Shown here: piece by piece, positions 1 to 64,000 of the stretch
How positions within the stretch are numbered: the stretch's first letter is position 1
Layout of the letters: the number at the start of each line of letters is the position of its first letter
Origin: an uncultured Candidatus Saccharimonas sp.
Lineage (GTDB): Bacteria; Patescibacteriota; Saccharimonadia; Saccharimonadales; Saccharimonadaceae
DNA length: 64,000 nucleotides
Reading direction: 5' to 3'
NCBI GenBank assembly: GCA_963518805.1
Contig: CAUQKG010000001.1
Coordinates: forward strand, 133,968 to 197,967
The notes under the pieces: generated by a model
Told to the model about the DNA's origin: nothing
Seen by the model: the letters and a program-made list of their open reading frames with translations, nothing else
Database searches by the model: none
Translations under genes and position numbers: made by a program

Positions 1-642
1 AATATTTTCGCTCCCAACTTCAATAACCTGATTGAACGCATCAGTAGTAATTTTTTTATAGCCATCAGTCCCCGTCAATTCTTTATTCATTGCCTGCTCA
101 ACGCCATAATTTCCACCATTATCATTCACAAAACCAAGAACTTGCGCAGCTAAATTTCCTTCAGGATAAACTCGGCGAGTTTCTGCGGTAAATCCGACCC
201 CATGAAATTTCTTTTCACGAATTGCATTTGCCTGTTTTAATGAAAGTTTAGTTCCAACAACTTGGTATCGTGTGCTGGTTTTTTCGAAAAGCTTTTCGAA
301 ATCATCTCTTAAATTTCCGCCAGCAATTTTTCTAAATTCTGAAATAATTTCACTTTTTTTAACTTTTTTCGAATTTGCAATTTCTTGCGGGTCAATCCAA
401 AGCGTATAAACAGTTTCATTCAAAACCATTTTAGTTAGTTTTTTGCCGTCCATTGCGTAAATTAAACCGCGTTGAGCTTTAATTTCGAATTGTTTTCTCT
501 GACCTTTATCGGCACGAGCACGATAATCTGCGCCTTCAATAACTTGCAAGAAAAAAAGCCGAACCACAATTACCGCAAAAACCCCTAAAATTGAGACTGC
601 GAGATAACCTGTTCGACTTTTATTCTTAAAACCTAAAATCAT
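1..642 (-). CDS. ftsI: Class B penicillin-binding protein (FtsI/PBP2 family), N-terminal part; runs off the window edge
   Basis: Not in the ORF track. Hand translation from ATG 642: MILGFKNKSRTGYLAVSILGVFAVIVVRLFFLQVIEG...AQRGLIYAMDG...RRVYPEGNLAAQVLGFVND..GNYGVEQAMNKELTGTDG. This shows a TM helix and the RG.I, R.YP.G and G..G.E motifs of the PBP dimerisation domain. It lies downstream of rsmH-ftsL. Confidence 0.9.
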   Translation of the reverse strand, partial: MILGFKNKSRTGYLAVSILGVFAVIVVRLFFLQVIEGADYRARADKGQRKQFEIKAQRGLIYAMDGKKLTKMVLNETVYTLWIDPQEIANSKKVKKSEIISEFRKIAGGNLRDDFEKLFEKTSTRYQVVGTKLSLKQANAIREKKFHGVGFTAETRRVYPEGNLAAQVLGFVNDNGGNYGVEQAMNKELTGTDGYKKITTDAFNQVIEVGSENI

Positions 643-692
643 ATAATTCTATTTTATCACACTTTTTGTGATTTTTCGAAAAAAGCTTAACC

Positions 693-1055
693 TTATTTTG
701 CGTAAGAAACTGACGCCGGAGTTGTCATTTTCTTTGCGACTTCGCTATTTTCAATATTCGAAAGCGCTGTAAGTCGTGCATTTTCCACTTCTAAATCAGC
801 CTTTTTAGTTTCTAAATCTGAAATTTTCGAATCAATTTGCTGAATTTCGTTTCCATAAAGTGCTGGTTTAGAAGAATTCATTAAGAAGATAATTCCAAGA
901 ACCGCAATCAAAACACCAAGCATCAAAAATTGCGTTACTGCACCAAGTTTTGCTGTTGGCTGAAAAATAGCGATGTTGTTATTTCTTCCATATGACCGCG
1001 ACGAAACTTGTGTTTGGCGACGGCGACTAACATAATTTGTGTTTGTTTTATACAT
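693..1055 (-). CDS. ftsL: FtsL-like bitopic cell-division protein
   Basis: Basic N-tail, single TM helix, then a coiled coil (ISDLETKKADLEVENARL). Canonical position between rsmH and ftsI. Confidence 0.7.
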   Translation of the reverse strand: MYKTNTNYVSRRRQTQVSSRSYGRNNNIAIFQPTAKLGAVTQFLMLGVLIAVLGIIFLMNSSKPALYGNEIQQIDSKISDLETKKADLEVENARLTALSNIENSEVAKKMTTPASVSYAK

Positions 1056-1093
1056 TGGTTTTTTGTTGCATTAAATTTAATATTCAATAAAAT

Positions 1094-1125
1094 AAAGCAC
1101 CAGACCAGTTTTTGGCTGGTGCCTT
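1094..1125 (-). terminator. Strong hairpin (terminator/attenuator-like) between rsmH and ftsL
   Basis: Minus strand AAGGCACCAG-CCA-aaaac-TGG-t-CTGGTGCTTT followed by ATTTTATT. Confidence 0.55.
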
Positions 1126-1179
1126 AAAGTTTAGTTTCTGTTTTAAATTTTTGTTTTTGTTTTTCGAAAGTGTCAAATA

Positions 1180-1245
1180 CTATCGAAAATTAACTTTTAC
1201 GCGAGCTTGTTCATTAGCGTAGCTTACTTTGATTGTTTTTGGCAT
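1180..1245 (-). CDS. Putative 21-aa small ORF MPKTIKVSYANEQARVKVNFR
   Basis: AAAGGAGG-cgag-ATG just after the rsmH stop; open for 21 codons to TAG. Too short for the ORF track. Confidence 0.5.
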   Translation of the reverse strand: MPKTIKVSYANEQARVKVNFR

Positions 1246-1263
1246 CTCGCCTCCTTTTGTTTT

Positions 1264-2160
1264 TTATTTTCTAATGCTCACTCGCAACTTTGCGCTGCGG
1301 GCTCGCGGATTATTAACATCTTCTTTCGCGCCATCAAGCGGTTTTTTGGTAATCGTCTGAAATTTAGACTCCAAACCTTTTTTCGAATCATCTTTGAAAT
1401 AATTCTTCACTATTTTATCTTCAAGACTGTGAAAAGTTATAATTCCAACTCTTCCACCTGAATTTAACAGTTTCGGAAGCAATTTTAAAACCTCTTCAAC
1501 TTGTTGAAGTTCATTATTTACAGCGATTCGAATCGCCTGAAAAGTGCGCGTTGCGGGGTGCGTTTTTTGCCAACCGCCTTTGTGCACGCTTAAAATTAAA
1601 TCAGCCAGCTGTGTTGTGGTCTCAATTCTCTGCTTTTTTCGAACTTCTAAAATTTTCGAAACGATTCTTTCAGCAAAACCGCGCTTTTCTTCGCCAAATT
1701 CAATTAAAATTTGCAAAAGTTCGTTCTTGCTTGCGAAATTCACAATATCTGCCGCTGTTTTTTTCTGCGCAGGATTCATTCGCATATCAAGTGGGCCATC
1801 TTTTCGAAAAGAAAATCCCCTTTCTGCAATATCTAACTGAGGTGAAGAAACACCCAAATCTGCCAAAATTATATCAAATTTTTGACCTCTTTTTACCAAT
1901 TCTTTTGCGGCCGAAAGAAAATCTTTATGTAAAATCTCTACACCTTCATTTTTAAACCGTTGAAGCGTGCGAATTGCATTTTCATCTCTATCAACTAAAA
2001 CCGAGTTTTCGAAATTCTCGGTTATACGCAAAAATTCGCCAGCATGTCCTCCGTATCCTGCCGTAAAATCGAGATAACTTTCACCTCTCTTTGGCTGGAT
2101 TTGTTGTAGACTCGCTTGCAATAAAACTGGTATGTGAACTGATTCTTCTGTGTAATTCAT
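1264..2160 (-). CDS. rsmH: 16S rRNA m4C1402 methyltransferase RsmH (MraW)
   Basis: Motifs HIPVLL, D.T.G.GGH, DLGVSSPQLD..ERGFSF..DGPLDMRM, HPATRTFQAIRIAVN.EL, TFHSLED, NPRARSAKLR. Confidence 0.98.
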   Translation of the reverse strand: MNYTEESVHIPVLLQASLQQIQPKRGESYLDFTAGYGGHAGEFLRITENFENSVLVDRDENAIRTLQRFKNEGVEILHKDFLSAAKELVKRGQKFDIILADLGVSSPQLDIAERGFSFRKDGPLDMRMNPAQKKTAADIVNFASKNELLQILIEFGEEKRGFAERIVSKILEVRKKQRIETTTQLADLILSVHKGGWQKTHPATRTFQAIRIAVNNELQQVEEVLKLLPKLLNSGGRVGIITFHSLEDKIVKNYFKDDSKKGLESKFQTITKKPLDGAKEDVNNPRARSAKLRVSIRK

Positions 2161-2472
2161 AAATTTAAAGCCACCTAACTGATGATTAAACTTTTTGTTT
2201 TTGTTATATTTTTGTTTTAAGATTCATTATAAGTTTAGCTTTTTGCTTGGCGTATAGCCAACCATATTGCTGTTTGAGAGACTTATATATGAGGTGGAGT
2301 TTTATTTTGGGAGGTTTTAAAATGTGCTCCAGCTATTATTTTAACCTGGTTACTGGAATTTGTCCAGCTGTTTAATCACCAGATAGTTGACCTTAAATTA
2401 AAAACTACATCTATTTTAACGTGCTTTTATTTTTGTTTAGTGGTTTTTCTGTTTGTTTCTGTCGTTGCCACT
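2161..2472 (-). promoter_or_regulatory. Long structured 5' leader of the rsmH-ftsL-ftsI operon (candidate cis-regulatory RNA)
   Basis: About 310 nt between a predicted promoter and the rsmH ATG, with no long ORF. Several hairpins separated by A/C-rich linkers; CCACCT (2292-2297) is complementary to the RBS-like AGGTGG (2171-2176). Confidence 0.5.
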
Positions 2473-2478
2473 GATTTA

Positions 2479-2507
2479 AGTTTACCGCGAATTATTTTTT
2501 TTCGCAA
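2479..2507 (-). promoter_or_regulatory. Sigma70-type promoter for the dcw operon
   Basis: TTGCGA-17 nt-TAAACT on the minus strand. Confidence 0.55.
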
Positions 2508-2555
2508 GACCTATTTTTGACAAACACGCAAATTTAGAAATAATTTTTTATATAT

Positions 2556-2637
2556 TTTTCCACAACTATGTGGAAAAGCAAGCCTTTTAACAGATATTCC
2601 CTACTTTTCCACAATGCTTGTGTTTAATTGTTGAAAA
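2556..2637. promoter_or_regulatory. Cluster of DnaA-box-like 9-mers
   Basis: TTTTCCACA 2556-2564, TGTGGAAAA 2569-2577, TTTTCCACA 2605-2613, TGTTGAAAA 2629-2637; each 1-2 mismatches from TTATCCACA. Confidence 0.55.
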
Positions 2638-2642
2638 CTAAT

Positions 2643-2948
2643 TTATCGTGGTAATAATGCACTGATTAATGCAGTATCATATTTTGTTGTAGACATTAGA
2701 ATCAAGTATGTTACAAACACAACAAGATTAATTGCAAGTGAAAGAACCAAAACCGCACTTCGAAAATCTTGCGTAACTTGGTCAACCACTACTGTTCCAT
2801 CTTCAGCAATAATAATTCCATTATTTGTAAGCAAAGTTTTAGCTTTTTTAATATCTTGCTCTTTTTTTGAAACTTTTGTAGTTTTTTCAGCAACTTTTTT
2901 AGCCGTAGTTTTTTTATCATTTTTTGTTTCTGTTTGTTTTTTTGTCAT
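2643..2948 (-). CDS. Small membrane protein of unknown function (Lys-rich N-terminus, C-terminal TM)
   Basis: 101-aa ORF, AAGGA RBS, own promoter TTGACT-17-TATTAT at ~3005-3034. Confidence 0.75.
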   Translation of the reverse strand: MTKKQTETKNDKKTTAKKVAEKTTKVSKKEQDIKKAKTLLTNNGIIIAEDGTVVVDQVTQDFRSAVLVLSLAINLVVFVTYLILMSTTKYDTALISALLPR

Positions 2949-3202
2949 TTTTATTCCTTTTTTGTTTATTTGACTTATTTGATCTTAATTGTTTTGTATG
3001 TTTATATAATAGCATAAGTTTTTTTAAAAGTCAATAGCTTTTATGTTAAATTATTTTAAAACAATTCAAAGTCCTCTGCCAGCAATTTGTTCGCTTGACA
3101 TTATGTAGTTTTATTTTATTTTATTTTTTGACATTTCACTATTTTATTGTTTCCATATTTTTAAACCTTCGACCTTATTATTCCATAAAAAATGATTAAA
3201 AA

Positions 3203-3234
3203 TAAAAGACTCTCGAATTTTCGAAAGTCTTTTA
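3203..3234 (-). terminator. Intrinsic terminator downstream of the Pif1 helicase
   Basis: Inverted repeat TAAAAGACT...AGTCTTTTA. Confidence 0.6.
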
Positions 3235-3274
3235 CACACAATTCATTTTAAAACAAATTAACTAAAAATCTACT

Positions 3275-4822
3275 TTATATAGCATCTTCGCCAAAGAGTT
3301 TTTTTATGCGAGCTTCAATCGAACCTTTATGGCGACCGAGTTCTTTACTCAATTTAACAATTAAATCTGCGTCAATTTTACCATTTTCGAAAACCATTTC
3401 TTGTAATTTCGAATCATCAACAAGTCTCCACGCACGATATGCATTTGGATATTCTTGCCGCATTTTTTCAAGCTTTTCAGCCCAAGTTGTTCTTGACGGT
3501 TGCGTCTCAACAATTTCGCCCGCTTCACGCTTTTTAGCAACTTCTTTTAAGTGCGAAAAACGATTTTCGGCTTTTAAGCTTTCATTTTTAAGTCTAGAAT
3601 CAATCTTTTGCGCCTCTTCACTAACCATCAAAGCAGTGCGATTTATTCCGAGTAAATAAAGTCTATCAAGAGAGCGAACACGAGAAAGCGCCACATAGCC
3701 CATTCCTTCAGAAAAGGCTTTTCGAAGATCGATTCGTGCAGCATCGAGTGTCATCCCCTGACTTTTATGAACTGTAATTGCATATGCTAGTCTGAGTGGA
3801 ATTTGCATAATACTTGCCCGCTTTTTTTCGCCATCACGCATCTCCCAGGTTTCTGGCACCATTGTAATAATTTTACCATTTCGAAATTGAACAATCGGGT
3901 AATCTGTTAATCTTTCAAAATCAATAACTTCACCAATTGAACCATTAACATATTGGCGGTTTTGGGCATTTTTTACTGCCATCACTAAAGCACCTTTTTT
4001 AAGTCGCAAGAGTTCTGGCGCAAGAACAGATTTCTGTAAAGTTTCAACGTAGTTTTTAGCACCAGTTGTAGTTTGCACAAAATGAAACTCCTCGCCTTCA
4101 AGTTCGGCAAGCTTTTGCTCATTAATTTTATCAACATCGATATTAGTAGTGTGGAGTTCGGTTAAGTTTTTCGAAAAATCATCACTTTCAAAATTAGGCT
4201 CAATATCAATGCGATCAAGCAAACTTTGAGCGTGTTTTCGGCGTAAATCATCCGCTCTAAGTGCGTTTAAAATTTCAGATAGTTCATCATTTTTTTGGCG
4301 GTGATTTTCCTCAAGATAGCAAACCGTAAATTCAGCAAGCTTCCAGGCATTCGAATGAATTGCAAAGTCGCCAGTTCGCCCACCAGCTCGATTAATTGGC
4401 GGTAGCTGAAAAAAATCGCCACATAAAATTACTTGAATCCCACCAAAAGGTTTGTCGTTTTGGCGAATTGTACGACAGATTTCTTCAACCATGTCTAGTC
4501 GAAAATCGTGCAACATAGAGATTTCATCAATCACCAGAATATCTGTATTTTTAATAATTTCGGCCCGCGTTTTCGGAAATTTTTCGAAAAATTTTCTCGA
4601 AAGATAATCGTAGATTCCAATTCCGCTCCAAGCGTGAATAGTGTTTCCTCCAAGATGAGTTGCCGCTAAACCAGTGGTAGCCGTAACGCTAACCTTTTTT
4701 CCAGAATTTTTTGCAAGCTTAATAAACTGGTTAAGAGTGAAAGTTTTTCCACTTCCTGCTGCACCAGTTAAAAAAACATTTTCGCCTGAGAGCATAATCT
4801 CCAATGCTAACGCTTGCTTCAT
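3275..4822 (-). CDS. Pif1-family SF1B DNA helicase with a small C-terminal helical domain
   Basis: Walker A GAAGSGKT, TATTGLAA, TIHAW, DEISM, FGGIQVILCGDFFQLPPI, QIPLRLAYAITVHKSQGMTLD, GYVALSRVR. Confidence 0.92.
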   Translation of the reverse strand: MKQALALEIMLSGENVFLTGAAGSGKTFTLNQFIKLAKNSGKKVSVTATTGLAATHLGGNTIHAWSGIGIYDYLSRKFFEKFPKTRAEIIKNTDILVIDEISMLHDFRLDMVEEICRTIRQNDKPFGGIQVILCGDFFQLPPINRAGGRTGDFAIHSNAWKLAEFTVCYLEENHRQKNDELSEILNALRADDLRRKHAQSLLDRIDIEPNFESDDFSKNLTELHTTNIDVDKINEQKLAELEGEEFHFVQTTTGAKNYVETLQKSVLAPELLRLKKGALVMAVKNAQNRQYVNGSIGEVIDFERLTDYPIVQFRNGKIITMVPETWEMRDGEKKRASIMQIPLRLAYAITVHKSQGMTLDAARIDLRKAFSEGMGYVALSRVRSLDRLYLLGINRTALMVSEEAQKIDSRLKNESLKAENRFSHLKEVAKKREAGEIVETQPSRTTWAEKLEKMRQEYPNAYRAWRLVDDSKLQEMVFENGKIDADLIVKLSKELGRHKGSIEARIKKLFGEDAI

Positions 4823-4831
4823 TTTCGAAAA

Positions 4832-5929
4832 CTACTCACTTCCGATCATTCGTGGTGGTTCACCTTCTGGCTCATCGAGCAATTTTTTACTTTTAATTTC
4901 ATAACGACGCCCAGTGATTTCGCTCAAGATATAATCTTCATTAATTAAATTCACAAACATATCCAAATCGTTGCCATCCATAATAATGATCGCACCGTTA
5001 TCGTCCGTCATTAATTCAAGCTGCATTTCATCGGCATATTCAACCACTTTTTCTTGCGAAATCTCACCAATTTCATCCATTTTTTGTAATTTTGTAGCAG
5101 CCTTTTTATGCTCGCGAACCAAAGTTTGCAAATCTAAACCATCAGGAAAACTCAATTTATACTTTCTTTCGATTTCCAAAACTTTTTCATCAGCTAAAAC
5201 CTGTTTTTTATAATCATAATTAAAGAGTTTTTCAAATTTTCCTTGATTAAAAATAAAGATATCATTATTTACGATCAAAACTTGATTATCTGGCTGGATT
5301 TTTAAACCAAATTCAGGCTCAAATGCACCAAATTTGCCATTTCGAAATTCCCAAGCAGTTGCTCCGCGCAAAACCTGCCCTTGCATAATTTGTTTAGCAA
5401 CATAAAATTTCTCGCCTTTCGAATTTGTAAACCTTGCCAAAATTCCCTTAATCCGCTTAAAATCATGTTCGTTTTCGTTAAATTCCACAATATCGGAATA
5501 TTGCGTTTCGATTATATTTAATAGCGCATCAGCGTGTTGAACTTTTTGTAGTTCAGTTTTTAAAAGCACATCTTTGCTAGCGCTACCATCCATTTCATAG
5601 TCTCGAACACTCAAACCAGTTCCTGCGCCCATATTTACAAAGTTTATCATATCAAACAAAAACAACGGCTTAATTTGTGAGTTTAGTTCGCTTGAAAAAC
5701 TAGTCGTAAAAGGCACAAAATTTTTATTAAATAAGAAAAATTCTACATCAAGCTCATTTTTGATTCCATCAGTCAAATTTGCCCACTGAAAAATATCAGT
5801 TGACTCATCTTTTTTCGAATTTTCAGCTTCTTTAAAATTTTGGTCTTTATTTGAAATTTCAACCTCGTTTTCTGTCAAATTTTCAGTATTTTTGATCTCA
5901 GCGTTTTCAGTTCTAATATCTTCTTCCAT
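4832..5929 (-). CDS. DUF4868 / Kiwa KwaB-like domain protein
   Basis: 365 aa. The segment IFIFNQGKFEKLFNY...FVNLINEDYILSEITGRRYE resembles the KwaB/DUF4868 C-terminus (recognised from memory, needs an HMM check). 9 bp upstream of the helicase. Confidence 0.55.
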   Translation of the reverse strand: MEEDIRTENAEIKNTENLTENEVEISNKDQNFKEAENSKKDESTDIFQWANLTDGIKNELDVEFFLFNKNFVPFTTSFSSELNSQIKPLFLFDMINFVNMGAGTGLSVRDYEMDGSASKDVLLKTELQKVQHADALLNIIETQYSDIVEFNENEHDFKRIKGILARFTNSKGEKFYVAKQIMQGQVLRGATAWEFRNGKFGAFEPEFGLKIQPDNQVLIVNNDIFIFNQGKFEKLFNYDYKKQVLADEKVLEIERKYKLSFPDGLDLQTLVREHKKAATKLQKMDEIGEISQEKVVEYADEMQLELMTDDNGAIIIMDGNDLDMFVNLINEDYILSEITGRRYEIKSKKLLDEPEGEPPRMIGSE

Positions 5930-6093
5930 ATAGTTCTATTATACCATAAACATTAAAAAATATTTACACCTGATTAAATATTAGTTGAACATCAGAAAAA
6001 ACTCACCTACCAATAACTCGTTATGCTTCTAGAATAGGGCAAATAATCTCTTTAAAAATTGCCGATTTTAACTTTTTATGATACAATTTAAGA

Positions 6094-7320
6094 ATGAAAA
6101 TTGCAATCTTAGGGCGTCAGCCAAGTATCGGAATCGCCGAACTCGAAAGTGTTTTTGGCGGCGATAAAATTCGCGTGCTGGGTGATTATGCCTGTCTTAT
6201 TGAAACTGAAAAACTCAATGTTTCGCATTTTGGCTCAATTTTAAAAACCGGCCAAGTTATTTTTGAAGTTAATTCAACAGATTGGCGAGATGTTTCAAAA
6301 AAAATAACCAAAATTTTTGAACACGATTTTGCGGATTTTAGCGGAAAAATTACACTAGGAATTTCAGCTTATGGCTTAAAAATTCGAGCGAACGAAGTTT
6401 CAAAAACTGGATCAATCATTAAACAAAAGCTCAAAAATCACGGTGTTTCGGTGCGAATAATTCCTTCGAAAACCGCCGAGCTTTCAACTGCAATTTCGCA
6501 CAATAATAAGCTTGGCTTAAGCGAGAAAAAAATCGAAATTTTAGTAGTTCGTGGCGGCAAAAAAACAATTATTGCCTTAAGTGAAGGCGCGCAAAATATC
6601 ACAAGCTATGCTAGACGCGATCAAAACAGGCCAAAGCGCGATGCTTTTGTTGGGATGCTGCCACCAAAACTCGCCCAAACAATGATCAATCTCGGTGTTG
6701 GCGAAAATCAGCCGCAAATTCAAGCACTTTTTGGCAAAAAAACTTTCGAAAAGCCAGAAATCCTTGATCCTTTTTGCGGCACTGGCACAGTTATTCAAGA
6801 AGCGCTTTTAAAAGGTTTTAAAGCAAACGGAACAGATTTGAGTGAAAAAATGGTGGAATTTTCGAAAGAAAATAGTGATTGGTTTGTGCGAGAGTTTAAA
6901 CCGCATGGTGAAATAGGAGAAATTTACGAAGCTGACGCTACAATTGAAAAATGGAGTTTTGCAAAAAAACTTTCAAGCGTGGTTTGCGAGGCCTACTTAG
7001 GGCAACCATTCTCTGCTCCACCTTCGCCCAAAAAATTAGCAGAAGTTCGCGAAAATTGCAATCGTATAATTTCGAACTTTTTAAAGAATTTATCGCAGCA
7101 AATTCCAGAAGATACACAGGTGTGTATTGCCGTTCCCGCTTGGAAAACACAAAATGGTAATTTTTCTCACCTTCCACTTATTGACTTTTTAAATGAGCTG
7201 GGGTATAATAGAAAGGAATTTATGCGCGTTAAACCACAAGATCTAATATATTATCGCGAAGATCAAGTTGTGGCGCGTGAATTATTAGTACTAATAAGGA
7301 GTAAAAATGTCACACGTTAA
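6094..7320 (+). CDS. Trm11/TrmG10-like SAM-dependent RNA methyltransferase
   Basis: MLPPKLAQTMIN, ILDPFCGTG motif I, G.D, DAT, CEAYLG. Overlaps the rpmA start. Confidence 0.7.
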   Translation: MKIAILGRQPSIGIAELESVFGGDKIRVLGDYACLIETEKLNVSHFGSILKTGQVIFEVNSTDWRDVSKKITKIFEHDFADFSGKITLGISAYGLKIRANEVSKTGSIIKQKLKNHGVSVRIIPSKTAELSTAISHNNKLGLSEKKIEILVVRGGKKTIIALSEGAQNITSYARRDQNRPKRDAFVGMLPPKLAQTMINLGVGENQPQIQALFGKKTFEKPEILDPFCGTGTVIQEALLKGFKANGTDLSEKMVEFSKENSDWFVREFKPHGEIGEIYEADATIEKWSFAKKLSSVVCEAYLGQPFSAPPSPKKLAEVRENCNRIISNFLKNLSQQIPEDTQVCIAVPAWKTQNGNFSHLPLIDFLNELGYNRKEFMRVKPQDLIYYREDQVVARELLVLIRSKNVTR

Positions 7321-7585
7321 ATCGGGTGGTTCAAGTAAGAACGTCCATAATAACGCCGGTCAACGCCTTGGTGTTAAACGATTTGGTGGCCAAAAAGTTA
7401 ACGAGGGCGAAGTTCTCGTTCGACAGACTGGTGCAACTAAATTGGCTGGTGAAGGAACTTACATGAGCCGAAATTTCACGATTCACGCTAAACAAGACGG
7501 TGTTGTGAAATTTAAACAAATCCAAAAACGCAAATTTACTGGTAAAACTGAACGACGCACAGTTGTAGAAGTTGTTGCTGCGTAA
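7307..7585 (+). CDS. rpmA: 50S ribosomal protein bL27
   Basis: MSHVKSGGSSKN...QRLGVKRFGGQKV..GEVLVRQTG. Confidence 0.97.
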   Translation: MSHVKSGGSSKNVHNNAGQRLGVKRFGGQKVNEGEVLVRQTGATKLAGEGTYMSRNFTIHAKQDGVVKFKQIQKRKFTGKTERRTVVEVVAA

Positions 7586-7592
7586 TTGCAAT

Positions 7593-7629
7593 AAAAAATG
7601 AGCCTTTCGAAAGATTGACTCATTTTTTT
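7593..7629. terminator. Bidirectional intrinsic terminator
   Basis: AAAAAATGAG-cctttcgaaagattga-CTCATTTTTTT between convergent genes. Confidence 0.7.
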
Positions 7630-7650
7630 ATTTTACTTATTTTGGATCTG

Positions 7651-8040
7651 CTAGTAATCTTCACCGATGCCCAAATGTTCACGAACCTTTTCAATCACAT
7701 CTGAAATCATCACCTGAGATTTAACAAGATAATCATCAACACCAAGTTTTTCAGCTCGCTCACGATCACTTTCTTGGCTTAAAGCGGTAAGCATAATAAT
7801 TTGCAGATTCATTGTTTCAGGAGTGTTTCGAAGAATATCCAATACATCAAAGCCTGATATTTTTGGCATCATTGCATCAAGAATCATTAAATCTGGACGA
7901 TATTTTAAAGCTGCAGTTAACGCTTGCTCGCCGTCATGAACTTCCATGACCTCAAAATCTTCCATCTCAAGCCTTGCACGATATACACTAGCCAAAACCT
8001 CATCATCTTCAACTAATAAGATCTTTTTTCTTGCTTCCAT
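7651..8040 (-). CDS. Single-domain response regulator (receiver only)
   Basis: ILLVEDD, PDLMILDAMMPKISGFDVL, IIMLTA, DYLVKS. The AGGAGGGA RBS supports ATG 8040. Confidence 0.92.
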   Translation of the reverse strand: MEARKKILLVEDDEVLASVYRARLEMEDFEVMEVHDGEQALTAALKYRPDLMILDAMMPKISGFDVLDILRNTPETMNLQIIMLTALSQESDRERAEKLGVDDYLVKSQVMISDVIEKVREHLGIGEDY

Positions 8041-8064
8041 TTTCCCTCCTAAACAGTTCTGCAA

Positions 8065-9246
8065 TTATTTTAAAATTTCTAACGCCTTGTTTTTCTGAAT
8101 ATCATTCAATAAATAACTTTCACCCTTTGGTGCGCTTACTTTAATATCTGGCGAAACTCCATTGTTTGAAATATTTTTTCCGCTTGGCGTAAACCATTTT
8201 GCGATCGTAACTTTTAGTAAAGCTCCATTTGGCATATCAATAGTAGTTTGAACACTTCCCTTACCATAAGATTTTTCACCAACAATTTGAGCAGCTTTAT
8301 GTTCTTTTAAAGCTCCTGCAACGATTTCGCTCGCACTAGCCGAGGAGCCGTCAAGCAGAATTACGGTTTTAATACCTTTCAAAGGATTATCACCAGTTGC
8401 TCGAATCTCTTCAACCGTTTTTGAACCAGTTTTTTCACTAACGATCAAAGCATTTTTTTCAAGCCACAAGCTTGCAACGGTTTTTGCAGCCTGAACATAT
8501 CCGCCGCCATTTCCGCGCAAATCTAAAATAACTTTCGAAATTCCCTCATTTTTAATTTCTTCGGCATATTTTTTTGCCAAAACACCAGTTTCACTATCAA
8601 ATCGATAAATTGAAAGTGTTGCAACACCATCTTTCTTCGAGAGTTCTACGCTTGGATTTTCAATTTTCGCACGCGTTACTGAGAATTCTTTCTTTTCATT
8701 TCCACGAACAACACCAATCTTAACAGTTGTTCCAGCATCTCCACGAATTTTTTTGCTAATTTCAGAAGTATTTTCTTTCGAAACGTCTTCACCATTAACT
8801 TTCGAAATCACATCGCCTGCTAAAATTCCTGCACTTTCAGCTGGATTTTTAGCTAAAACTCGCACAACTTTAACAGAGTCGCCATCTTTTGCGAGCTCAA
8901 CACCAATTCCTGTTCCAACATCACCACTTAAGCTTTTATTGAATTCTTCGGCCTCTTTAGAAGTCATATACTCCGTGTATTTGTCTCCTACCGCTTCAAC
9001 TAGACCTTTCGAAGCACCATCGATAATTTTTTGCTTATCAATTTCACCATCAAAATTTGAAGCTAAAGCTTGATAAGTTTTTTCGACATTCGAAAAATCT
9101 ATTCTTTCAACTTTTTTCAGCCCAAAAACTGGTGCGATTAAATTTCTAATATCATCTATTCTTGAGCCACCCGCAAAGCCTAAAACCAGCATAAAAACTG
9201 AAACCAAAACTAGCGTTGAGCGTTCAACTTTTTTACCTCTATCCAT
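8065..9246 (-). CDS. ctpA: S41 carboxyl-terminal processing protease with PDZ domain
   Basis: GIGVEL, PDZ domain, LDLRGNGGG, SASASEIVAGAL, SYGKGSVQ, KWFTPSG. Confidence 0.95.
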   Translation of the reverse strand: MDRGKKVERSTLVLVSVFMLVLGFAGGSRIDDIRNLIAPVFGLKKVERIDFSNVEKTYQALASNFDGEIDKQKIIDGASKGLVEAVGDKYTEYMTSKEAEEFNKSLSGDVGTGIGVELAKDGDSVKVVRVLAKNPAESAGILAGDVISKVNGEDVSKENTSEISKKIRGDAGTTVKIGVVRGNEKKEFSVTRAKIENPSVELSKKDGVATLSIYRFDSETGVLAKKYAEEIKNEGISKVILDLRGNGGGYVQAAKTVASLWLEKNALIVSEKTGSKTVEEIRATGDNPLKGIKTVILLDGSSASASEIVAGALKEHKAAQIVGEKSYGKGSVQTTIDMPNGALLKVTIAKWFTPSGKNISNNGVSPDIKVSAPKGESYLLNDIQKNKALEILK

Positions 9247-9422
9247 AAATTACATTATATCACAAAAGCACAAGCATAACAAAAAATAAGTTCTGAAAGA
9301 TAAGTTTAATATTTAATGCCTTAAAATAATTTGAATTTGCACTGTTCTTATGATGATTTTGCCAAAATTTCTCTTTTCTGTAATTGTGGCAGGTTAGACA
9401 TATTTTAGAAGAGTGTTAAAAT

Positions 9423-9449
9423 AAAAAAAGACCCATTTTTTTGGGTCTT
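9423..9449 (-). terminator. Terminator of the 80-aa orphan gene
   Basis: AAGACCCA/TGGGTCTT stem with a U-tract on the minus strand. Confidence 0.65.
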
Positions 9450-9458
9450 GAAGACTGA

Positions 9459-9701
9459 CTAAAAGTTTTTTCTACTTAGATATTCTTTTTCCCAAGCGAT
9501 TGCCTTTTTTTGAACTTTAAGCTCATATGAAGTTCTTTTCTCTAACCTCATACTTCTAATTTCTTTCCGAGCTTCTTGGTAAAATTTCAGTTGTTCAATT
9601 GCTGGATAAAGTGCATCAGCTATTATTCGTATTAATTCCCTACTATCCTCTATTAATCTTCTATTAAATTCAGCAATAGTTATTTGTTTTTCTTCTGACA
9701 T
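9459..9701 (-). CDS. Hypothetical 80-aa helical protein
   Basis: AGGAGGGG RBS and its own terminator; no recognisable motif. Confidence 0.65.
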   Translation of the reverse strand: MSEEKQITIAEFNRRLIEDSRELIRIIADALYPAIEQLKFYQEARKEIRSMRLEKRTSYELKVQKKAIAWEKEYLSRKNF

Positions 9702-10010
9702 TTTAAACCCCCTCCTGCTGTATACTAAAAAGTATAAAAAATAGTTTTTAGAAAATCAATTTTTTGGAATATTGACTAACTGTCTTTTATATGTGCTTGT
9801 TCATAAACATGGTTTATATTGTTATGAACAGCTTTTCATATTATAACTCAGCTATCCAACAATTACAATAGTAAAATTACATGATTAAATTTAGAAACAT
9901 TTGTATTTTTGTTAAAATTATATCTTTTTTGAATATTTTTATATAAAATACTTTCATTCCATTTAAAAACAACATCTCATTTTCTAAATAATTTAAAGCA
10001 AATAATAAAA

Positions 10011-10035
10011 AGCGAGTCAGATAAACTGGCTCGCT
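10011..10035 (-). terminator. Terminator of the CHAP gene
   Basis: AGCGAG.CAG / CTGGCTCGCT stem, with a U-tract on the minus strand. Confidence 0.65.
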
Positions 10036-10040
10036 AAATA

Positions 10041-11228
10041 TTAATCGAAATACACATATGTATCATAAGTGCTTGCAGGTACAGTCATTGTTGAGAATTG
10101 GCCCCATCTACCATTAACAAAGTAATTATATTGCGAAATCGTAACCATGTTACCATTCACAGCCTCAACCCAAACAATGTGACCATATTGACCGCCGCTC
10201 ATCACACCGAATGATCCAACTTTTGGAGTACTTCCAGTTCGGAATCCTGCTCGCCGTGCGCTAGCCGGCACATCTTTAGCATTACCCCAATATGCAGCGT
10301 TGATACCTTTTGTTGCGCGCAATTTCCATGCAACATAGCTCACGCATTGGCGACAACCATAGCCATAGCCATCTGTTCCATTTCCATCTGCACCACCATA
10401 GCTTACCGCATTCGCATCAACAAAACAGTTTGCATCATTCCAGGGGTAGCTACTTGTTCCAGCAATAGCCTGTGGAAGAGACCCACTACCAGCTGCTCGA
10501 GCTGCACGCAAAATTTGAGCCTGAATCATATCTTGCTGTTGTTTTTGAAGAGCTGCTTTTTGTGAATTTCGCTCATTCGCATATTTTGTATATTCTGCTT
10601 CATCATTTTTAGTCTGAGAAATTAACTCATTCTGCTGGCGAATTTTTTCCTGAAGCGCAGATTCAGCTTGTTGTTGATTAGTTAAAGCAACCTTAACTTC
10701 ATCTCGCTGTTTTTCAAGTTCAGCTTTTGCTCGCTTGATACTATCAACCTTTTCAACCAACTGATTCTTTACTGCACTTTGGTATTCAAAATTGTCAAGC
10801 GCTTTCGAAAGATTGTTGCTTCCTGCGATCCGCTCGATCGGTGTTACATCATCTTCAATTGACATTGCAGCCAAAATAGAGCCTAAAGCACTTCGATTCC
10901 GTTCGATACTTTCTTCATTATTTTTAATTTCAATCTGCAGCTTTTCGTATTGTTTTTGATATATTGCAATTTGAGATTGAATTGTAGCTTTTTCATTTTC
11001 AATACCACTAAGCTCATTCTGAAGTGTTTGTGCTTTATTTCTAAGATCACTTGCGCGAGATTCTGCACCACTAATTTGAGATTCCAGCGCTTTAATTTCT
11101 TTATCGAGCTGTTCAACACTCTTCTCGGCTTCAGCACTTTTTGGTAAAGCTGCAATAACACCAGCGACAACAACTCCAAGAGAAATTGCGCCATTTATCA
11201 CTAAATTCTTCTTCTTAATCTTTTTCAT
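10041..11228 (-). CDS. PcsB/CwlO-like secreted peptidoglycan hydrolase (coiled coil plus CHAP domain)
   Basis: Signal peptide from MKKIKKK (11228), long coiled coil, then QCVSYVAW, WGNA and YGHIVWVE CHAP motifs. Directly downstream of ftsEX. Confidence 0.88.
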   Translation of the reverse strand: MKKIKKKNLVINGAISLGVVVAGVIAALPKSAEAEKSVEQLDKEIKALESQISGAESRASDLRNKAQTLQNELSGIENEKATIQSQIAIYQKQYEKLQIEIKNNEESIERNRSALGSILAAMSIEDDVTPIERIAGSNNLSKALDNFEYQSAVKNQLVEKVDSIKRAKAELEKQRDEVKVALTNQQQAESALQEKIRQQNELISQTKNDEAEYTKYANERNSQKAALQKQQQDMIQAQILRAARAAGSGSLPQAIAGTSSYPWNDANCFVDANAVSYGGADGNGTDGYGYGCRQCVSYVAWKLRATKGINAAYWGNAKDVPASARRAGFRTGSTPKVGSFGVMSGGQYGHIVWVEAVNGNMVTISQYNYFVNGRWGQFSTMTVPASTYDTYVYFD

Positions 11229-11304
11229 AGTTATTTTTCTTTTTATTTTAACTTTATTATTAAATAGATTATACCACAATCTTTTTTCGAAAACAAGCCC
11301 CTTT

Positions 11305-12336
11305 CTATATTTTTAGATATTTTCTTGTTGCCGTAAATGCCGAAACAACGCCAATAAATGAACCAACAACTACCAGCCCCAGAACAACCAAAAATCCATA
11401 AACTTGCAAGAATGAAATTACAGGCGAAATGATAATTCCATAAGCTTCGAGCCGAGATTTCGAAAGAAAAATTATAGTATAGCCAATTATTGAGGCTAAA
11501 ATTGCTGCGATTGTTCCGCAAATCACTGCTTCAACCAAAAATGGTCCAGCAATAAAACTTTTATTTGCACCAATTAATTTCATCATATAAATCTCTTCTC
11601 TACGGTTAAAAATAGCCATTCGAATTGTATTAAAAATAATTAAACTAGCAATGATTACAAAAATTGAGCCAGCTAAAATTCCAACTTTTTCAGCAAAATT
11701 AATTGTATTTGAGATATTTTTAATAATCTCGTTTCGATCACTTGCATATGTTGGTGGATGATCTGGATCGAGATTTGATTTAATTAGCTTATTATTTTCA
11801 ACAAGATTTTTTAACTCTGTTGAATTCGAAATATCCACAAGTTTAACATTAAAAATTCCAAAAAATTCATTGTTCGATTCAATTAAGGCTTTTCGAATAT
11901 CCGCATCAGCCGAATTTTTTCGAGCAAATCTATCACGTGCCTCTTGTGGTGAAGTGTATGTTATATCTGTAACTGAAGGTAAATCTTTAATTGCTTTTTG
12001 CATTTTTAAAATATCAGAATTTGAAACACCTTTTTTAAGATAGATAGACATATCGACTTTATTTTTAATGTCATCAACCGTATCCATCAAAATTGAACGT
12101 GCAAGGAGTGAACCAAAAATAATCACCAAAGTAACAGTCATCACAGCAGTTGCGGCAACCGAAAGCCAAGCATTTCGAACAAAGCTATTTGCACCATATT
12201 TTGTAATTCGCCAAAGAGTTAAAGTTTTGCGGCGACGCTGTTTATGTTGCATAATAACTTTCGAATTTTGTTTTTTTCTACCTTGCCGCACTTGAGAGCC
12301 TTTAATTTTATGATGTTTTAAATTTTCCTCTCTCAT
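11305..12336 (-). CDS. ftsX: Cell-division ABC permease FtsX
   Basis: RNAWLSVAA, IIFNTIRMAIFNRREEIYMMKLIGAN..FI.GPFLVE; coupled to ftsE. Confidence 0.95.
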   Translation of the reverse strand: MREENLKHHKIKGSQVRQGRKKQNSKVIMQHKQRRRKTLTLWRITKYGANSFVRNAWLSVAATAVMTVTLVIIFGSLLARSILMDTVDDIKNKVDMSIYLKKGVSNSDILKMQKAIKDLPSVTDITYTSPQEARDRFARKNSADADIRKALIESNNEFFGIFNVKLVDISNSTELKNLVENNKLIKSNLDPDHPPTYASDRNEIIKNISNTINFAEKVGILAGSIFVIIASLIIFNTIRMAIFNRREEIYMMKLIGANKSFIAGPFLVEAVICGTIAAILASIIGYTIIFLSKSRLEAYGIIISPVISFLQVYGFLVVLGLVVVGSFIGVVSAFTATRKYLKI

Positions 12337-13019
12337 TATTGCCTATACTCCCCTTGTGATTGGTCGTGAGTAATTTTTCCACCATTTAAGGTAATTACAC
12401 GCCGTTTAAGTTTATTTACAATTTCAACATTATGCGTAGTTAAGACAACTGTTGTTCCGTAATCATTAATTTTTTCAAGTAGTCTAATAATATCCCAACT
12501 GTGCTTTGGGTCAAGATTCCCCGTTGGTTCATCGGCAATTAGAATTTTTGGCTGGCGAGCAATTGCGCGGGCGATCGCCACACGCTGCCTTTCACCACCA
12601 CTTAACTGATGTGGAAAATTTCCCTCTTTTCCTTCAAGGCCAACAAGCTTAATAACTTTTGGAACAGTCGCTTTAATCTCATGATTAGTCATTCCGGCAA
12701 TTTCAAGTGCAAAAGCTACATTTTCGAAAACGGTTCGATTTGGCAAAAGCTTAAAATCTTGAAAAATAACACCAATTCGGCGCCGCAAAAGTGGAATATC
12801 CTTATCTCGCAATTTGTCATAATCAATTCCACCAACAACAATTTTACCGCTGGTTTGTTTTTCTTCACGAGTGAGCATTTTTAAAAGTGAAGATTTTCCT
12901 GCACCACTCGTTCCAACCAAAATAACAAACTCTTTTGGCTTAATATGAAGGCTAACCCTGTTAATCGCAGGAGTTTTTGAATTACCATAAACTTTTGTCA
13001 CACGATCTAATAATATCAT
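12336..13019 (-). CDS. ftsE: Cell-division ATP-binding protein FtsE
   Basis: GTSGAGKS, LRRRIGVIFQDFKLL, LSGGERQRVAIARA, ADEPTGNLDP. Confidence 0.96.
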   Translation of the reverse strand: MILLDRVTKVYGNSKTPAINRVSLHIKPKEFVILVGTSGAGKSSLLKMLTREEKQTSGKIVVGGIDYDKLRDKDIPLLRRRIGVIFQDFKLLPNRTVFENVAFALEIAGMTNHEIKATVPKVIKLVGLEGKEGNFPHQLSGGERQRVAIARAIARQPKILIADEPTGNLDPKHSWDIIRLLEKINDYGTTVVLTTHNVEIVNKLKRRVITLNGGKITHDQSQGEYRQ

Positions 13020-13105
13020 CACTTTTTATTATACCAGCTTTTTTCAAAGTGTTCAAGCTTATTTAAAAATTTTAACTAAAATCACCCTTTCGAGTGATTT
13101 TAGAG

Positions 13106-13663
13106 TTATTTTTTAGCTTTTTTCTTTCGAAGAAGCTGTGCTGTATAGTTTTCTGGTGAATCTGCGGTTCTATCGATTCCTAGAACTTCTAGAACATCCC
13201 ACAATTCTTGGCGAATCACATCTGGATTATCACCTTTTTTCACCTCTCGTTCAAGTTTAATGAAAGTTCCTAATCCTTCAACATCATCTAAAAAGAAAGT
13301 GGTATCTTCAACCTGAAGTTTTTGGCGGTTTCGAAGCACCTCAACTTTCATTTCAAAACCAAGTTGCTGAACAATATGCGCTGTTTCAGAATAATTTAAA
13401 ACTGGCGTTTCATGAATTAAATCAACATTTTCAGCATCAATATGGCGCTTTTGAATTAACTGATACCAAGGTTTGCGTTTTGGATCAATAATCTCTGTTC
13501 GAATCATTAACTTTGGTAAATTTCTACTTGGCTGAAAACCTCGTGGTAAAAATACGCGATCGTTCTGAAAAATAACTCGCCCAAAATCATGCCCCGTATC
13601 CGTTATTCTTTTAATAAAATCAACCTTATTTTTAATTTTTGCCTTTACGATAACTTTCTTCAT
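13106..13663 (-). CDS. CYTH-fold (class IV adenylyl cyclase/triphosphate tunnel) protein, degenerate
   Basis: Q.D..F, L.IR, E.T, LGF...EV.R.R and FLDDVEGLG.F.KLE pattern; the N-terminal ExExK reads KVIVK. Confidence 0.65.
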   Translation of the reverse strand: MKKVIVKAKIKNKVDFIKRITDTGHDFGRVIFQNDRVFLPRGFQPSRNLPKLMIRTEIIDPKRKPWYQLIQKRHIDAENVDLIHETPVLNYSETAHIVQQLGFEMKVEVLRNRQKLQVEDTTFFLDDVEGLGTFIKLEREVKKGDNPDVIRQELWDVLEVLGIDRTADSPENYTAQLLRKKKAKK

Positions 13664-13684
13664 GATTCGATTATATCATATTAT

Positions 13685-14485
13685 TTAGATTTCGCCAAGA
13701 CGCTCACGCTTCAACCTTTGACGAGATTGCTCCGCCAAACAGACCGTAGCGGCCATTGCCACATTTAAGCTTTCAATTTCGCCAACCTGCGGAATCATTA
13801 CTTGATTTTCAATTTTTGAAAGTAGCTCACTAGAAACACCAGAACCTTCATTACCAAAAATCCAAGCCGTTTTTGTTGTAAAATCCTCATCATAAATTAA
13901 TTTTTCAGCCCTCAAACTTGTAGCAAAAACTGGAACTTGCATTTTATCAACTAATAAATTTAAATCTTGGTTTTCGAAAATTTTTAGTTTAAAATGCGCC
14001 CCCATTCCAGATCGCAGCACCTTTGGAGACCAAGCCGAAACAGTCCCTTTCGAGCAAATAATTTGTTCAACACCAAAACCGACCGCACTACGCAAAATCG
14101 TGCCAAGATTACCCGGATCTTGAATCTTTTCAAGAAAAATCGTATCTTTTCGAAAGTCGACATCTTGAAAAGTTGATATTTTTACAACAAAAAGTATTCC
14201 AACGCCTTCAATTACGGGGCTAATTTTGGTATAAATATTCGGCTCAAGCTCAACAATTTTAACGCCAAGCTCTTCACATTTTTTAATCACTTGTTCAACC
14301 TCAAAACTTTTAGAAGAACTTGAGACAACGCAAATCTCTGGCGAACCAAAAGCTTTAAGCCATTCGCTAGCCAAATGAACACCCTCAATAATAGTTAGCC
14401 CCTGTTTATTTCGAAAGCTTTGTTTATTCGAAAGTTGAACAAGTTTTTTAGCCAAAGGGTTTTGCGATGAACTAATTTTTTTCAT
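13685..14485 (-). CDS. TrmH/SpoU-family RNA 2'-O-methyltransferase
   Basis: IQDPGNLGTILRS, FGNEGSG, ESLNVAMAA. Confidence 0.93.
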   Translation of the reverse strand: MKKISSSQNPLAKKLVQLSNKQSFRNKQGLTIIEGVHLASEWLKAFGSPEICVVSSSSKSFEVEQVIKKCEELGVKIVELEPNIYTKISPVIEGVGILFVVKISTFQDVDFRKDTIFLEKIQDPGNLGTILRSAVGFGVEQIICSKGTVSAWSPKVLRSGMGAHFKLKIFENQDLNLLVDKMQVPVFATSLRAEKLIYDEDFTTKTAWIFGNEGSGVSSELLSKIENQVMIPQVGEIESLNVAMAATVCLAEQSRQRLKRERLGEI

Positions 14486-15834
14486 TAAATCTCGCTCGAT
14501 TTTACACGAATTTGTGAAGCGTCATCTCGATTTCGAACACTCACCAAGCCATCGCCCTCAATTGTGTCAAAATCAATCACAACAACTTTTGGTACACCAA
14601 TCTCATCGGCCTTAGCATAAACTTTTCCAACTTTTCCGCTCAAATCAAATTCAACATTTTTGTATTTTTGGCGAAGTTCAAGATAAATTTCTCGCGCTTT
14701 TTCAACCAAAGCTTCTTTATTTTTAAGAAGTGGCGCCACAATAATTTTTGTTGGAGCAAGATTTTCAGGCAATGCCAAAAAGATACGAGTTTTGCCATCG
14801 GTTTCAACCTCGCGATAAGCGTTCGAAAGAACTGCCATCAAAAGCCGTTCAATACCAAAACTTGGCTCAATCACATGAGGAATGAATTTTTTGCGCGTTT
14901 GCTTATCGGTGTATTCCATACTTTTACCACTTGCTCGCTGGATATTCGCAAGGTCAAAATCAGTGCGATAAGCAATCCCCATCAATTCTTCTTTACCGAT
15001 TGGGTAATTAAATTCAAAATCAACAGTGCGCTTCGAATAATGCGCGCGATCTTCTTCTGGAACTTCAAGTTCAAACAAAGACTCTTTTGGAAGACCCATT
15101 TTTTCAGTCAAAAATTCCCGAACCAAATCAAGTAATTTTTCAAATTCAGCCTCCCAATTCTCAGGATCTACAAAGTATTCAATTTCCATTTGCTCAAACT
15201 CACGAGAGCGAAAAACAAAATCTCGGGGCGAAATCTCGTTTCGAAAAGCCTTTCCTTGTTGCGCAAGACCAAATGGCAAGCTTGGGTAAAACGAATCAAC
15301 TACATTTTTGTAATTAGTAAAAATTCCCTGAGCAGTTTCTGGCCGAAGATATGCGGTTGAATTTTCATTCACCACTGCGCCAACATTAGTTTGGAACATC
15401 ATGTTGAAACTTCGAACTTCACTAAGCCCATTTCCTTTTGGCGATTTTAAGCCTTGCTCACGGATAATTTCAGTGATTTTTTCGTTCGAAAGTCCTTCTG
15501 CCTCAATTCCAGCGTCTTTTAAAAGGTGATCTGCACGATATCGCTCACCCGTTTTTAAATCTTCAACCAAAGGGTCGGCAAAAGTTGCAGCATGACCGCT
15601 TGCCTGCCAGACTTTTGGATTCATGATAATTGCAGCATCAACGCCAAACATATCTTCACGATTTTCAACAAAGAAACTCCACCATTCGTTCATAATTTTG
15701 CGCTTTAAAGCTAGCCCGAGTGGGCCGTAGTCCCAAGTTCCACGCATTCCGCCATAAACTTCACTACCCTGCCAAATAAAACCACGCCGTTTAGCAAGAC
15801 TAACAATTTTATCCATCAAATCTTCGTTCTTCAT
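14485..15834 (-). CDS. glyQS: Glycine--tRNA ligase (alpha2 type)
   Basis: YGG...WDYGPLG, LRPETAQGIF, GKAFRNEISPR..FRSREFEQMEIEYF, AHYS, VIEPSFGIERL. Confidence 0.97.
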   Translation of the reverse strand: MKNEDLMDKIVSLAKRRGFIWQGSEVYGGMRGTWDYGPLGLALKRKIMNEWWSFFVENREDMFGVDAAIIMNPKVWQASGHAATFADPLVEDLKTGERYRADHLLKDAGIEAEGLSNEKITEIIREQGLKSPKGNGLSEVRSFNMMFQTNVGAVVNENSTAYLRPETAQGIFTNYKNVVDSFYPSLPFGLAQQGKAFRNEISPRDFVFRSREFEQMEIEYFVDPENWEAEFEKLLDLVREFLTEKMGLPKESLFELEVPEEDRAHYSKRTVDFEFNYPIGKEELMGIAYRTDFDLANIQRASGKSMEYTDKQTRKKFIPHVIEPSFGIERLLMAVLSNAYREVETDGKTRIFLALPENLAPTKIIVAPLLKNKEALVEKAREIYLELRQKYKNVEFDLSGKVGKVYAKADEIGVPKVVVIDFDTIEGDGLVSVRNRDDASQIRVKSSEI

Positions 15835-15915
15835 TTTTCCTCCGTATAATCTTTTAACTATTATACCAAAAAAGCTCCCGTTTTTCGAGAGCTTTTTGTT
15901 TAAATTGCTATAAAA

Positions 15916-17220
15916 TTAGATTTTTATTTTTGCCAATTTTTTGCGAAAAACTACTGCAGTAGTTACGCCCAAAATAGCAAAAGCTAGAATAATGAAATTT
16001 TGAGATTTTTCGAAACCAGTGTTTGGAGCTTGAACTTTCCCTTCTGAAGGCTTTTCAGCTTTTGGTGTCTCAACAGCTGGCTGTGGCTGAGCTGGAGTTG
16101 GCGCAGGAGCAGGTTTTTGCGGTTTTACCTCAGGCTTGCGAATTTTGGCATAGGTTTCTACGTTGCTTCCGAAAATTGGCACACTTCCATTAAATCCCCT
16201 CTTATCAATAGTATTTCCGTTAGGGGCAACTAAATCAACTATATGTTTAATATTATTGACCGTTCCATTTTTAATGGCCGAACCATCTACCACCTTTATA
16301 GAAGAAATCCAGCCCCTATAGATACCATCTACTGCGGGTGCATCTTTAATAAATTCAAGAACTATCTCAGTCTCAGAGCGAGAAACAACCTTTAACTCCA
16401 TAGAAGACCCACCAACAAAGTAAACGCCATATTTATTTACAGGAGTGGAAGCGGTTATACTTTCACGCATTCTGTTTAACAATACAGTTGAGTCAACAGG
16501 ATAGGTCTTATCATCAAAACGGATTGAAGAATCTTCGGTCATAGTAATTTTAATCTTAGAACCAGCCTTAGTATGGTCATTCTTGGAATAAACTATAGTT
16601 GGACCAAAGACAGAACCACCGCTATTAGAGTTAAATTGACCCCCGCTAAGACCAGCAACTGTCTTATTTATATTTATCAGAGGCTGTTTCGTGAGCTTAA
16701 CATCTTCACCTTTTAAAGTGGTACTACCGATAATTTTAGTTTCTACAGTAACATCACGATTTACATATGAGAAATAGTTAGCATTATTATTAGAAATAGA
16801 GGTTTTAAAATCGGCATATTTTTCAATATTCTTATTGAAAACAATTTTCCCTTGCCAGACAGTAGATCCTGGTTTCGCATTTTCATCATTGCGAACAACA
16901 CTTGAGACATTTAATCCGTGCCCATCGCTATAAATCTTATCTACAGAAATAATACCAATTTTATCATTATTGTATTTCAAGTCAACACTATTACTCGGAA
17001 TCAACGATATGTTTTCAGCACGAAAAGTCGCCCAGTCCCCTTCTTTAACATTCTGACCAGAAATATCAATAGACCATTCGCGGCCACTACTCTTAATCCT
17101 CTTAGGCTCAATCTTTAACTGGCTAGTTATATCCTTAGCAGCAAAGGCCGAAGAACCAAAGCTAACTATCGAAAATAACGCAGCAAGAATAAAAATTGAT
17201 ATTTTACTTCGAAAATTCAT
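15916..17220 (-). CDS. Secreted Ig-like surface adhesin with Pro-rich stalk and APNTG-TM-basic tail
   Basis: Signal peptide ending AFA; beta-rich body; PAPAPTPAQPQP stalk; VQAPNTGFE, then a hydrophobic helix and RKK. Confidence 0.8.
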   Translation of the reverse strand: MNFRSKISIFILAALFSIVSFGSSAFAAKDITSQLKIEPKRIKSSGREWSIDISGQNVKEGDWATFRAENISLIPSNSVDLKYNNDKIGIISVDKIYSDGHGLNVSSVVRNDENAKPGSTVWQGKIVFNKNIEKYADFKTSISNNNANYFSYVNRDVTVETKIIGSTTLKGEDVKLTKQPLININKTVAGLSGGQFNSNSGGSVFGPTIVYSKNDHTKAGSKIKITMTEDSSIRFDDKTYPVDSTVLLNRMRESITASTPVNKYGVYFVGGSSMELKVVSRSETEIVLEFIKDAPAVDGIYRGWISSIKVVDGSAIKNGTVNNIKHIVDLVAPNGNTIDKRGFNGSVPIFGSNVETYAKIRKPEVKPQKPAPAPTPAQPQPAVETPKAEKPSEGKVQAPNTGFEKSQNFIILAFAILGVTTAVVFRKKLAKIKI

Positions 17221-17321
17221 TTTTTCTCCCTTTTTAATTATATAAACACTTATGCTTAAAATTATTATACCACTTTCTTTTTTAAAAGTAAATAATAAAA
17301 ATAGACTTTCGAAAGCCTATT

Positions 17322-17993
17322 TTAAAATCTTGGAATTATCTCTTCAATTTTGTTCAAAAAAATATCACAACCTTTAATTTTTGAAACAACTTTTGGCTCG
17401 CTTGAAACCATTAGTCGCAAAAATTTAATATCATTTGCATCAAATTTACCATTAAAACTTTCCACAAAAACCTTATCATAAAAATCAAAATCATACTTTA
17501 AATTTGCCTGCAATTTCTTACCATTTTTATCTGTTTCAAGATTAATCTCATCGCCAGAAAATTCTGCAATTTTAAGAATAAACCATTTTCGAACCAAATC
17601 TAAGCTAATCTCAAAATCATTCAAACTGCGAAATACTTTTAATAAAATTTCGAAAAATTCAGCTGATTCAATATGCTCGCAAAGATTCGAAACCTTTTTA
17701 ATTGCTTGGTAGGCAAAATCAGTTCTTTCAAAATCTTTCAAAATTCCACCAAAAAACTCGCACATTCGCGCTGAAGAAAGCGTTTTTATTTCGCTTTTTC
17801 CTTCAATTAAAACCACTTCATTTAGCGAAAAAAACTCAATTCCACCAGCAAGCTTTGACTTTGGTTTTCGAACGCCACGCGCAATTGCCACCTGCTTACC
17901 ATTTGGAGTTAATAAATTCACAATTCGGTCGGCCTCGCCAAAATCAGTTCGTCGCAAAACTATAGCCAGAGTTTTTTTTCGTGAATTATTCAT
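17322..17993 (-). CDS. recO: DNA repair protein RecO
   Basis: AIVLRRTDFGEADRIVNLLT..GK..AIARGVRKPKSKLAG.IE.F. Confidence 0.95.
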   Translation of the reverse strand: MNNSRKKTLAIVLRRTDFGEADRIVNLLTPNGKQVAIARGVRKPKSKLAGGIEFFSLNEVVLIEGKSEIKTLSSARMCEFFGGILKDFERTDFAYQAIKKVSNLCEHIESAEFFEILLKVFRSLNDFEISLDLVRKWFILKIAEFSGDEINLETDKNGKKLQANLKYDFDFYDKVFVESFNGKFDANDIKFLRLMVSSEPKVVSKIKGCDIFLNKIEEIIPRF

Positions 17994-18351
17994 CTAGAAT
18001 CTCCTTGATTTTTGTACGAATTTCTTTTGGTGAAACCTGAGATTTATCAAAAATATGGCGAACATTGAACAATTTTAAACTTTCGAAATCTATTTCACTT
18101 GCTAAATCTGAACAAATCACCACTGGAATTTTTGCCGTATCGGCATAGCTCTGCAATTCATTTAAAAGAGCAAAAGCCGAGTGGCCTTCAAGCAAAATAT
18201 CAAGAAAAATTAAGTCTGGCAAACTTCTATCAATCTCTAAGATTGCTTTTTGTGCAGAATTAACTTTTAAAATTAAAAAATTTGAACGCAAAATTATTTC
18301 AAAATTATCTGCCAAGATTGTATTATCTTCAATAATTAAAATTTTTTTCAC
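17986..18351 (-). CDS. Single-domain response regulator
   Basis: ILIIEDN, PDLIFLDILL, IPVVICS, FDKS. GTG start overlaps the kinase stop. Confidence 0.85.
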   Translation of the reverse strand: MKKILIIEDNTILADNFEIILRSNFLILKVNSAQKAILEIDRSLPDLIFLDILLEGHSAFALLNELQSYADTAKIPVVICSDLASEIDFESLKLFNVRHIFDKSQVSPKEIRTKIKEILDE

Positions 18352-19064
18352 AATAAACTCAACTGACCAGAACGGTTTAAATCAACATAAAAAGTGCTTC
18401 CATCACGATGGCGGATCACACCAATTTTTGCTCCCATTGCCGCTGCAAAACTTTGAGCAATAAAAATGCCCAGGCCAGAACTCTGCGGCCGAGAATTTGC
18501 TCGAACTGGCTGATGATTTTGTTTTCTAACTGAACGCCAAATTGAAAGCGGTAATTCTTCGCCATAATCTCGAACTGAAATTCGAACTTTTTCACCAATA
18601 TTTGAAATTTTAATTTCAACTTCGCTCTTTTCGTTCGAAGAATAAAGTGCGTTATCTGAGAAGTTCATCAAAATTGAACGAAGCAATTCATAATTTGCCA
18701 TGATTAACTCATTTTTTCGAACATTTTTAAACCTAATAACTCTACCATGAAGTTTAAAAACATCGGTAATTTCTGCAACCACATCATTGCAGATTTTTTT
18801 TGAATTTATAGGCTCAAGCTCGAACATCGCATCTTCAAGCTTTGAAATTTTAGTTAGATCTTGAACGAGTCGCAAAGCCCTCTCACTAGTAATATCAATT
18901 TGGTGCAAAATTCGGCTTTTTTCAGAATTAGAAAGCTTAATTTCCTCATCGTTCAAAGTTAAAGAAAGCTGGCGAATAATTGAAAGCGGGGTTTTCATTT
19001 CGTGAGCAGCAATAAGAAAACTACTTTCTTTTGCTACCAGATTTAAAAACTCCCGCTCATCCAT
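18348..19064 (-). CDS. Soluble sensor-less histidine kinase (HisKA plus HATPase)
   Basis: H-box AHEMKTPL, N-box NFSDNALY, D-box VRDYG, G-box SSGLGIFIA. No TM or sensor domain. Confidence 0.88.
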   Translation of the reverse strand: MDEREFLNLVAKESSFLIAAHEMKTPLSIIRQLSLTLNDEEIKLSNSEKSRILHQIDITSERALRLVQDLTKISKLEDAMFELEPINSKKICNDVVAEITDVFKLHGRVIRFKNVRKNELIMANYELLRSILMNFSDNALYSSNEKSEVEIKISNIGEKVRISVRDYGEELPLSIWRSVRKQNHQPVRANSRPQSSGLGIFIAQSFAAAMGAKIGVIRHRDGSTFYVDLNRSGQLSLL

Positions 19065-19100
19065 ATTTTTATTATAGCAAATTTTTGCTATTTTTAAAAG

Positions 19101-19775
19101 CTAATCCATTTTTAGAGTGCTTAAAACATTTTCGTTCAAGACGTTGTTGTAGGTGTCAGCATCGGTTCGAATCATCAAAGTTTTACTATTTAATTTAAAA
19201 TAGTAAGCAGTTCCACGAATTCGATTATTTTTCTCTGGTCCAGGGAATAACCCTGCAATTTTTGTTGCTGGATATCCATTAACCGTTACGGCTTCAGAAG
19301 AAAGCTCACCCTTTTTGATAGCTTCGTTAAATTCTTTAAGAACTTCGTCTACGCTCTTTTCATAAATAGCTACGCGCAAGCCAAAACGCTGAGTATCTTT
19401 GCCATCTTTTGGAACTGGTGGCACTGTATCTGGATAGAAATAAGAGAAGAATCCCTTTCGATCGGAACCATTAGATTCGACATATTGATTCCAGAATGTT
19501 GGATAACTAAAAGTTACCTTTCCTAAATCTTCTGGAGCACGAAATTCTTTAACAGTTTTTCGTCGCTCTTCATTATATTTCTTTTCATCATCTTCTTGCT
19601 GTTTTCGTTTTCCTTCAGCAACTTGTAAATCAATCTTTCCTTCAACATCTGTTTTTACATTGTTGTATTCAATATAAGCCCAAATTCCAAATGAACCAGC
19701 ACCAGCAAAACCGATGCTCAACAGAATAATTGCGATTGTTGAACCTTTAACTGCACCTTTTTTGAATCTATTCAT
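19101..19775 (-). CDS. N-terminally anchored extracytoplasmic protein (possible PsbP/Mog1-like C-domain)
   Basis: MNRFKKG then a hydrophobic helix and coiled coil, TFSYP..W motif. ATG 19775 lies 7 nt after a TATAAT. Confidence 0.7.
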   Translation of the reverse strand: MNRFKKGAVKGSTIAIILLSIGFAGAGSFGIWAYIEYNNVKTDVEGKIDLQVAEGKRKQQEDDEKKYNEERRKTVKEFRAPEDLGKVTFSYPTFWNQYVESNGSDRKGFFSYFYPDTVPPVPKDGKDTQRFGLRVAIYEKSVDEVLKEFNEAIKKGELSSEAVTVNGYPATKIAGLFPGPEKNNRIRGTAYYFKLNSKTLMIRTDADTYNNVLNENVLSTLKMD

Positions 19776-19874
19776 ATCTACCATTATACTTATGTTTTTA
19801 AATTTTTCAAGTGCTTTTCGAAACTTTATTTTATAAAAAATAAAAAACCGCCAAAGCGGAATTTATCAAAAAAT

Positions 19875-19950
19875 TGGTGGCTCCTCCCAGACTTGAACTG
19901 GGGACACAAGGCTCTTCAGGCCTCTGCTCTACCAACTGAGCTAAAGAGCC
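19875..19950 (-). tRNA. tRNA-Phe (GAA)
   Basis: GGCTCTT acceptor stem, D arm GCTC-AGTTGGTA-GAGC, anticodon loop CT-GAA-GA, T loop TTCAAGT, encoded CCA; 76 nt. Confidence 0.97.
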
Positions 19951-20060
19951 AACCTTTATTAATTATACAGTATAAGCTTTTTTATTGCAAGAGTTTTTTA
20001 AAAAATTTATTGAAGAACAAGCATATAGCGAAATTAAAGTTTTGTTATATGCTTATGTTT

Positions 20061-21140
20061 TTACTCTTTCGAACTTTCTAAAAATGCAAAGATAAATCCG
20101 TCAATTTCGCCATTCAAGACCTTTTCAACATCTTTTTCTTCATATTTGGTTCGTGTATCTTTAACTATTTTATAAGGGTTCAAAACATAATTTCGAATTT
20201 GCGAGCCCCAATCAGCAGATTTTCCAGCTTGAAGCTCACTCAAATTCTGCGCATGCTGTTCCATTTTCATTTGCACGAGCTTTCCACGCAAAATATTCAT
20301 TGCGGTTTCTTTATTTTGCGTTTGTGAGCGTTCATTCTGGATTGCCACAACTGTACCAGTTGGAATGTGTGTAATTCGTACCGCTGAATCAGTTGTGTTT
20401 ACACCTTGCCCGCCCTTTCCGCCAGAGCGATAAACATCAATTCGAAGGTCTTTTTCAGCAATTTCAACATGTTCTGGTGTATTAATTTTTAGTAAAACTT
20501 CAACTAAGGCAAAAGAAGTTTCACGAGTTCCACCGCTGTTAAACGGCGAAATCCGCACCAAACGATGTACGCCATTTTCACTTCGCATTTTACCATAAGC
20601 ATAAAGGCCTTGAATTTCGAAAACACTAGTTTTGATCCCGGCTTCTTCACCAACGCTTCGCTCAATTTGCTCGGTTTTGAGCTTATTTTTTTCAGCCCAA
20701 CGCAAATACATTCGCTCCAACATTTCAGCAAAATCTTGCGCATCAGTTCCGCCAACACCAGCCGTAATTCGAACGATTGCATCGCCGCTGTCAAATTCTT
20801 CATCAAATAAAAGCTGTTTTTTTAGCTCTTCGAAATCATTTTCGAATTGAAAAATTTGAGCTTCAAATTCTTCAAGAAGCTCATCGTCGCTAAGATTTAT
20901 CAATTCTAGAATGTCTTCAACTTGCGTTTTTAAAACCAACCAAGGGTGGATTTCCTTATTTAGATCAGCAAGTTTTTTAACTTTTTCTTGTGCAGTTTTG
21001 GGGTTTAGCCAAATTTCTGGATTCGAAATTTCAACCTCTAAATCTGAGATTTGATTTTTTTTGCTTTCAAGATTAAGCTTTAAGCTCGCTTTTTCAAGCT
21101 CATTTAAAATTTCGCCAACGCGAGCTTTCAGCTTATCCAT
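20061..21140 (-). CDS. prfB: Peptide chain release factor 2
   Basis: SPF tripeptide (RLVRISPF), GGQ motif, WGSQIRNYV; continuous frame. Confidence 0.96.
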   Translation of the reverse strand: MDKLKARVGEILNELEKASLKLNLESKKNQISDLEVEISNPEIWLNPKTAQEKVKKLADLNKEIHPWLVLKTQVEDILELINLSDDELLEEFEAQIFQFENDFEELKKQLLFDEEFDSGDAIVRITAGVGGTDAQDFAEMLERMYLRWAEKNKLKTEQIERSVGEEAGIKTSVFEIQGLYAYGKMRSENGVHRLVRISPFNSGGTRETSFALVEVLLKINTPEHVEIAEKDLRIDVYRSGGKGGQGVNTTDSAVRITHIPTGTVVAIQNERSQTQNKETAMNILRGKLVQMKMEQHAQNLSELQAGKSADWGSQIRNYVLNPYKIVKDTRTKYEEKDVEKVLNGEIDGFIFAFLESSKE

Positions 21141-21143
21141 AAT

Positions 21144-21563
21144 TTATTTCTTTGCTGCCTCTTCAGCTTCTGCTTCAATATCATCGTCTGTGAAAAGTTT
21201 TTCAACAAACAAAAGTACGAAATATACAACGAACGCAATTACTAAAAAGTTAATAATATCGTTCAAAAATGCACCGTAAGAAAGAACCGCCTCTTTACCT
21301 GCTGGTGTTTTTCCCATATTCAAAACAACACCTTTCAAACCTTCGGCTGATCCAAGAATGAAACCAAGTGGTGGCATAATGATATTATTAATCAAAGATT
21401 TAACAAGATCTCCAGAAGCTGTTCCGAGAATTAAACCGATCGCCATTCCGATCAATCCCTGATCTTTAATAAATTTTTTAAAACCCGCAAATTGCGCTTT
21501 TGGGTCTACTGCTTTTATTTTTAAAGCAGGTTTCTTTGTAGATTTAGCTTGTTTTTTAGTCAT
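21144..21563 (-). CDS. mscL: Large-conductance mechanosensitive channel
   Basis: FKKFI..QG.I.MAIG..LG.A...LV.SL..NIIMPPLG; YG.FLN.IINFL.IAF.VYF. Confidence 0.9.
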   Translation of the reverse strand: MTKKQAKSTKKPALKIKAVDPKAQFAGFKKFIKDQGLIGMAIGLILGTASGDLVKSLINNIIMPPLGFILGSAEGLKGVVLNMGKTPAGKEAVLSYGAFLNDIINFLVIAFVVYFVLLFVEKLFTDDDIEAEAEEAAKK

Positions 21564-21576
21564 AATATAAATTTTA

Positions 21577-22911
21577 TCATAAAAGGTTTACATTTTCAAC
21601 AAATTGTTCACCGCGATCAACATAACTTTTAAACATATCAAAACTGGCATGAGCTGGACTTAAAATAACCACATCACCGCTTTTTGCGTTTTCGAAAGCA
21701 GTTTTCACAACTTCTTGCATATTTGTTTTTGTACCTAAATTTATAAACCGCTCGAATCCGCTTGATATCAATTTCTGGGATAGTTTTTCAGATTCTGCCC
21801 CCATTAAAATTACCTTTCTAAGTTCTTGCTCTGGCATTTTTGTAATTTTTTCAATCAACTCACTTAAATCAGCACCTTTATTACTTCCACCAAGAATTAG
21901 AATTTTTGGCTTTTCGAAAGAATTTAGTGCAGCAATTGCACTACCCGGTGTGGTTGCAATTGAATCATCATAAAATCGCACGCCTTCAAACTCGCGAACA
22001 AATTTTAACCGATGTGGTAAACCTGTAAATTTCGAAAGCCCTTCTCGCCAAAAATCGAAGATTTCCTCAATTTCAAAACCTTTTTCACGCAAAAAATCAA
22101 AGGTTGCAATCATTGCAGCACAAGCGTTTTTTTGATTATGTTTGCCTGGAATTTTCAAAATATCAGTTTCGAAGAGAACTTCATCTCCCCATAAAAAATA
22201 GTTTTCTTGAATATGAGCTAAATTGTAGTTCTGAAAAGGCTGAAGTTCTGCCTTGAGCTGATTTTTTAAGTTTTCAACATTTTTTAAAACTATCGGATTT
22301 TCAACATTAAAAATAAAAAAATCATTCTCGGTTTGATTTTTAGCAATATTCATTTTTGCTGCCACATAATCTTCAAAGCCATCATGAACATCAAGGTGGT
22401 CAACTTCAAGATTATTTAAAATTGCAATATGTGGCGATTTTTGAGCGTCCCAAAGCTGAAAACTGCTGAGTTCATAAATCACGGCATCATCTTTTTGAAT
22501 TTTCGAAAGCTCGTTAAGTGCTGGTAAGCCAATATTACCAACAAGATGAACCCTTAAACCGGCTGCACGCAAAATTTCAGCAATAAAACTCGACACTGTC
22601 CCCTTACCTTTTGAGCCGGTTACACCGATAATTGGTGCTGGGCATTTTTCGAAAAATAAATTTGTAACAGATGCAATTTTAGCATTTTTTGGCAAACGGC
22701 TAGGATTAACTGCGGGAGTTCGCACGATCAAATCTGCTTGAATTTTTGAAAAATCATGAAAATCACCAAAGAATTTAACGCCTTTTGGTAGTTCAATTTT
22801 ACTTTTTGGGTTTTCGTTATAAATTTCAAAAGTATTATTTTGATCAATACTTTTAAAATAATCATAAGCACTTTTTGCCTCGAGCCCAAAACCAATTAAT
22901 GCAATTTTCAT
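21577..22911 (-). CDS. murD: UDP-MurNAc-L-Ala:D-Glu ligase
   Basis: GVTGSKGKGT, GNIG, ELSSFQL, DHLD.H, GLPHRL, DDSIATT, LSPAHASFDMF..Y.DRG. Confidence 0.96.
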   Translation of the reverse strand: MKIALIGFGLEAKSAYDYFKSIDQNNTFEIYNENPKSKIELPKGVKFFGDFHDFSKIQADLIVRTPAVNPSRLPKNAKIASVTNLFFEKCPAPIIGVTGSKGKGTVSSFIAEILRAAGLRVHLVGNIGLPALNELSKIQKDDAVIYELSSFQLWDAQKSPHIAILNNLEVDHLDVHDGFEDYVAAKMNIAKNQTENDFFIFNVENPIVLKNVENLKNQLKAELQPFQNYNLAHIQENYFLWGDEVLFETDILKIPGKHNQKNACAAMIATFDFLREKGFEIEEIFDFWREGLSKFTGLPHRLKFVREFEGVRFYDDSIATTPGSAIAALNSFEKPKILILGGSNKGADLSELIEKITKMPEQELRKVILMGAESEKLSQKLISSGFERFINLGTKTNMQEVVKTAFENAKSGDVVILSPAHASFDMFKSYVDRGEQFVENVNLL

Positions 22912-23004
22912 ATTTCTCCTTTTAGTTTAGATTATCTTTATTTTATTTTAGCATATTTCATGCAAAAAAACACCCTTTCTATTTTAAAAAGAGTGTTTCT
23001 ACTT

Positions 23005-25575
23005 TTAGTTAGCACCAAATTTTCTGTTTGATTTAGTTGGATCGCTCGCAGTTTGCCGAGGTTGAATATTTTGACTACTATTATTTATTGGCTGCGAGGC
23101 TTGACTAACTTGCGCTGCAGGCGCACTATACGTAACAGAACTAGAATTGGAGGCAGTAGCAGAAGAGTCAGTCTGAGCTTGTTGCGGAGCCGATGTTTGC
23201 CAACTCTGTCCAGCAGTTACTTCTACCTTTTGACTAGGAGAAGATTGAGTATTCGCAGAGCTATTATTGCTTGTTGTAGCCGCGGCCGGCGCTGCTTGTG
23301 AAGTATGTGATTGAGCCAGCTTTTGCATTGCCATAAAGTTAGCTTGCTGATCTGGCGTTAGAGACATTGTTCCATTTGCATTAGCAGTAAGAGCTTGCTC
23401 GGCAATCTTACCCATACTCTGTGCTTGTAAAATCTTGCTTTGGTCACCACTATTAAATGCACTTTGCATTGCCTTAAACGCTTTATTATCATTAACATTT
23501 GCGCTAGACATGTCAGACCAATCAGCCATTTGTTTAGCACTTGCACCTGAGTATGTTGAAATATCATTTTCAAAATCTTGAACAGATTTAATATTTCCTG
23601 AAGAAAAATCTTGCATAACTGCTTTTGCTGCGGCAGGATTGACTTTCTTAATATCACTACCTGCTTTCGAGGCAATTTGAGCTGCGACAGATTTTCTTTG
23701 TTCAGCATCACCAATATTTAAAGCACTATTAGCAATACTACTCATCGCAGCAGCTTGCCCAGCGCTATTAAGACCCGATTTTGTTACCGCTTGCGAAAGA
23801 GCACTATACATCAAACCTTGTTGAACAGGATCGGAAACATTCGAAATTCTTGCAAGCTCAGAATCAACATTCGATACGCTGTTGCCAATTCCATCTGTCA
23901 TAGCAGCAATCATTCCGTCCGTCTGACTCTTTTCAAAACTACTAATATTAGCACCAAGTTGTGCCCTTCTTCGATAATCTGAGGGTGTAAGGTTCTTCTT
24001 TGCTTGAAGTTTTCGAAGTTCCTTGCGGTTTCTTCCGTATTGCTTTTCTTCATATTTAGCTGCACGAGCTTTTTCACCGATAGCAATTCCACCAATGCTT
24101 CTTTTTGCTTCTTTCTCTCTTAGAGCTTTAGCCCAGTTCGAATTCTGACCAACAGAATTAATTTTACCAGACATCCTATCAATAGCGCCACGCAAATTTC
24201 CGCCAGTTAAGCCATCAATAAATGAAAGCACAGTTTTAATAACTGCAATAATTGCAAATAGTGATAGTATAGGTAAAACGCCATAAATAGTTTTAAGCAA
24301 TTCATCATCAGATACGCTATATAATAGATTAGAAACAAATAAGGCTCCACCCACCATTAATGAACAAATTGGGTAAATCATTAGCATATTTTTCATAAGC
24401 TTAGTCCACTTCTTGAAAATCCCCTCTGTATTTGGCAATAACCCTGCAACAAAAGCTAAAGGAGAAGTTACTACAAGAATAATAACAGCCGCTTCTCTTA
24501 CCATTAATATAAATACTGTCATCACAACAGCAAATGCTGCAGATACAAGGAAAAGAAGAATTGTGCTACCCGCAACAAGAGTAGCTGTTACTCCGGCTGC
24601 AATAAGTGCACCTATTTTTGCATGACCCGTTAGAATACCTTCAACAGGAGACTGCCCCGTTTGAGCATCGCTCGAAAAATCCCATCTACCATTATCTGAT
24701 AGCCATTTAAATAAGGTGCTGCCAACGATATTTGAGATATCGATAGCAATCACAACAATATACCAAGAAATATTGACTAAAATTGCATAAATAATAATTT
24801 TTGGAAGCATCTTCTTAATACCGTAGCTAGAAATACCCGCACCAGTTACTTGAGAGAAAATTATCATTGCAATCATAATCACAAAAAATATATTTGCGAT
24901 ATCTCTAAATGTTACCCAGTGTTTAAATGCTTTTTGCCCTTTTCCAGAATTCGAGAAAAGTTGATCAGATTTAATATTTAAGAAATTTGTTTGCATGAAA
25001 TTATATAAACTAACAACAATACCAGTTGAAGCACGAACAATCGGGCAAACTATCCAACCGACCCATTCAAGATCGCAGGAATTTTTATCTTTATTGGATT
25101 CCTTAGTTTCTTTATCCATTTCTTCAATTGCAGCTTTGGCTTCATTATTCTTTTTAGTCCAATCACCATCGTTTGTCGCGGGAGAATAATTACATTTTTT
25201 CTTGAGTTCATTAAGTTTCTTCTCGTCAACACCGGCAGCTTTAGCCTTTTTGTATGCTTCTTCACATTTAATTCTATCGTTATTAGCTGTATTATTTCTT
25301 ACATCCTGCTGAGTTTTATCTGTTGTAGGTTGTGAAGATCTATTAGTTGGAGTTGTAGGAACAACTTGATTATCCTTTTTTCTTTTTTCCTCTATTTCCC
25401 TATTTCTCTTTTCTTCCTCCGCCTTTTTCTTAACTTCATCAGGCGTAACAAAATTGCTGTTAGGATTAGTTAAATCGATAGCATTTGCAAAATTATTACT
25501 AAAAAAAGAAAAAAATACTAAAAAAATAACTATTAAAACTTTTTTATTTTTCAACCCAACCCAAAATCTTTTCAT
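23005..25575 (-). CDS. VirB6/TrbL-like polytopic membrane protein with long N- and C-terminal extensions
   Basis: Signal peptide; GWIVCP; W..FRDIAN..F...IIFSQVTG.GISSYGIKKMLPK..I.AILVN.S; multi-TM core with PLAFV..LLPNT; low-complexity Ser/Gln/Ala tail. Confidence 0.65.
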   Translation of the reverse strand: MKRFWVGLKNKKVLIVIFLVFFSFFSNNFANAIDLTNPNSNFVTPDEVKKKAEEEKRNREIEEKRKKDNQVVPTTPTNRSSQPTTDKTQQDVRNNTANNDRIKCEEAYKKAKAAGVDEKKLNELKKKCNYSPATNDGDWTKKNNEAKAAIEEMDKETKESNKDKNSCDLEWVGWIVCPIVRASTGIVVSLYNFMQTNFLNIKSDQLFSNSGKGQKAFKHWVTFRDIANIFFVIMIAMIIFSQVTGAGISSYGIKKMLPKIIIYAILVNISWYIVVIAIDISNIVGSTLFKWLSDNGRWDFSSDAQTGQSPVEGILTGHAKIGALIAAGVTATLVAGSTILLFLVSAAFAVVMTVFILMVREAAVIILVVTSPLAFVAGLLPNTEGIFKKWTKLMKNMLMIYPICSLMVGGALFVSNLLYSVSDDELLKTIYGVLPILSLFAIIAVIKTVLSFIDGLTGGNLRGAIDRMSGKINSVGQNSNWAKALREKEAKRSIGGIAIGEKARAAKYEEKQYGRNRKELRKLQAKKNLTPSDYRRRAQLGANISSFEKSQTDGMIAAMTDGIGNSVSNVDSELARISNVSDPVQQGLMYSALSQAVTKSGLNSAGQAAAMSSIANSALNIGDAEQRKSVAAQIASKAGSDIKKVNPAAAKAVMQDFSSGNIKSVQDFENDISTYSGASAKQMADWSDMSSANVNDNKAFKAMQSAFNSGDQSKILQAQSMGKIAEQALTANANGTMSLTPDQQANFMAMQKLAQSHTSQAAPAAATTSNNSSANTQSSPSQKVEVTAGQSWQTSAPQQAQTDSSATASNSSSVTYSAPAAQVSQASQPINNSSQNIQPRQTASDPTKSNRKFGAN

Positions 25576-25699
25576 AATGCTTATATTTAATCACAAAAAA
25601 GTAAAAAAATCAATATAGTTATGCTTTTTGCTACAAAAAAGTAGCTTACATTTTTTGCAAGCTACTCTTCGAAAATCTGCTTTATAGAAAGGTTAGGTT

Positions 25700-27574
25700 T
25701 TACCAACCGCCGCCTCCGCCGCCGCCGGCACCGCCGCCAGAGAATCCACCGCCTCCGCCAGAGCTACTTGAACTTGGCGCAGAATAACTGTTCATTGCAC
25801 TATTAAAGCTGTTCAAGCTGTTCGAAAACACCATAGCATTAAATACTGTTGAGCCAACATACCAATCTGGTAGATAGTCTTCATCTTGAAATTGTAATTC
25901 AAGTACCTTCGCCCAAGATTTCTCTAGCCCAAACAACGCTGCCCAAGGTAAAAGTTTTTCATAAAGTTTTACGCGAGAGCCACCAAATTCAGTATGGAAT
26001 CTTTCAGAATTCTGCAGGCTTTGCGAGAACATTAACCGTTCGCTTTCTGCCACCGAAATATAAAGCTTTAAACCTTCAAGATAATTCTTTGCCTCAAAAC
26101 CTTTTCGAGATGGAATTTTTATATTTGAAATAGTAAATATTAAAATTGAAAGTGCGACGGCTGCAATGAAAGAATATATAACTACCGTAAACCAAGGTGA
26201 AATAGTTGAAATAAAATTAACCAGTATTCCATTTGCAAATAACAATACTACAGATAAAACGATCACTCCGCCGGCAAAAAACTGAGAATTGCTGAAAACC
26301 GCTGGCTTTTCTTGAACATAGTAAGAAGTCTTATCAAATGCAGAGTTCAAAACTTCCGAAGAAATATCAGAGGCTTGCGTACTGCTCATTTGTTTAGATA
26401 AATCAATCTCGGTTTTACTTCTAAAAAATGAGTTTAATAATGAACGCATATCTTGGTTCAAATTATCTCGATTCAATAGCTGAATTTTATAGCTCTTTTT
26501 CTTAACACCCAAAAAGCCCTTTGAGGTTTTTTCAACAATCTGAATATTGCCGTTCACTGCAAAAAATAGCATTGCGGCGGTAAGTTTTTTATTTGATTTT
26601 ACTAAGTTTCCCGCGTCCAAAATATCTAATTCTTTAATTTTTGGTGGCAAATATTGCGGAACAACCGATTTCGAAACCCTATTTTCTCTCTTAACTGAGC
26701 TATATTTTAAAATAACCCGAATAGCAAAGAATAATGTAATTACTGCTAAAATTAATGCCAAAATTCCAAAAATTATTGTGTTTACATCAATACTACTTGC
26801 TTCTGGTTGAGCGAATTTATTATTAAAGTCAATTTCAAATGTTAGGTTCTCGTAAACTTGAACATCTTTTTGCGAAAACTTAAAAATCCCTTCTTCAGCC
26901 TTACGTTCAAAAGTATTGCACTTTTCAGTTGAGCCTTGCACTCCGGCGAAGCATCTCACCGTACCATTAAATTCTTTCAAAACTGATGAATCTAAATTAA
27001 CTGTTGCGATAACTTCATTAAAAGGCCGTTTCCACTGAGTTCCATTGGTGTTCATAATTAATTTTTGTACACCACCATCTGTTAATAGTAGATTTCTAAA
27101 CCGGTATTTTAGCTGGTATTCATGTCTTCCAGAAACAAAACTTCCGCTTTCACCAATTCGAAATACGATATTTCCATCACTTTCATAAGTTGAATATGAA
27201 ACTTTTTTGCCGTCCATTTCAATTTCAGCTTTACCATCAAAAATAGCTTTACCATCAAAAAACCGCGGAATTGCACGCTCAATTCCGTGATTTATCCCAT
27301 CATTAATAAAATATGTCGAAATATTTTCAGTGATTTCAAGATTCGTATTTCCTTTTTGGTCGGCGCTAAAATTATATTTTGCATCAAACTTTGAAAAAAT
27401 AATATTATAATTTTTTATTCGTTGTTCAGCTTCTTCAGCATCACGGCTCCGCCGTCTTCTGGCAAAAGCTTGATTTGAAAAACTGCTAAAAGTAAAACTA
27501 AAAGCCAAAACCGCCACTAAAAATAGTGGCATAATTTTGGTAATTTTTCGAATAAAATTATTTTGTAATTTCAT
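25700..27574 (-). CDS. DUF2207 (YciQ-like) membrane protein
   Basis: NHGIERAIP, FRIG, N.NGTQW, PQYLPP, YEKLLPWAALFGL.K.W, and the terminal SSSSGGGGGFSGGGAGGGGGGGW. Confidence 0.9.
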   Translation of the reverse strand: MKLQNNFIRKITKIMPLFLVAVLAFSFTFSSFSNQAFARRRRSRDAEEAEQRIKNYNIIFSKFDAKYNFSADQKGNTNLEITENISTYFINDGINHGIERAIPRFFDGKAIFDGKAEIEMDGKKVSYSTYESDGNIVFRIGESGSFVSGRHEYQLKYRFRNLLLTDGGVQKLIMNTNGTQWKRPFNEVIATVNLDSSVLKEFNGTVRCFAGVQGSTEKCNTFERKAEEGIFKFSQKDVQVYENLTFEIDFNNKFAQPEASSIDVNTIIFGILALILAVITLFFAIRVILKYSSVKRENRVSKSVVPQYLPPKIKELDILDAGNLVKSNKKLTAAMLFFAVNGNIQIVEKTSKGFLGVKKKSYKIQLLNRDNLNQDMRSLLNSFFRSKTEIDLSKQMSSTQASDISSEVLNSAFDKTSYYVQEKPAVFSNSQFFAGGVIVLSVVLLFANGILVNFISTISPWFTVVIYSFIAAVALSILIFTISNIKIPSRKGFEAKNYLEGLKLYISVAESERLMFSQSLQNSERFHTEFGGSRVKLYEKLLPWAALFGLEKSWAKVLELQFQDEDYLPDWYVGSTVFNAMVFSNSLNSFNSAMNSYSAPSSSSSGGGGGFSGGGAGGGGGGGW

Positions 27575-28547
27575 TGTCGGTTGTTCCTGCATTTTTAAAA
27601 TTAATTAAATTCTCGGTTGACATTTTTACCATATTTTGCACGGCAACATCTGTATTAAACGCAACGTGTGGAGTAATAATAACATTCGGAAAGTTCGCTA
27701 AATCGCGATAAACAGCATCCTTAATAATTTTTCCGCTCAAATCTTTTCGAATTAGATTCTTTTCATGCTCAAAAACATCAAGGCCGGCTGCTGCAACTTT
27801 TCCGCTCACCAAAGCATCTCGCAAATCTTTAGAATTAATGTGTCCACCGCGCGCAGTGTTAATAATGACCACTCCATCTTTCATTTTCGAAATGCTTTCT
27901 GCGTTAATAATATGGCGATTTTCTGGTGTTAGAGGAATATGAAGTGAAATTAAATCACTTTCCGCAAAAACTTCATCTAAACTTTTATATTCCAAAATTT
28001 CACGAGCGGCATCATTTTCGAAAGTGTCATAAGCAATTATTTTTGCACCAAAAGCTTTAAAAGCCTTTGCGGTTGTTAGGCCAATATGACCCACACCAAT
28101 AATTCCAATCGTCATCGTATTAAGCTCACGACCCATCAAATTATCTACCGAAAAGTTCTGATTTTTGGCACGCGAAAGACAAAGTGGGATTTTTCTAATT
28201 GTTGCTAGCGCTAATACAACAGCAAATTCAGCAATTGCACTTGGCGAATATTGCGGTACGTTCGAAATTTTAATACCGAAACTTTTAGCTTTTTCAAGAT
28301 CAATTCCATCAAACCCAGCCGTTCGAACGGTAAAATAAGAAATTCCCATCTTCGAAAGAGTTTCCCAGACATCGTTAAGTTCTTCACTTGAAGTATAAGA
28401 TGAAACCGCATCAAAACCTTCAGCTAGTTTTACAGTTTCGGCGTTTAAATCTTTTGGAGTTGTAGCATATTCAATACCAAACTGCTCCGCGAATTTTTCG
28501 AAATATTGGAGCTCATCTTTTCGTACACTATAAGCAATAATTTTCAT
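27558..28547 (-). CDS. ldhA: D-lactate / D-2-hydroxyacid dehydrogenase
   Basis: RTAGFD.ID, NVP.YSP.AIAE, GIIGVGHIG, INTARGG, GLDVFE.E, TPHVAF.T. Confidence 0.85.
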   Translation of the reverse strand: MKIIAYSVRKDELQYFEKFAEQFGIEYATTPKDLNAETVKLAEGFDAVSSYTSSEELNDVWETLSKMGISYFTVRTAGFDGIDLEKAKSFGIKISNVPQYSPSAIAEFAVVLALATIRKIPLCLSRAKNQNFSVDNLMGRELNTMTIGIIGVGHIGLTTAKAFKAFGAKIIAYDTFENDAAREILEYKSLDEVFAESDLISLHIPLTPENRHIINAESISKMKDGVVIINTARGGHINSKDLRDALVSGKVAAAGLDVFEHEKNLIRKDLSGKIIKDAVYRDLANFPNVIITPHVAFNTDVAVQNMVKMSTENLINFKNAGTTDNEITK

Positions 28548-28591
28548 ATATCAATTATAATGCTTATACTTGTTTTTTTCAAGAGCTGAGA

Positions 28592-29842
28592 TTATTTTAC
28601 GAATTTTTCAAAAAGTTCTTCTCTTGAAAGCAATTCACCCTCACCATTTGCACGTACTGCAACTTCAAATTTTCCGCTTTCAAGTAAACGATCAGAAATT
28701 GTCAATCGATATGGAATGCCCATTAATTCGGCGTCGGCAAATTTTTGGCCTGGGCGGAGATTGCGGTCGTCAAACAGAACCTCAATTCCCTTTTTCGAAA
28801 ATTCATTATAAATTTCTTCTGCTAATTCTTGCGATTTTTCACCGATTTGCACAAGATAAATTTTTGCTGGAGCAATATTTTCTGGCCAAATTAAACCTTT
28901 TTCATCACTAAATTTTTCAGCAATGACACCCATCACGCGAGTGATTCCAATTCCGTAAGATCCCATCCAGGCTGATTTTCGTTCACCATTTTTGTCAGTG
29001 AAATAAAGCCCCATTTCATCAGTTTTTTGCGTGCCAAAGTTAAAAATATTTCCAACTTCTGCAGTTTTAACCTTTTCCAATCCTTCTTTCGAACTAATTT
29101 CACCTTCTTCAATCGCTTGGTCTAAAATTTCTTCATTGAAAGCGAGAGTTTTTTCGCCATCGCGCTTCAAATAAATATAATCTTCACCGGCATCACAAAT
29201 TGTTTGAAATTCGTGGCTGAATTTTGTAAATGCTCCGCCACTAGCAAATGTCACAAAAGTATCTTCACCCAAACCGAGGCGTTCGAAAATTCGTTCATAT
29301 GCTTTTGAAACTTTAGCGTAATATGCTTCCAAATCTTCTTTAGTCTCATGAATTGAATACAAATCTTTCATCAAAAATTCGCGACCGCGCATAATTCCAC
29401 TTTTCGCACGGAGCTCGTTTCGCATTTTATTTTGGAATTGAAAAACCGAAACTGGCAAATCTTTATAAGATTGAATATGATTCTTAAGCATTTCAACAAT
29501 TGGCTCTTCATGACTCCAACCTAATCCAATCTCTGTCTTATCTTTCAGATTGGTTTTAAACCAAACATCCACAACATCATCATTCCAGCGAGTTGTGCGT
29601 TCCCAAATTTCACGGCGTTGAAGCGTCGTCATCAAAATCTCATTTGCGTCGATTTTTTCAAGCTCTTCGCGCACAATTTTTTTAATATTTTCTAGCACCT
29701 TAAAACCAAGTGGTAAATAATCATAAGCACCCGCCATTTCTTTATGAACAAACCCAGCTTTAATTAAAAGTTGCGCATTCTTAGCTTCTTCACCAGATGG
29801 AATCGTTTTACTCGTTTTTGTATATAATTTTGATAATCGCAT
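28592..29842 (-). CDS. proS: Proline--tRNA ligase (short bacterial type, no full editing insertion)
   Basis: MRLSKLY, SHEE, FQ.K.RNE.R..SG.MRGREF.MKD.YS, EVGNIF.FG, MGSYGIG.TR, GQKFADAEL.GIP. Confidence 0.96.
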   Translation of the reverse strand: MRLSKLYTKTSKTIPSGEEAKNAQLLIKAGFVHKEMAGAYDYLPLGFKVLENIKKIVREELEKIDANEILMTTLQRREIWERTTRWNDDVVDVWFKTNLKDKTEIGLGWSHEEPIVEMLKNHIQSYKDLPVSVFQFQNKMRNELRAKSGIMRGREFLMKDLYSIHETKEDLEAYYAKVSKAYERIFERLGLGEDTFVTFASGGAFTKFSHEFQTICDAGEDYIYLKRDGEKTLAFNEEILDQAIEEGEISSKEGLEKVKTAEVGNIFNFGTQKTDEMGLYFTDKNGERKSAWMGSYGIGITRVMGVIAEKFSDEKGLIWPENIAPAKIYLVQIGEKSQELAEEIYNEFSKKGIEVLFDDRNLRPGQKFADAELMGIPYRLTISDRLLESGKFEVAVRANGEGELLSREELFEKFVK

Positions 29843-29899
29843 AAAATCTCCTTTTCGAAAAATAAAACTCGGCTGAATTGGCCAACCGAGCTTTAAAAA

Positions 29900-30361
29900 T
29901 TAGTTAATTTCTGTAATTTCGTATTTGATTACACCTTTTGGCGTCGTAATATCTACTTCTTCGCCGAGCTTTTTGCCCATAATCTGTTGACCGATTGGTG
30001 ATTCATTCGAAATCTTACCCTCAAGGGGGTTTGCCTCAACCGCACCAACCATTGTATATTTTACCTCTTTACCGTTTTCTAGGTTTTTTAAGCTAACTTG
30101 ATTCCCAAGAGATACAACACCCTTTTCACCACTACCAATAATCACAGCATTTTGCAAAATGTTTTCAATTTCCATAATTCGAGATTCTGCTAAAGCTTGT
30201 TTTTTGCGAGCGGCATCATATTCTGAATTTTCACGCAAATCACCAAAATCACGTGCAGTAGCAACTTCTTCTGAAATTTCTTTACGTCGCGAAATCAAAA
30301 GCTCTAGTTCAGCTTCGAGTTCTTTTTTTCCTTTTTTTGTAATATTAAATTCTTGTTTCAT
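29900..30361 (-). CDS. greA: Transcription elongation factor GreA
   Basis: ARDFGDLRENSEYDAA, KISNESPIG. Confidence 0.97.
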   Translation of the reverse strand: MKQEFNITKKGKKELEAELELLISRRKEISEEVATARDFGDLRENSEYDAARKKQALAESRIMEIENILQNAVIIGSGEKGVVSLGNQVSLKNLENGKEVKYTMVGAVEANPLEGKISNESPIGQQIMGKKLGEEVDITTPKGVIKYEITEIN

Positions 30362-30422
30362 AAAATAAAAATCCTCTAAATAAGTCTTATAATTATATCA
30401 AAGTTTTCAATTCAAGTCAACG

Positions 30423-31229
30423 CTAAGCTTGAAAGAATTGAATAGTTTGCAAAACATAAAGCAGAAAGAAAGCAATCCCATTTTTAATCATATGGATCAC
30501 AATCCCCGACCAAATTGTTTGCGTCCATTTTTCGCGAATAAAGCACACTACAACGCTCATCACAAACACCGTTATACCAACATTCATTTGAAAATGTACG
30601 AATCCAAAAAGTAAACTTGTTATAAAAATTGCTAGCGGAACATTCACTTTTCGAAGTTGGCCATAAATTATTCCATGAAAGATTAGCTCTTCAAAGACCG
30701 GCGTAATTACAACAACTGAAATAAAAGCTAGCAAAAATTGCCAAGAATGAATCATCCCGCTGCGTTGAAAAACTAAATCTTGAACTTGCAATTTATCAAA
30801 ATTAAGAATATTCGGCAAAAATTCTAACAAAACGCCAGAAACAATCATCGAGGCTACAAAGCCTAAAATTGCCAAACCTAAATCTTGCCAAGTAATCACA
30901 CCCTTTAAAGCGATATCATCTTTCGAAATCTTCTGCTTAAAAAGTTTGGTCGGAATAAAATACACCATCATAAGCATTAATCCAAGAAATAATGCTGAAT
31001 AAATAGTAGTAGTAATCGTGTTTGAAGCTGCACTTTGATAGCCTACATCATTATTCCAAAAAATTAAAGCGAGTGAAAGTCGAATTATTACAGCTGAAAA
31101 ATAACTTGCCGCAAAATATGACAAAATTGGCAGAATTATCCAAAAAATAATTTTTAAAGGCTTTTTCGAAAGTATTTCTTCATTCTTTTTTTGAAGTTTT
31201 AAAAATATATTTTTAAATTTATTCTTCAT
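30423..31229 (-). CDS. CPBP (CAAX/Abi) intramembrane glutamic endopeptidase
   Basis: P.FEELIFHG, LLFGFVH, IVIHM..N motifs; multiple TM helices. Confidence 0.85.
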   Translation of the reverse strand: MKNKFKNIFLKLQKKNEEILSKKPLKIIFWIILPILSYFAASYFSAVIIRLSLALIFWNNDVGYQSAASNTITTTIYSALFLGLMLMMVYFIPTKLFKQKISKDDIALKGVITWQDLGLAILGFVASMIVSGVLLEFLPNILNFDKLQVQDLVFQRSGMIHSWQFLLAFISVVVITPVFEELIFHGIIYGQLRKVNVPLAIFITSLLFGFVHFQMNVGITVFVMSVVVCFIREKWTQTIWSGIVIHMIKNGIAFFLLYVLQTIQFFQA

Positions 31230-31231
31230 TT

Positions 31232-32410
31232 TTAACCTCTAAAAATCTTCGTAAAATCTAGAAAAATAATTAAAAGTGAAATCCCCATCAAAAATATAAA
31301 ACTCCAGCCGTTAATATTTTCTTCAGTCTCTTTCGAGAGTGGCTTTTTGAGCAAAATTCGAAAAATGAAAGTCATTAGCCAACGACCACCATCAAGCACA
31401 GGAATTGGCAAAACGTTCATACATGCCAAACTAATTGAAATAATTGCAGTTAGCATTAAGACCATATCAGGCCCCATCGAGATGATGTTTGGGAAGATTT
31501 CACCAATCACTAAAATTGGGCCAGAAACACTTTCACCTGCTTTTGAAAGTTGAGAATTTGCTTTCTGCTGTGATTGCTGATTCGGAATTAGCTTTTCGAA
31601 AACCCCGCCAAAAAAGTTCATAAAAAGTTCGCCAACACCTTTAAAAGTTTCACCCGTAAATTGAATTGTTGTGCCAAGCCCAACAATCGGTGCACTCCAA
31701 GTTGCATGAATTTTTTGCATCCCATCGGTCAAAAATGCACCCAAAAAACCATTCTTATTATTTTCGTTTAGCTTAACATCTTTTGAAAAAAAATGATCGC
31801 CACGCTGAATTTTTAAATTCACACTTTTACCAGCATTACTACGTAAATCTTCTTTAACGGTGGTAGAATTATCAACTTTTTTACCATTAAATTCCAAAAT
31901 TATATCATTTTTTTGCAAGCCAGCTTTTTGTGCAGGCGAATCATTCGAAATCTGTGAAACCTGCGCACCACCACCAGAAATTCTAATATCAGAACCTAAA
32001 TAAAACTGATTCGAAATTAACTTTGGCATTCCAAAAATCGACAGGATCGTAAAAATAACAAAAGCAACTAGCCAATTCATTGCAACACCGGCAAATAAAA
32101 TTTGAGTTTTTGCCCAAAAACTTGCCGCACCATAATCACCTTTTTTAGAATCTGAATCGTGTTCCCCTTTCAACCGAACAAAACCACCTAATGGAATCGC
32201 ACCGATCGAAATTTTTGTGTTTTTTGGTAGAATTTTGTTAGTTTTTGCTCTAAAACTTTTAATTCTTGGCGGAAAACCGATTGCGTATTCTTTAAGTTTT
32301 ACACCGTTTTTCTTAGCCGCAAGCGCGTGACCAAGTTCATGTATTGCAACTAAAAAAGTTAGCGAAATTAGACCAATAATTATCCCAAAAACTAAATTCA
32401 AAATCTCCAT
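31232..32410 (-). CDS. rseP: RseP/RasP M50 intramembrane zinc protease with PDZ domain
   Basis: IHELGH, IPLGGFV, AGVAMN, PDZ domain, NVLPIPVLDGG. Confidence 0.94.
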   Translation of the reverse strand: MEILNLVFGIIIGLISLTFLVAIHELGHALAAKKNGVKLKEYAIGFPPRIKSFRAKTNKILPKNTKISIGAIPLGGFVRLKGEHDSDSKKGDYGAASFWAKTQILFAGVAMNWLVAFVIFTILSIFGMPKLISNQFYLGSDIRISGGGAQVSQISNDSPAQKAGLQKNDIILEFNGKKVDNSTTVKEDLRSNAGKSVNLKIQRGDHFFSKDVKLNENNKNGFLGAFLTDGMQKIHATWSAPIVGLGTTIQFTGETFKGVGELFMNFFGGVFEKLIPNQQSQQKANSQLSKAGESVSGPILVIGEIFPNIISMGPDMVLMLTAIISISLACMNVLPIPVLDGGRWLMTFIFRILLKKPLSKETEENINGWSFIFLMGISLLIIFLDFTKIFRG

Positions 32411-32476
32411 CCTGCCCTTTCGAAATTATTTAAATTAGCTTTTGCCGACGTTTTTAAAGCGCCAGCAAAAAATAAT

Positions 32477-33031
32477 TTAAATTGTGAGAATTTCTTTCTC
32501 TTTTTCTTTAAAAATTACATCAATTTGTGCGCTAAAATCTTTAATTTCAGCGTCAATTTCTTTTTCAATTCGCTTTAAATCGTCTTCAGTTAAAGATTTT
32601 TCATCTTTAAGTTTTTTGGCATGTTTTAAAGCATCTTGGCGAATATTTCGAAGCGTAATTTTTGCGCCTTCAACTTTTTCTGAAGTTTGTTTTACGATTT
32701 GCTTACGACGCTCCTCTGTTAGTGGCGGAACTGGCACTCGAACAACTCGGCCGTCATCGCTTGGATTGAATCCAAGGCTTTGATCGTTACGAATTGCAGC
32801 CGAAATTGCTGAAATATTATTCGCGTCAAATGGCGTAATTAAGATCATCCCCGCCTCTGGTGCAGTCATATTCGAAACTTGATTTAATGGCATTTTCGTG
32901 CCATAAACTTCAACCATAACACTATCAAGCATTGAAGGATGTGCTCGACCCGTTCGAACCTTCTTCATTTCACCCTTAAAATGCTCAACGGCTTCAGTCA
33001 TTTTTAATTTAAATTCATCTGTATCAAACAT
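32477..33031 (-). CDS. frr: Ribosome recycling factor
   Basis: KVRTGRAHPSMLD, P.LTEERRK, RNIRQDA. Confidence 0.97.
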   Translation of the reverse strand: MFDTDEFKLKMTEAVEHFKGEMKKVRTGRAHPSMLDSVMVEVYGTKMPLNQVSNMTAPEAGMILITPFDANNISAISAAIRNDQSLGFNPSDDGRVVRVPVPPLTEERRKQIVKQTSEKVEGAKITLRNIRQDALKHAKKLKDEKSLTEDDLKRIEKEIDAEIKDFSAQIDVIFKEKEKEILTI

Positions 33032-33068
33032 AGCCCCATTATATCATACATTATCATTATTATTCAAA

Positions 33069-33097
33069 TTGACTTTTAAGAGTTTTTATGCTATAAT
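33069..33097 (+). promoter_or_regulatory. Consensus sigma70 promoter of an orphan gene
   Basis: TTGACT-17-TATAAT with an extended TG. Confidence 0.75.
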
Positions 33098-33148
33098 ACT
33101 AATTATAGCTTTTCAGAAAGCTAAAAAATAAAAAGGAGGTACCAATAA

Positions 33149-33499
33149 ATGGTACTAGTATCGGTCGCCTTAACCGAATCAACGCTTATCAACACTAATC
33201 TGCAACTTGATAGTTTTATCCTACCGTACAATCCAACAACTGAAGAATCTGTTCGAATAAGTATTCGAAAGTTCCTCAAAAAGCTAAACGAGGGAGACAA
33301 GCTTCTCGTTTTCGCTGATAAGCGATACGATAAGCTTAAATACTTGACCGTATTAAAAGAAGAATGTGATAAAGTAGGAATTAAACTAAACATTTCGCTT
33401 TATCGTAAGGACAAAAACTGTCATAGTGAATACTATAAAAAATGGTATTTCCGAGAAATGGATATAAACAACCTATATAAAGAGTATATGCAGGCTTGA
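33149..33499 (+). CDS. Hypothetical 116-aa protein
   Basis: Own promoter, AAAGGAGG RBS and downstream terminator. Confidence 0.75.
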   Translation: MVLVSVALTESTLINTNLQLDSFILPYNPTTEESVRISIRKFLKKLNEGDKLLVFADKRYDKLKYLTVLKEECDKVGIKLNISLYRKDKNCHSEYYKKWYFREMDINNLYKEYMQA

Positions 33500-33518
33500 T
33501 AGGCAGTACATTTAATTC

Positions 33519-33543
33519 CCCCGCAATAAACTGCGGGGTTTTT
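33519..33543 (+). terminator. Intrinsic terminator
   Basis: CCCCGCA-ataaac-TGCGGGG-TTTTT. Confidence 0.8.
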
Positions 33544-33648
33544 ATTGATTAAAAATATAAAAAATGTCATAATATTAAAACTTCTCGCTTTTCGAAAATA
33601 AAAAATACTGAAATTCTTTCAAATCTTCAATCTCGCTACGGCGAGATT

Positions 33649-33846
33649 TTATTCTTCTTGTGCAAAATTTTTACTCAAAATTTGAATTTCATTTTTAAGT
33701 GAATCAAGTTCTCCCTCGAGTTTTTCGGCTTTCGAAATCGCTTCTTTATATTTTTCAAAAACCTCTTCAAGAGGAATTTCGCCACTTTCAATTTTTATTA
33801 GAATCTCATCAATTTCAGCCATTTTTTTACTAATTTCGTTCGACAT
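33649..33846 (-). CDS. xseB: Exodeoxyribonuclease VII small subunit
   Basis: IDEIL.KIESGEIPLEE....YKEA; coupled to xseA. Confidence 0.88.
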   Translation of the reverse strand: MSNEISKKMAEIDEILIKIESGEIPLEEVFEKYKEAISKAEKLEGELDSLKNEIQILSKNFAQEE

Positions 33847-34975
33847 TTTTTACCTCCGCCGTTATTTTTTTATCAATTGTTTGAATCGTAATTTCTTCAC
33901 CAGCCGCTAATTTTCCGCTCACTAAAACATAGCCTTTTGAAAGTATATTTTGTGGATTGTAGCTTTCTAAAATTCGCTTTTTAGCTTGAATTTCTCTTTG
34001 CTGTTCAAAAATATTATTTAAAATTAAATCTTTCATTTTATAAATCTTTTGATGGTTTTCAATTTTTAACTCATCAATCTTCGAAAGAATAAAATCGTTT
34101 GTGTGCAAAATTTTTGAACATAAAAATCTCATTTCGTCAAATTTATTCGGTGCTAAAAATTGCGCAACATTACTCGGTGTTGAAGCCGCAAAATCTGCCG
34201 CTAAATCACACAGACTTTCATCAATTTCGTGGCCAATTCCTGTAATGACTGGCACGCGAGAAGCAGCGATCGCACGAACTAATTTTTCGTCATTAAAAAC
34301 CGCCAAATCATCGGCACTTCCACCACCACGAATAATAGCAATCACATCCGGCAATTCACTTTGTGAATTAAAAAAACCAATCGCTCGAATAATCTGGTCG
34401 CTCGCAGAAATTCCCTGCACCTGCGTATTTGCAACAGTAATTTCTAACCCACCCCAACGCTCATTAATAATCTTAATAAAATCAGCATAACCCGCTGCCT
34501 GAATGCTCGAAATCACCGCAATTTTTTGAGGATTTCGCGGAATTTCACGCTTGTGGCTTTCATCAAATAAGCCCTCTTTTGTTAACTTTTCCTTTAAAAT
34601 TTCGAAAGATTTTTTTAGACTCCCTTCACCTTTTGGTATGATTTTTTCAATTGTTAGGCTGAATTTTCCCCAATTTGTGAGTTTTGGCTTTGCTTGCGCA
34701 ACGACCTTCATTCCATCTTCGAGCGGAAATCGCATTTGCCAAACCGTCATAAAGCAACCAAGAACCGAGTCTTCATCTTTCAAATCAAAAAAAACGAACT
34801 TGTTGTGATTCACCTTAAAGCTTGAAATTTCACCTTCAATCAGAACGCTCGGAAAACTCTTTTCGAAAATATCATTGCTAGTTGCAATAAAATCTGAAAC
34901 GCTATAAATTACCTCGTGCGGTTGAGGTTTTTTTATTTCAAAATTTAACAACTCTTCAAATTCATCAAAATCCAT
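33830..34975 (-). CDS. xseA: Exodeoxyribonuclease VII large subunit
   Basis: EGEISSFK, FFDLKD, IIRGGGS.DDL.VFN.E, TGIGHE.D..L.DLAAD..ASTPS. Confidence 0.95.
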   Translation of the reverse strand: MDFDEFEELLNFEIKKPQPHEVIYSVSDFIATSNDIFEKSFPSVLIEGEISSFKVNHNKFVFFDLKDEDSVLGCFMTVWQMRFPLEDGMKVVAQAKPKLTNWGKFSLTIEKIIPKGEGSLKKSFEILKEKLTKEGLFDESHKREIPRNPQKIAVISSIQAAGYADFIKIINERWGGLEITVANTQVQGISASDQIIRAIGFFNSQSELPDVIAIIRGGGSADDLAVFNDEKLVRAIAASRVPVITGIGHEIDESLCDLAADFAASTPSNVAQFLAPNKFDEMRFLCSKILHTNDFILSKIDELKIENHQKIYKMKDLILNNIFEQQREIQAKKRILESYNPQNILSKGYVLVSGKLAAGEEITIQTIDKKITAEVKNVERN

Positions 34976-35027
34976 ATAAAACTATTATAGCACATTTTAA
35001 GCATAAAAAATAACCGCCTTGAAGCGA

Positions 35028-36317
35028 TTATTTTTCGAATATTTTAGAAAATTCCTGATTCAATTCTTGAATTTGTGATTTTTCACCACCAGAAACTGCG
35101 CCCAAGATCCAAGTATTTGCATTAATAAATTCTTTCGCAACTTTAAAAATTTGTTCGCGAGAAATCTGCTTAATAAATTTTGGCTGAGATTTATAATCTC
35201 GAAGATGTCCATCCCAAAAATATCGAGAAGCATAAAATCCTGCCGTTGAAGCTACCGTTTGCCCGCCCATTTGAAACGAACCAAGAGAATAGCTTTTCAT
35301 AGCGTCAAGCTCTTCTTCGGTAATTTCTTCATTTAGAACCTTTTTAAGCTCTGAAACAATTAATTCAAAAAGCTCTTTAGCGGTTCCATAATTAGTTTGC
35401 CCTTCAAAATCCCAAGAAGAATCTTTTGGGCCACGTGAAGCACCAGAATAAATACCATAAGTTAAACCACGTTTGCGAGCTTGGCCAAGGATTCGAGCGT
35501 GCATTGTACCAGTTAAAATATGATTCAAAGCGTGCATTGCGTCCATTTCAGATGTTGTGAGTTTTCGTGGAAGCAAAAGCGAAATACCAAAACTTATGTT
35601 TTTCAAATCTGGGCGATGAATAAAAATTGGTTCTTTCGGTTTTTTCATTTCATCAGTAATGATTTCGAAACGCTCGCCTCTTTCAAGCGGTAAATTTTCA
35701 AAGCCTTCAAGAATTTTATTTTTTCGAGTTGGTGTGATTTTTCCAGCAATCACAAAACGCAGATTATCGGTTGTGTGTGTGCGTTTATGATGCTCGCAAA
35801 TATCCTCAAGCGTGATATTATCAATCGTTTTAAGCCGCTCTTCATAAGTTAAAACCTTTTCACCAAATTCCTGCTGAATTTTTGGCCAAAGAAGACGCGC
35901 ATTATTATTCAAATAGCCTGTAAGCTCATTTCGAACATTCCCCTTTTCAGCTTTAAACTCAAATTCATTAAATTTAGGCTGGCTAATCGATAGGAGTTGA
36001 AGTTCAAAAATCCTATCCCACTCAAAATCGGCACAATCTGCCACATAGTTCATACTCATATCTGAAGTTGAAGCGTTGTGATAAGCGCCATTCTTAGTGA
36101 ATTCAGCTTCAAATTCATGTTCACTGGCAAATTTTGCATTTGCACCAAAAGCCATATGTTCCATAATATGAGCGGTTTCGTAAATTTTTGGACTTTTTGT
36201 ATAACGCGAACCAGCCCGAAATTGAAATTGAAAACTCATCACCGTTGCATCTGGAACATTTACAAGAAGGCCACGTACGCCATTTTTCAGACGTACTTCT
36301 TCAACGGTGTGCCGCAT
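35028..36317 (-). CDS. M16 (pitrilysin/insulinase) zinc peptidase
   Basis: Inverted zinc motif AHIMEHM; NAST; R.RGLTY. Confidence 0.9.
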   Translation of the reverse strand: MRHTVEEVRLKNGVRGLLVNVPDATVMSFQFQFRAGSRYTKSPKIYETAHIMEHMAFGANAKFASEHEFEAEFTKNGAYHNASTSDMSMNYVADCADFEWDRIFELQLLSISQPKFNEFEFKAEKGNVRNELTGYLNNNARLLWPKIQQEFGEKVLTYEERLKTIDNITLEDICEHHKRTHTTDNLRFVIAGKITPTRKNKILEGFENLPLERGERFEIITDEMKKPKEPIFIHRPDLKNISFGISLLLPRKLTTSEMDAMHALNHILTGTMHARILGQARKRGLTYGIYSGASRGPKDSSWDFEGQTNYGTAKELFELIVSELKKVLNEEITEEELDAMKSYSLGSFQMGGQTVASTAGFYASRYFWDGHLRDYKSQPKFIKQISREQIFKVAKEFINANTWILGAVSGGEKSQIQELNQEFSKIFEK

Positions 36318-38978
36318 TTATTTACGACCCTTCTTCTTGTTTTGGCGTTGAGCCTTTTTGGCTTTCCGTGCGTTATTTTTCTTGGTATTTTCACTATTTT
36401 TCGAAGACGCTTTTTTAGCTTTCGAAAAGTCTTCATCTCGGTTTTTTTCACCAGATTGAATTTCATTAACACCTTTCTCGACTGAATTTTCAGCAAGGCG
36501 AGTAAGCTCGGTATCATGATCTTCTTCTTGACGAACGGCAGCATCATTAGGTGTAATTCTAGTCAAAATTTGAATAGTCTCATCACGCAAAGTATTTTGT
36601 AAACCATCAAACAATTTTTGCGACTCAGCACGATATTCAACCAATGGATCACGCTGTCCAACACTTCGCCAATGAATCCCTTCACGCAAGAAATTCATAT
36701 TTTCAAGATGGTTCATCCAAAGCGTATCAAGAATTTGCATATAAACTTCACGTTCAACTTTTTGAAACGCTTCCTTACCGATCTCATTTTCTTTATCTTG
36801 GTAAAGTTCTTCGGCAATATGTTTTGCTAATTTGATACGTTTTTTATCGTTCGAAATTCGACCAAGTGCTTCAACTTTCTCTTCTTCAATTGGGAAGATT
36901 TCAGTAAAATTCGAAACAAACTTTTCGTTATTTTCTGAAGGAAGCTCAGCGAGTTCCTCTGCTTTAGAAATAAACAAAGCCTTAATTTCATCTGTAATAT
37001 CTTCGCCTTCAAGAATTTTTCGGCGCATTGTATAGACAACTTTTCGGTGACGGTTAATGACGTTATCGTATTGAACAACATTTTTACGCGTATCAAAATT
37101 AAATCCTTCAACACGTTTTTGAGCGTTCTCAAGAGTTTTCGAAACAGATTTATGCTGGATTGGCATATCTTCTGGTACACCAAGTCTATCCATCAACATT
37201 GCGATTCGTTCACCTTGGAAAATTCGCATCAAATCATCTTCAGTTGAAACATAAAATTGCGTTTCACCAGGGTCGCCCTGACGGCCACCACGACCACGGA
37301 ACTGATTATCGATTCGGCGAGATTCGTGGCGCTCTGAACCAATCACAACTAATCCGCCCAATTCTTTCACACCTTTACCAAGCTTAATATCGGTTCCACG
37401 ACCAGCAATATTCGTTGCGAGCGTAATTGCGCCTTTTTCTCCAGCACGCGCCACAATTGCGGCTTCATGTTCGTTATTTTTAGCATTCAAAAGGTTGTAT
37501 TTAATTCCCTCTTGATCAAGATACTTCGCAATTTGTTCATTCTTCTCAATTGAACCTGAGCCAACCAAAACTGGGCGACCCTGTGCGTGATATTCTTTAA
37601 TTGCTTCTGCCACGGCTTTAAGTTTTGCCTTTTCAGTTTTAAAGATTAAGTCTTCTTTATCATCACGAATAACTGGTTTATTTGAAGGGATTTGCACAAC
37701 TTCTAAAGAATAAATTTGCTGAAATTCTTCGGCCTCAGTGAAAGCAGTTCCGGTCATTCCCGAAAGTTTATTGTAAAGACGGAAGAAATTCTGGAACGAA
37801 ATTGTAGCAAGTGTCATTGATTCTTGAAGAACTGGCACTTTTTCTTTCGCCTCAATAGCTTGGTGTAAACCTTCATTGTATCGACGACCATTCATTAAAC
37901 GACCAGTGTGTTCATCAACAATAATCACCTCACCATCATTTGTCACAACATAATCTTTGTCACGTTTGAAGAGAGTTTCAGCGCGCAAAGCTTGCTCAAC
38001 ATGGTAAACTGCACGCGAATGTTCTGGTGTGTAAAGATTCTTCATATTGAGAAGTTTTTCGATTTTATCAATTCCAGATTCAGTCAAAGCTACACTTCGG
38101 CGTTTTTCATCAACTTCATAATCTTCTTTCGAAAGTTGCGAAATAACTTGTGCAAACTGAATATAGCTTTCTGGGTTTTCGGCTGCAGGAGCAGAGATAA
38201 TTAACGGAGTTCGGGCTTCATCGATTAAGATAGAATCAACCTCATCGACAATTGCAAAATTAAGCTCACGCTGGCGCAAAAGTTCAACTTCGTTCACCAT
38301 GTTGTCGCGCAGATAATCGAAACCAAATTCGTTATTTGTTCCATAGGTGATATCCGCAGCATAAGCCTCTTTTCGAGTTGCTGGGCGAAGCTTTCGCATA
38401 TTTTCGTCTTCGTGCTCTTCATTATCATATTCTGGATCAAAAATAAAGCTTGCTTCATTGATAATTACACCAACTGAAAGGCCAAGAAAATCATATAGAT
38501 TCCCCATCCAAGATGCATCGCGCTGAGCAAGGTAGTCGTTCACGGTTACAACATGAACGCCTTTTCCTTCCATCGCGTTCAAAGAAACTGGCAAAGTTGC
38601 CACTAAAGTTTTACCTTCACCAGTTTTCATTTCTGCAACTTTTCCTTCATGCAAAACCATTCCACCAATCAACTGAACATCAAAGTGTCGCATTCCAAGC
38701 ACACGAGTCGAAGCTTCACGCACAAGCGCAAAAACATCTGGCAAGATATCATCTAAATCTTTTTTCGAAAGGCTTTTTTTGAGTTTTTTAAAAGCTTCTT
38801 TGAGCTTTTCGTCACTCATTTTTTCATATTTTTCGCTTAGATTATTAATTTCATCAACTTTTCGTTGCAGTCGGCGCAAAATCTTTTTTTGCGGGTCACC
38901 AAAAACAGTAGTTAAAAGTTTATCAACTTTATTTTCTTCCACCATTACATTTTTTTTCTTCGCAGTTTTTTTAGACAT
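36318..38978 (-). CDS. secA: Preprotein translocase ATPase SecA
   Basis: MKTGEGKT, VTVNDYLA.RD, IVDEVDSILIDEARTPLIIS, GRQGDPG. The GGAGAGGGA RBS supports ATG 38978. Confidence 0.98.
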   Translation of the reverse strand: MSKKTAKKKNVMVEENKVDKLLTTVFGDPQKKILRRLQRKVDEINNLSEKYEKMSDEKLKEAFKKLKKSLSKKDLDDILPDVFALVREASTRVLGMRHFDVQLIGGMVLHEGKVAEMKTGEGKTLVATLPVSLNAMEGKGVHVVTVNDYLAQRDASWMGNLYDFLGLSVGVIINEASFIFDPEYDNEEHEDENMRKLRPATRKEAYAADITYGTNNEFGFDYLRDNMVNEVELLRQRELNFAIVDEVDSILIDEARTPLIISAPAAENPESYIQFAQVISQLSKEDYEVDEKRRSVALTESGIDKIEKLLNMKNLYTPEHSRAVYHVEQALRAETLFKRDKDYVVTNDGEVIIVDEHTGRLMNGRRYNEGLHQAIEAKEKVPVLQESMTLATISFQNFFRLYNKLSGMTGTAFTEAEEFQQIYSLEVVQIPSNKPVIRDDKEDLIFKTEKAKLKAVAEAIKEYHAQGRPVLVGSGSIEKNEQIAKYLDQEGIKYNLLNAKNNEHEAAIVARAGEKGAITLATNIAGRGTDIKLGKGVKELGGLVVIGSERHESRRIDNQFRGRGGRQGDPGETQFYVSTEDDLMRIFQGERIAMLMDRLGVPEDMPIQHKSVSKTLENAQKRVEGFNFDTRKNVVQYDNVINRHRKVVYTMRRKILEGEDITDEIKALFISKAEELAELPSENNEKFVSNFTEIFPIEEEKVEALGRISNDKKRIKLAKHIAEELYQDKENEIGKEAFQKVEREVYMQILDTLWMNHLENMNFLREGIHWRSVGQRDPLVEYRAESQKLFDGLQNTLRDETIQILTRITPNDAAVRQEEDHDTELTRLAENSVEKGVNEIQSGEKNRDEDFSKAKKASSKNSENTKKNNARKAKKAQRQNKKKGRK

Positions 38979-39060
38979 TTCCCTCTCCATTAAAAACAGT
39001 ATAAAATCTATCCTATATTTTACCATAATTTGAATATTAAAAAAAGCCCCTTTCAGGACT

Positions 39061-39504
39061 TTATTTAAAAACTTCCGTAAAAACATTAATCACTTCATCT
39101 CTTAGTGTCTCATACTTTCTAGTGAACACTTCAAGGTTTTTTGAAGCTTTCTCATATTCGAGAACTTTCGCTCCTAGTTCTCGAATTTTTTGCGATGAAA
39201 TTCTAGTCTTTTCATTCGCATTATTCGATAACATTGAAAGTGGAAGAAGGGTGTTATTATCAACCAGAGTCGATAATTCAAAAGCTTCAGCCCAATCTTC
39301 CTCATCATCGTCATTCGAAATGAGCAATTCTTTCTTTGCCGGATTAAAATCAATGGTCTTGATTTTAATAATTGGGCGTTCACCTTTAACAGTTATAATT
39401 TCATAAATCACAACTGTTTCAATTCCCTCAGCATTCTTAGATACAGTGGCAAATCGCCGACCGTATTTTCTGAATAAGTCTTTAATTGTTAATTCACCAT
39501 TCAT
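39061..39504 (-). CDS. Hypothetical protein (147 aa from ATG 39504)
   Basis: GAAGGAGA RBS; start overlaps the end of the upstream ORF. Confidence 0.7.
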   Translation of the reverse strand: MNGELTIKDLFRKYGRRFATVSKNAEGIETVVIYEIITVKGERPIIKIKTIDFNPAKKELLISNDDDEEDWAEAFELSTLVDNNTLLPLSMLSNNANEKTRISSQKIRELGAKVLEYEKASKNLEVFTRKYETLRDEVINVFTEVFK

Positions 39505-40046
39505 AGCTAAAATCTCCTTCATTAATATGCATACAAAAATAAGGTATAATATCTTGGACTCTTTCGCCAAGATATGTTAAATCTTGACCAACCACTTCTT
39601 TGCTTTCTCCACTCATAAATTCGCGCTTAATAACTTCTGCGATATCTTGAATTTCGAAAAGCCAATCAGTCCAACTTAAGGAATTATACCAAACAAAATG
39701 TCTATAATTCTCAAGGCATTCTTCAATGCTTAATTCTTTGAGCATACCACGATCAATTATTTCGACCTTACATGGTCGATATTCCAAACCTTGATCTTGC
39801 TCAAAAAACCAATCTAAAACCGTAAAAACCGAATCATCTTTGAGATCTTCAATTTCTTTCACAATTTGAACTCGAACGCCAATTTCTGGAATTATCTTCT
39901 TCCCATCTTTTCGAAAAAAACACAATCCCATACGTTATAGAAGACTCACTTTCCTGTTTACGATGAAGGCAAGCTAGTATTTCACTCGACTTGCGATGTA
40001 ACATCTCACGTAAAAGTTCTTGCTGCCTATTTATGTGTTTATTCAT
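39494..40046 (-). pseudogene. Hypothetical gene split by a frameshift at a T7 tract
   Basis: ORFs 39849-40046 and 39494-39931 join into one 183-aa frame if one T is removed from the T7 run (A7 at 39914-39920). Confidence 0.65.
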
Positions 40047-40158
40047 GTTTTTCACCCCCACAAAAATTTTAAAATAGCAATAACTTAATTATATCATATT
40101 TTATTTAAAAAGCAAAATCTCCACAAAATTGCAGAGATTTTAATATTCTTCGAAAATT

Positions 40159-40527
40159 TTAGCCTCGTTTTAGAGAACGCTTGAATTTCGCCATAATTCC
40201 AGATTTGCCAAGCCGTGGATTTTTCTCAGTTTTGTAACGGCGAATTTGCCCGTCAAGCTTAGCTTCAACAATATCGATTGCCGCTAAAACATTTGAACTT
40301 TGGTCTTTTGCAACAAGAGTTTTATCTGGTACATTAATAACCGCCTCAACTTCATATTTGTTATCGTGAGTACCATTAATTTGCGAAATCACCACGCGAG
40401 CTGAAGCTGATTTTTTAGCGTGTCGTGGCAAGTATTTATCTAATTTACCGATGTGTTTTTCTGCGTATTTTTTGGTTGTTTCGTCAATTTCGTATTTATT
40501 TCCTGTAATTTCAATCTGTGAGATCAT
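40159..40527 (-). CDS. hpf: Ribosome hibernation factor HPF/RaiA (short form)
   Basis: IEITG..., Y.EK.IGKL.KY, AAID.V..KL..QIRRYK. Confidence 0.92.
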   Translation of the reverse strand: MISQIEITGNKYEIDETTKKYAEKHIGKLDKYLPRHAKKSASARVVISQINGTHDNKYEVEAVINVPDKTLVAKDQSSNVLAAIDIVEAKLDGQIRRYKTEKNPRLGKSGIMAKFKRSLKRG

Positions 40528-40620
40528 ATATAATCCTTTTTTGTTAGTTTATAGCTCTATATTAGCATAAACATTTTATTTTGTCAAGCAAAAAGCCCGC
40601 AAACGCGAGCTCTACACTAA

Positions 40621-40893
40621 CTACTTAAGCTTGTTTATAACTTCTTTGATTTTATCGGTATTAAACCCGACAAAAGGTTCGAGACCTAAATCTCTTGGAT
40701 CTACAAACGGAGCGCCCGCTAGACCATAGTTCTGCTTCAACTCACTAGTCATTTCTGCTATAGAGCCATCAGGGTCATTGCTTACATTGTAAATAGTAAA
40801 ACGATCCAAAACACCCGCTCTTTCGAAGTTTTTTTTGGTCATATTGCAAGCTACGCAATTTTTAGCTACGAAAAGTACTGGCATATTAGACAC
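40621..40893 (-). CDS. NrdH-like glutaredoxin
   Basis: CVAC..TKK, AP.V, GF..DKI. Confidence 0.75.
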   Translation of the reverse strand: MSNMPVLFVAKNCVACNMTKKNFERAGVLDRFTIYNVSNDPDGSIAEMTSELKQNYGLAGAPFVDPRDLGLEPFVGFNTDKIKEVINKLK

Positions 40894-41000
40894 CTTCTTT
40901 CTTAATTTATATTTAGATTATATCATAAACAAAACAAAAAAGCACTATCTATAGTGTTGTAAAATTTACAAAACTCTATATTTAGTGCTTATTTTATTTT

Positions 41001-42263
41001 TTAGATTCGTTCGCGATTATTCATATAAGGTTGAAGAACTTTTGGTAAAACAAGATCTTCCCCATCTTGAAAATTCTCAATTGCCGCCACCAAACATCGC
41101 GCAAGTGAAACAGCTGTACCATTCAAAGTGTGAACAACTTGCAATTCACCATTTTCACGACGCACGCGAATATTCAAATTTCGTGCTTGATAGTCGGTGC
41201 AGTTTGAGCAACTCGTAATTTCACGATAATTGCCATCCACTGGGCTCCAATACTCAATGTCATATTTCTTCGAAGCTGGCGCGCCCAAATCACCGCTGGC
41301 AATATTGACCACACGGTAAGGAATGCCGAGCTCTTGATAAATTTCTTCTTCAACGGCCAAAATTTTTTCATGAGTTTCAGCACTCTGCTCTGGCAAAGTA
41401 TAAGCATACATTTCAAGCTTATTGAATTGATGAACACGGAAAAGCCCACGCGTGTGCTTACCGTAAGCTCCCGCCTCTTTTCGATAGCAAGGAGAATAGC
41501 CAGCGTAAAAAATTGGCAAATCTTTTTCGTTCAAAATTTCACCAGCGTGAAAACCAGTTAATGACATTTCAGCAGTTGCAATCAAACTTAAATCTTCGCC
41601 TTCAATAAAATATTCATCACTTTGTTCGCTTGAACGAGGCGCGAATCCAGTTCCCGTGGCAACTTCACCGTTAACCATATGCGGAACGGTCATAAAATTA
41701 AAGCCTTTCGAAATCAATTTATTCAACGCAAACTGATAAATAGCATTTTCAAGAAGCGCCAAATCTCCTTTCAAGAAATAGAATTTAGTTCCAGCAACCT
41801 TCGAGCCACGCTCAAAATCAACCCAACCTTTTTTGTTTGCAAAATCTAAGTGGTCTTCGGCGCCTTTACGGCTTTCGAAAAGTTCTTCGCCCCAAGTTTT
41901 TACCAAATCATCTTCACCTTCCTCGCCAATCGGCACATCAGCTTGAAGAATATTTGGAATACTGTTTAAAGCATTCGAAAGTTTTTCGTCAAGTTCGCGA
42001 TAAGTTTTTTCAAGCTCGGCAAGCTCTTCTTTGATTTTCTTGCCTTCTGCAATTTGTTCATCACTTGGCCTTCCACCAGAGTTTTTCATCGAGGCTGCAA
42101 TTTGGTTACGGCGAGTTCGAAGTTCGTCAATTTGAGCCGTAAGAGCTTTTCTTTCGTCGTCGAGCGAAATGACAGCTTGAACATCAGCATTTTTATAACC
42201 TTTATTCAACGCATCTTTTTGCACACGCTCGGCATTTTCACGAATAAATCTAATATCTAACAT
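41001..42263 (-). CDS. serS: Serine--tRNA ligase
   Basis: MLDIRFIREN, LIATAE, CYRKEAG.YGK.TRGLFRVHQF.K.E, EITSCSNCTDYQAR, HTLNGT. Confidence 0.98.
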   Translation of the reverse strand: MLDIRFIRENAERVQKDALNKGYKNADVQAVISLDDERKALTAQIDELRTRRNQIAASMKNSGGRPSDEQIAEGKKIKEELAELEKTYRELDEKLSNALNSIPNILQADVPIGEEGEDDLVKTWGEELFESRKGAEDHLDFANKKGWVDFERGSKVAGTKFYFLKGDLALLENAIYQFALNKLISKGFNFMTVPHMVNGEVATGTGFAPRSSEQSDEYFIEGEDLSLIATAEMSLTGFHAGEILNEKDLPIFYAGYSPCYRKEAGAYGKHTRGLFRVHQFNKLEMYAYTLPEQSAETHEKILAVEEEIYQELGIPYRVVNIASGDLGAPASKKYDIEYWSPVDGNYREITSCSNCTDYQARNLNIRVRRENGELQVVHTLNGTAVSLARCLVAAIENFQDGEDLVLPKVLQPYMNNRERI

Positions 42264-42310
42264 ATAATAATTATACTACAGTTTTGGCAAAAAAATAACC
42301 CCTTTTTAAC

Positions 42311-42339
42311 TTGACTTTATTAATATAAAATTATATAAT
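42311..42339 (+). promoter_or_regulatory. Sigma70 promoter, cassette 1
   Basis: TTGACT-17-TATAAT. Confidence 0.75.
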
Positions 42340-42397
42340 ATGCAAGTATTAGTTCTTTAAAAAACTTTACGGAAAAAAATCTAGGAGGACGTTTTTT

Positions 42398-43075
42398 ATG
42401 TCAAAAACAACAAACGACAATTTTGTAGAACCGTTACTTAGCAAGGCTAAACTAGAAGAGCTACAAGAAGAATACTCAATAATCTTGTGTGAAATTATTG
42501 AGTATATCACAAAAAACCTCGGCCAATCGATCAAACGGCAAACAATTCCATTTGACTATTTTAATCATTGGAGGAAGTATTCCACAAAAATTAGCGTCCC
42601 AAAAGAAACAGCAATTGAATTTGGCTATGGAAATAATAAATTTATTGAAGTTCGCGGAACCGTCAATAGGAAGTTTTATATTCATGAAGAATATGAGGCC
42701 GAAAAAGACGGCGTAGAACAAATTATCTTCTTAATAGAGCCAGAATTGATTTTGAAATCTGATAAGCCAAGTCAAAACGGGAAAATCACTCGCTATCATG
42801 AAGTGATTTCGGAAGAAGTGAAGAAGTTTTTAACAAATCTTTCGAAAGATGCTTATGAAAGCCTACATGAGCAACTTTGTATTGACGGAGTAATTGAAGT
42901 CCCCATTACTTTGCCAGAAGGTATTCATCCGCTGACGCTGTATAAATACTTTAAGCGGTATAAGGATAAGGCATTATTTAGAAACGTCGCTGGGTTCAGG
43001 CGGCCCCATGCTAATAGCGAGGCTCGCAAACAGGGGTATAACCTGTATGTAAAAGTAACTGGACTGGATTTTTAA
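42398..43075 (+). CDS. Hypothetical 225-aa protein (C-terminal half resembles the next gene)
   Basis: AGGAGG RBS, own promoter and terminator. Confidence 0.78.
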   Translation: MSKTTNDNFVEPLLSKAKLEELQEEYSIILCEIIEYITKNLGQSIKRQTIPFDYFNHWRKYSTKISVPKETAIEFGYGNNKFIEVRGTVNRKFYIHEEYEAEKDGVEQIIFLIEPELILKSDKPSQNGKITRYHEVISEEVKKFLTNLSKDAYESLHEQLCIDGVIEVPITLPEGIHPLTLYKYFKRYKDKALFRNVAGFRRPHANSEARKQGYNLYVKVTGLDF

Positions 43076-43079
43076 CCTT

Positions 43080-43139
43080 AAAGCTCCAATTTCAATTTGG
43101 GGCTTTTTAATTGACTTTTATTTTTAAAAGTGTTATAAT
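43080..43139 (+). promoter_or_regulatory. Terminator fused to the next promoter
   Basis: AAAGCTCCAA-tttcaat-TTGGGGCTTTTT, then TTGACT(43111)-17-TATAAT(43134). Confidence 0.75.
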
Positions 43140-43191
43140 TTATATTATAACACTTTCCCTTTAAAGGGACGCAATTTAAGGAGGAACGCCT

Positions 43192-43578
43192 ATGGCCACC
43201 ACAACACTTTCAACAAAAAACGCCGCGCTTATTCAAGAATCACGTGAAGCCCGTGTTAAAGAATATCACGATGAGCTTTCAAAGAAAATTCGTGATTTTT
43301 TTGCGGGATTAAGCGATCAAGATATTGAGTACGCAGTTAGTCACTGTACTGTAGGACGCAAATATATTATTGAGTTTCCTATTAGTGACCTTTTCGAAGA
43401 AGAAAATTACTATGATATTGACAATATCATCAGAATGGATCCATTATTCAAAGCTGTTAGTCGAGTTTTACCCTTCAAAAAGGGAGAAACTAAAATGGCA
43501 CGAGTATGGCTCAAAGGAGACATTCGCAAATTCTTGCCAGAAAATCACAAATTATATCACAACGGAAAATCCAATTAA
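43192..43578 (+). CDS. Hypothetical 128-aa protein
   Basis: AAGGAGG RBS, own promoter and terminator. Confidence 0.78.
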   Translation: MATTTLSTKNAALIQESREARVKEYHDELSKKIRDFFAGLSDQDIEYAVSHCTVGRKYIIEFPISDLFEEENYYDIDNIIRMDPLFKAVSRVLPFKKGETKMARVWLKGDIRKFLPENHKLYHNGKSN

Positions 43579-43594
43579 GTTTGCGGTCAACACG

Positions 43595-43650
43595 CCTCGC
43601 CAAAATGGCGGGGTTTTTCTATTGACTTTTTTATTTTTTTATGTTATTAT
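43595..43650 (+). promoter_or_regulatory. Terminator fused to the next promoter
   Basis: CCTCGCCA-aaa-TGGCGGGG-TTTTT, then TTGACT(43622)-17-TATTAT(43645). Confidence 0.75.
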
Positions 43651-43686
43651 AGTTATGTTTTAAAGCAAAAAACAAAAAGGAATCAA

Positions 43687-44004
43687 ATGAAACAAAAAAA
43701 GATTAAAAAAGTAATTGAATACTTTGACCCAATTTTTAAAAAGAATTTTAAATTAAAAATTGAAAAAAATAACAAAGAAATAAAAATTGAACTACCCAAC
43801 GAAAAAAACTTCTTTCGTGGCGTGAGCTTTAGTGAAAATGTTAGCCTAAAAAAGGTGGCAAATGGAAGCTGGATCAAAACTTTGCATGCAAAATTTGGAG
43901 CTGGTGCAGAAGAACTGTTTGGCGTGAATGAAATCAACGAAGAAAGTGAGTTAGAATCTCGCGACGTGCGAATCATCGCCTTTATCGAAAAGAGTTTGGC
44001 TTAA
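43687..44004 (+). CDS. Hypothetical 105-aa Lys-rich protein
   Basis: AAAGGA RBS, own promoter; ends before a bidirectional terminator. Confidence 0.7.
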   Translation: MKQKKIKKVIEYFDPIFKKNFKLKIEKNNKEIKIELPNEKNFFRGVSFSENVSLKKVANGSWIKTLHAKFGAGAEELFGVNEINEESELESRDVRIIAFIEKSLA

Positions 44005-44021
44005 TATAACTAATTTTAATA

Positions 44022-44061
44022 ATAAAAGACCTCTTAAATTTTAACAAAAGAGGTCTTTTAT
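44022..44061. terminator. Bidirectional terminator
   Basis: ATAAAAGACCTCTT...AAGAGGTCTTTTAT. Confidence 0.8.
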
Positions 44062-44075
44062 CTTATCTATTCTAT

Positions 44076-45623
44076 TTAATAGTTTCTCTTAATAACAATT
44101 ATAGAAATCACAGAAAGTGCAGCACCACCCATGAAAAGTAAATTCTTAACAAAATTATTTTCGAAACCTGTGTTTGGTGCACTAATGTTTTCTTTTGGTT
44201 TCTTCTCTTCTTTTACTGGGTTCGAAGGTTTTTCAGGCGCAGGAACGCTTTTCTTTTTATAAACAAATGTTACAATCTTTACACCTTCTTCAACTTTTCC
44301 GGTTTTAGGCGATGAGTTTTTAAGCAGCTCGGCTTTTTCGAATCCTTCAAATTGCTTTTCTTCGGCAGTATAGTCTGTGCCCACTTGAACTTTATTCGAT
44401 AACAAAACTTCAGGAGCAAGGCTTGTGCCGTTTTCATCTTGATAGCGCACAATCACAGATCCACGCTTTTTAATATCTGCGTAAGATTTCATTTTTGTGC
44501 CGCTTATAACACCTGCAGCTGGTTTATCTAGAGAAAAGTACTTATCATCACCTCGGTAAATTTCTGTAGTTGCAGAAATTGGGTTCAATTTATTCTCGTT
44601 ATAGTTAATTGTTTTTTCGCTAGTATCCAAAATAGTTAATTTTGGCAAGAATTGATAAATAGATTTATCATCAGCAATTTCTACAATCTGATATACAAGC
44701 TCGTGACTTGAATTTTTTATAACTTTATACTTTAAGTTTACACCAGTCTTAAGCAAGACGCCTTTTGAAGTAGCGTTATCGCCAAAGTTAGCATATAACT
44801 CCTGAGTATTTATAGTGCCGACTGCTCCCTCTTTTGGATTCAATTTTGCGTCAAATGCAACTCCAGAGGATTGCGGTAGCTTCATCTTGAAGATATCACC
44901 CGGCTTAATATGCTTAGAACTATTTTTATCCGTTTGAGCCAAACTAAAGTCAAATATAGTACCATTTAAATTCTCACCATCTTGGCTAGAGGCATGAAAA
45001 ATATTAAACCTAAAGTCTACCGCTGGCGATGTCTTACCATACCCATTGATCGTACCAGTTTTACGCACAATATCTTTATCATTAACCTTTACGACTTGCT
45101 CAGCGTTATATTTATGATTCACCCAAGCAGCATAATTATAAGCAACAATATCTATCGACAACTCCATATTAGAGAATTTTTTAGCTTGATCATTGAATAT
45201 TAGCTTATATTCTGAGTTTCTACCAACGCTCTTTTCCGGAATAATATCTTCTGCTCCAGGATTACCCTTAATAGACTTTTGACCGAAGACACCAACACCA
45301 ACATTTTTATCAGATTTGACAAACTTCATCTTACCAATGATTGTATCTTTGTAACGGATATCTCTGTCTTCTAGCCCACCATCATTAAGGCTTTCGAACC
45401 TAAGATCGATATAATCGCCAGCATTAATATTCTGTCCATTCTTAACATTTATATTAACCTTAGTATTAGTTCGGTTGAATGAGCCGCCTGATTGGAGTTC
45501 TTTAATATCACCCGTTGCATCAACATCAATTCTCTTTGCCGTGTCGGCAAACGCGGGTTGAGCTAAAAATAAAGCACAAACAGCACCCATGAAAGCATAA
45601 ACTGCTATTTTATTCTTAAACAT
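44076..45623 (-). CDS. Surface adhesin: Ig-like body plus MucBP domain plus APNTG-TM tail
   Basis: Signal peptide ending AFA; MucBP-like GSVIVRYQDENG..LAP...VG..Y......FEGF...G......VTFVYKK; ISAPNTGFE, then TM and KR. Confidence 0.82.
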   Translation of the reverse strand: MFKNKIAVYAFMGAVCALFLAQPAFADTAKRIDVDATGDIKELQSGGSFNRTNTKVNINVKNGQNINAGDYIDLRFESLNDGGLEDRDIRYKDTIIGKMKFVKSDKNVGVGVFGQKSIKGNPGAEDIIPEKSVGRNSEYKLIFNDQAKKFSNMELSIDIVAYNYAAWVNHKYNAEQVVKVNDKDIVRKTGTINGYGKTSPAVDFRFNIFHASSQDGENLNGTIFDFSLAQTDKNSSKHIKPGDIFKMKLPQSSGVAFDAKLNPKEGAVGTINTQELYANFGDNATSKGVLLKTGVNLKYKVIKNSSHELVYQIVEIADDKSIYQFLPKLTILDTSEKTINYNENKLNPISATTEIYRGDDKYFSLDKPAAGVISGTKMKSYADIKKRGSVIVRYQDENGTSLAPEVLLSNKVQVGTDYTAEEKQFEGFEKAELLKNSSPKTGKVEEGVKIVTFVYKKKSVPAPEKPSNPVKEEKKPKENISAPNTGFENNFVKNLLFMGGAALSVISIIVIKRNY

Positions 45624-45753
45624 TTCTCTCCCTTTATTTTTTACTACTTATGCTTAAAATTATAACTGGTTATGCATAAAAAGTCAAGACTTAAAAATCA
45701 TAAAAATAAAACTCCACCATTAGTGGTAGAGTTTTATTGTAAAAAATTATTTA

Positions 45754-46350
45754 TTATTTGTTAACACCAAGTTCAATTCGTGAGAATTGTCGCACAACGA
45801 TATTTTCACCAAGTTTTGCAACAGTTTCTTTCAAGAATTGTTCAACTGTTTTGCTATCATCCATAATGTAAGTTTGTGAAAGAAGAACTTTTTCAGCAAA
45901 GTATTTTTTCACTTGACCGTCAACAATTTTGGCAGCAATTTCAGCTGGCTTTCCTTCTTTCGAAACTCGCTCTTCAGCTTCAGCTTTAACACGAGCGATT
46001 TCTTCAGCTGGAATATCAGCCTCAGTAGCGTAAACTGGCGCCATAGCAGCAATTTGCATAGCAATTTGGTGTGCAAAGTTTTTGAAATCTTCAGTTCGTG
46101 CAACGAAATCAGTTTCACAGTTAACTTCAACAATCACACCAATTCGGCCACCGTGAACGTAAGCCTCAACCAAACCTTCACGAGCTTCGCGGTCACCTTT
46201 TTTCTCAGCCTTTGTTAGACCTTTTTTGCGAAGAGCTTCAAGTGCTTTATCAAAATCACCTTCAGCTTCAACAAGGGCTTTTTTGGCATCGGTCAAGCCA
46301 AGACCTGTCAATTCTTTTAGTTTCTTAATTTCTTCAATAGAAACAGCCAT
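45754..46350 (-). CDS. tsf: Elongation factor Ts (short form)
   Basis: IKKLKELTG.G..DAKKAL.EA.GD, EVNCETDFVAR, LGENI.V. Confidence 0.97.
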   Translation of the reverse strand: MAVSIEEIKKLKELTGLGLTDAKKALVEAEGDFDKALEALRKKGLTKAEKKGDREAREGLVEAYVHGGRIGVIVEVNCETDFVARTEDFKNFAHQIAMQIAAMAPVYATEADIPAEEIARVKAEAEERVSKEGKPAEIAAKIVDGQVKKYFAEKVLLSQTYIMDDSKTVEQFLKETVAKLGENIVVRQFSRIELGVNK

Positions 46351-46373
46351 TTTTATCCTTTCGAATTTAAGAA

Positions 46374-47066
46374 TTATTTATCAGTTTTAGCTTCTTTGAT
46401 AGCTTCAATCACATAATCTAACAGCAATTTAACACCTTTAATAGCGTCATCATTCGCTGGAATTACGTAATCAATTCCGTCTGGGTTCACATTTGTATCA
46501 ACAATTGCAACCACTGGAATATTCAAAGTTTTAGCTTCACGAATTGCGTTTGCATCAGCGATTGCATCAGTTACAAACAAAATTCCTGGGCGCCCCATTA
46601 AGTCTTTGATTCCACCGTATTTTATATTTAAAGCTTCAATTTCTTCAGCATATCGTTGAACTTCAAGTTTCGAATAGCGTTTTGCAAGTTCACCGCTGGC
46701 CATTCGTTTTTCAAGAGTTTTCAATTTCTTGATTTGTTGGTTTACAGTGGCTGAGTTTGTAAGCATTCCGCCAACCCATCGTTCAACAACATATGGTTGT
46801 TTTACGCTTTCAGCAGCTTCACGAACAGCTTCTTTAACTTGTTTTTTAGTTCCAACAAAAAGAACTTTTCGGCCAGATTCAACAGCTTTAGTAATAGCTG
46901 GAAGAGCTTTTTCAAGACCTTCAACAGTTTTAGTTAGGTCGATAATGTGGCTATCTTGACGCTTACTGTGAATGTACGGCGCCATTTTTGGGTGCCAGCG
47001 TGAAGTTTTGTGACCAAAATGAACGCCAGCTTCAAGCAATTGCTTGATGTCAACTTTTACAGACAT
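46374..47066 (-). CDS. rpsB: 30S ribosomal protein uS2
   Basis: LLEAGVHFGH.T.RW.PKM, LFVGTKKQ, RW.GGMLTN, DTN..P, IPANDDA. Confidence 0.98.
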   Translation of the reverse strand: MSVKVDIKQLLEAGVHFGHKTSRWHPKMAPYIHSKRQDSHIIDLTKTVEGLEKALPAITKAVESGRKVLFVGTKKQVKEAVREAAESVKQPYVVERWVGGMLTNSATVNQQIKKLKTLEKRMASGELAKRYSKLEVQRYAEEIEALNIKYGGIKDLMGRPGILFVTDAIADANAIREAKTLNIPVVAIVDTNVNPDGIDYVIPANDDAIKGVKLLLDYVIEAIKEAKTDK

Positions 47067-47083
47067 TTTAACTCCTTTGTCTT

Positions 47084-47135
47084 CATTTTTGGGGATAATT
47101 TCGAAAAACTCTCGAAAGGAATTCTCCCAAAAATT
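47084..47135 (-). promoter_or_regulatory. Structured rpsB-tsf leader (candidate uS2 autoregulatory hairpin)
   Basis: ATTTTTGGG...TTTCGAGA-gtt-TTTCGAAA...CCCAAAAAT stem-loop just upstream of the AAAGGAG RBS. Confidence 0.5.
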
Positions 47136-47257
47136 GTTTCATTAATTTATATTACTGTTTAATTTTATCATATAAGATGCCCAAAATCAAGCAACACATA
47201 GGTTAAGATTAAAGAATTGCAAGAAATTAAATTTCCTTTCTGAGTGAGAAAAAGTCG

Positions 47258-47854
47258 CTAGTATTTATTTGGAAAATATTCTTTTCCCAACTGCCATAAA
47301 TACTGATCAATTTCTTTAAGATTAAATTCTTCTAATCCATAGTACTCTCTAAAAGCAATAATTATATTTTTAAATTTTTGATAATCTTTTAGGTTTGAAT
47401 TCTTAAATTTAGAAAATTTATCTGTTTTTCTAAAGTATTTCAATACCTTTTCTACATAGCTATCATAAATAGGGTATTCTTTAGGATTATGATGGGAACA
47501 GTATTTAGTAGAAAAAGAATAGAACTTTCTAGTTACACCATTGATAGTAACATTTTGAATTTCATTAACTAAAGTTACATCACCTTGTCTCAACCTCTCG
47601 TCAATTTTAAGACTCAGTATATGTTCTGCAACTGGATAAACTGAGAAAATATTTGTACTATAAAAATCATTCAACGTAGCAACCTTTAATAAGATGTCAG
47701 AAATTTCTTCGTTACTTGGTAACAGCTCAAAAAATAATTTATCTAAAGCATCTTCTTGCAACTTATAATTTTTAAGATTTTTCCACGATTTCAAGTATTT
47801 TTCAACTTCAACGGCTGATGGTTTAGGAATAACAATATCTGATTCTTTATTCAT
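47258..47854 (-). CDS. Hypothetical protein, possibly HhH-GPD-like (DNA glycosylase-like) fold
   Basis: LNDFYSTN, YSFSTKYCSHHNP..YPIYDSYV..VL, LKEIDQYLWQLGK. AT-rich, no TTCGAA. Confidence 0.6.
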   Translation of the reverse strand: MNKESDIVIPKPSAVEVEKYLKSWKNLKNYKLQEDALDKLFFELLPSNEEISDILLKVATLNDFYSTNIFSVYPVAEHILSLKIDERLRQGDVTLVNEIQNVTINGVTRKFYSFSTKYCSHHNPKEYPIYDSYVEKVLKYFRKTDKFSKFKNSNLKDYQKFKNIIIAFREYYGLEEFNLKEIDQYLWQLGKEYFPNKY

Positions 47855-47931
47855 GAGCGCATTATATCATACTTAGAGCAAAAAAGAAAAGAGGCTTCAA
47901 CCTCTTTTCCGCCATCTCTAGCTATTAAAAG

Positions 47932-49239
47932 TTAAAGCTTTTTTCGAATAACAGCTACACTAGTGATTAAAGTTAAAATAATATAATTTAACGCAAGTAA
48001 TGCATTAGAATTCTGTTTTTCTACACCAGTATTTGGAGCATAAAGCCAAACTGGAGATATTTTTGTTTTAAATTCACCTTTATTGTCTATTTCCTGTGCT
48101 GGAATTTTATCATCTTTCGGAATTATATTCTTTTTATAAATAATATTTTCAACAATATTTTCACTATTAGCATTAACTGCTAATTCATTTACCGCTTCTT
48201 TATCGTAAGTATATCCTTCAATCTTCGGAGCATTAACCTTTTCGAAAGTATGAGCTTTTTTCCAATCACTATCATCAACAGTATAAGTTCCTTCAACTAA
48301 TTTACCACGATAACATGACCCGTTAGTAATTCGTTTGAAATATGCCTTCTGAACTGTAGGTTTAGCAGCAATAGATCCATCTTTATACAAATAATTAATC
48401 GTTCGTTGTACAGTTTTATTTTCTACAAAACTGCAGGGGTATATAGGTGGAGTATCCACTGTATCAAAATCCTGAATAATATCTCCATTGATATCTTTCA
48501 CTTTAGACACCACAGAGAGCTGCCTCAACCATGGATCTAGTAGCATAGATGAAACATCAATAGTTGTAGAAAATGTTCCGTCTGCTTGAACGATTGCCGA
48601 ACCATTTTTAACAGGATTATCCAACATAAATCCCTCATTAACTCCAAATGTTACAGTTTCACCTGCGGGTACATTTTTAGTAGTTCCAGTAATATTTAAA
48701 ATTCCACGTTTTTCATCTAATGTTATAGTTGTATCGATATTAGTTTGCGCAATATAATCTATACCGAAAACATCATTATCTACCCCAGGGCCATAAGGAG
48801 CGTAACCGTTCCAAGAACCCTTCATGCTAACAAATAATTTTCCATAAGGTAATGACGAAATATCTATATCAACCTTATATGGAGTGCCATCTTGTTCAAA
48901 ATAATTATTTGTTATTTTTTCATATTCTTTCACGCCAATATAATTTTCTTTCGTTACTGGAACGCTAACCATTTTACCACCTGTAGTTTTTACAATGGCA
49001 GTGAGTGTCTGGTTTTTTGCATTTTCCAAATTCTCAATTTGGCCATAAATCGTAAGGGTCTTTTGTGAATCAATACAGTATTTTCTTATACTAATTGTAT
49101 AGTTAGAATTTCCAACTACACCGCTAGTATTACCGCACCGCTCTACAGAAGCGTATGCACTATTATTTACTCCCTCAGAAAAAACGCCAAAAATAGAAAA
49201 GGCGCAAAATAGGATAAAAAACCCAAATTTTCTTTTCAT
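47932..49239 (-). CDS. Surface protein with Ig-like domains, Mub B2-like repeat and APNTG-TM tail
   Basis: Signal peptide ending AYA; KTVQRTINYLY.DG.......Q...F.R...F..V..P.IEGYT (Mub B2); YAPNTGVE, then TM and RKK. Confidence 0.8.
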   Translation of the reverse strand: MKRKFGFFILFCAFSIFGVFSEGVNNSAYASVERCGNTSGVVGNSNYTISIRKYCIDSQKTLTIYGQIENLENAKNQTLTAIVKTTGGKMVSVPVTKENYIGVKEYEKITNNYFEQDGTPYKVDIDISSLPYGKLFVSMKGSWNGYAPYGPGVDNDVFGIDYIAQTNIDTTITLDEKRGILNITGTTKNVPAGETVTFGVNEGFMLDNPVKNGSAIVQADGTFSTTIDVSSMLLDPWLRQLSVVSKVKDINGDIIQDFDTVDTPPIYPCSFVENKTVQRTINYLYKDGSIAAKPTVQKAYFKRITNGSCYRGKLVEGTYTVDDSDWKKAHTFEKVNAPKIEGYTYDKEAVNELAVNANSENIVENIIYKKNIIPKDDKIPAQEIDNKGEFKTKISPVWLYAPNTGVEKQNSNALLALNYIILTLITSVAVIRKKL

Positions 49240-49403
49240 ATATTACTCCATATTTAAAATTTATTTCAAGACTATCCTAATACACCTTAAAACTAAAAGC
49301 AAGCATAGGCATTTTATTTTATTTAAAATATTATATAATATGCTTATTTTTAACTTAATTTTCTATTTACTTTCTTAAAATAATATGTTAAAATAGAAAA
49401 GTT

Positions 49404-49724
49404 ATGAAAAAGAATTTACATCCAACCGAATATCGCCCTGTCGTATTTAGCGACGAGGTGGCTGGATTTGCTTTCTTGACTCGCTCAACAGCAGATTCAA
49501 AAGAAACTATCAAATGGGAAGACGGCAACGAATACCCACTTGTAAAAATGCACATCTCAAGTGCCTCTCACCCATTCTTTACTGGTGAAGAAAAAATCAT
49601 CGACACCGAAGGTCGCGTTGACCGCTTCAAACGAGCTCAAGAAATGGCCGCTGCTCGTAAAGAAGCTTTGGCAAACAAAGCCAAAAAGCAAGCTGCTGAA
49701 AAAGCTAAAAAAGCTGAACGATAA
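49404..49724 (+). CDS. rpmE2: 50S ribosomal protein bL31 type B (no Zn-binding cysteines)
   Basis: MKK.LHP..YRPVVF.D...[17 protein letters not shown]...[10 protein letters not shown]. Confidence 0.95.
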
Positions 49725-49770
49725 TTCATCTAGAAAAATCTCGCAATTAAATGTGAGATTTTTTATTTTA

Positions 49771-50433
49771 CTATTCTAACTGCCAATCAATTGGAGTTTC
49801 ACCATTTTGTTCTAAAAATTTGTTCGCTTTCGAAAAAGGCCTTGAGCCAAAAAATCCACGCCGCGCTGAAAATGGCGAAGGATGCGCACTCTCAATTTTA
49901 AGGTGTTTTGAGTTAGTTATTCGGGCACCAATTTTTTGTGCATGCGCTCCCCACAAAATAAAAACTAATGGCTTTTCGAAATCATTTAAAAAGTCTAAAA
50001 CATGTTCTGAAAATTCCATCCAACCAAAATTTGCGTGGCTTGCTGGCTTGCCTTTTTCAACGCTAAAAGAAGTATTTAGTAGTAAAACACCTTGTTCCGC
50101 CCAAGATTCTAAAAAACCATCGCTGGCTGGCTCAATTCCTAGGTCGCTTTGCAGTTCTTTATAAATATTTTGCAAACTTGGTGGAATTTTAACGCCTTTT
50201 TTAACCGAAAAACTCATTCCGTGCGCCTGCCCTTCTCCATGATAAGGATCTTGACCGATAATCACAACTTTAGTTTTTTCAAGCGGGCATTTTTTAAAGC
50301 AAGAAAAAATCTCTTCTCTTGAAGGAAAAATCTCTTTCGAAATACGCTCGTGTTCAACTTTTTGCCACAACTTTTTAAAATATGGCTTGGTGGCTTCATT
50401 TTCGATAAATTCTCGCCAAGAGGTTATTTTCAT
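49771..50433 (-). CDS. ung: Uracil-DNA glycosylase family 1
   Basis: GQDPYH, PPSL.NI, WA.QGVLLLN, HPSPFS. Confidence 0.97.
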
Positions 50434-50507
50434 ATCAAAATCTTATCATAACCACAATCAAATTTCAATACTTCAAATTTATGCGAATTTCTGGTATAAT
50501 ATTTTAT

Positions 50508-51587
50508 ATGCCAAAAATTGATCTAAATCTTGAGAAACTTAAAACTGAGCGCGAAGAAATTCAGGCTTTTTTGAACGAGCCAAACGCTTATTCTTCGCCT
50601 GATTTTTCTGCCAAAAACAAGCGATTCACCGAACTTGAAAAAATTATTGAGCGTGGTGAACTACGTGAAAATCTTGAAAAAAATATCGAAGAAGCGCGCG
50701 AACTTGCTGGTCTTGAAACTGGTGAGCTTGCAGAACTTGCCAAAATTGAAATTGCCGAAAGTGAAGAAAAACTTGCCAATCTTGAGCAAGAGCTTTTCGA
50801 AATGCTTCTACCAAAAGACCCAAACAATGATAAAAACGTGATCGTTGAAATTCGTGCAGGAGCTGGTGGCGACGAAGCTTCCCTTTTTGCGAGCGAACTT
50901 TACCGCATGTATTTGCGATATTGTGAACAAAATGGCTTAAAAACCGAACTTTTGAGTGAATCCGCAAACGATGCTGGCGGCTATAAAGAAGTTGTTTTTG
51001 GAGTAAAAGGCGACGCTCCTTATTCAAAATTAAAATTCGAAAGTGGTGTTCATCGAGTTCAGAGAATTCCAGCTACCGAATCACAGGGGCGGATTCACAC
51101 TTCAACCGTAACAGTAGCAGTTTTGCCTGAGGCCGAAGAGGCTGATATTGAAATCAATCCGAATGATTTGCGAATCGATGTTTATCGCTCGGGTGGTCAT
51201 GGTGGCCAGAGTGTGAACACGACCGATTCTGCTGTGCGAATCACCCACATTCCAACTGGTATGGTGGTTACAAACCAAGATGAAAAATCACAAATTAAGA
51301 ACAAGGAAAAAGCCCTTGGAATTTTGCGTGCGCGCCTACTTCAAGCTAAAATTGATGAAGAAAACGCCAAACTTACCGCCGAACGCCGTAGCCTAATTGG
51401 CTCTGGCGACCGCTCCGAAAAGATTCGAACTTACAACTTCCCGCAAGATCGCATCACCGACCACCGGATTGGCTTCTCAAGAAGCAATATTCCAGCCGCA
51501 ATGAATGGGCAAATTTCAGATATTGTTGAACACTTACAAGCTGCCGAGCTTGAATTCTTGGCCGCTAACGCTTCAGAAAATAACTAA
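50508..51587 (+). CDS. prfA: Peptide chain release factor 1
   Basis: PAT motif ([14 protein letters not shown]), [20 protein letters not shown] 50508 lies 7 nt after TGGTATAAT. Confidence 0.97.
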
Positions 51588-51590
51588 TTT

Positions 51591-52424
51591 ATGCGAGAGA
51601 CTATTGAATCTTGGCTGAAAAAATCAGCTCAAAAACTTAGAAATGCTAAAATTGAAAGCTCAAAACTTGATGCTGAGCTAATTTTAGCAAACGTTTTAAA
51701 AGTTGAACGAACTTTTTTACATGCAAATCCGCAAAAAAAGCTTTCGAAAAATGTTATTTTTCACGCAAATAATTTTTTAAATAAGCGCCTGAAGAGGATT
51801 CCGCTCGCTTATATTTTTCGAGAAAAAGAGTTTTTTGGAAGAACTTTTTTCGTGAACGAAAATGTACTGGTTCCTCGCCCAGAAACTGAAACCTTAATTG
51901 AAATTACTAAAAAAATTGCCAAAAATGGCGATAAAATTTTAGATGTTGGTACAGGTTCTGGAATAATTCCAATCACTCTAAAAGCTGAGCTTGGCGAAAA
52001 TATAGATCTTTTTGCGAGCGATATTTCGCTTCAAGCGCTTTCTGTGGCGAATCTAAACGCTATAAAAATCCTTGAAAGTAAAATTGAGCTTTTCGAAAGT
52101 GACCTTTTAAGCCAAATACCGTCAGAAATTCTTTCAAAAATAACAATAATTACAGCAAATCTACCTTATGTCAATAAAGATTGGGTAAATTTCAAAAAGA
52201 ATAATGAGCTACATTATGAACCACAAATTGCACTTTATGCTCAGAAAAATGGATTAGAGACAATTTTTAATTTAATTTTTCAAGCTCAGGATTTACCAAA
52301 ATTGCAAAAAATTATTCTTGAAGCTAATCCTTCTCAATTTGAGGAAATTGAAAATTACGCCAAAAAATGTGGTTTTTCAAAAACTTATTCAGAAAATTAC
52401 ACAATTGTTTTTGAGAAAAAATAA
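51591..52424 (+). CDS. prmC: Release factor glutamine methyltransferase
   Basis: PLAYI, VLVPRPETE, LDVGTGSG, ANLPY, EP..AL; follows prfA. Confidence 0.95.
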   Translation: MRETIESWLKKSAQKLRNAKIESSKLDAELILANVLKVERTFLHANPQKKLSKNVIFHANNFLNKRLKRIPLAYIFREKEFFGRTFFVNENVLVPRPETETLIEITKKIAKNGDKILDVGTGSGIIPITLKAELGENIDLFASDISLQALSVANLNAIKILESKIELFESDLLSQIPSEILSKITIITANLPYVNKDWVNFKKNNELHYEPQIALYAQKNGLETIFNLIFQAQDLPKLQKIILEANPSQFEEIENYAKKCGFSKTYSENYTIVFEKK

Positions 52425-52442
52425 CCCAACAAGGGGTTATTT

Positions 52443-53603
52443 TTATTTATGATATTCTTCAAGAGTTGCGCGAGTGGATTTTTCTCTACCGTCTCGAATA
52501 TAAGAAATTTCAACAGTATCACCAACAGACTTTTCGCCGATTAAGGAACTAACGCTGGAATTTTTAGAAACCTCAACACTATCAATTTTTGTGATTATAT
52601 CTCCGTCCTTTAAACCAGCTTTTTGTGCAGGGCTACCATAGACAATAGCATTACCTTTTCTTGACTTAACTAAAGCACCTTTCGAAACATCAAGATTATA
52701 TTTTTTTCTAATTTGCGGATTGATTGATATATAACTCGCTCCAAGATAAGCTCGTTTCGGATCCTTACCTTCGCTAATAGACTTTAAGATACCCTTTACT
52801 GAAGAGATTGGTATTGCAAAACCAATACTTTGAGCTTTAGAGGCGACCGCAGTATTAATTCCAATCACCTGACCTTGTGCATTCACTAAAGGACCACCAG
52901 AATTTCCACTATTAATTGCTGCGTCTGTTTGAATCATATCAGTCAAAACTTCTCTTAAAGAACCGTCTTCACTAGAAGCCTCAACCGTACGACCAATTCC
53001 AGAAATAATACCACTCGTAACAGTGCCGTCATATTCGCCTAAAGCATTTCCGATCGCAATCACTTGCTGTCCAATATTTATCTTCTTCGAATCTCCAAGT
53101 TCGGCGGCTTTCAATCCTTTTGCGTTCGAAATCTTTAAAATTGCAATATCGCTCATTGGGTCAACCATAACCACTCTGACGCTTTCATAAGAATCGCCGC
53201 TATTAGTAATAACTAAAATTTCAGAAGATTTTTCAATAACGTGTTTGTTTGTTAAGATATAGCCATTTTCACTAATAATAATTCCCGTTCCTGCGCTTGC
53301 AGAATCTTCTGTTGAATAAAAGAATCTTGAACTTTTTTGATTTTTACTAACAATAGAAACAACACTTTGCGAAACTCTATTCGCAACCGATTCAATTGAA
53401 TTAGAATCCATTTGATTCGCAAAATTTGAAGCTTTATCACTCGCCGAAAAGTTGAATTTTGCAGACCCAGTTTTATTCTTATTTAATAAATTACTTTTTG
53501 ATATGATTTGAGCTAAAATAATTACACAAAAGACAGCCACCACCATAATTATGGCTATTAAAAATTGACTTTTTGGCTTTTTAAAATATTTTCGAAAATT
53601 CAT
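52443..53603 (-). CDS. htrA: HtrA/DegP-family serine protease with PDZ domain
   Basis: GTG.I....GYILTN.HV, DIA.LK, IQTDAAINSGNSGGPL. Confidence 0.95.
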   Translation of the reverse strand: MNFRKYFKKPKSQFLIAIIMVVAVFCVIILAQIISKSNLLNKNKTGSAKFNFSASDKASNFANQMDSNSIESVANRVSQSVVSIVSKNQKSSRFFYSTEDSASAGTGIIISENGYILTNKHVIEKSSEILVITNSGDSYESVRVVMVDPMSDIAILKISNAKGLKAAELGDSKKINIGQQVIAIGNALGEYDGTVTSGIISGIGRTVEASSEDGSLREVLTDMIQTDAAINSGNSGGPLVNAQGQVIGINTAVASKAQSIGFAIPISSVKGILKSISEGKDPKRAYLGASYISINPQIRKKYNLDVSKGALVKSRKGNAIVYGSPAQKAGLKDGDIITKIDSVEVSKNSSVSSLIGEKSVGDTVEISYIRDGREKSTRATLEEYHK

Positions 53604-53606
53604 ATT

Positions 53607-54392
53607 TTAACCTTTCGCAACTGGGATTGAAGAAAAGAATAACAATAAAGTCAAGATGAGAATTGTTGCAAAAATCACCTCTGGTAGAAATTCTTTTCGT
53701 TCCCTTTCTTTATCTTTATCTGAAACGATCACATTAAAACCAATAAAACTTAAAACTGTTAAAATAATTGCTGCCTGAGGAATTACAAAATTAAAATATG
53801 GCGCAAAGTTAATGCGATAGCCAATCACCAAAAAGTTAAAAATCCAAGCAAATTCAGCAATAATTAAACCCCAAAAAAGACTAAAAATCTCAATATTTAA
53901 ATCTGCATAAGATGAAATAATGTGCCGAATTGTTGAATATCCGAGCAAGAATGCCAAGATAAAAATTAAAGCTTCGTTCCAACCGTAAGTAATCGAATAT
54001 AAAGCCGAAAACCCAAAGAATACGGTGAAAAGAGCTTGAACTTGCACGAATAATTCTTTTGAACTCGGTTTGATAATTGTTAACCAAAATATGTATAAAG
54101 CCAATAGTAGCCCTTGCGAGAAGATATAATCTATACCTGTTGAGAACATTAAAATAACTATACTCAACGAAAAGATTAAATCAACAAGATTTGATTTTAC
54201 GTTTGCGAGCCAAAATCTTGGCCGAACAGCAAAAGTTCGCCATTTGCTCACAAAAACCAAAAGAATTGCAATCCAAGGAGTTTTAGTAATATAAATAGAG
54301 AGCCAAACAATAACCGCCAAAACAATATTTAAAAAAATATGCGCAATATTTCCCCAAAAAGAATGTTTTTTCGAAATTCTAATAAAATCCAT
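53607..54392 (-). CDS. Polytopic membrane protein of unknown function
   Basis: About 8 hydrophobic helices; SKWR.FAVRPRFW.AN..SN.VD segment. Confidence 0.8.
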   Translation of the reverse strand: MDFIRISKKHSFWGNIAHIFLNIVLAVIVWLSIYITKTPWIAILLVFVSKWRTFAVRPRFWLANVKSNLVDLIFSLSIVILMFSTGIDYIFSQGLLLALYIFWLTIIKPSSKELFVQVQALFTVFFGFSALYSITYGWNEALIFILAFLLGYSTIRHIISSYADLNIEIFSLFWGLIIAEFAWIFNFLVIGYRINFAPYFNFVIPQAAIILTVLSFIGFNVIVSDKDKERERKEFLPEVIFATILILTLLLFFSSIPVAKG

Positions 54393-54468
54393 ACTTTCTC
54401 TATTATATCACACAATTTTAAAAATAACCATAATTGAAAATCTTTAAAAATCATGCTAAAATATAAAA

Positions 54469-55086
54469 ATGAAGAGTAATTTTTGGCAACGGCATCCTCG
54501 AATAGCCGACACTTTCGGGATTTTTGTTTTCTTTTTTTGTGTAACTTTAGGAACAATCTTTATTAATACTTTTATTTTTCAAAGCTTCACTATTGTTGGC
54601 TCGAGTATGGAACCAACTTTCAAAGACGGCGATAAAGCCATTATAAATCGTCTACCCTTAACTTGGGCAAATTTTACGAACACAAAATTTATACCAAAAC
54701 GTGGTGAGATCATTGTTTTCGAAAACCCACAGTTTATCGACGGAATGAAAGATCAATATATTATTAAACGCGTGATCGCCTTTGCTGGTGAAAAAGTAAA
54801 GGTAGAAAAAGGAAAATTGATAGTTTACAACGATAAACATCCTAACGGTTTCAGCCCAGACGATAATTTTAATAATGAACCAAAAAAGTATACAAGTCAT
54901 GATGGAGAATGGACTGTTCCAGAAAATGAAATATTCGTTTCAGGTGATAATCGCGAAGGAAATAATTCATACGATTCCCGAAGCGGTCTTGGTACTGTTC
55001 CACTGTATAAAATTGTTGGCCCTGTTGCCTTTCGAATCTTTCCTTTTAATAAAATTCGCAATTTTGAATATTCACAAAACTATTAA
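54469..55086 (+). CDS. lepB: Signal peptidase I
   Basis: GSSMEPT...GD, YIIKRVI, GDNR..N.SYDSR. Confidence 0.95.
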   Translation: MKSNFWQRHPRIADTFGIFVFFFCVTLGTIFINTFIFQSFTIVGSSMEPTFKDGDKAIINRLPLTWANFTNTKFIPKRGEIIVFENPQFIDGMKDQYIIKRVIAFAGEKVKVEKGKLIVYNDKHPNGFSPDDNFNNEPKKYTSHDGEWTVPENEIFVSGDNREGNNSYDSRSGLGTVPLYKIVGPVAFRIFPFNKIRNFEYSQNY

Positions 55087-55092
55087 AATATA

Positions 55093-55120
55093 AAAATAAC
55101 CCTTTTAACGGGGTTATTTT
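55093..55120. terminator. Bidirectional terminator lepB/parB
   Basis: AAAATAACCC...GGGTTATTTT. Confidence 0.7.
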
Positions 55121-56003
55121 ATTTTGAAAGAATTTCCTCAAGTCGCTTTAGCTCTTCTTCGCTTTTAAATTTAATGACGATCTTTCCTGAACCTCTTGCA
55201 GAAGTTTTAATATCCACATCTGCACTCAGTTTTTTCGAAATATGCTTAACTGTTTTTTCGAAAGGATTGTTCACTTTTTTAGGTTCAACTTTTTTAGACT
55301 CTTCAATCTGTTTTTTATAATTCACCAAGAATTGTTCAATTTTACGTGAGCTCCAATTTTCCTCAATAATTTTTGGCAGAATTTTCTTGATAGTTTCCTC
55401 ACCAATCTTTAAAAGTGGGCGCGCTTGACCTTCTTTTAGTTCACCAGAAATAATATAATCTTTAACAATTTGTGGAAGTTTTAACAAACGCAAAGTGTTT
55501 AAAACCGCACTTTCGCTCCTTCCGCCAACGCGTTCGCCAATTTCCTTTGCCGTTAAATTAAATTGTTCACGAAGTTTCAAATAAGCTTCAGCCATCTCAA
55601 GAACATTTAAATTATCGCGCTGAATATTTTCGATCAAACTTAATTCAAGGCGGTTTTGGTCAGAAAGCTCGCGAACAACCGCGGGAACTCTTTCTAACCC
55701 CGCGAGCTTTGAGGCGCGATAACGCCTCTCACCAGCGACAATTAAAAACTTCGAGTTTTTTCGAACAACTACGATTGGCTGTAAAACACCATGAATCCTA
55801 ATTGAGTTTGCGAGTTCTTCAAGCTTTTCTTTATTAAAGTGCCGGCGAGGTTGCTCTGGATCAGGCGAAATATCACTAATTTTTATCTCTTTTAGTTGGC
55901 TTTTATCATATTCCAAACCTAACTCTGAATCGATTTTTTCATCAACAATCATCTCGGTTGGAATCAAAGAAGAAAATCCACGACCAAGTCCTTTTTTTGC
56001 CAT
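55119..56003 (-). CDS. parB: Chromosome partitioning protein ParB
   Basis: KGLGRG, QPR..F, GVLQPI, IVAGERR.RA, ENIQR.NL, HTH. Confidence 0.96.
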   Translation of the reverse strand: MAKKGLGRGFSSLIPTEMIVDEKIDSELGLEYDKSQLKEIKISDISPDPEQPRRHFNKEKLEELANSIRIHGVLQPIVVVRKNSKFLIVAGERRYRASKLAGLERVPAVVRELSDQNRLELSLIENIQRDNLNVLEMAEAYLKLREQFNLTAKEIGERVGGRSESAVLNTLRLLKLPQIVKDYIISGELKEGQARPLLKIGEETIKKILPKIIEENWSSRKIEQFLVNYKKQIEESKKVEPKKVNNPFEKTVKHISKKLSADVDIKTSARGSGKIVIKFKSEEELKRLEEILSK

Positions 56004-56773
56004 TATTTGCCCCCTTCTATACGCTGAATAATCTCTTTCGAAACTGCTTTATAAGCACGAGCGCCCTTGCTGAATCTATCATAAACACCAATCGGAACAC
56101 CATGACTTGGAGCTTCTGCGAGACGAATATTCCGCGGAATTGCATTCGAAAAAATCTTATCTGGAAAGAATTTTTTAATTTCTTCGAGAACTTGCCCACC
56201 TAAAGTTGTGCGAGAATCCACCATTGTTGGTAGAACTCCAAGGAGCTCGAGGTTTGGATTCATCCCCTTTTTTACAAGTTTCATGCTTTCAAGAAGCTGG
56301 CCAAGGCCTTCCATCGCGTAAAATTCAGCCTGAACTGGTAGGATTAAATAATCACTCGCAATAAAACCATTCACAGTCAATAAACTCAAACTTGGTGGAG
56401 AATCCAAAATAACATAGTCAAAATCGGCTTCAACAGTTTTTAAAGCATCTTTCAATCGAGTAAATCGACCTTTCGCTGACGCAAGCTCAACTTCGGCATT
56501 AGCTAAAATCGGCGTGCTTGGTGCAATTTTTAATTTCGAAAATTCTGTTTCAATAATAATTTCACCTAATTGTTTTTCGCCAGAAACTACATCCGCCATA
56601 GTAAAATCAAGATTATTTTTATCAATACCAAGACCGCTAGTTGCATTTCCTTGTGGGTCAAAATCAACAAGAAGTGTTCGAAAACCTCGCTTTGCAATAA
56701 AATAAGCAATATTTATAGCGCTGGTTGTTTTACCAACCCCCCCTTTTTGATTGGTTATCGAAATCACCTTCAT
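56003..56773 (-). CDS. parA: Chromosome partitioning ATPase ParA/Soj
   Basis: NQKGGVGKTT, D.DPQGNAT, D.PPSL, IPRN.RLAEAPS.G. Confidence 0.96.
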   Translation of the reverse strand: MKVISITNQKGGVGKTTSAINIAYFIAKRGFRTLLVDFDPQGNATSGLGIDKNNLDFTMADVVSGEKQLGEIIIETEFSKLKIAPSTPILANAEVELASAKGRFTRLKDALKTVEADFDYVILDSPPSLSLLTVNGFIASDYLILPVQAEFYAMEGLGQLLESMKLVKKGMNPNLELLGVLPTMVDSRTTLGGQVLEEIKKFFPDKIFSNAIPRNIRLAEAPSHGVPIGVYDRFSKGARAYKAVSKEIIQRIEGGK

Positions 56774-56883
56774 AATGTTCATATTATATCACAAACCTTT
56801 AGCACTTTCAACTTTATTTTAATCTTGATTTTTGGAATTTTGTATGTTAAAATAATAAAGATATTAAATTTAATGAGGATTTT

Positions 56884-57192
56884 ATGAAAAAAGCAGTCAT
56901 AAAAGTTGGCGGTAAACAATTTATCGTTAGCGAAAAAGAGACCCTTCTGGTGGACCTCCTCCCGCAAGGAACAAAAGAGCTCGAACTTGATGCTTTGATG
57001 CTTATTAATGGCGACAAAGTGGAAGTTGGAACTCCTGTTGTGAAAGGCGTGAAAGTTTCCGCTAAAGTTGTTGACGAACTTGTTAAGGGCGAAAAAATCC
57101 GTGTGATCCGTTACAAGGCTAAAAAACGAGTTCACAAAGAAAACGGACATCGTCAAAAATACACTAAAATTGAAATTGCTTCAATTAAATAA
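56884..57192 (+). CDS. rplU: 50S ribosomal protein bL21
   Basis: AVI..GGKQF.V, VG.P, GHRQ.YT. Confidence 0.97.
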   Translation: MKKAVIKVGGKQFIVSEKETLLVDLLPQGTKELELDALMLINGDKVEVGTPVVKGVKVSAKVVDELVKGEKIRVIRYKAKKRVHKENGHRQKYTKIEIASIK

Positions 57193-57214
57193 TTAAAAGG
57201 CGGCCAGCCATTCA

Positions 57215-57248
57215 AAAAACTAGCTCTCTACTCAAGGGCTAGTTTTTT
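57215..57248. terminator. Terminator after rplU
   Basis: AAAAAACTAGCT...GGCTAGTTTTTT. Confidence 0.7.
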
Positions 57249-57416
57249 ATTTTTCATTCATAGATTTAACTATATATATTTTAGGGTTGGCATATTCGAC
57301 AAAAAGCTTAATATTTAAATTGTGCGACATAATCATTTTACTAACTTTTTAAAGTAAGTCCAGTAAAGCCGAAAAAAATAAACCCCGCTTATACGAGGTT
57401 TATTCAGTTTTCGAAA

Positions 57417-58853
57417 CTATTTTTTCTCTACTTTTTCAGATTTTTTAGCTTCATGAGTTTTTGTCGCTTCAGATTTAACAACATCATTTGCTTTTTTCGT
57501 AAATTCAGCAGTTGCTTTTTTCATTTCTTCACGACTTCGGTACCAGTAGGCTACGGCACCAGTAATCGCCATAATCGCAATCACCATCATTGCAGCCTCA
57601 GCAGGACCAGTATGTGGTAGTTCACTTGGAACTTCAGCACATTTCGGATCATTAGCTGCAAGATTTTCAAGACCCGTAATTTTACATTTATCGTTACAAT
57701 TTGGGTCATTCTTCTTTAAGTTTCCTTTTCCAGGAATTTCACAAAATTCTTTGCGTTCTTGCGGTGTACAATTTTTTTGCACAGTTATAGTTGCTTTATC
57801 AGACTTTCCGCCGTTTTCAGTTAAAACTTGAGCCGTATTTGTGATTGTATTGTTTCCACAAATTAATTTCGAAGCATCAATTTTTGCACGGAAGGTTATC
57901 GTTGCAGAACCACCAAACGAGTAATTTCCGATATTAACTCCAGATTTCACAATATTATCACTCAAGATTTTACCAGCAGCATCTGATGGAGTTGTAATTC
58001 GAGTTGTTCCAGGAATAAGAACTAATCCAGCAGGAAGTAAATCTTTAATATTTACATTATTTTGTGAAATTGTTCCAGTGTTCTTATAAGTGATTTTAAA
58101 TTCAACTTCATCATTTAAACCAATATTTTGATTTTTTGCAAAATTATTTACACCAGCTTTCGAAACTGTTTTAGTTGTTTCGAAATCTGCATAATCTGCT
58201 TTGAATCGATAAGTTATAACACCTGAATATTGGTCACATCCAGGGAGTATTCCATTTAAGCTATCATAACCAAGGTTTGTGCCAGAACCGAATAGATTTC
58301 CTCCATTCAAGATTTGACCATTTGCTGCACCTTTTGTTGTAATTTTAGCTGAGCCTTGAATATATCTCAAAGCAACATCTCGCGAAGGAGAACGCAAAAC
58401 AGCTTGGTCCCAAACTTTCTGTGGTCGGGCGTTTCGAGCGGTAATTTCTGCCCGCACAAGACCCTCTTTACCTTTCGCAATAGCTGAAGGAACAATTGTA
58501 TTAAGTTTTGCACCTAAAGCAATTCCACGATAGCTATTCTCTTTTGAATTTAAAGAGCTTTTTGCATTATTGTGATAATAGATATAAACTTCGTATTCTC
58601 GACCAGGTACAATATCAATACTATCAACAAAATTTCCCACGCCAGCTTGACGAACTCGAACAAAATTTCGTTCATCCCCAACGGTTGGATTATTTGTAAT
58701 AGAGTTAAATGTTACATAGTCGGCAGGGTTTTCGGCAGTGAAGGTTTTCCTTTCTGGACCATAAGCGAAAGCACTTCCGCCTAAAGCTACCGCCCCGATG
58801 AGGGCTGCGAATGCCGCAACCCCCAAAGTTTGTAATTTATTTTTTACTAACAT
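57417..58853 (-). CDS. DUF11-type Ig-like surface protein with LPHTG sorting-like motif
   Basis: Signal peptide ending AFA; YKNTG...N..I.D.LP.GL..IPG; ELPHTG, then TM and a charged tail. Confidence 0.82.
   Translation of the reverse strand: MLVKNKLQTLGVAAFAALIGAVALGGSAFAYGPERKTFTAENPADYVTFNSITNNPTVGDERNFVRVRQAGVGNFVDSIDIVPGREYEVYIYYHNNAKSSLNSKENSYRGIALGAKLNTIVPSAIAKGKEGLVRAEITARNARPQKVWDQAVLRSPSRDVALRYIQGSAKITTKGAANGQILNGGNLFGSGTNLGYDSLNGILPGCDQYSGVITYRFKADYADFETTKTVSKAGVNNFAKNQNIGLNDEVEFKITYKNTGTISQNNVNIKDLLPAGLVLIPGTTRITTPSDAAGKILSDNIVKSGVNIGNYSFGGSATITFRAKIDASKLICGNNTITNTAQVLTENGGKSDKATITVQKNCTPQERKEFCEIPGKGNLKKNDPNCNDKCKITGLENLAANDPKCAEVPSELPHTGPAEAAMMVIAIMAITGAVAYWYRSREEMKKATAEFTKKANDVVKSEATKTHEAKKSEKVEKK
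57639..57743 (-). repeat. Two tandem Cys-bounded peptide repeats
   Basis: CEIPGKGNLKKNDPNC / CKITGLENLAANDPKC. Confidence 0.7.
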
Positions 58854-58870
58854 TTCTTACCTTTTTTATT

Positions 58871-61132
58871 TTATTGTTGTGTATTATTTTGATTTGTAGC
58901 AGCTGAAGAGCCATATGTTTGGTTATAATTTTGTTGAGCTGCCCAAACATCGTTATAATTCACAGTTTCACCACCAATATTTACAGTTTTGTTCTGTGCT
59001 TGTTCAGCCTCGCGAGCCTTAGCTTCAGCTTCAGCCTGTGCTTGTCTAGCTTGTTCCGCAGCTTGCGCTTGAGCTTCTGCAGTAGTCTCACCAGTATATT
59101 CAGCTGGTTGTTCACCTATTTTTGAGACATCTATAGATTCATCAACACCTTCAGCTTTTATTCTATCAGTTGCTGCTCCAGGAGTAACTTCAGGATTTAT
59201 ATTATTGTTTCTTTCCTCTTGAGAAGCTTCACCTATTAATTCACCTTTATCCATTCTAGTAACCGCATTATCTATATTATAGATAGACTGATCAGTCTTA
59301 AATTTAGTATTATCATGTTCTTCGGGTGGAGTTTCTGGAGTTGGAGGTGTATCTGGTGTAGTAGGAGGCGTTTCAGGTGGGGTTTCTGGTGTAGGTGCCG
59401 GTGGTTTTTCAGTATCTGGAGCTGGTGGGGTATAAGCTTCTTCGAATGGAATTACTGGAGTTGTCCAAGTGTTTGGAACTTCAGCAATCTTCTTCATAAC
59501 CATTTGCTTACACTGGTCACGAATCAAAATTTGTTGCCCATTCTTCAATTCAACTACGCGAGCTGTTCCGCCAAACGCACCTTCAGCATGAGCATAATCT
59601 TTATTAGAATTCACAAATAGCGAGTAATAATCACCATCCAAAGTTTGATTTCCAACAACTTTAGCGCCTTCCATATATTTCGAATATGCATCATTCAATT
59701 TTTGAAAAGCCGTTTGATCGCCATTTCGAGCAGCATCAACCAAATCATCAACTTCATTATTCGAAATTCCAAGTAGGTTCCGAGCAGATTCAGGATCGTT
59801 CACGAAGAATTGCCCCATATATTCAATATCATCTTCGTTATGCGATTCAATCATTTTCTTTTGATATTCTTCATTCGAAAGTTTTGAGGTATCCGTTCCG
59901 ATAGAATATTTACTCTCTTTTTGATCGATCTTATTATAATCATCATTCTCAGAGTCATATTTACCATTATTAAAGTTCTTTTCACTCTCAATCACAGAAC
60001 CATCACTATTGAAGTTTGCAGCTCCATTTAGGCTATTTGCATGAACAGTGCCGGAAAAAGTTTGTTCAGTTTGAGGAGAGTTATCACTCGACTTAAAACC
60101 TTCAGAAGCCTGCCTTCCAACTCCGAAAATCGTCATACCAAGTATTCCCAGTGCAGTCCATTTCATAACTTTACTTCCAATGAACTTTTTAATTCTCTGG
60201 AACCTACCTGCTTTTGCCTCAATATTTAAATCATTATCAATTGAAGAATTAGCTTTATTAAGTGCTCGCTCTTGGTTGCCAACTGCAAGGCTAGTTTCTA
60301 GCATTCGTTCAAGCATTGCTTCATTCTCAGGAGTTAATTCATTTTTTTGAATTAACTCTGAACGAACTTGTCGGCGAAATCGCGTTAATTCTTCAGCGCT
60401 AGCACCTTTCGAAGATAATTCATAAAATTTCTTTTCATCGTCTGAAAGTTCAATCACTTCCGATTTTTGCTTTTCCGCATCATCACCATTATTTAACGCT
60501 TCGTTTTTTGCGCCATCATCTGGATTCGATTTTTTAGCATCAGGCTCTGCCATTGCATTTTCCCAAATTGTATCAAGAACCTTTTGTCGATATTCTGGTT
60601 TTTTCGAATATTCCCAGATAAATCTATCTTCAAGCTTATTTTTTAAACCGTCAAAATTTACACCATTTTTTGAAAAATCATTAGAAGCCTCAATCAATTG
60701 CTGACGATATTTATTTTTAGCTTCTTCACTTTCCGCATTTTGAATCATTTTAGCCAACGAATTCATTCTTTGAATTTCTGAACTCGCTCCTACAGCTTGA
60801 TCCATTTCTTCTTTTGAAAGAGTAGAAATTTCATAAGGTTGTTCGCTTTCAACTCGATTTTCACTATTTTCCATTTGGCGGTAGTGTTCGTCGCGCTCCA
60901 TCATTTCATCAAAAGCAACTTTATCACCTTTATGAATTGCATCGCGAACAGATTTATCGAATTTTTTTGCACCTTTCTTCAATTCTTCTTCGCGCTTCTT
61001 AAAAGCATCAGCCTCGGCTTTTGCTTCTTGTTTTTGGTTAAGTTCTTCACGAAGACTATCCCAAGAACCATAAGCGTCTTCGAAAGACTTGCTTGCGTCT
61101 GCCGCAGAATTAAAATTTTCCCCGTTTTTCAT
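58871..61132 (-). CDS. Large bitopic hypothetical protein (charged N-half, central TM, Pro-rich linker)
   Basis: TM WTALGILGMTIFGV near residue 330; PPAPTPETPPETPPTTPDTPPTPETPP. Confidence 0.8.
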   Translation of the reverse strand: MKNGENFNSAADASKSFEDAYGSWDSLREELNQKQEAKAEADAFKKREEELKKGAKKFDKSVRDAIHKGDKVAFDEMMERDEHYRQMENSENRVESEQPYEISTLSKEEMDQAVGASSEIQRMNSLAKMIQNAESEEAKNKYRQQLIEASNDFSKNGVNFDGLKNKLEDRFIWEYSKKPEYRQKVLDTIWENAMAEPDAKKSNPDDGAKNEALNNGDDAEKQKSEVIELSDDEKKFYELSSKGASAEELTRFRRQVRSELIQKNELTPENEAMLERMLETSLAVGNQERALNKANSSIDNDLNIEAKAGRFQRIKKFIGSKVMKWTALGILGMTIFGVGRQASEGFKSSDNSPQTEQTFSGTVHANSLNGAANFNSDGSVIESEKNFNNGKYDSENDDYNKIDQKESKYSIGTDTSKLSNEEYQKKMIESHNEDDIEYMGQFFVNDPESARNLLGISNNEVDDLVDAARNGDQTAFQKLNDAYSKYMEGAKVVGNQTLDGDYYSLFVNSNKDYAHAEGAFGGTARVVELKNGQQILIRDQCKQMVMKKIAEVPNTWTTPVIPFEEAYTPPAPDTEKPPAPTPETPPETPPTTPDTPPTPETPPEEHDNTKFKTDQSIYNIDNAVTRMDKGELIGEASQEERNNNINPEVTPGAATDRIKAEGVDESIDVSKIGEQPAEYTGETTAEAQAQAAEQARQAQAEAEAKAREAEQAQNKTVNIGGETVNYNDVWAAQQNYNQTYGSSAATNQNNTQQ
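59318..59431 (-). repeat. Pro/Thr/Glu low-complexity coding repeat (PETPP units)
   Basis: Degenerate tandem GGTG/GGAG..TCTGG units. Confidence 0.7.
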
Positions 61133-61253
61133 TTCTGTCCTTGTTTATTTTTAATTTATTTTACTCCCGTATTTTACCACAAGCGTAATAAAAAGTCAAC
61201 ACTTTTTTAAAAAATAAAATCGATATTTCTATTGATTTTATTTTTTCTAGATA

Positions 61254-61730
61254 TTAAGCTGCAATTTTTCCAGAAATTGCTCGGATAATGTTTAAAACAC
61301 GTTTCCCCGTTGGAACTTCTCGGCGAACAGATTTCATTGTGCGAATTTCTTGACCAAGTTGCTTTTGCGTTTTAAATTGTTTTTCCCGCAAGCTGAATTC
61401 GTTTTCACGGCCTTTATAAGTTTCAAAATTTGCATTATAATCTTCGAAATGCGTAATATGCATATTTCGAATTTCATCTTCATGCAAGAAAAAACTACTA
61501 TTTTCGCGGTCAGCACTCCGTTCAGTTCGTGCATAAATATCATCCAAATCTTCAAGAGCTTCTTTTTTTGAACTCTCTCGAGATTCTTCAATTTCTGTTT
61601 GCTGTTCTGCACTTAAACTTTCGGGAGAGTCAAATTTAAAATCTTGAAATTCTCCAGAATTATTCTCTTGCTCAAGAGATTTTTTATCTTGCTCGTTCGT
61701 GCTGTAATCGTTTATCTTAAATTTTTCCAT
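61254..61730 (-). CDS. Hypothetical 158-aa charged protein
   Basis: Own promoter TTGACA-17-TATAAT (~61783-61811) and AAAGG RBS. Confidence 0.7.
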   Translation of the reverse strand: MEKFKINDYSTNEQDKKSLEQENNSGEFQDFKFDSPESLSAEQQTEIEESRESSKKEALEDLDDIYARTERSADRENSSFFLHEDEIRNMHITHFEDYNANFETYKGRENEFSLREKQFKTQKQLGQEIRTMKSVRREVPTGKRVLNIIRAISGKIAA

Positions 61731-61766
61731 TTTTGCCTTTTGATTTTTTATGTTTTTGTTTAAAAA

Positions 61767-61800
61767 AATAACTTATGCTTGTATTATAGCATAAGTTATT
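61767..61800. promoter_or_regulatory. Perfect 13-bp inverted repeat straddling the -10 box (operator-like)
   Basis: AATAACTTATGCT-tgtattat-AGCATAAGTTATT. Confidence 0.6.
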
Positions 61801-61819
61801 TTAATTGTCAATATTTTGG

Positions 61820-64000
61820 TTAAGCTTTTTTAAGTGAAATTTTTACTTCTGAACCTTCAACTTTTACAATCTGAATAAAATCAAGTTCATTTTCTGAAAT
61901 TTCAGCCTTTGTGGCCAAAACTTCTTTCGAAATTTCTTGTTCAAATTTCTTGAATGCGTCAAGAACTTCAGTATTTTCAGATGTAAACTTAAGTTCAATT
62001 CTATCATCAACGTTTAGACCAGCTTTTTTGCGCGCGGCCTGAATGTGGCGAATAATCTCACGCATCAAGCCTTCTGCACGAAGCTCAGGAGTTAATTCAA
62101 AATTAAATTCAACACCCTCACCACCAAACTCAACACTTTTAACATTTAACTCTTCCATTAAAATTGGCACGAAATCAAAAGATTTTGCATTTTGCGGAAC
62201 TTTTACGCTAGCTAGTGGCTGACGAATTTTTACGCCATTTTTCGCTCGAAGCGCAAGAGCTTCATTCACGTAGCCACGAACTTCAGCCATTTCAGCAAGT
62301 AAGTTCTCATCAATCTCACCAGCTCCTGGCCAATCTTTCAAATGAACTGAGCCATCACCAACCATTTTACCCCAAAGTTCTTCTGCTAAGAAAGGTACGA
62401 ATGGCGCAAGAATCAACGCAAGATAGCTCAAAACATAGTGGAGTGTTTGATAGGCCTGAAGTTTATCAGCGCCGTTTTCACTCTTCCAGAAACGACGTCG
62501 TGAACGGCGTACAAACCAGTTTGAAGCATCATCGAGGAACAGCAAAACACCTTCAAGAGCGCGTGGAATATTATAAACGTTCATATTTTCAGTAATTTCG
62601 TTTCGAAGCTCATGAACACGGCTCACAATCCATTTATCAAGCGGATTTTCAAGATTTTTCGAAGGGTCTTTGAGCTCGCCATTAAATTCCCAACCATCGA
62701 CACTGGCATACATCGTGAAGAAATCATACATATTCCAAATCATCGAAAGTTTGCGTGCAACATCCGAAACATCTTTGTCGTGAAGTGCAAAATCTTCACC
62801 ATTCAAAAGTGGGCTCGTTAGCAACAAAAATCGCAAACTATCAGCTGAATATTGATCCATTAGCTCGTTCGGGTCTGTGTAATTACCAAGCGATTTACTC
62901 ATTTTTCGGCCGTCATTTCCTGCAACAACACCAGTTGTAATCACGTTTTTGAAGGCATTTTTGCCAAACAAAGCAGTGTTTACGGCATGAACATAATAGA
63001 ACCACGCACGAACCTGGCCAATGTATTCAACAATAAAATCACCCGGGAAATTCTTTTCGAACTTCTCTTTATTTTCGAAAGGATAATGGAACTGGGCAAA
63101 TGGCATTGAACCACTTTCGAACCAACAGTCAAGCACTTTATCAATTCGAGTGTATTTTTCGCCATCAATTTCAAAAGTGATGTCATCAACCCAAGGTCGG
63201 TGATAATCTTCAAGCTCTACGCCGCTCAACTCTTTAAGTTCAGCATAAGAACCAACCACGCGAATCTTGCCGCTTTCAGACTTCCAAACTGGCATTGCAG
63301 TCGCCCAAAAACGATCGCGCGATAAATTCCAATCTGGTGCGGCTTCAAGATTTTTTTCAAAACGGCCGTGCTTCAAATGCGCTGGGAACCAATTGATATT
63401 TTCATTTTGCTCAAGCATTAATTCTTTTTGTCCTTGAATATCAAAGAACCAGCTTGGGTGTGCACGATACATTAAACGCTGACCAGTTCGTGGATTGTGC
63501 GGATACTCGTGACGAATGTAATCGATTCTCCAAACCACGCCACGCTCTTTTAAAATTTTGGCTAGCGGTTTGTTAAATTCCCAAACATCTTTTCCGGCAA
63601 ATTCACCGTTCAAATATTTACCAAATTCATCCAAAACGTGAAAAACTGGAATTCCATATTTTTTACCAAAGTTGAAGTCTTCTTCACCATATGCTGGCGC
63701 CGAATGAACAATTCCTGTTCCGCTTTCAAGAGAAACATAATCTGCACCCCAAACTTTATAAGCATTCTCTTCACCTTCACCAGAATATTTCGAATCTTCA
63801 AAAAGTGGCTCATAACTCAAACCAATCAGTTCTGTACCGTCGATCAAATTTACAATTTCAAAAGGAATTGGTTGCTTTTTCTCATCAACAAAAACTTTTT
63901 CGAGCAAGTCTTTTGCTAGAATAAAGAATTCATCGCCAACTTTTACTTTTGCGTAGGTAATTTCAGGATTCACAAACAAGCCCATATTGGCCGGCAAAGT
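61820..64000 (-). CDS. ileS: Isoleucine--tRNA ligase, type 2; N-terminus outside the window
   Basis: GTGIVH.AP.YGE.D, DWNLSR.RFW, DCWFESGSMP, KMSKSLGN; type-2 C-terminus ELRAEG..REIIR.IQ..RK.AGL.V.DRI. Confidence 0.96.
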   Translation of the reverse strand, partial: TLPANMGLFVNPEITYAKVKVGDEFFILAKDLLEKVFVDEKKQPIPFEIVNLIDGTELIGLSYEPLFEDSKYSGEGEENAYKVWGADYVSLESGTGIVHSAPAYGEEDFNFGKKYGIPVFHVLDEFGKYLNGEFAGKDVWEFNKPLAKILKERGVVWRIDYIRHEYPHNPRTGQRLMYRAHPSWFFDIQGQKELMLEQNENINWFPAHLKHGRFEKNLEAAPDWNLSRDRFWATAMPVWKSESGKIRVVGSYAELKELSGVELEDYHRPWVDDITFEIDGEKYTRIDKVLDCWFESGSMPFAQFHYPFENKEKFEKNFPGDFIVEYIGQVRAWFYYVHAVNTALFGKNAFKNVITTGVVAGNDGRKMSKSLGNYTDPNELMDQYSADSLRFLLLTSPLLNGEDFALHDKDVSDVARKLSMIWNMYDFFTMYASVDGWEFNGELKDPSKNLENPLDKWIVSRVHELRNEITENMNVYNIPRALEGVLLFLDDASNWFVRRSRRRFWKSENGADKLQAYQTLHYVLSYLALILAPFVPFLAEELWGKMVGDGSVHLKDWPGAGEIDENLLAEMAEVRGYVNEALALRAKNGVKIRQPLASVKVPQNAKSFDFVPILMEELNVKSVEFGGEGVEFNFELTPELRAEGLMREIIRHIQAARKKAGLNVDDRIELKFTSENTEVLDAFKKFEQEISKEVLATKAEISENELDFIQIVKVEGSEVKISLKKA

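What the first reader, a model, noticed from the sequence alone, without database searches (positions are those of the whole stretch)
1..64000. Highly iterated palindrome TTCGAA (often TTTCGAAA): a HIP1/uptake-sequence-like chromosomal signature
Seen: 14 TTCGAA sites hand-counted in 1-2013 (283, 295, 368, 484, 675, 757, 826, 1163, 1382, 1527, 1638, 1655, 1803, 2008), about 7 per kb. A mononucleotide model at roughly one-third GC gives about 0.3-0.4 per kb. Within rsmH the motif occurs in all three frames (F-E = TTC GAA, V-S-K = GTT TCG AAA, F-R-K = TTT CGA AAA), so it is not simple amino-acid bias. It also sits at or near the apex of intergenic hairpins (7604, 17308, 3220, 47100). Known analogues: cyanobacterial HIP1 (GCGATCGC, linked to methylation) and the Neisseria/Pasteurellaceae DNA uptake sequences. 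Inference: a methyltransferase- or repair-driven palindrome, or a self-DNA tag for uptake or chromosome organisation. I do not know of one described for this group. Most bacteria avoid palindromic 6-mers, which makes the enrichment stand out.
Basis: partly seen in the sequence, partly recalled or inferred. Interest (0 to 1): 0.85.

Follow-up and report, generated by a model that had tools for sequence, protein, structure and literature searches.

The report
Hyper-abundant palindrome TTTCGAAA in Saccharibacteria
One genus of tiny epibiotic Saccharibacteria has filled its genome with the 8-letter palindrome TTTCGAAA, roughly one copy every 750 bases, and this resembles the still poorly understood HIP1 palindrome of cyanobacteria and the DNA uptake tags of Neisseria and Haemophilus.

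Summary

- **Abundance:** TTCGAA occurs 199 times in the window (46±6 expected) and 1939 times in the 644-kb genome. The true unit is the octamer TTTCGAAA (866 copies), the commonest 8-mer of the genome.
- **Distribution:** 31 of 35 species genomes of this genus carry it. Four deep-branching members do not, nor do 398 other genomes sampled from the order. One weaker case (318 copies) turned up in a 401-genome phylum sample.
- **Maintenance:** The word is actively maintained. Its T/A positions change about 3x more slowly than identical flanks around other centres, and the protection is strongest within the 8-mer.
- **Proteome:** It has reshaped the proteome (F-E and x-S-K peptides 2-3x up).
- **Methylase:** No DNA methylase is shared by all carriers, and G000 has no Vsr. 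One methylase-HNH cassette marks the clade of origin but is missing from 15 carriers with undiminished counts.

Best reading (about 0.4): a self-DNA tag acting in natural transformation and accumulating by molecular drive. Methylation-linked biased repair is the main rival. I found no prior report.

The parts
1..64000 (.). Dispersed array of 199 TTCGAA sites. 86 of them are the full octamer TTTCGAAA. 180 lie in ORF calls and 19 outside.
   Evidence: Spacing genome-wide is near-exponential (mean 328 bp, cv 1.02), and full 10-kb bins hold 12-42 sites.
1264..2160 (-). rsmH (MraW family) with six motif sites in all three reading frames, starting at 1382, 1527, 1638, 1655, 1803 and 2008.
   Evidence: Pfam PF01795, E = 9e-91. 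Frames and encoded peptides.
7605..7612 (.). TTTCGAAA outside the ORF calls, at the centre of an imperfect A-run/T-run hairpin (read by eye).
   Evidence: Sequence context printed. As a class, such apex positions are no commoner than for control palindromes.
17307..17314 (.). TTTCGAAA outside the ORF calls, at the centre of an imperfect hairpin (read by eye).
   Evidence: context; no class-wide enrichment.
3219..3226 (.). TTTCGAAA outside the ORF calls, inside an imperfect hairpin (read by eye).
47099..47106 (.). TTTCGAAA outside the ORF calls, with no clear hairpin.
6094..7320 (+). 408-aa methylase-like ORF, not part of the motif system. It is listed because it is the only methylase-like hit in the window. 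I read it by eye as an RNA methylase.
   Evidence: Weak PF01555 hit at 23 bits, below the cut-off. The same weak hit on a ~410-450-aa ORF recurs in 32 of 35 genomes of the genus, including low-count G010 and G004. ORF.

Best explanation
**Shown.** TTTCGAAA (core TTCGAA) is a highly iterated palindrome. It arose within one genus of Saccharibacteria and is being actively maintained as a word. It is dispersed and is not part of a longer repeat. It occurs in all frames and outside ORFs, and it is strong enough to have roughly doubled the peptides it encodes.

**Inferred mechanism.** The perfect 8-bp dyad is read by a dimeric sequence-specific protein that acts during natural transformation (binding, uptake or processing of kin DNA, or recombination). 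Fragments and alleles that carry the word are then transmitted between kin slightly more often than those that lack it. This molecular drive favours mutations that create the word and disfavours those that destroy it. It needs no fitness benefit per site. Over time it fills resident, recombining DNA, while newly acquired DNA stays poorer in the word. On this reading it is the Saccharibacterial counterpart of Haemophilus/Neisseria uptake sequences, and of cyanobacterial HIP1 as currently interpreted.

The recognising protein has not been identified.
For: **Enrichment and nulls:**. TTTCGAAA is the commonest 8-mer in G000 and in the 205 kb sampled from distant G024 at 42.6% GC.

**Lineage restriction**
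- Genus, 35 genomes: 26 have 617-1187 copies, 5 have 163-375, and 4 have 14-19.
- Normalised by the control word AAGCTT: G010 0.2, G002/G023/G029 1.1-1.4, G000 3.3, G042 4.7, G025 9.7.
- Order: 398 other genomes have 0-56 copies.
- The low genomes are the deepest in the genus. RpoC identity to G000 is 83-85%, against 87-99% for carriers and 67-72% for other genera. Median identity over 117 proteins points the same way.

**Active maintenance of the word (G000 and G006, polarised by G022)**
- AT>GC transitions at third codon positions are 0.0127 in the motif flanks and 0.0139 at the outer 8-mer positions. Background is 0.0404, and identical flanks around other centres give 0.027-0.043.
- Protection fades by 3-5 bp outside the hexamer.
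- Half-sites are protected only 1.7x.
- Gain from TTCAAA/TTTGAA is 0.052, against a median of 0.029 over 81 CpG contexts.

**Parallels to the uptake-sequence hallmarks in the Findlay & Redfield 2009 abstract**
- F-E shows the largest dipeptide odds increase over G010 (984 vs 457 occurrences). ISK, LSK, FSK, VSK and FRK rise 1.9-3.0x in odds.
- Density falls from 3.27/kb in core genes to 1.46/kb in G000-only genes, with 0 sites in a 3.2-kb G000-only island. It is also lower in the most conserved genes.
- Motif-encoded residues are less conserved against G010: 0.50-0.51 vs 0.66 in two of the three frames.

**Precondition**
- ComEC is found in 34 of 35 genomes of the genus, and DprA in all 5 tested.
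- Saccharibacteria are experimentally transformable via comEC (passages of PMC10633639).

**Precedent:** the palindromic octamer HIP1 raises transformation and is proposed as an uptake signal (abstracts).
Against: - No uptake or binding assay exists, and no receptor was identified. G000 has five pilin-like ORFs. I matched them only by eye against the list of G000 ORFs with no G010 hit, and none appeared to be on it.
- ComEC and DprA are equally present in the four low-count genomes. The machinery therefore does not explain why only some members carry the word.
- Classical uptake sequences are, from recall, asymmetric 9-12-mers, often paired at terminators. This one is a short palindrome with no hairpin-apex enrichment.
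- Motif gains do not lie in clusters of lineage-specific substitutions any more than losses or background substitutions do (Mann-Whitney p = 0.32 and 0.71). The test is weak, because exchange between close kin leaves no tracts.
- The central CpG is not protected: GC>AT is 0.073 vs 0.066 background. A drive on the whole word does not predict this unless the motif's C is about 3x hypermutable.
- Both lineages show more inferred losses than gains (134/94 and 185/88).
- Every hallmark listed as support would also be produced by any other word-specific drive, including biased repair.
Confidence: 0.4

Rival explanations
1. Methylation-linked biased repair, as in Elhai's model for cyanobacterial HIPs. 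A methylase marks TTCGAA, and a partner nuclease or mismatch system resolves mismatches at near-cognate sites towards the methylated word. This ratchets the word up without selection. The candidate hardware is the PF13651 (EcoRI-family N6-adenine) methylase with its adjacent GmrSD_N-HNH nuclease.
For: - TTCGAA is a type-II-like palindrome. From recall, it is the BstBI site.
- The methylase-HNH pair sits as adjacent genes in a ~3.1-kb insert between two conserved genes. This holds in 13 genomes spanning the deep splits of the carrier clade; a 14th copy lies at a contig end where the flank is unseen. A second paralogous locus occurs in 5 genomes.
- In low-count G010 the two flanking genes are adjacent, 235 bp apart. 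The methylase is found in 0 of 4 low genomes.
- Kinetics at the centre fit a hypermutable but repaired C: gain is raised, and loss is not reduced although the other six positions are protected.
- The clade also shows a general, context-dependent rise in CpG.
- In cyanobacteria, HIPs co-occur with cognate methylases (PMC4390886 abstract and passages).
Against: - The methylase was not found in 15 of 31 carriers. A profile search confirms absence in G009, G001, G033, G012 and G002 (98-99% complete). Four of these still have 756-896 copies.
- No other DNA methylase family is universal. G000 has only three DNA methylases.
- G000 has no Vsr.
- The cassette occurs at 57-68% identity (HNH partner) in many phyla and in archaea. 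DNA around it there shows no enrichment: 66 observed vs 187 expected, ranking 11th of 64 palindromes.
- G573, the only other lineage with a raised count, lacks the methylase.
- TTTGAA/TTCAAA are not depleted (0.88).
- A VSP-type repair at the CpG does not explain the 3x protection of the T/A flanks.
- The methylase alleles are only 41-66% identical to G000's over the full-length alignment, so a constant specificity is doubtful.
Confidence: 0.25
2. Direct selection for a chromosomal function. TTTCGAAA would be the binding site of an abundant dimeric nucleoid-associated or chromosome-organising protein, as Xu et al. argued for HIP1, and each site would be kept by weak purifying selection.
For: - The word is conserved beyond background at synonymous positions and at positions outside ORFs.
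- Density is even along the contigs.
- Protection is strongest within the 8-mer itself.
- Xu et al. 2018 (PMC5861425; start of the abstract in the search listing only) report 15- to 300-fold over-representation of HIP1. From recall, not read here, they argued for selection and a role in chromosome structure.
Against: - It needs about 1900 individually selected sites in an epibiont that, by inference, has a small effective population size.
- No clade-specific DNA-binding protein appeared among the candidates I inspected. Of the 44 ORFs present in G000, G006 and G022 but absent from G010, only 9 were scanned against Pfam. The rest were read by eye.
- The central CpG is unprotected.
- Periodicity was not tested.
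Confidence: 0.15
3. A by-product of codon, codon-pair or amino-acid usage, or of a longer mobile repeat or tRNA-like sequence.
For: - Part of the excess is absorbed by higher-order context: obs/exp falls to 1.15 at Markov order 4 and to 1.59 under the dinucleotide-preserving codon null.
- 13 of 35 tRNA genes contain TTCGAA.
Against: - The excess remains 37 sd above the strictest codon null and is present in all three frames.
- It is equally strong outside ORFs: 4.7x vs 4.1x.
- An order-4 model already contains 5 of the 6 letters, so it is not an independent null.
- Flanks beyond ±2 bp show background composition, so there is no longer repeat.
- tRNA genes account for 13 of 1939 sites.
- G010, a member of the same genus, has 92 sites.
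Confidence: 0.02

Closest known systems
HIP1 (GCGATCGC) and alternate HIPs of cyanobacteria
   Same: - A palindromic octamer that is the dominant word of the genome, dispersed through coding and non-coding DNA.
- Lineage-restricted, with exceptional relatives that lack it.
- Conserved beyond background.
- Found in naturally transformable hosts.

Sources: abstracts of PMC4390886 and PMC13756078, the listed start of the PMC5861425 abstract, and the abstract of bioRxiv 10.1101/2024.09.10.611283.
   Different: - A different, AT-rich word in a different phylum (Patescibacteria) with a 0.64-Mb genome.
- No cognate methylase is shared by all carriers, whereas HIPs co-occur with cognate orphan methylases.
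- Enrichment over a dinucleotide model is about 10x for the 8-mer. The listed start of the PMC5861425 abstract reports 15-300x for HIP1.
- Periodicity was not tested.
DNA uptake sequences (USS of Pasteurellaceae, DUS of Neisseriaceae)
   Same: - About one copy per kb.
- Found in all frames.
- Encoded peptides are roughly doubled.
- Preference for poorly conserved genes and residues.
- Scarcity in genes without homologues in relatives.
- Clade-specific, in a competent host.

Sources; abstract of PMC2817400; titles and listed abstract starts.
   Different: - A palindromic 8-mer, rather than an asymmetric 9-12-mer (from recall).
- No enrichment at terminator-like hairpins.
- No receptor is known, and preferential uptake has not been tested.
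Dcm/Vsr very-short-patch repair and the CCWGG excess in E. coli (recalled, not read here)
   Same: A sequence-specific repair bias that raises the count of a short palindrome. The T-to-C gain in context is raised here as well.
   Different: - G000 has no Vsr, and no m5C methylase is universal.
- The deamination products are not depleted.
- The flanks, not only the C, are protected.
- The effect is far larger than I recall for CCWGG.
Restriction-site palindrome avoidance
   Same: It concerns a type-II-like 6-bp palindrome. Most other palindromes in this genome are avoided as usual.
   Different: The sign is opposite. TTCGAA is enriched 4x in carriers, and mildly avoided (0.67) in G010, a member of the genus without the motif.

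Membership tests
Highly iterated palindrome (HIP) in the cyanobacterial sense | A palindromic octamer far more frequent than Markov and codon-aware nulls allow | tested here: met
   866 copies, the commonest 8-mer. Obs/exp is 9.9 at order 1, and 5.05x and 2.17x over the two synonymous nulls.
Highly iterated palindrome (HIP) in the cyanobacterial sense | Dispersed in coding and non-coding DNA, and not part of a longer repeat | tested here: met
   All frames plus sites outside ORFs. Flanks are at background composition beyond ±2 bp. Spacing is near-exponential.
Highly iterated palindrome (HIP) in the cyanobacterial sense | Sites conserved between species beyond background | tested here: met
   81.0% of sites are conserved between G000 and G006, against 71.2% of all hexamers. 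The flanks evolve 3.2x more slowly when polarised.
Highly iterated palindrome (HIP) in the cyanobacterial sense | A cognate DNA methyltransferase present wherever the HIP is abundant | tested here: not met
   PF13651 is in 16 of 35 genomes, PF00145 in 6, PF01555 matches over the cut-off in 12, and strong HsdM matches in 12. Absence of PF13651 is confirmed in five carriers. Specificities are unknown.
Highly iterated palindrome (HIP) in the cyanobacterial sense | Quasi-periodic distribution along the chromosome (10-90 kb; the figure is recalled) | not tested
   The assembly is in 7 contigs. Only counts per 10-kb bin were examined.
DNA uptake sequence (USS/DUS) | The host has the machinery for natural transformation | tested here: met
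   ComEC in 34 of 35 genomes of the genus, and DprA in 5 of 5 tested. Competence is shown experimentally for other Saccharibacteria (PMC10633639), not for this genus.
DNA uptake sequence (USS/DUS) | Genomic hallmarks: encoded peptides inflated, preference for poorly conserved genes and residues, scarcity in genes without homologues | tested here: met
   against the abstract of PMC2817400. The scarcity is partial: G000-only genes still hold 1.46 sites per kb.
DNA uptake sequence (USS/DUS) | Preferential uptake or transformation by DNA carrying the word | not testable with these tools
   This needs an uptake or transformation assay.
DNA uptake sequence (USS/DUS) | A dedicated sequence-specific receptor, for example the minor pilin ComP (recalled) | tested here: inconclusive
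   Five pilin-like ORFs were found by a motif scan. They were matched only by eye against the list of ORFs with no G010 hit.
DNA uptake sequence (USS/DUS) | An asymmetric 9-12-nt word, often in inverted pairs at terminators (recalled) | tested here: not met
   A perfect 8-bp palindrome. There is no excess at hairpin apices compared with control palindromes.
VSP-type (Dcm/Vsr) biased repair | Vsr endonuclease together with a cognate m5C methylase | tested here: not met
   PF03852 is absent from G000, which is 99% complete. PF00145 is in 6 of 35 genomes, one of them low-count.
VSP-type (Dcm/Vsr) biased repair | Depletion of the deamination product of the target word | tested here: not met
   TTTGAA/TTCAAA have obs/exp 0.88, similar to the other one-mismatch neighbours (0.44-1.29).

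The most novel reading that the evidence does not exclude
TTTCGAAA is a self-recognition tag for natural transformation in an uncultured genus of Saccharibacteria. It would be read by an as-yet unidentified dimeric protein without any dedicated methylase. That would make it the first uptake or transformation signal in the Candidate Phyla Radiation. It would also be a young, independent origin of a HIP-like element, caught within a single genus that still has members without it.
Probability: 0.3. Interest if true: 0.9.

Novelty: new variant of a known kind. Interest (0 to 1): 0.8.

Why it matters
Three classes of hyper-abundant short words are recognised in bacteria: Chi, uptake sequences and cyanobacterial HIPs (PMC4390886). 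The origin and function of HIPs are still debated after 30 years.

This case offers a second, independent HIP-like element in a very different setting:
- The genome is only 0.64 Mb, in an obligate epibiont.
- Carriers, weak carriers and non-carriers all exist within one genus.
- The element has no universally shared methylase.

That makes the origin question tractable by comparative genomics. It also separates 'palindrome plus methylase' from 'palindrome plus transformation'.

In practice, if the word raises transformation efficiency as HIP1 does in Synechococcus, adding it to donor DNA could improve genetics in Saccharibacteria. It is also a strong compositional marker for binning, and for spotting foreign DNA in these genomes.

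Tried and rejected
- **Fused methylase.** The fused m5C + N6/N4 methylase (592 aa, G000 contig 4) is not the driver. It is found only in G000; other genomes give partial matches of 46% identity or less.
- **MmeI-like protein.** A ~940-aa protein with a GNPPFVG motif, which I recall as MmeI-like, is present in G006 and G022 but absent from G000 and G010.
- **Window ORF 6094-7320.** It looks like an RNA methylase by eye and recurs across the genus, low-count genomes included.
- **Cassette specificity from avoidance in other hosts.** TTCGAA has obs/exp 0.35 there, but that is only the 11th lowest of 64 palindromes, so it says nothing.
- **Gene-content screens.** 44 G000 ORFs are absent from G010 but present in G006 and G022. 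Apart from the methylase-HNH pair, none was an obvious DNA-binding, nuclease or pilin candidate. I scanned 9 of the 44 against Pfam and read the rest by eye. In the reverse direction, 66 G010 ORFs are absent from G000, G006 and G022. They include dUTPase and polyamine genes but nothing explanatory.
- **EF-G tree.** It placed G010 inside the carrier clade and G002 among the close genomes. I judged it unreliable against 117-protein distances and RpoC identities. A multi-gene rooted tree could not be built, so 'low genomes are basal' rests on distances only.
- **Recombination-tract test.** No difference between gains and losses.
- **Distance-decay test.** Run to look for a local repair zone; protection is strongest on the word and gone 3-5 bp out, with a modest dip again at 6-10 bp.
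- **Structures.** PDB sequence search gave nothing for the methylase and only weak HNH matches for its partner.
- **Sequencing runs.** Only assembled contigs with shares of 0.23 or less, and no raw long reads, so no methylation read-out was possible.
- **G024.** It could not be completed and stays at 205 kb of about 657 kb.

Full report
**1. The observation**

The window is G000:C1:133968-197967 of a 644,518-bp, 7-contig assembly that is 99% complete with 35.4% GC.
- TTCGAA occurs 199 times in the window. One hundred dinucleotide-preserving shuffles give 46.1 ± 5.9, with a maximum of 61.
- Genome-wide there are 1939 sites (3.0 per kb). Obs/exp is 8.8, 4.1, 2.5, 1.9 and 1.15 at Markov orders 0-4. 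It is one of the five commonest hexamers, alongside pure A/T words.
- The next most enriched palindrome reaches only 1.66, and most palindromes are avoided.

The signal is truly palindromic.
- After TTCG the next two bases are AA in 41.6% of cases. After every other NNCG prefix the figure is 9-18%.
- Among NTCGAN words only TTCGAA is enriched (4.9x; the others are 1.05 or less).
- Among NTTCGAAN words only TTTCGAAA is enriched (4.3x; the others are 1.22 or less).
- TTTCGAAA (866 copies) is the commonest octamer of the genome, at 9.9x over order 1.
- Beyond ±2 bp the flanks have background composition, so it is not part of a longer repeat.
- Spacing is near-exponential (cv 1.02), and full 10-kb bins hold 12-42 sites.
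- 13 of 35 tRNA genes contain the hexamer, which is a trivial 13 of 1939 sites.

**2.

I called 576 ORFs crudely, as the longest non-overlapping ORFs of 90 aa or more (88.6% of the genome).
- Motif counts by frame are 463/505/796.
- The 73 kb outside those ORFs holds 175 sites (2.4 per kb). Their order-1 obs/exp is 4.7, as high as in coding DNA (4.1). These 'intergenic' bases include short genes and RNA genes.

Null models, 100 shuffles each, against 1764 observed coding sites:

| Null | Expected 6-mers | 6-mer excess | 8-mer excess |
|---|---|---|---|
| Synonymous codons shuffled within genes | 591 ± 20 | 3.0x | 5.05x |
| Third positions shuffled, keeping amino acids, codon usage and dinucleotides | 1109 ± 18 | 1.59x (about 37 sd) | 2.17x |
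| Codon order shuffled | 403 ± 19 | 4.4x | 13x |

The excess holds in each frame under each null. The enrichment therefore does not disappear and is not a one-frame codon-pair effect.

rsmH (PF01795) lies at 1264-2160 on the minus strand.

The hairpin remark did not hold up.
- By eye, sites 7606, 17308 and 3220 sit in imperfect A-run/T-run hairpins.
- As a class, 15.4% of 175 sites outside ORFs lie at the apex of 8 or more centred pairs. Four control palindromes give 11.6-18.0%.

**3. Who has it**

Record titles of genus members read 'Candidatus Saccharibacteria' or 'Candidatus Nanogingivalaceae'.

TTTCGAAA counts in the 35 species genomes of the genus:
- 26 genomes have 617-1187 copies.
- 5 genomes have 163-375 copies.
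- 4 genomes (G004, G008, G010, G041) have 14-19 copies, fewer than the same-composition control word.

Normalising TTCGAA by AAGCTT gives 0.2 for G010, 1.1-1.4 for G002/G023/G029, 3.3 for G000, 4.7 for G042 and 9.7 for G025. So 28 genomes are strong carriers at different base compositions and three are weak. In the 205 kb I hold of G024 (42.6% GC), TTCGAA and TTTCGAAA are the commonest 6-mer and 8-mer, with the same coupling.

Outside the genus:
- **Order.** I searched 401 genomes drawn from 71 families and 255 genera. The 398 that are not from this genus have 0-56 copies, including 20 genomes of 12 other genera of the same family. Seven of the 398 are unpublished genomes. The conclusion does not depend on them.
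- **Phylum.** In 401 genomes from 320 genera, one of them unpublished, nothing approaches G000. G573 of an unrelated family has 318 copies against a control of 21, and three more genomes are mildly raised. These are samples, so the claim is 'not found in those searched'.

Relationships within the genus:
- Nucleotide identity to window 1-20000 runs from 92-96% (15 genomes) and 78-90% (8 genomes) down to 66-77%.
- RpoC identity to G000 is 93-99% for close and mid carriers and 87-89% for weak and distant carriers. It is 83-85% for three low genomes (G004 gave no match), 67-72% for other genera and 63% for other families.
- Over 117 proteins, G010 is the most distant from G000, G022 and G024 (0.685-0.697). 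G024 is closer to the other two (0.742-0.749).
- An EF-G tree disagreed: G010's EF-G is 95% identical to G000's and nests among carriers. I treat that single, very conserved gene as unreliable.
- On distances, the low genomes are the deepest lineages and the word arose soon after they split off.

**4. Is it maintained now?**

I aligned G000 with G006 (575,940 bp, 93.8% identity) and with G022 (528,672 bp, 81.3%).
- TTCGAA is conserved at 1488 of 1836 aligned sites (81.0%). All hexamers give 71.2%, and its CG-containing one-mismatch neighbours 59-68%.
- About 60% of the differences are TTCGAA↔TTCAAA/TTTGAA: 217 of 348 and 157 of 269.

Polarised by G022, AT>GC transitions at third codon positions:

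| Position class | Rate |
|---|---|
| Motif flanks | 0.0127 |
| Outer positions of the 8-mer | 0.0139 |
| -2/+7 positions | 0.0257 |
| Half-sites | 0.0241 |
| Background | 0.0404 |
| Same flanks around TG/CA | 0.0389 |
| Same flanks in TTGCAA | 0.0433 |
| AAGCTT | 0.0415 |
| TTTAAA | 0.0274 |

- By distance from the hexamer edge, the rate is 0.021 at 1 bp and 0.030 at 2 bp. It is 0.037-0.051 at 3-5 bp, around the 0.041 background, with a modest dip again at 6-10 bp (0.028-0.033). What is protected is mainly the integrity of the 8-mer, not a broad neighbourhood.
- The central CpG is not protected. GC>AT is 0.073 vs 0.066 at third positions. Across 81 NNCGNN contexts the motif's CpG-transition loss (0.057) is close to the median (0.065).
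- Gain from TTCAAA/TTTGAA (0.052) is 1.8x the median and 3.8x that of CTCGAA.
- Inferred losses exceed gains: G000 134 vs 94, G006 185 vs 88.

The flank-versus-centre asymmetry is unexplained. Either the motif's C is about 3x hypermutable and equally protected, or the force does not act on the centre, even though only a CG centre is enriched.

**5. Effects on genes**

- Density falls from 3.27 per kb in genes shared with G006, G022 and G010 to 2.67 in carrier-clade-only genes, 2.20 in patchy genes and 1.46 in G000-only genes. A 3.2-kb G000-only island has none.
- Density is also lower in the most conserved genes: 2.2-2.6 vs 3.3-3.6 per kb.
- Residues encoded over the motif are identical to G010 in 0.51 (frame 0), 0.66 (frame 1) and 0.50 (frame 2) of cases. 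Background is 0.66.
- F-E shows the largest odds increase of all well-sampled dipeptides relative to G010 (984 vs 457 occurrences). S-K ranks fourth. ISK, LSK, FSK, VSK and FRK rise 1.9-3.0x in odds.

These parallel the three hallmarks that Findlay & Redfield report for true uptake sequences (abstract). Any word-specific drive would produce them too.

**6. Search for the cause**

Methylases in G000:
- a fused m5C + N6/N4 enzyme, found only in G000;
- a type I HsdM;
- a PF13651 EcoRI-family N6-adenine methylase, next to a GmrSD_N + HNH protein.

G000 has no Vsr.

Across the genus, PF00145 is in 6 of 35 genomes, one of them low-count. PF01555 matches over the cut-off are in 12. One of those, in low G010, is only the weak hit to the conserved ~410-aa ORF. 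Strong HsdM matches are in 12, and PF13651 is in 16.

The PF13651-HNH pair is the one interesting candidate.
- It occupies the same ~3.1-kb insert between two conserved genes in 13 genomes spanning the deepest carrier splits. A 14th copy lies at a contig end.
- A paralogous pair sits at a second locus in five genomes.
- In low G010 the flanking genes are adjacent, 235 bp apart, and no low genome has the methylase.

The pair therefore marks the clade in which the word arose. However:
- It is missing from 15 carriers. A profile search confirms this for five near-complete genomes, and their counts are undiminished.
- Its methylase alleles are only 41-66% identical to G000's over the full-length alignment.
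- The cassette is widespread in other phyla and in archaea: 74 of 80 loci have the methylase in the flanks. In the 70 loci I took to be outside the genus there is no TTCGAA enrichment.
- G573 lacks it.

It is thus neither necessary for present abundance nor sufficient elsewhere. A one-off association at the origin cannot be tested statistically.

Competence genes do not discriminate. ComEC is found in 34 of 35 genomes, and DprA in all four low genomes plus G006.

The gene-content screens in both directions gave nothing else convincing. The test for imported tracts was negative but weak.

The carrier clade also shows a general, context-dependent CpG rise.
- Rho without motif CpGs is 0.70 in G010, 1.07 in G000, 1.13 in G022 and 1.43 in G024.
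- TCGA, GCGC, CCGC and GCGA rise 2-8x, while ACGT and CCGG do not.

**7. Interpretation**

The data require a protein that reads the whole 8-bp dyad, and a directional force acting today.

I favour a role in natural transformation with accumulation by molecular drive (about 0.4), for these reasons:
- The phylum is experimentally competent (PMC10633639, passages).
- The machinery is present.
- All the genomic hallmarks of uptake sequences are paralleled.
- The closest analogue, HIP1, now has direct evidence for enhancing transformation (abstract). It is proposed to be an uptake signal (abstract).

The main rival is methylation-linked biased repair (about 0.25). The clade-marking cassette and the CpG kinetics favour it, and the phyletic data weaken it. 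Direct selection for a chromosome-structuring site (about 0.15) cannot be excluded. Codon or repeat artefacts are excluded.

**8. Novelty**

I found no paper in the searched library that describes this.
- 'TTCGAA' with 'Saccharibacteria': 0 papers.
- 'TTTCGAAA': 22 papers, of which the 15 listed are all unrelated.
- Of 230 papers holding at least three of six Saccharibacteria/uptake/palindrome terms, none of the 12 listed contains 'DNA uptake sequence'.
- The Cell 2023 competence paper has no occurrence of 'uptake sequence' or 'methyl'.

Subscription-only literature and REBASE were not searchable. I file this as a new variant of a known kind: a HIP/uptake-type hyper-abundant word. It is new in its sequence, its phylum, its recent within-genus origin and its lack of a shared methylase.

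Noticed in passing
G000 contig 4, 34668-37850 (outside the window; L009 7669-10851): A 592-aa single ORF fuses an m5C methylase (PF00145, GGPPCQGFS and ENV motifs) to a DPPY-type N6/N4 methylase (PF01555). Next to it is a 423-aa Cys/His-rich ORF that looks HNH-like by eye. Both are inserted between fusA and tuf. The methylase is found only in G000 within the genus, and the 3.2-kb island holds no TTCGAA.
   Followed up: partly
G000 contig 3, 104911-107018 (L168 1486-3605), and loci L198-L277: A two-gene cassette of a PF13651 EcoRI-family methylase and a GmrSD_N + HNH protein. The HNH partner is conserved at 57-68% identity across very distant bacteria and archaea, and 74 of 80 loci have the methylase in the flanks. 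It looks like a widespread mobile module of unknown specificity.
   Followed up: partly
Whole genomes G010, G000, G022 and G024 (partial): The carrier clade has a general, context-dependent CpG rise: rho goes from 0.70 to 1.16-1.52. TCGA, GCGC, CCGC and GCGA are up 2-8x, while ACGT and CCGG are unchanged. GC content is also higher (35-43% vs 32%). In the G000 and G006 lineages the AT>GC flux at third positions exceeds the GC>AT flux.
   Followed up: partly
G573, G731 and G637 (family f148) and G693, phylum survey: G573 has 318 copies of TTTCGAAA against 21 of the control word, and three other genomes are mildly raised. This may be an independent, weaker origin of the same word. None of them has a PF13651 methylase.
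   Followed up: partly
fusA: L009 5429-7519 and loci L278-L292: G010's EF-G is 95% identical to G000's, although the genomes share about 70% median protein identity. EF-G of G004 and G008 (84%) is as distant as that of other genera. This suggests recombination or transfer of fusA within the genus.
   Followed up: partly
G010 loci L031:19274-19657 and L035:8061-10668: Low-count G010 encodes a dUTPase, and a spermidine synthase with an AdoMet decarboxylase. None of these has a tblastn match in G000, G006 or G022.
   Followed up: no
G006 contig 1, about 27266-27817 (937-aa frame), and G022 24678-27500: A ~940-aa protein with a GNPPFVG motif that I recall as MmeI-like. It is present in several carriers and absent from G000 and G010.
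   Followed up: partly
window 19875-19950: A tRNA-Phe gene, the only tRNA in the window. Genome-wide, 13 of 35 tRNA genes contain TTCGAA, presumably in the T-loop.
   Followed up: yes
G000 vs G006, whole genome: The G006 lineage has lost about twice as many motif sites as it gained (185 vs 88). G000 shows 134 vs 94. Retention relative to control hexamers is also weaker in G006.
   Followed up: no

Follow-up and report, generated by a model that had tools for sequence, protein, structure and literature searches.

A conserved RNA structure of the Saccharibacteria division operon, with a C/U-rich core that also occurs in phages

What fills the long gap in front of rsmH in a Saccharibacteria genome? 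Saccharibacteria have genomes of 0.6-1 Mb and few known regulators. The window, the 64,000-nucleotide stretch of DNA analysed here, is part of a 644-kb genome. Its minus strand carries rsmH (mraW; 1264..2160, 298 aa, Pfam PF01795, E 9e-91), a 120-aa ftsL-like membrane protein (693..1055) and the 5' part of an ftsI-like penicillin-binding protein (1..642, Pfam PBP_dimer, E 2e-21). The ftsL-like protein had no match in Pfam and NCBIfam searches and is named from its position and shape. The gap lies on the same strand between a 101-aa ORF and rsmH. An earlier, sequence-only reading took it to be a structured leader of about 310 nt that acts as a switch over the rsmH ribosome binding site (RBS). 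The motifs it quoted are all in place: the promoter, AGTGG/CCACT, the repeat AGCTGGA (2369-2363 and 2334-2328), ACTCCACCTC (2300-2291) and AGGTGG (2176-2171). We find that the gap holds a real, conserved, folded non-coding RNA at 2166-2395, which consists of a closing helix (P1), an H-type pseudoknot, an unpaired C/U-rich core and AAAAC repeats.

The region is structured, as had been proposed. For the minus strand the fold energy is -70.7 kcal/mol (z -5.95), a value that none of 100 shuffles equalled, and the plus strand of the same region has a z of -1.62. The dominant feature of this fold, overlooked in the earlier one, is P1 (2395-2370/2191-2166). Its 5' arm occupies 2370..2408, including a genus-specific extension at 2408-2403, and its 3' arm occupies 2152..2191; the latter contains AGGTGG and, in the extension, reaches over the rsmH ATG (2160-2152). 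P1 has 25 pairs and two conserved 1x1 mismatches. For comparison, 152 complete loci were reduced to 142 distinct ones and to 120 after a 90% filter, of which the 67 no longer than 262 nt entered the alignment. Twenty-three of the 25 pairs vary on both sides. Paired cells make up 91.1-92% of the P1 alignment, compared to 79.1% in shuffles and 24.8-48.8% in slid registers; shuffle counts of this kind are not probabilities, since the aligned sequences are kin. RNAalifold recovers P1 unprompted and leaves the core unpaired. The extension over the start codon also shows paired changes throughout the window's genus. P1 joins the ends of the element (at least 25 bp) in the manner of a processing stalk, and a duplex search for counterparts among rRNA stalks yielded no clean stalk.

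The pseudoknot (2328..2367) has a CTGG/CCAG stem (2367-2364/2349-2346), whose loop TCCAG (2357-2353) pairs with CTGGA (2332-2328) across an A-rich linker. This explains the direct repeat AGCTGGA, because its second copy is the strand that pairs with the loop. It also corrects two of the stems drawn before. CTGGT/ACCAG had been thought to enclose CTGGA/TCCAG; the first CTGGT belongs to P1, and TCCAG is the loop strand of the pseudoknot. The stems AGTGG/CCACT and TATAAGT/ACTTATA stood. In relatives, loop and tail change jointly (CCGA/TCGG, CCGT/GCGG, AAGG/CCTT). When each loop was scored against its own tail (105 of 118 loci parsed, the window's own included), the mean was 10.9, compared to 6.7 against the tails of other loci and 7.9 in the best of 10,000 permutations. 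An alignment-free search parsed 108 of 120 loci and found the pseudoknot in 86 of the 108 at p<=0.05; the window's own locus was one of the 12 that could not be parsed.

Downstream of the pseudoknot lies a conserved G(C/T)(A/T)C..TT element (2321..2327), which is retained in phage copies too. It is followed by the nearly invariant, single-stranded core (2276..2315) with three modules that resemble anti-RBS sequences: ACCTCCC (2315-2309), ACTCCACCTC and ATAAGTCTCTC (2286-2276). The spacing between modules varies by 4-10 nt. Hairpin P4 (2228..2287), here TATAAGT/ACTTATA around TTGGC-tatac-GCCAA, is free in length and sequence across the order, and its ACTTA(T/C) partner was seen in 32 of 118 loci among the matches listed. 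The unpaired AAAAC repeats (2192..2218) form near-invariant alignment columns and recur in other-class homologs and several phage copies.

How widely is this RNA kept? In an even draw of genomes, 124 of 147 from Saccharimonadales have the exact core once each, and none of 104 from the other orders in the class has it. A match in a 125th genome was removed as a chance match inside a coding region (G077). A reversed control pattern of the core matched nowhere in the draw. Fourteen of the 22 genomes missing the exact core belong to one genus, g19, in which a model of the RNA finds a diverged but full element, with strong matches, in 25 of 31 genomes; g19 accepts inserted hairpins between the modules. 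The core lies upstream of rsmH in all 39 relatives that have rsmH (in one through a relaxed pattern), and the element is single-copy in the window's genome. A scan of the collection yielded at least 118 loci, two of which (L054 and L065) were dropped as chance. Among the matches listed, the named records with the element are nearly all Saccharibacteria, from which the window's genome, too, is probably of Saccharimonadales. Four records carry labels of other phyla (L095, L105, L107 and L156) and have Saccharibacteria-like mraZ and rsmH flanks; they are probably mislabelled or mis-binned. A core kept near letter for letter across an order, and copied by phages, is likely to be central to the biology of Saccharibacteria.

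Where the element sits bears on whether it is a leader at all. Its usual position is between mraZ, normally the first gene of this operon, and rsmH, the two being 300-570 nt apart in other families. Because mraZ precedes it, the element does not form a 5' leader across most of the order. In the window's genus, mraZ is found in none of 25 genomes, compared to 15 of 16 in other families, and the promoter with the 5' AGTGG is kept in 23 of 24 loci, the sole miss being truncated by a contig end. This putative sigma70-type promoter, TTGCGA-17-TAAACT (2479..2507; TTGCGA at 2507-2502, TAAACT at 2484-2479, minus strand), is conserved with the AGTGG after it. AGTGG (2472-2468) and CCACT (2443-2439) form a 5' hairpin (2439..2472) that shows no covariation because both arms are invariant. 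AGTGG...AAAAACCAC is also found ahead of mraZ in other families, and the hairpin thus looks like an old mraZ 5' UTR left behind after mraZ was lost. The element itself is likewise retained after mraZ loss. No mraZ was found in the 15 g19 loci examined. The two genera without mraZ, that of the window's genome and g19 (L309-L328), belong to one family, and the promoter, 5' hairpin and RNA persist there. In three loci of other Patescibacteria orders (G119, G181 and G146), the gene after the element is ftsL-like rather than rsmH.

Upstream of the promoter there are three 9-mers (TTTTCCACA, in both orientations; 2556..2613), which resemble DnaA boxes. The cluster is one of four in the genome with at least three such boxes. 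These sites are conserved in the genus, with a constant ATCTGTTA between them.

The proposed switch did not hold up. In it, ACUCCACCUC would pair alternately with UGGAG or with AGGUGG, the supposed rsmH RBS. AGGUGG can indeed pair with the local 16S end (GGAUUACCUCC) and here lies 10 nt before the ATG. Forcing ACTCCACCTC onto AGGTGG gives a fold of -51.6 instead of -70.7 kcal/mol, a cost of 19 kcal/mol, and the pairing has an ensemble probability of 2e-13. UGGAG is a pseudoknot strand, which varies freely while the core does not. Across the loci, AGG(T/C)G occurs 4-14 nt ahead of the rsmH ATG in just 12 of 89, the distance from the end of P1 to the ATG ranges between -3 and 233 nt, and in four loci of the same genus AGGTGG has been replaced and the helix kept. 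We give a two-state switch almost no credence. The rsmH gene may often not need the element as a leader, judging from the sequence in front of its start codon: a -10 box lies 5-9 nt before the ATG in 28 of 89 loci, compared to 1-5 at other offsets. This box is ordinary for the group, since about a quarter of all genes have one; in three ortholog sets (G000, G027 and G102) a TATAAT-like box precedes the start codon by 5-9 nt in about that share. This suggests that leaderless mRNAs are frequent in Saccharibacteria.

The core is not confined to the operon. Together with the G(C/T)AC element, it is also present in 19 viral contigs, which include two near-identical pairs. Chance matches had been removed from the viral searches (L222, L223, L233, L234 and L236 of 20 in one search, and 31 of 41 in a second). 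The phage copies are without P1 and the pseudoknot, and no rsmH, mraZ, ftsL or ftsI was found in the fetched flanks of the 19 contigs. Next to them lie, among others, genes for a major head protein and a small terminase and, in one case, a cluster of 18 tRNAs. A promoter precedes 11 of the 19 copies, compared to 25 of 308 random positions, and an intrinsic terminator follows within 170 nt in 13 of 19, compared to 28 of 308. The strand framed in this way is the C/U-rich one, and the genes beyond the terminators are often on the opposite strand. The phage hosts are presumed to be Saccharibacteria because the core is confined to Saccharimonadales; a capsid search matched one of 301 Saccharimonadales genomes, at 24% identity, and tRNA similarity was uninformative. 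As a marker, the core sequence may help to link orphan phages to their hosts.

Some phage copies differ in detail. In one contig, a second small element with a AAGTCTCTC module (L221:1659-1802, minus strand) opposes the first copy and shares its terminator region. In a pair of related phages (L500 and L248), one copy has lost the CTCCACCTC module and kept the rest, with the flanking motifs conserved. The loop pattern of other classes, described below, was also searched for in viruses; of 85 matches, one had an A-rich repeat, and they are ordinary RBS-plus-ATG sequences read on the opposite strand.

Could the core act in antitermination? It would then be a nut-like site, a boxA with a core to which a factor binds, and would keep transcription processive through the long division (dcw) operon and through phage operons. 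A degenerate element (2414..2424), which we presume to be boxA-like, lies immediately 5' of P1, and a similar CTTTAACAATT occurs in 16S leaders. A lenient boxA pattern was present in 88 of 118 loci among the matches listed, a count made without a chance control. Phage copies also sit directly behind promoters. However, most of them run into a terminator within 170 nt, often with opposite-strand genes next, and Rho was not found in the 13 genomes searched. We consider antitermination very improbable.

A regulatory role in cis is the next possibility. P1 would be a stem for processing or attenuation: it would uncouple rsmH-ftsL-ftsI from mraZ and, in the window's genus, keep the rsmH start hidden until the helix is cut or unwound, with the core as a binding platform on the mRNA. 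This is consistent with the dcw position fixed in all 39 relatives with rsmH and with the covarying helix over the ATG; in addition, the mraW motif, which occupies the same position, is classed as cis-regulatory where it is described (PMC2864571). The variable distance from helix to ATG, the separate rsmH promoter in many loci, the retention of the element without an adjacent rsmH, and phage copies that end in terminators before often convergent genes all argue against it, and we regard a purely cis role as unlikely. Since P1 extends over the start codon in the window's genus, there is room for a local cis effect. As a separate observation, a strong GC-rich hairpin with a T-rich tail, resembling a terminator, lies between rsmH and the ftsL-like gene (1085-1125, minus strand), and a -10-like box is found about 8 nt ahead of the ftsI ATG; thus, the dcw cluster may be split into several transcripts.

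Hints at a target came from other Patescibacteria. Against 143 genomes of other orders, the model gave five weak matches, four of them directly behind mraZ, and against 30 other-order mraZ loci it gave five, all behind mraZ. By eye, eight of these 30 loci have a reduced form, a helix with CACCUC(C) and/or AAAACAAAAAC; twelve have no gap before rsmH. Based on the weak model matches (E 3e-7 to 0.04) and the position, the reduced form is probably a relative of the Saccharimonadales RNA. An unpublished genome (G190) supports no claim made here.

The loop of the reduced form, CCAUUUGUUCACCUCC, is exactly antisense to a strong RBS followed by AUG. A search of five genomes for its target returned ftsZ (TIGR00065) in two. 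We compared ftsZ starts from 28 genomes (10 of other classes and 18 of Saccharimonadales). In G149, G052 and G128, the loop matches the genome's own ftsZ RBS and start over 23, 28 and 22 nt, respectively, compared to 8-14 nt when ftsZ starts are taken from the other seven genomes of the cross-matrix. The two positions after CACCUCC co-vary between the RNA and the ftsZ mRNA, and the three duplexes have energies of -34 to -45 kcal/mol. In the comparison of own and crossed energies, G149 alone has a clear advantage with its own ftsZ; G052 ties, and G128 pairs slightly better with the ftsZ of G149. The pairing was not found in 7 of the 10 other-class genomes (8-11 nt), including one that keeps the same loop (G104). 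The order to which the three belong comprises four genomes here, and the fourth has the loop without an exact ftsZ match. These pairings make ftsZ a concrete, testable target in a sister lineage.

The Saccharimonadales themselves gave a different picture. Core pairing with ftsZ starts reaches 6-10 nt in 18 of 18 genomes, no better than that of the 16S anti-SD, and the surroundings of ftsZ, rsmH and mraZ yielded no complementary site that is conserved. Among 259 orthologs in three genomes, two genes were in the top 10% of all three, compared to none or one for shuffled cores. Pairing of the core with rRNA and tRNA was limited to 7-8 nt matches that differ between genomes. In G102, the 16S match (L214) is short, at 1390 nt, and gives way to unrelated sequence; the rRNA gene may carry an insertion there. 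Overall, no conserved mRNA target was found in Saccharimonadales.

Three individual candidates were considered. The start of rnc (RNase III; L162, G000:C2) pairs over about 30 nt with the core of the window's genome, the genus-specific TAAAA insert included. The match decays synonymously within the genus and is absent in five other families; since it decays, it is either chance or a recent, lineage-specific feedback. The pilC start ranked at the top in three genomes but within the top 5% in just 11 of 27. This match is explained by the terminal MRG codons of PilT, which vary synonymously. The pilT start regions (L549-L576) contain GGTGG in 7 of 26, compared to 16 of 777 background starts (about 2%). 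The pilT start was picked post hoc and among kin, and may be a weak lead as a target. GGTGG is missing from pilT in genus g19, whose matching core module is lost.

The reading we favor, with about even confidence, is that of a small RNA excised by RNase III that blocks ribosome binding sites, similar in action to DicF. Transcription would start at the dcw promoter, with the DnaA-box-like sites upstream of it, and RNase III would cut the element out of the division-operon transcript at P1. A gene for RNase III is present in 39 of 41 relatives (confirmed with TIGR02191). A Mini-III site, prompted by AGGU in P1, was rejected, as the RNase III-domain gene is single and full length. The freed RNA would act in trans, its core being predicted to pair with the RBS and start codons of target mRNAs and so to damp their translation. 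Action in trans is proposed because the phage core is free-standing and because the loop is antisense to ftsZ in three genomes. In the window's genus, cleavage would probably also free rsmH translation, because the helix covers the rsmH start codon; this would be a secondary effect in cis. Phages may use their own copy of the core to override host control of division or translation. More tentatively, the RNA could be a cell-cycle RNA of Patescibacteria in general, excised at the mraZ-rsmH junction, controlled by DnaA and MraZ, and silencing ftsZ and, in Saccharibacteria, a wider range of SD-led mRNAs that might include pilT; phages would have captured its core repeatedly to halt division or translation.

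Another possible explanation is that the core does not pair with mRNAs but serves as a decoy or scaffold. Its modules and the AAAAC repeats would capture an RNA-binding protein of the host, or else the translation machinery; the phage copies would titrate this factor. This could account for near-invariance across the order without a matching invariant mRNA site, for variable module spacing with hairpins accepted in phages and g19, and for the phage copy within a tRNA cluster; the hairpins inserted between phage modules suit a protein ligand with several sites equally well. As to the factor, Rho gave no match over the cut-off in 13 genomes, and the matches to the Era model in five genomes are double-GTPase proteins without the KH part. 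The decoy also leaves the 22-28 nt of ftsZ complementarity unexplained. We consider it rather unlikely. As a side observation, 6S RNA, SRP RNA, Rho and Era were all not found in the Saccharimonadales genomes searched.

The RNA was then compared with known families. Rfam searches found no family at E<=10 for the window or at E<=1 for eight homolog loci. Membership in the mraW RNA motif (RF01746, Actinomycetales), which the sequence-only reading had raised, was rejected: its covariance model had no match above the gathering score in the region or genome, and a Corynebacterium control did match. That reading was right that an undescribed RNA with an unpaired pyrimidine-rich segment holds the position of the actinobacterial motif. 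Both lie upstream of rsmH (mraW) and expose such a segment on a long helix. The published mraW alignment shows a CUUCCCC loop (PMC2864571) at the end of a single simple hairpin of about 107 positions, whereas here CCUCCC...CUCCACCUC stands in a multibranch loop of an element of about 230-280 nt with a pseudoknot, three C/U modules, AAAAC repeats and phage copies.

The closest parallel in action is DicF, a small RNA of the E. coli Qin prophage. As described, DicF is processed from a polycistronic transcript, has a 3' end made by RNase III and represses ftsZ through pairing with its RBS (PMC5069750); it is also phage-borne. DicF is restricted to prophages and depends on Hfq, whereas the core here belongs to a chromosomal dcw element that phages have copied. 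Complementarity to the ftsZ RBS is found in 3 of 10 other-class genomes and 0 of 18 Saccharimonadales genomes; that is, the ftsZ pairing is confined to one order outside Saccharimonadales, and the element has no Rfam match to DicF. A DicF-like mode of action is the likeliest reading, at about even odds, with the difference that this RNA belongs natively to the division operon and was copied by phages. UpsM of Rhodobacteraceae is reported as a small RNA of about 200 nt from the dcw transcript with a proposed action in trans (PMC5089854). In that account, termination and RNase E cleavage release UpsM from the 5' UTR ahead of mraZ, whereas our element follows mraZ and is bounded by a closing helix; no Rfam match links the two.

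Other classes were also weighed. C-rich anti-SD small RNAs, namely RsaE/RoxS, 6C and the cuckoo RNAs, have several unpaired C/U-rich seeds complementary to the Shine-Dalgarno sequence. They are separate genes with seeds in hairpin loops, unlike the element here, which has no Rfam match to them. For 6S RNA, RF00013 had no match in the genome or region, the terminal hairpin varies and is missing from reduced forms, and phage copies are without the closing stem. The models for RNase P RNA and tmRNA match another contig, and SRP RNA had no match anywhere in the genome. MraZ operators are GTGG repeats at a fixed 10-bp spacing; here module spacing varies by 4-10 nt, the element is kept where no mraZ was found, and GTGGG repeats lie upstream of mraZ instead. 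A riboswitch is improbable, since no alternative fold coupled to an expression platform at a fixed distance was found.

The RNA is undescribed in the papers searched, and supplementary motif lists could hold it as an unnamed cluster. In the candidate table of PMC8040213, 11 rows lie near rsmH and 8 have the mraZ model PRK00326, and none of these is entered under Saccharibacteria. A term search in the text of three genome-language-model preprints from 2026 returned no mraZ, rsmH or Saccharibacteria. The RNA family is thus apparently undescribed, and it is neither of the mraW family nor an RBS switch. It offers a direct handle on division control in an epibiont, in its host-attached and free states.

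Lastly, the window also contains, at 4832-5929, an ORF with a KwaB-like (Kiwa) domain beside a PIF1-like helicase. A similar ORF is found upstream of the RNA locus in genus g19.
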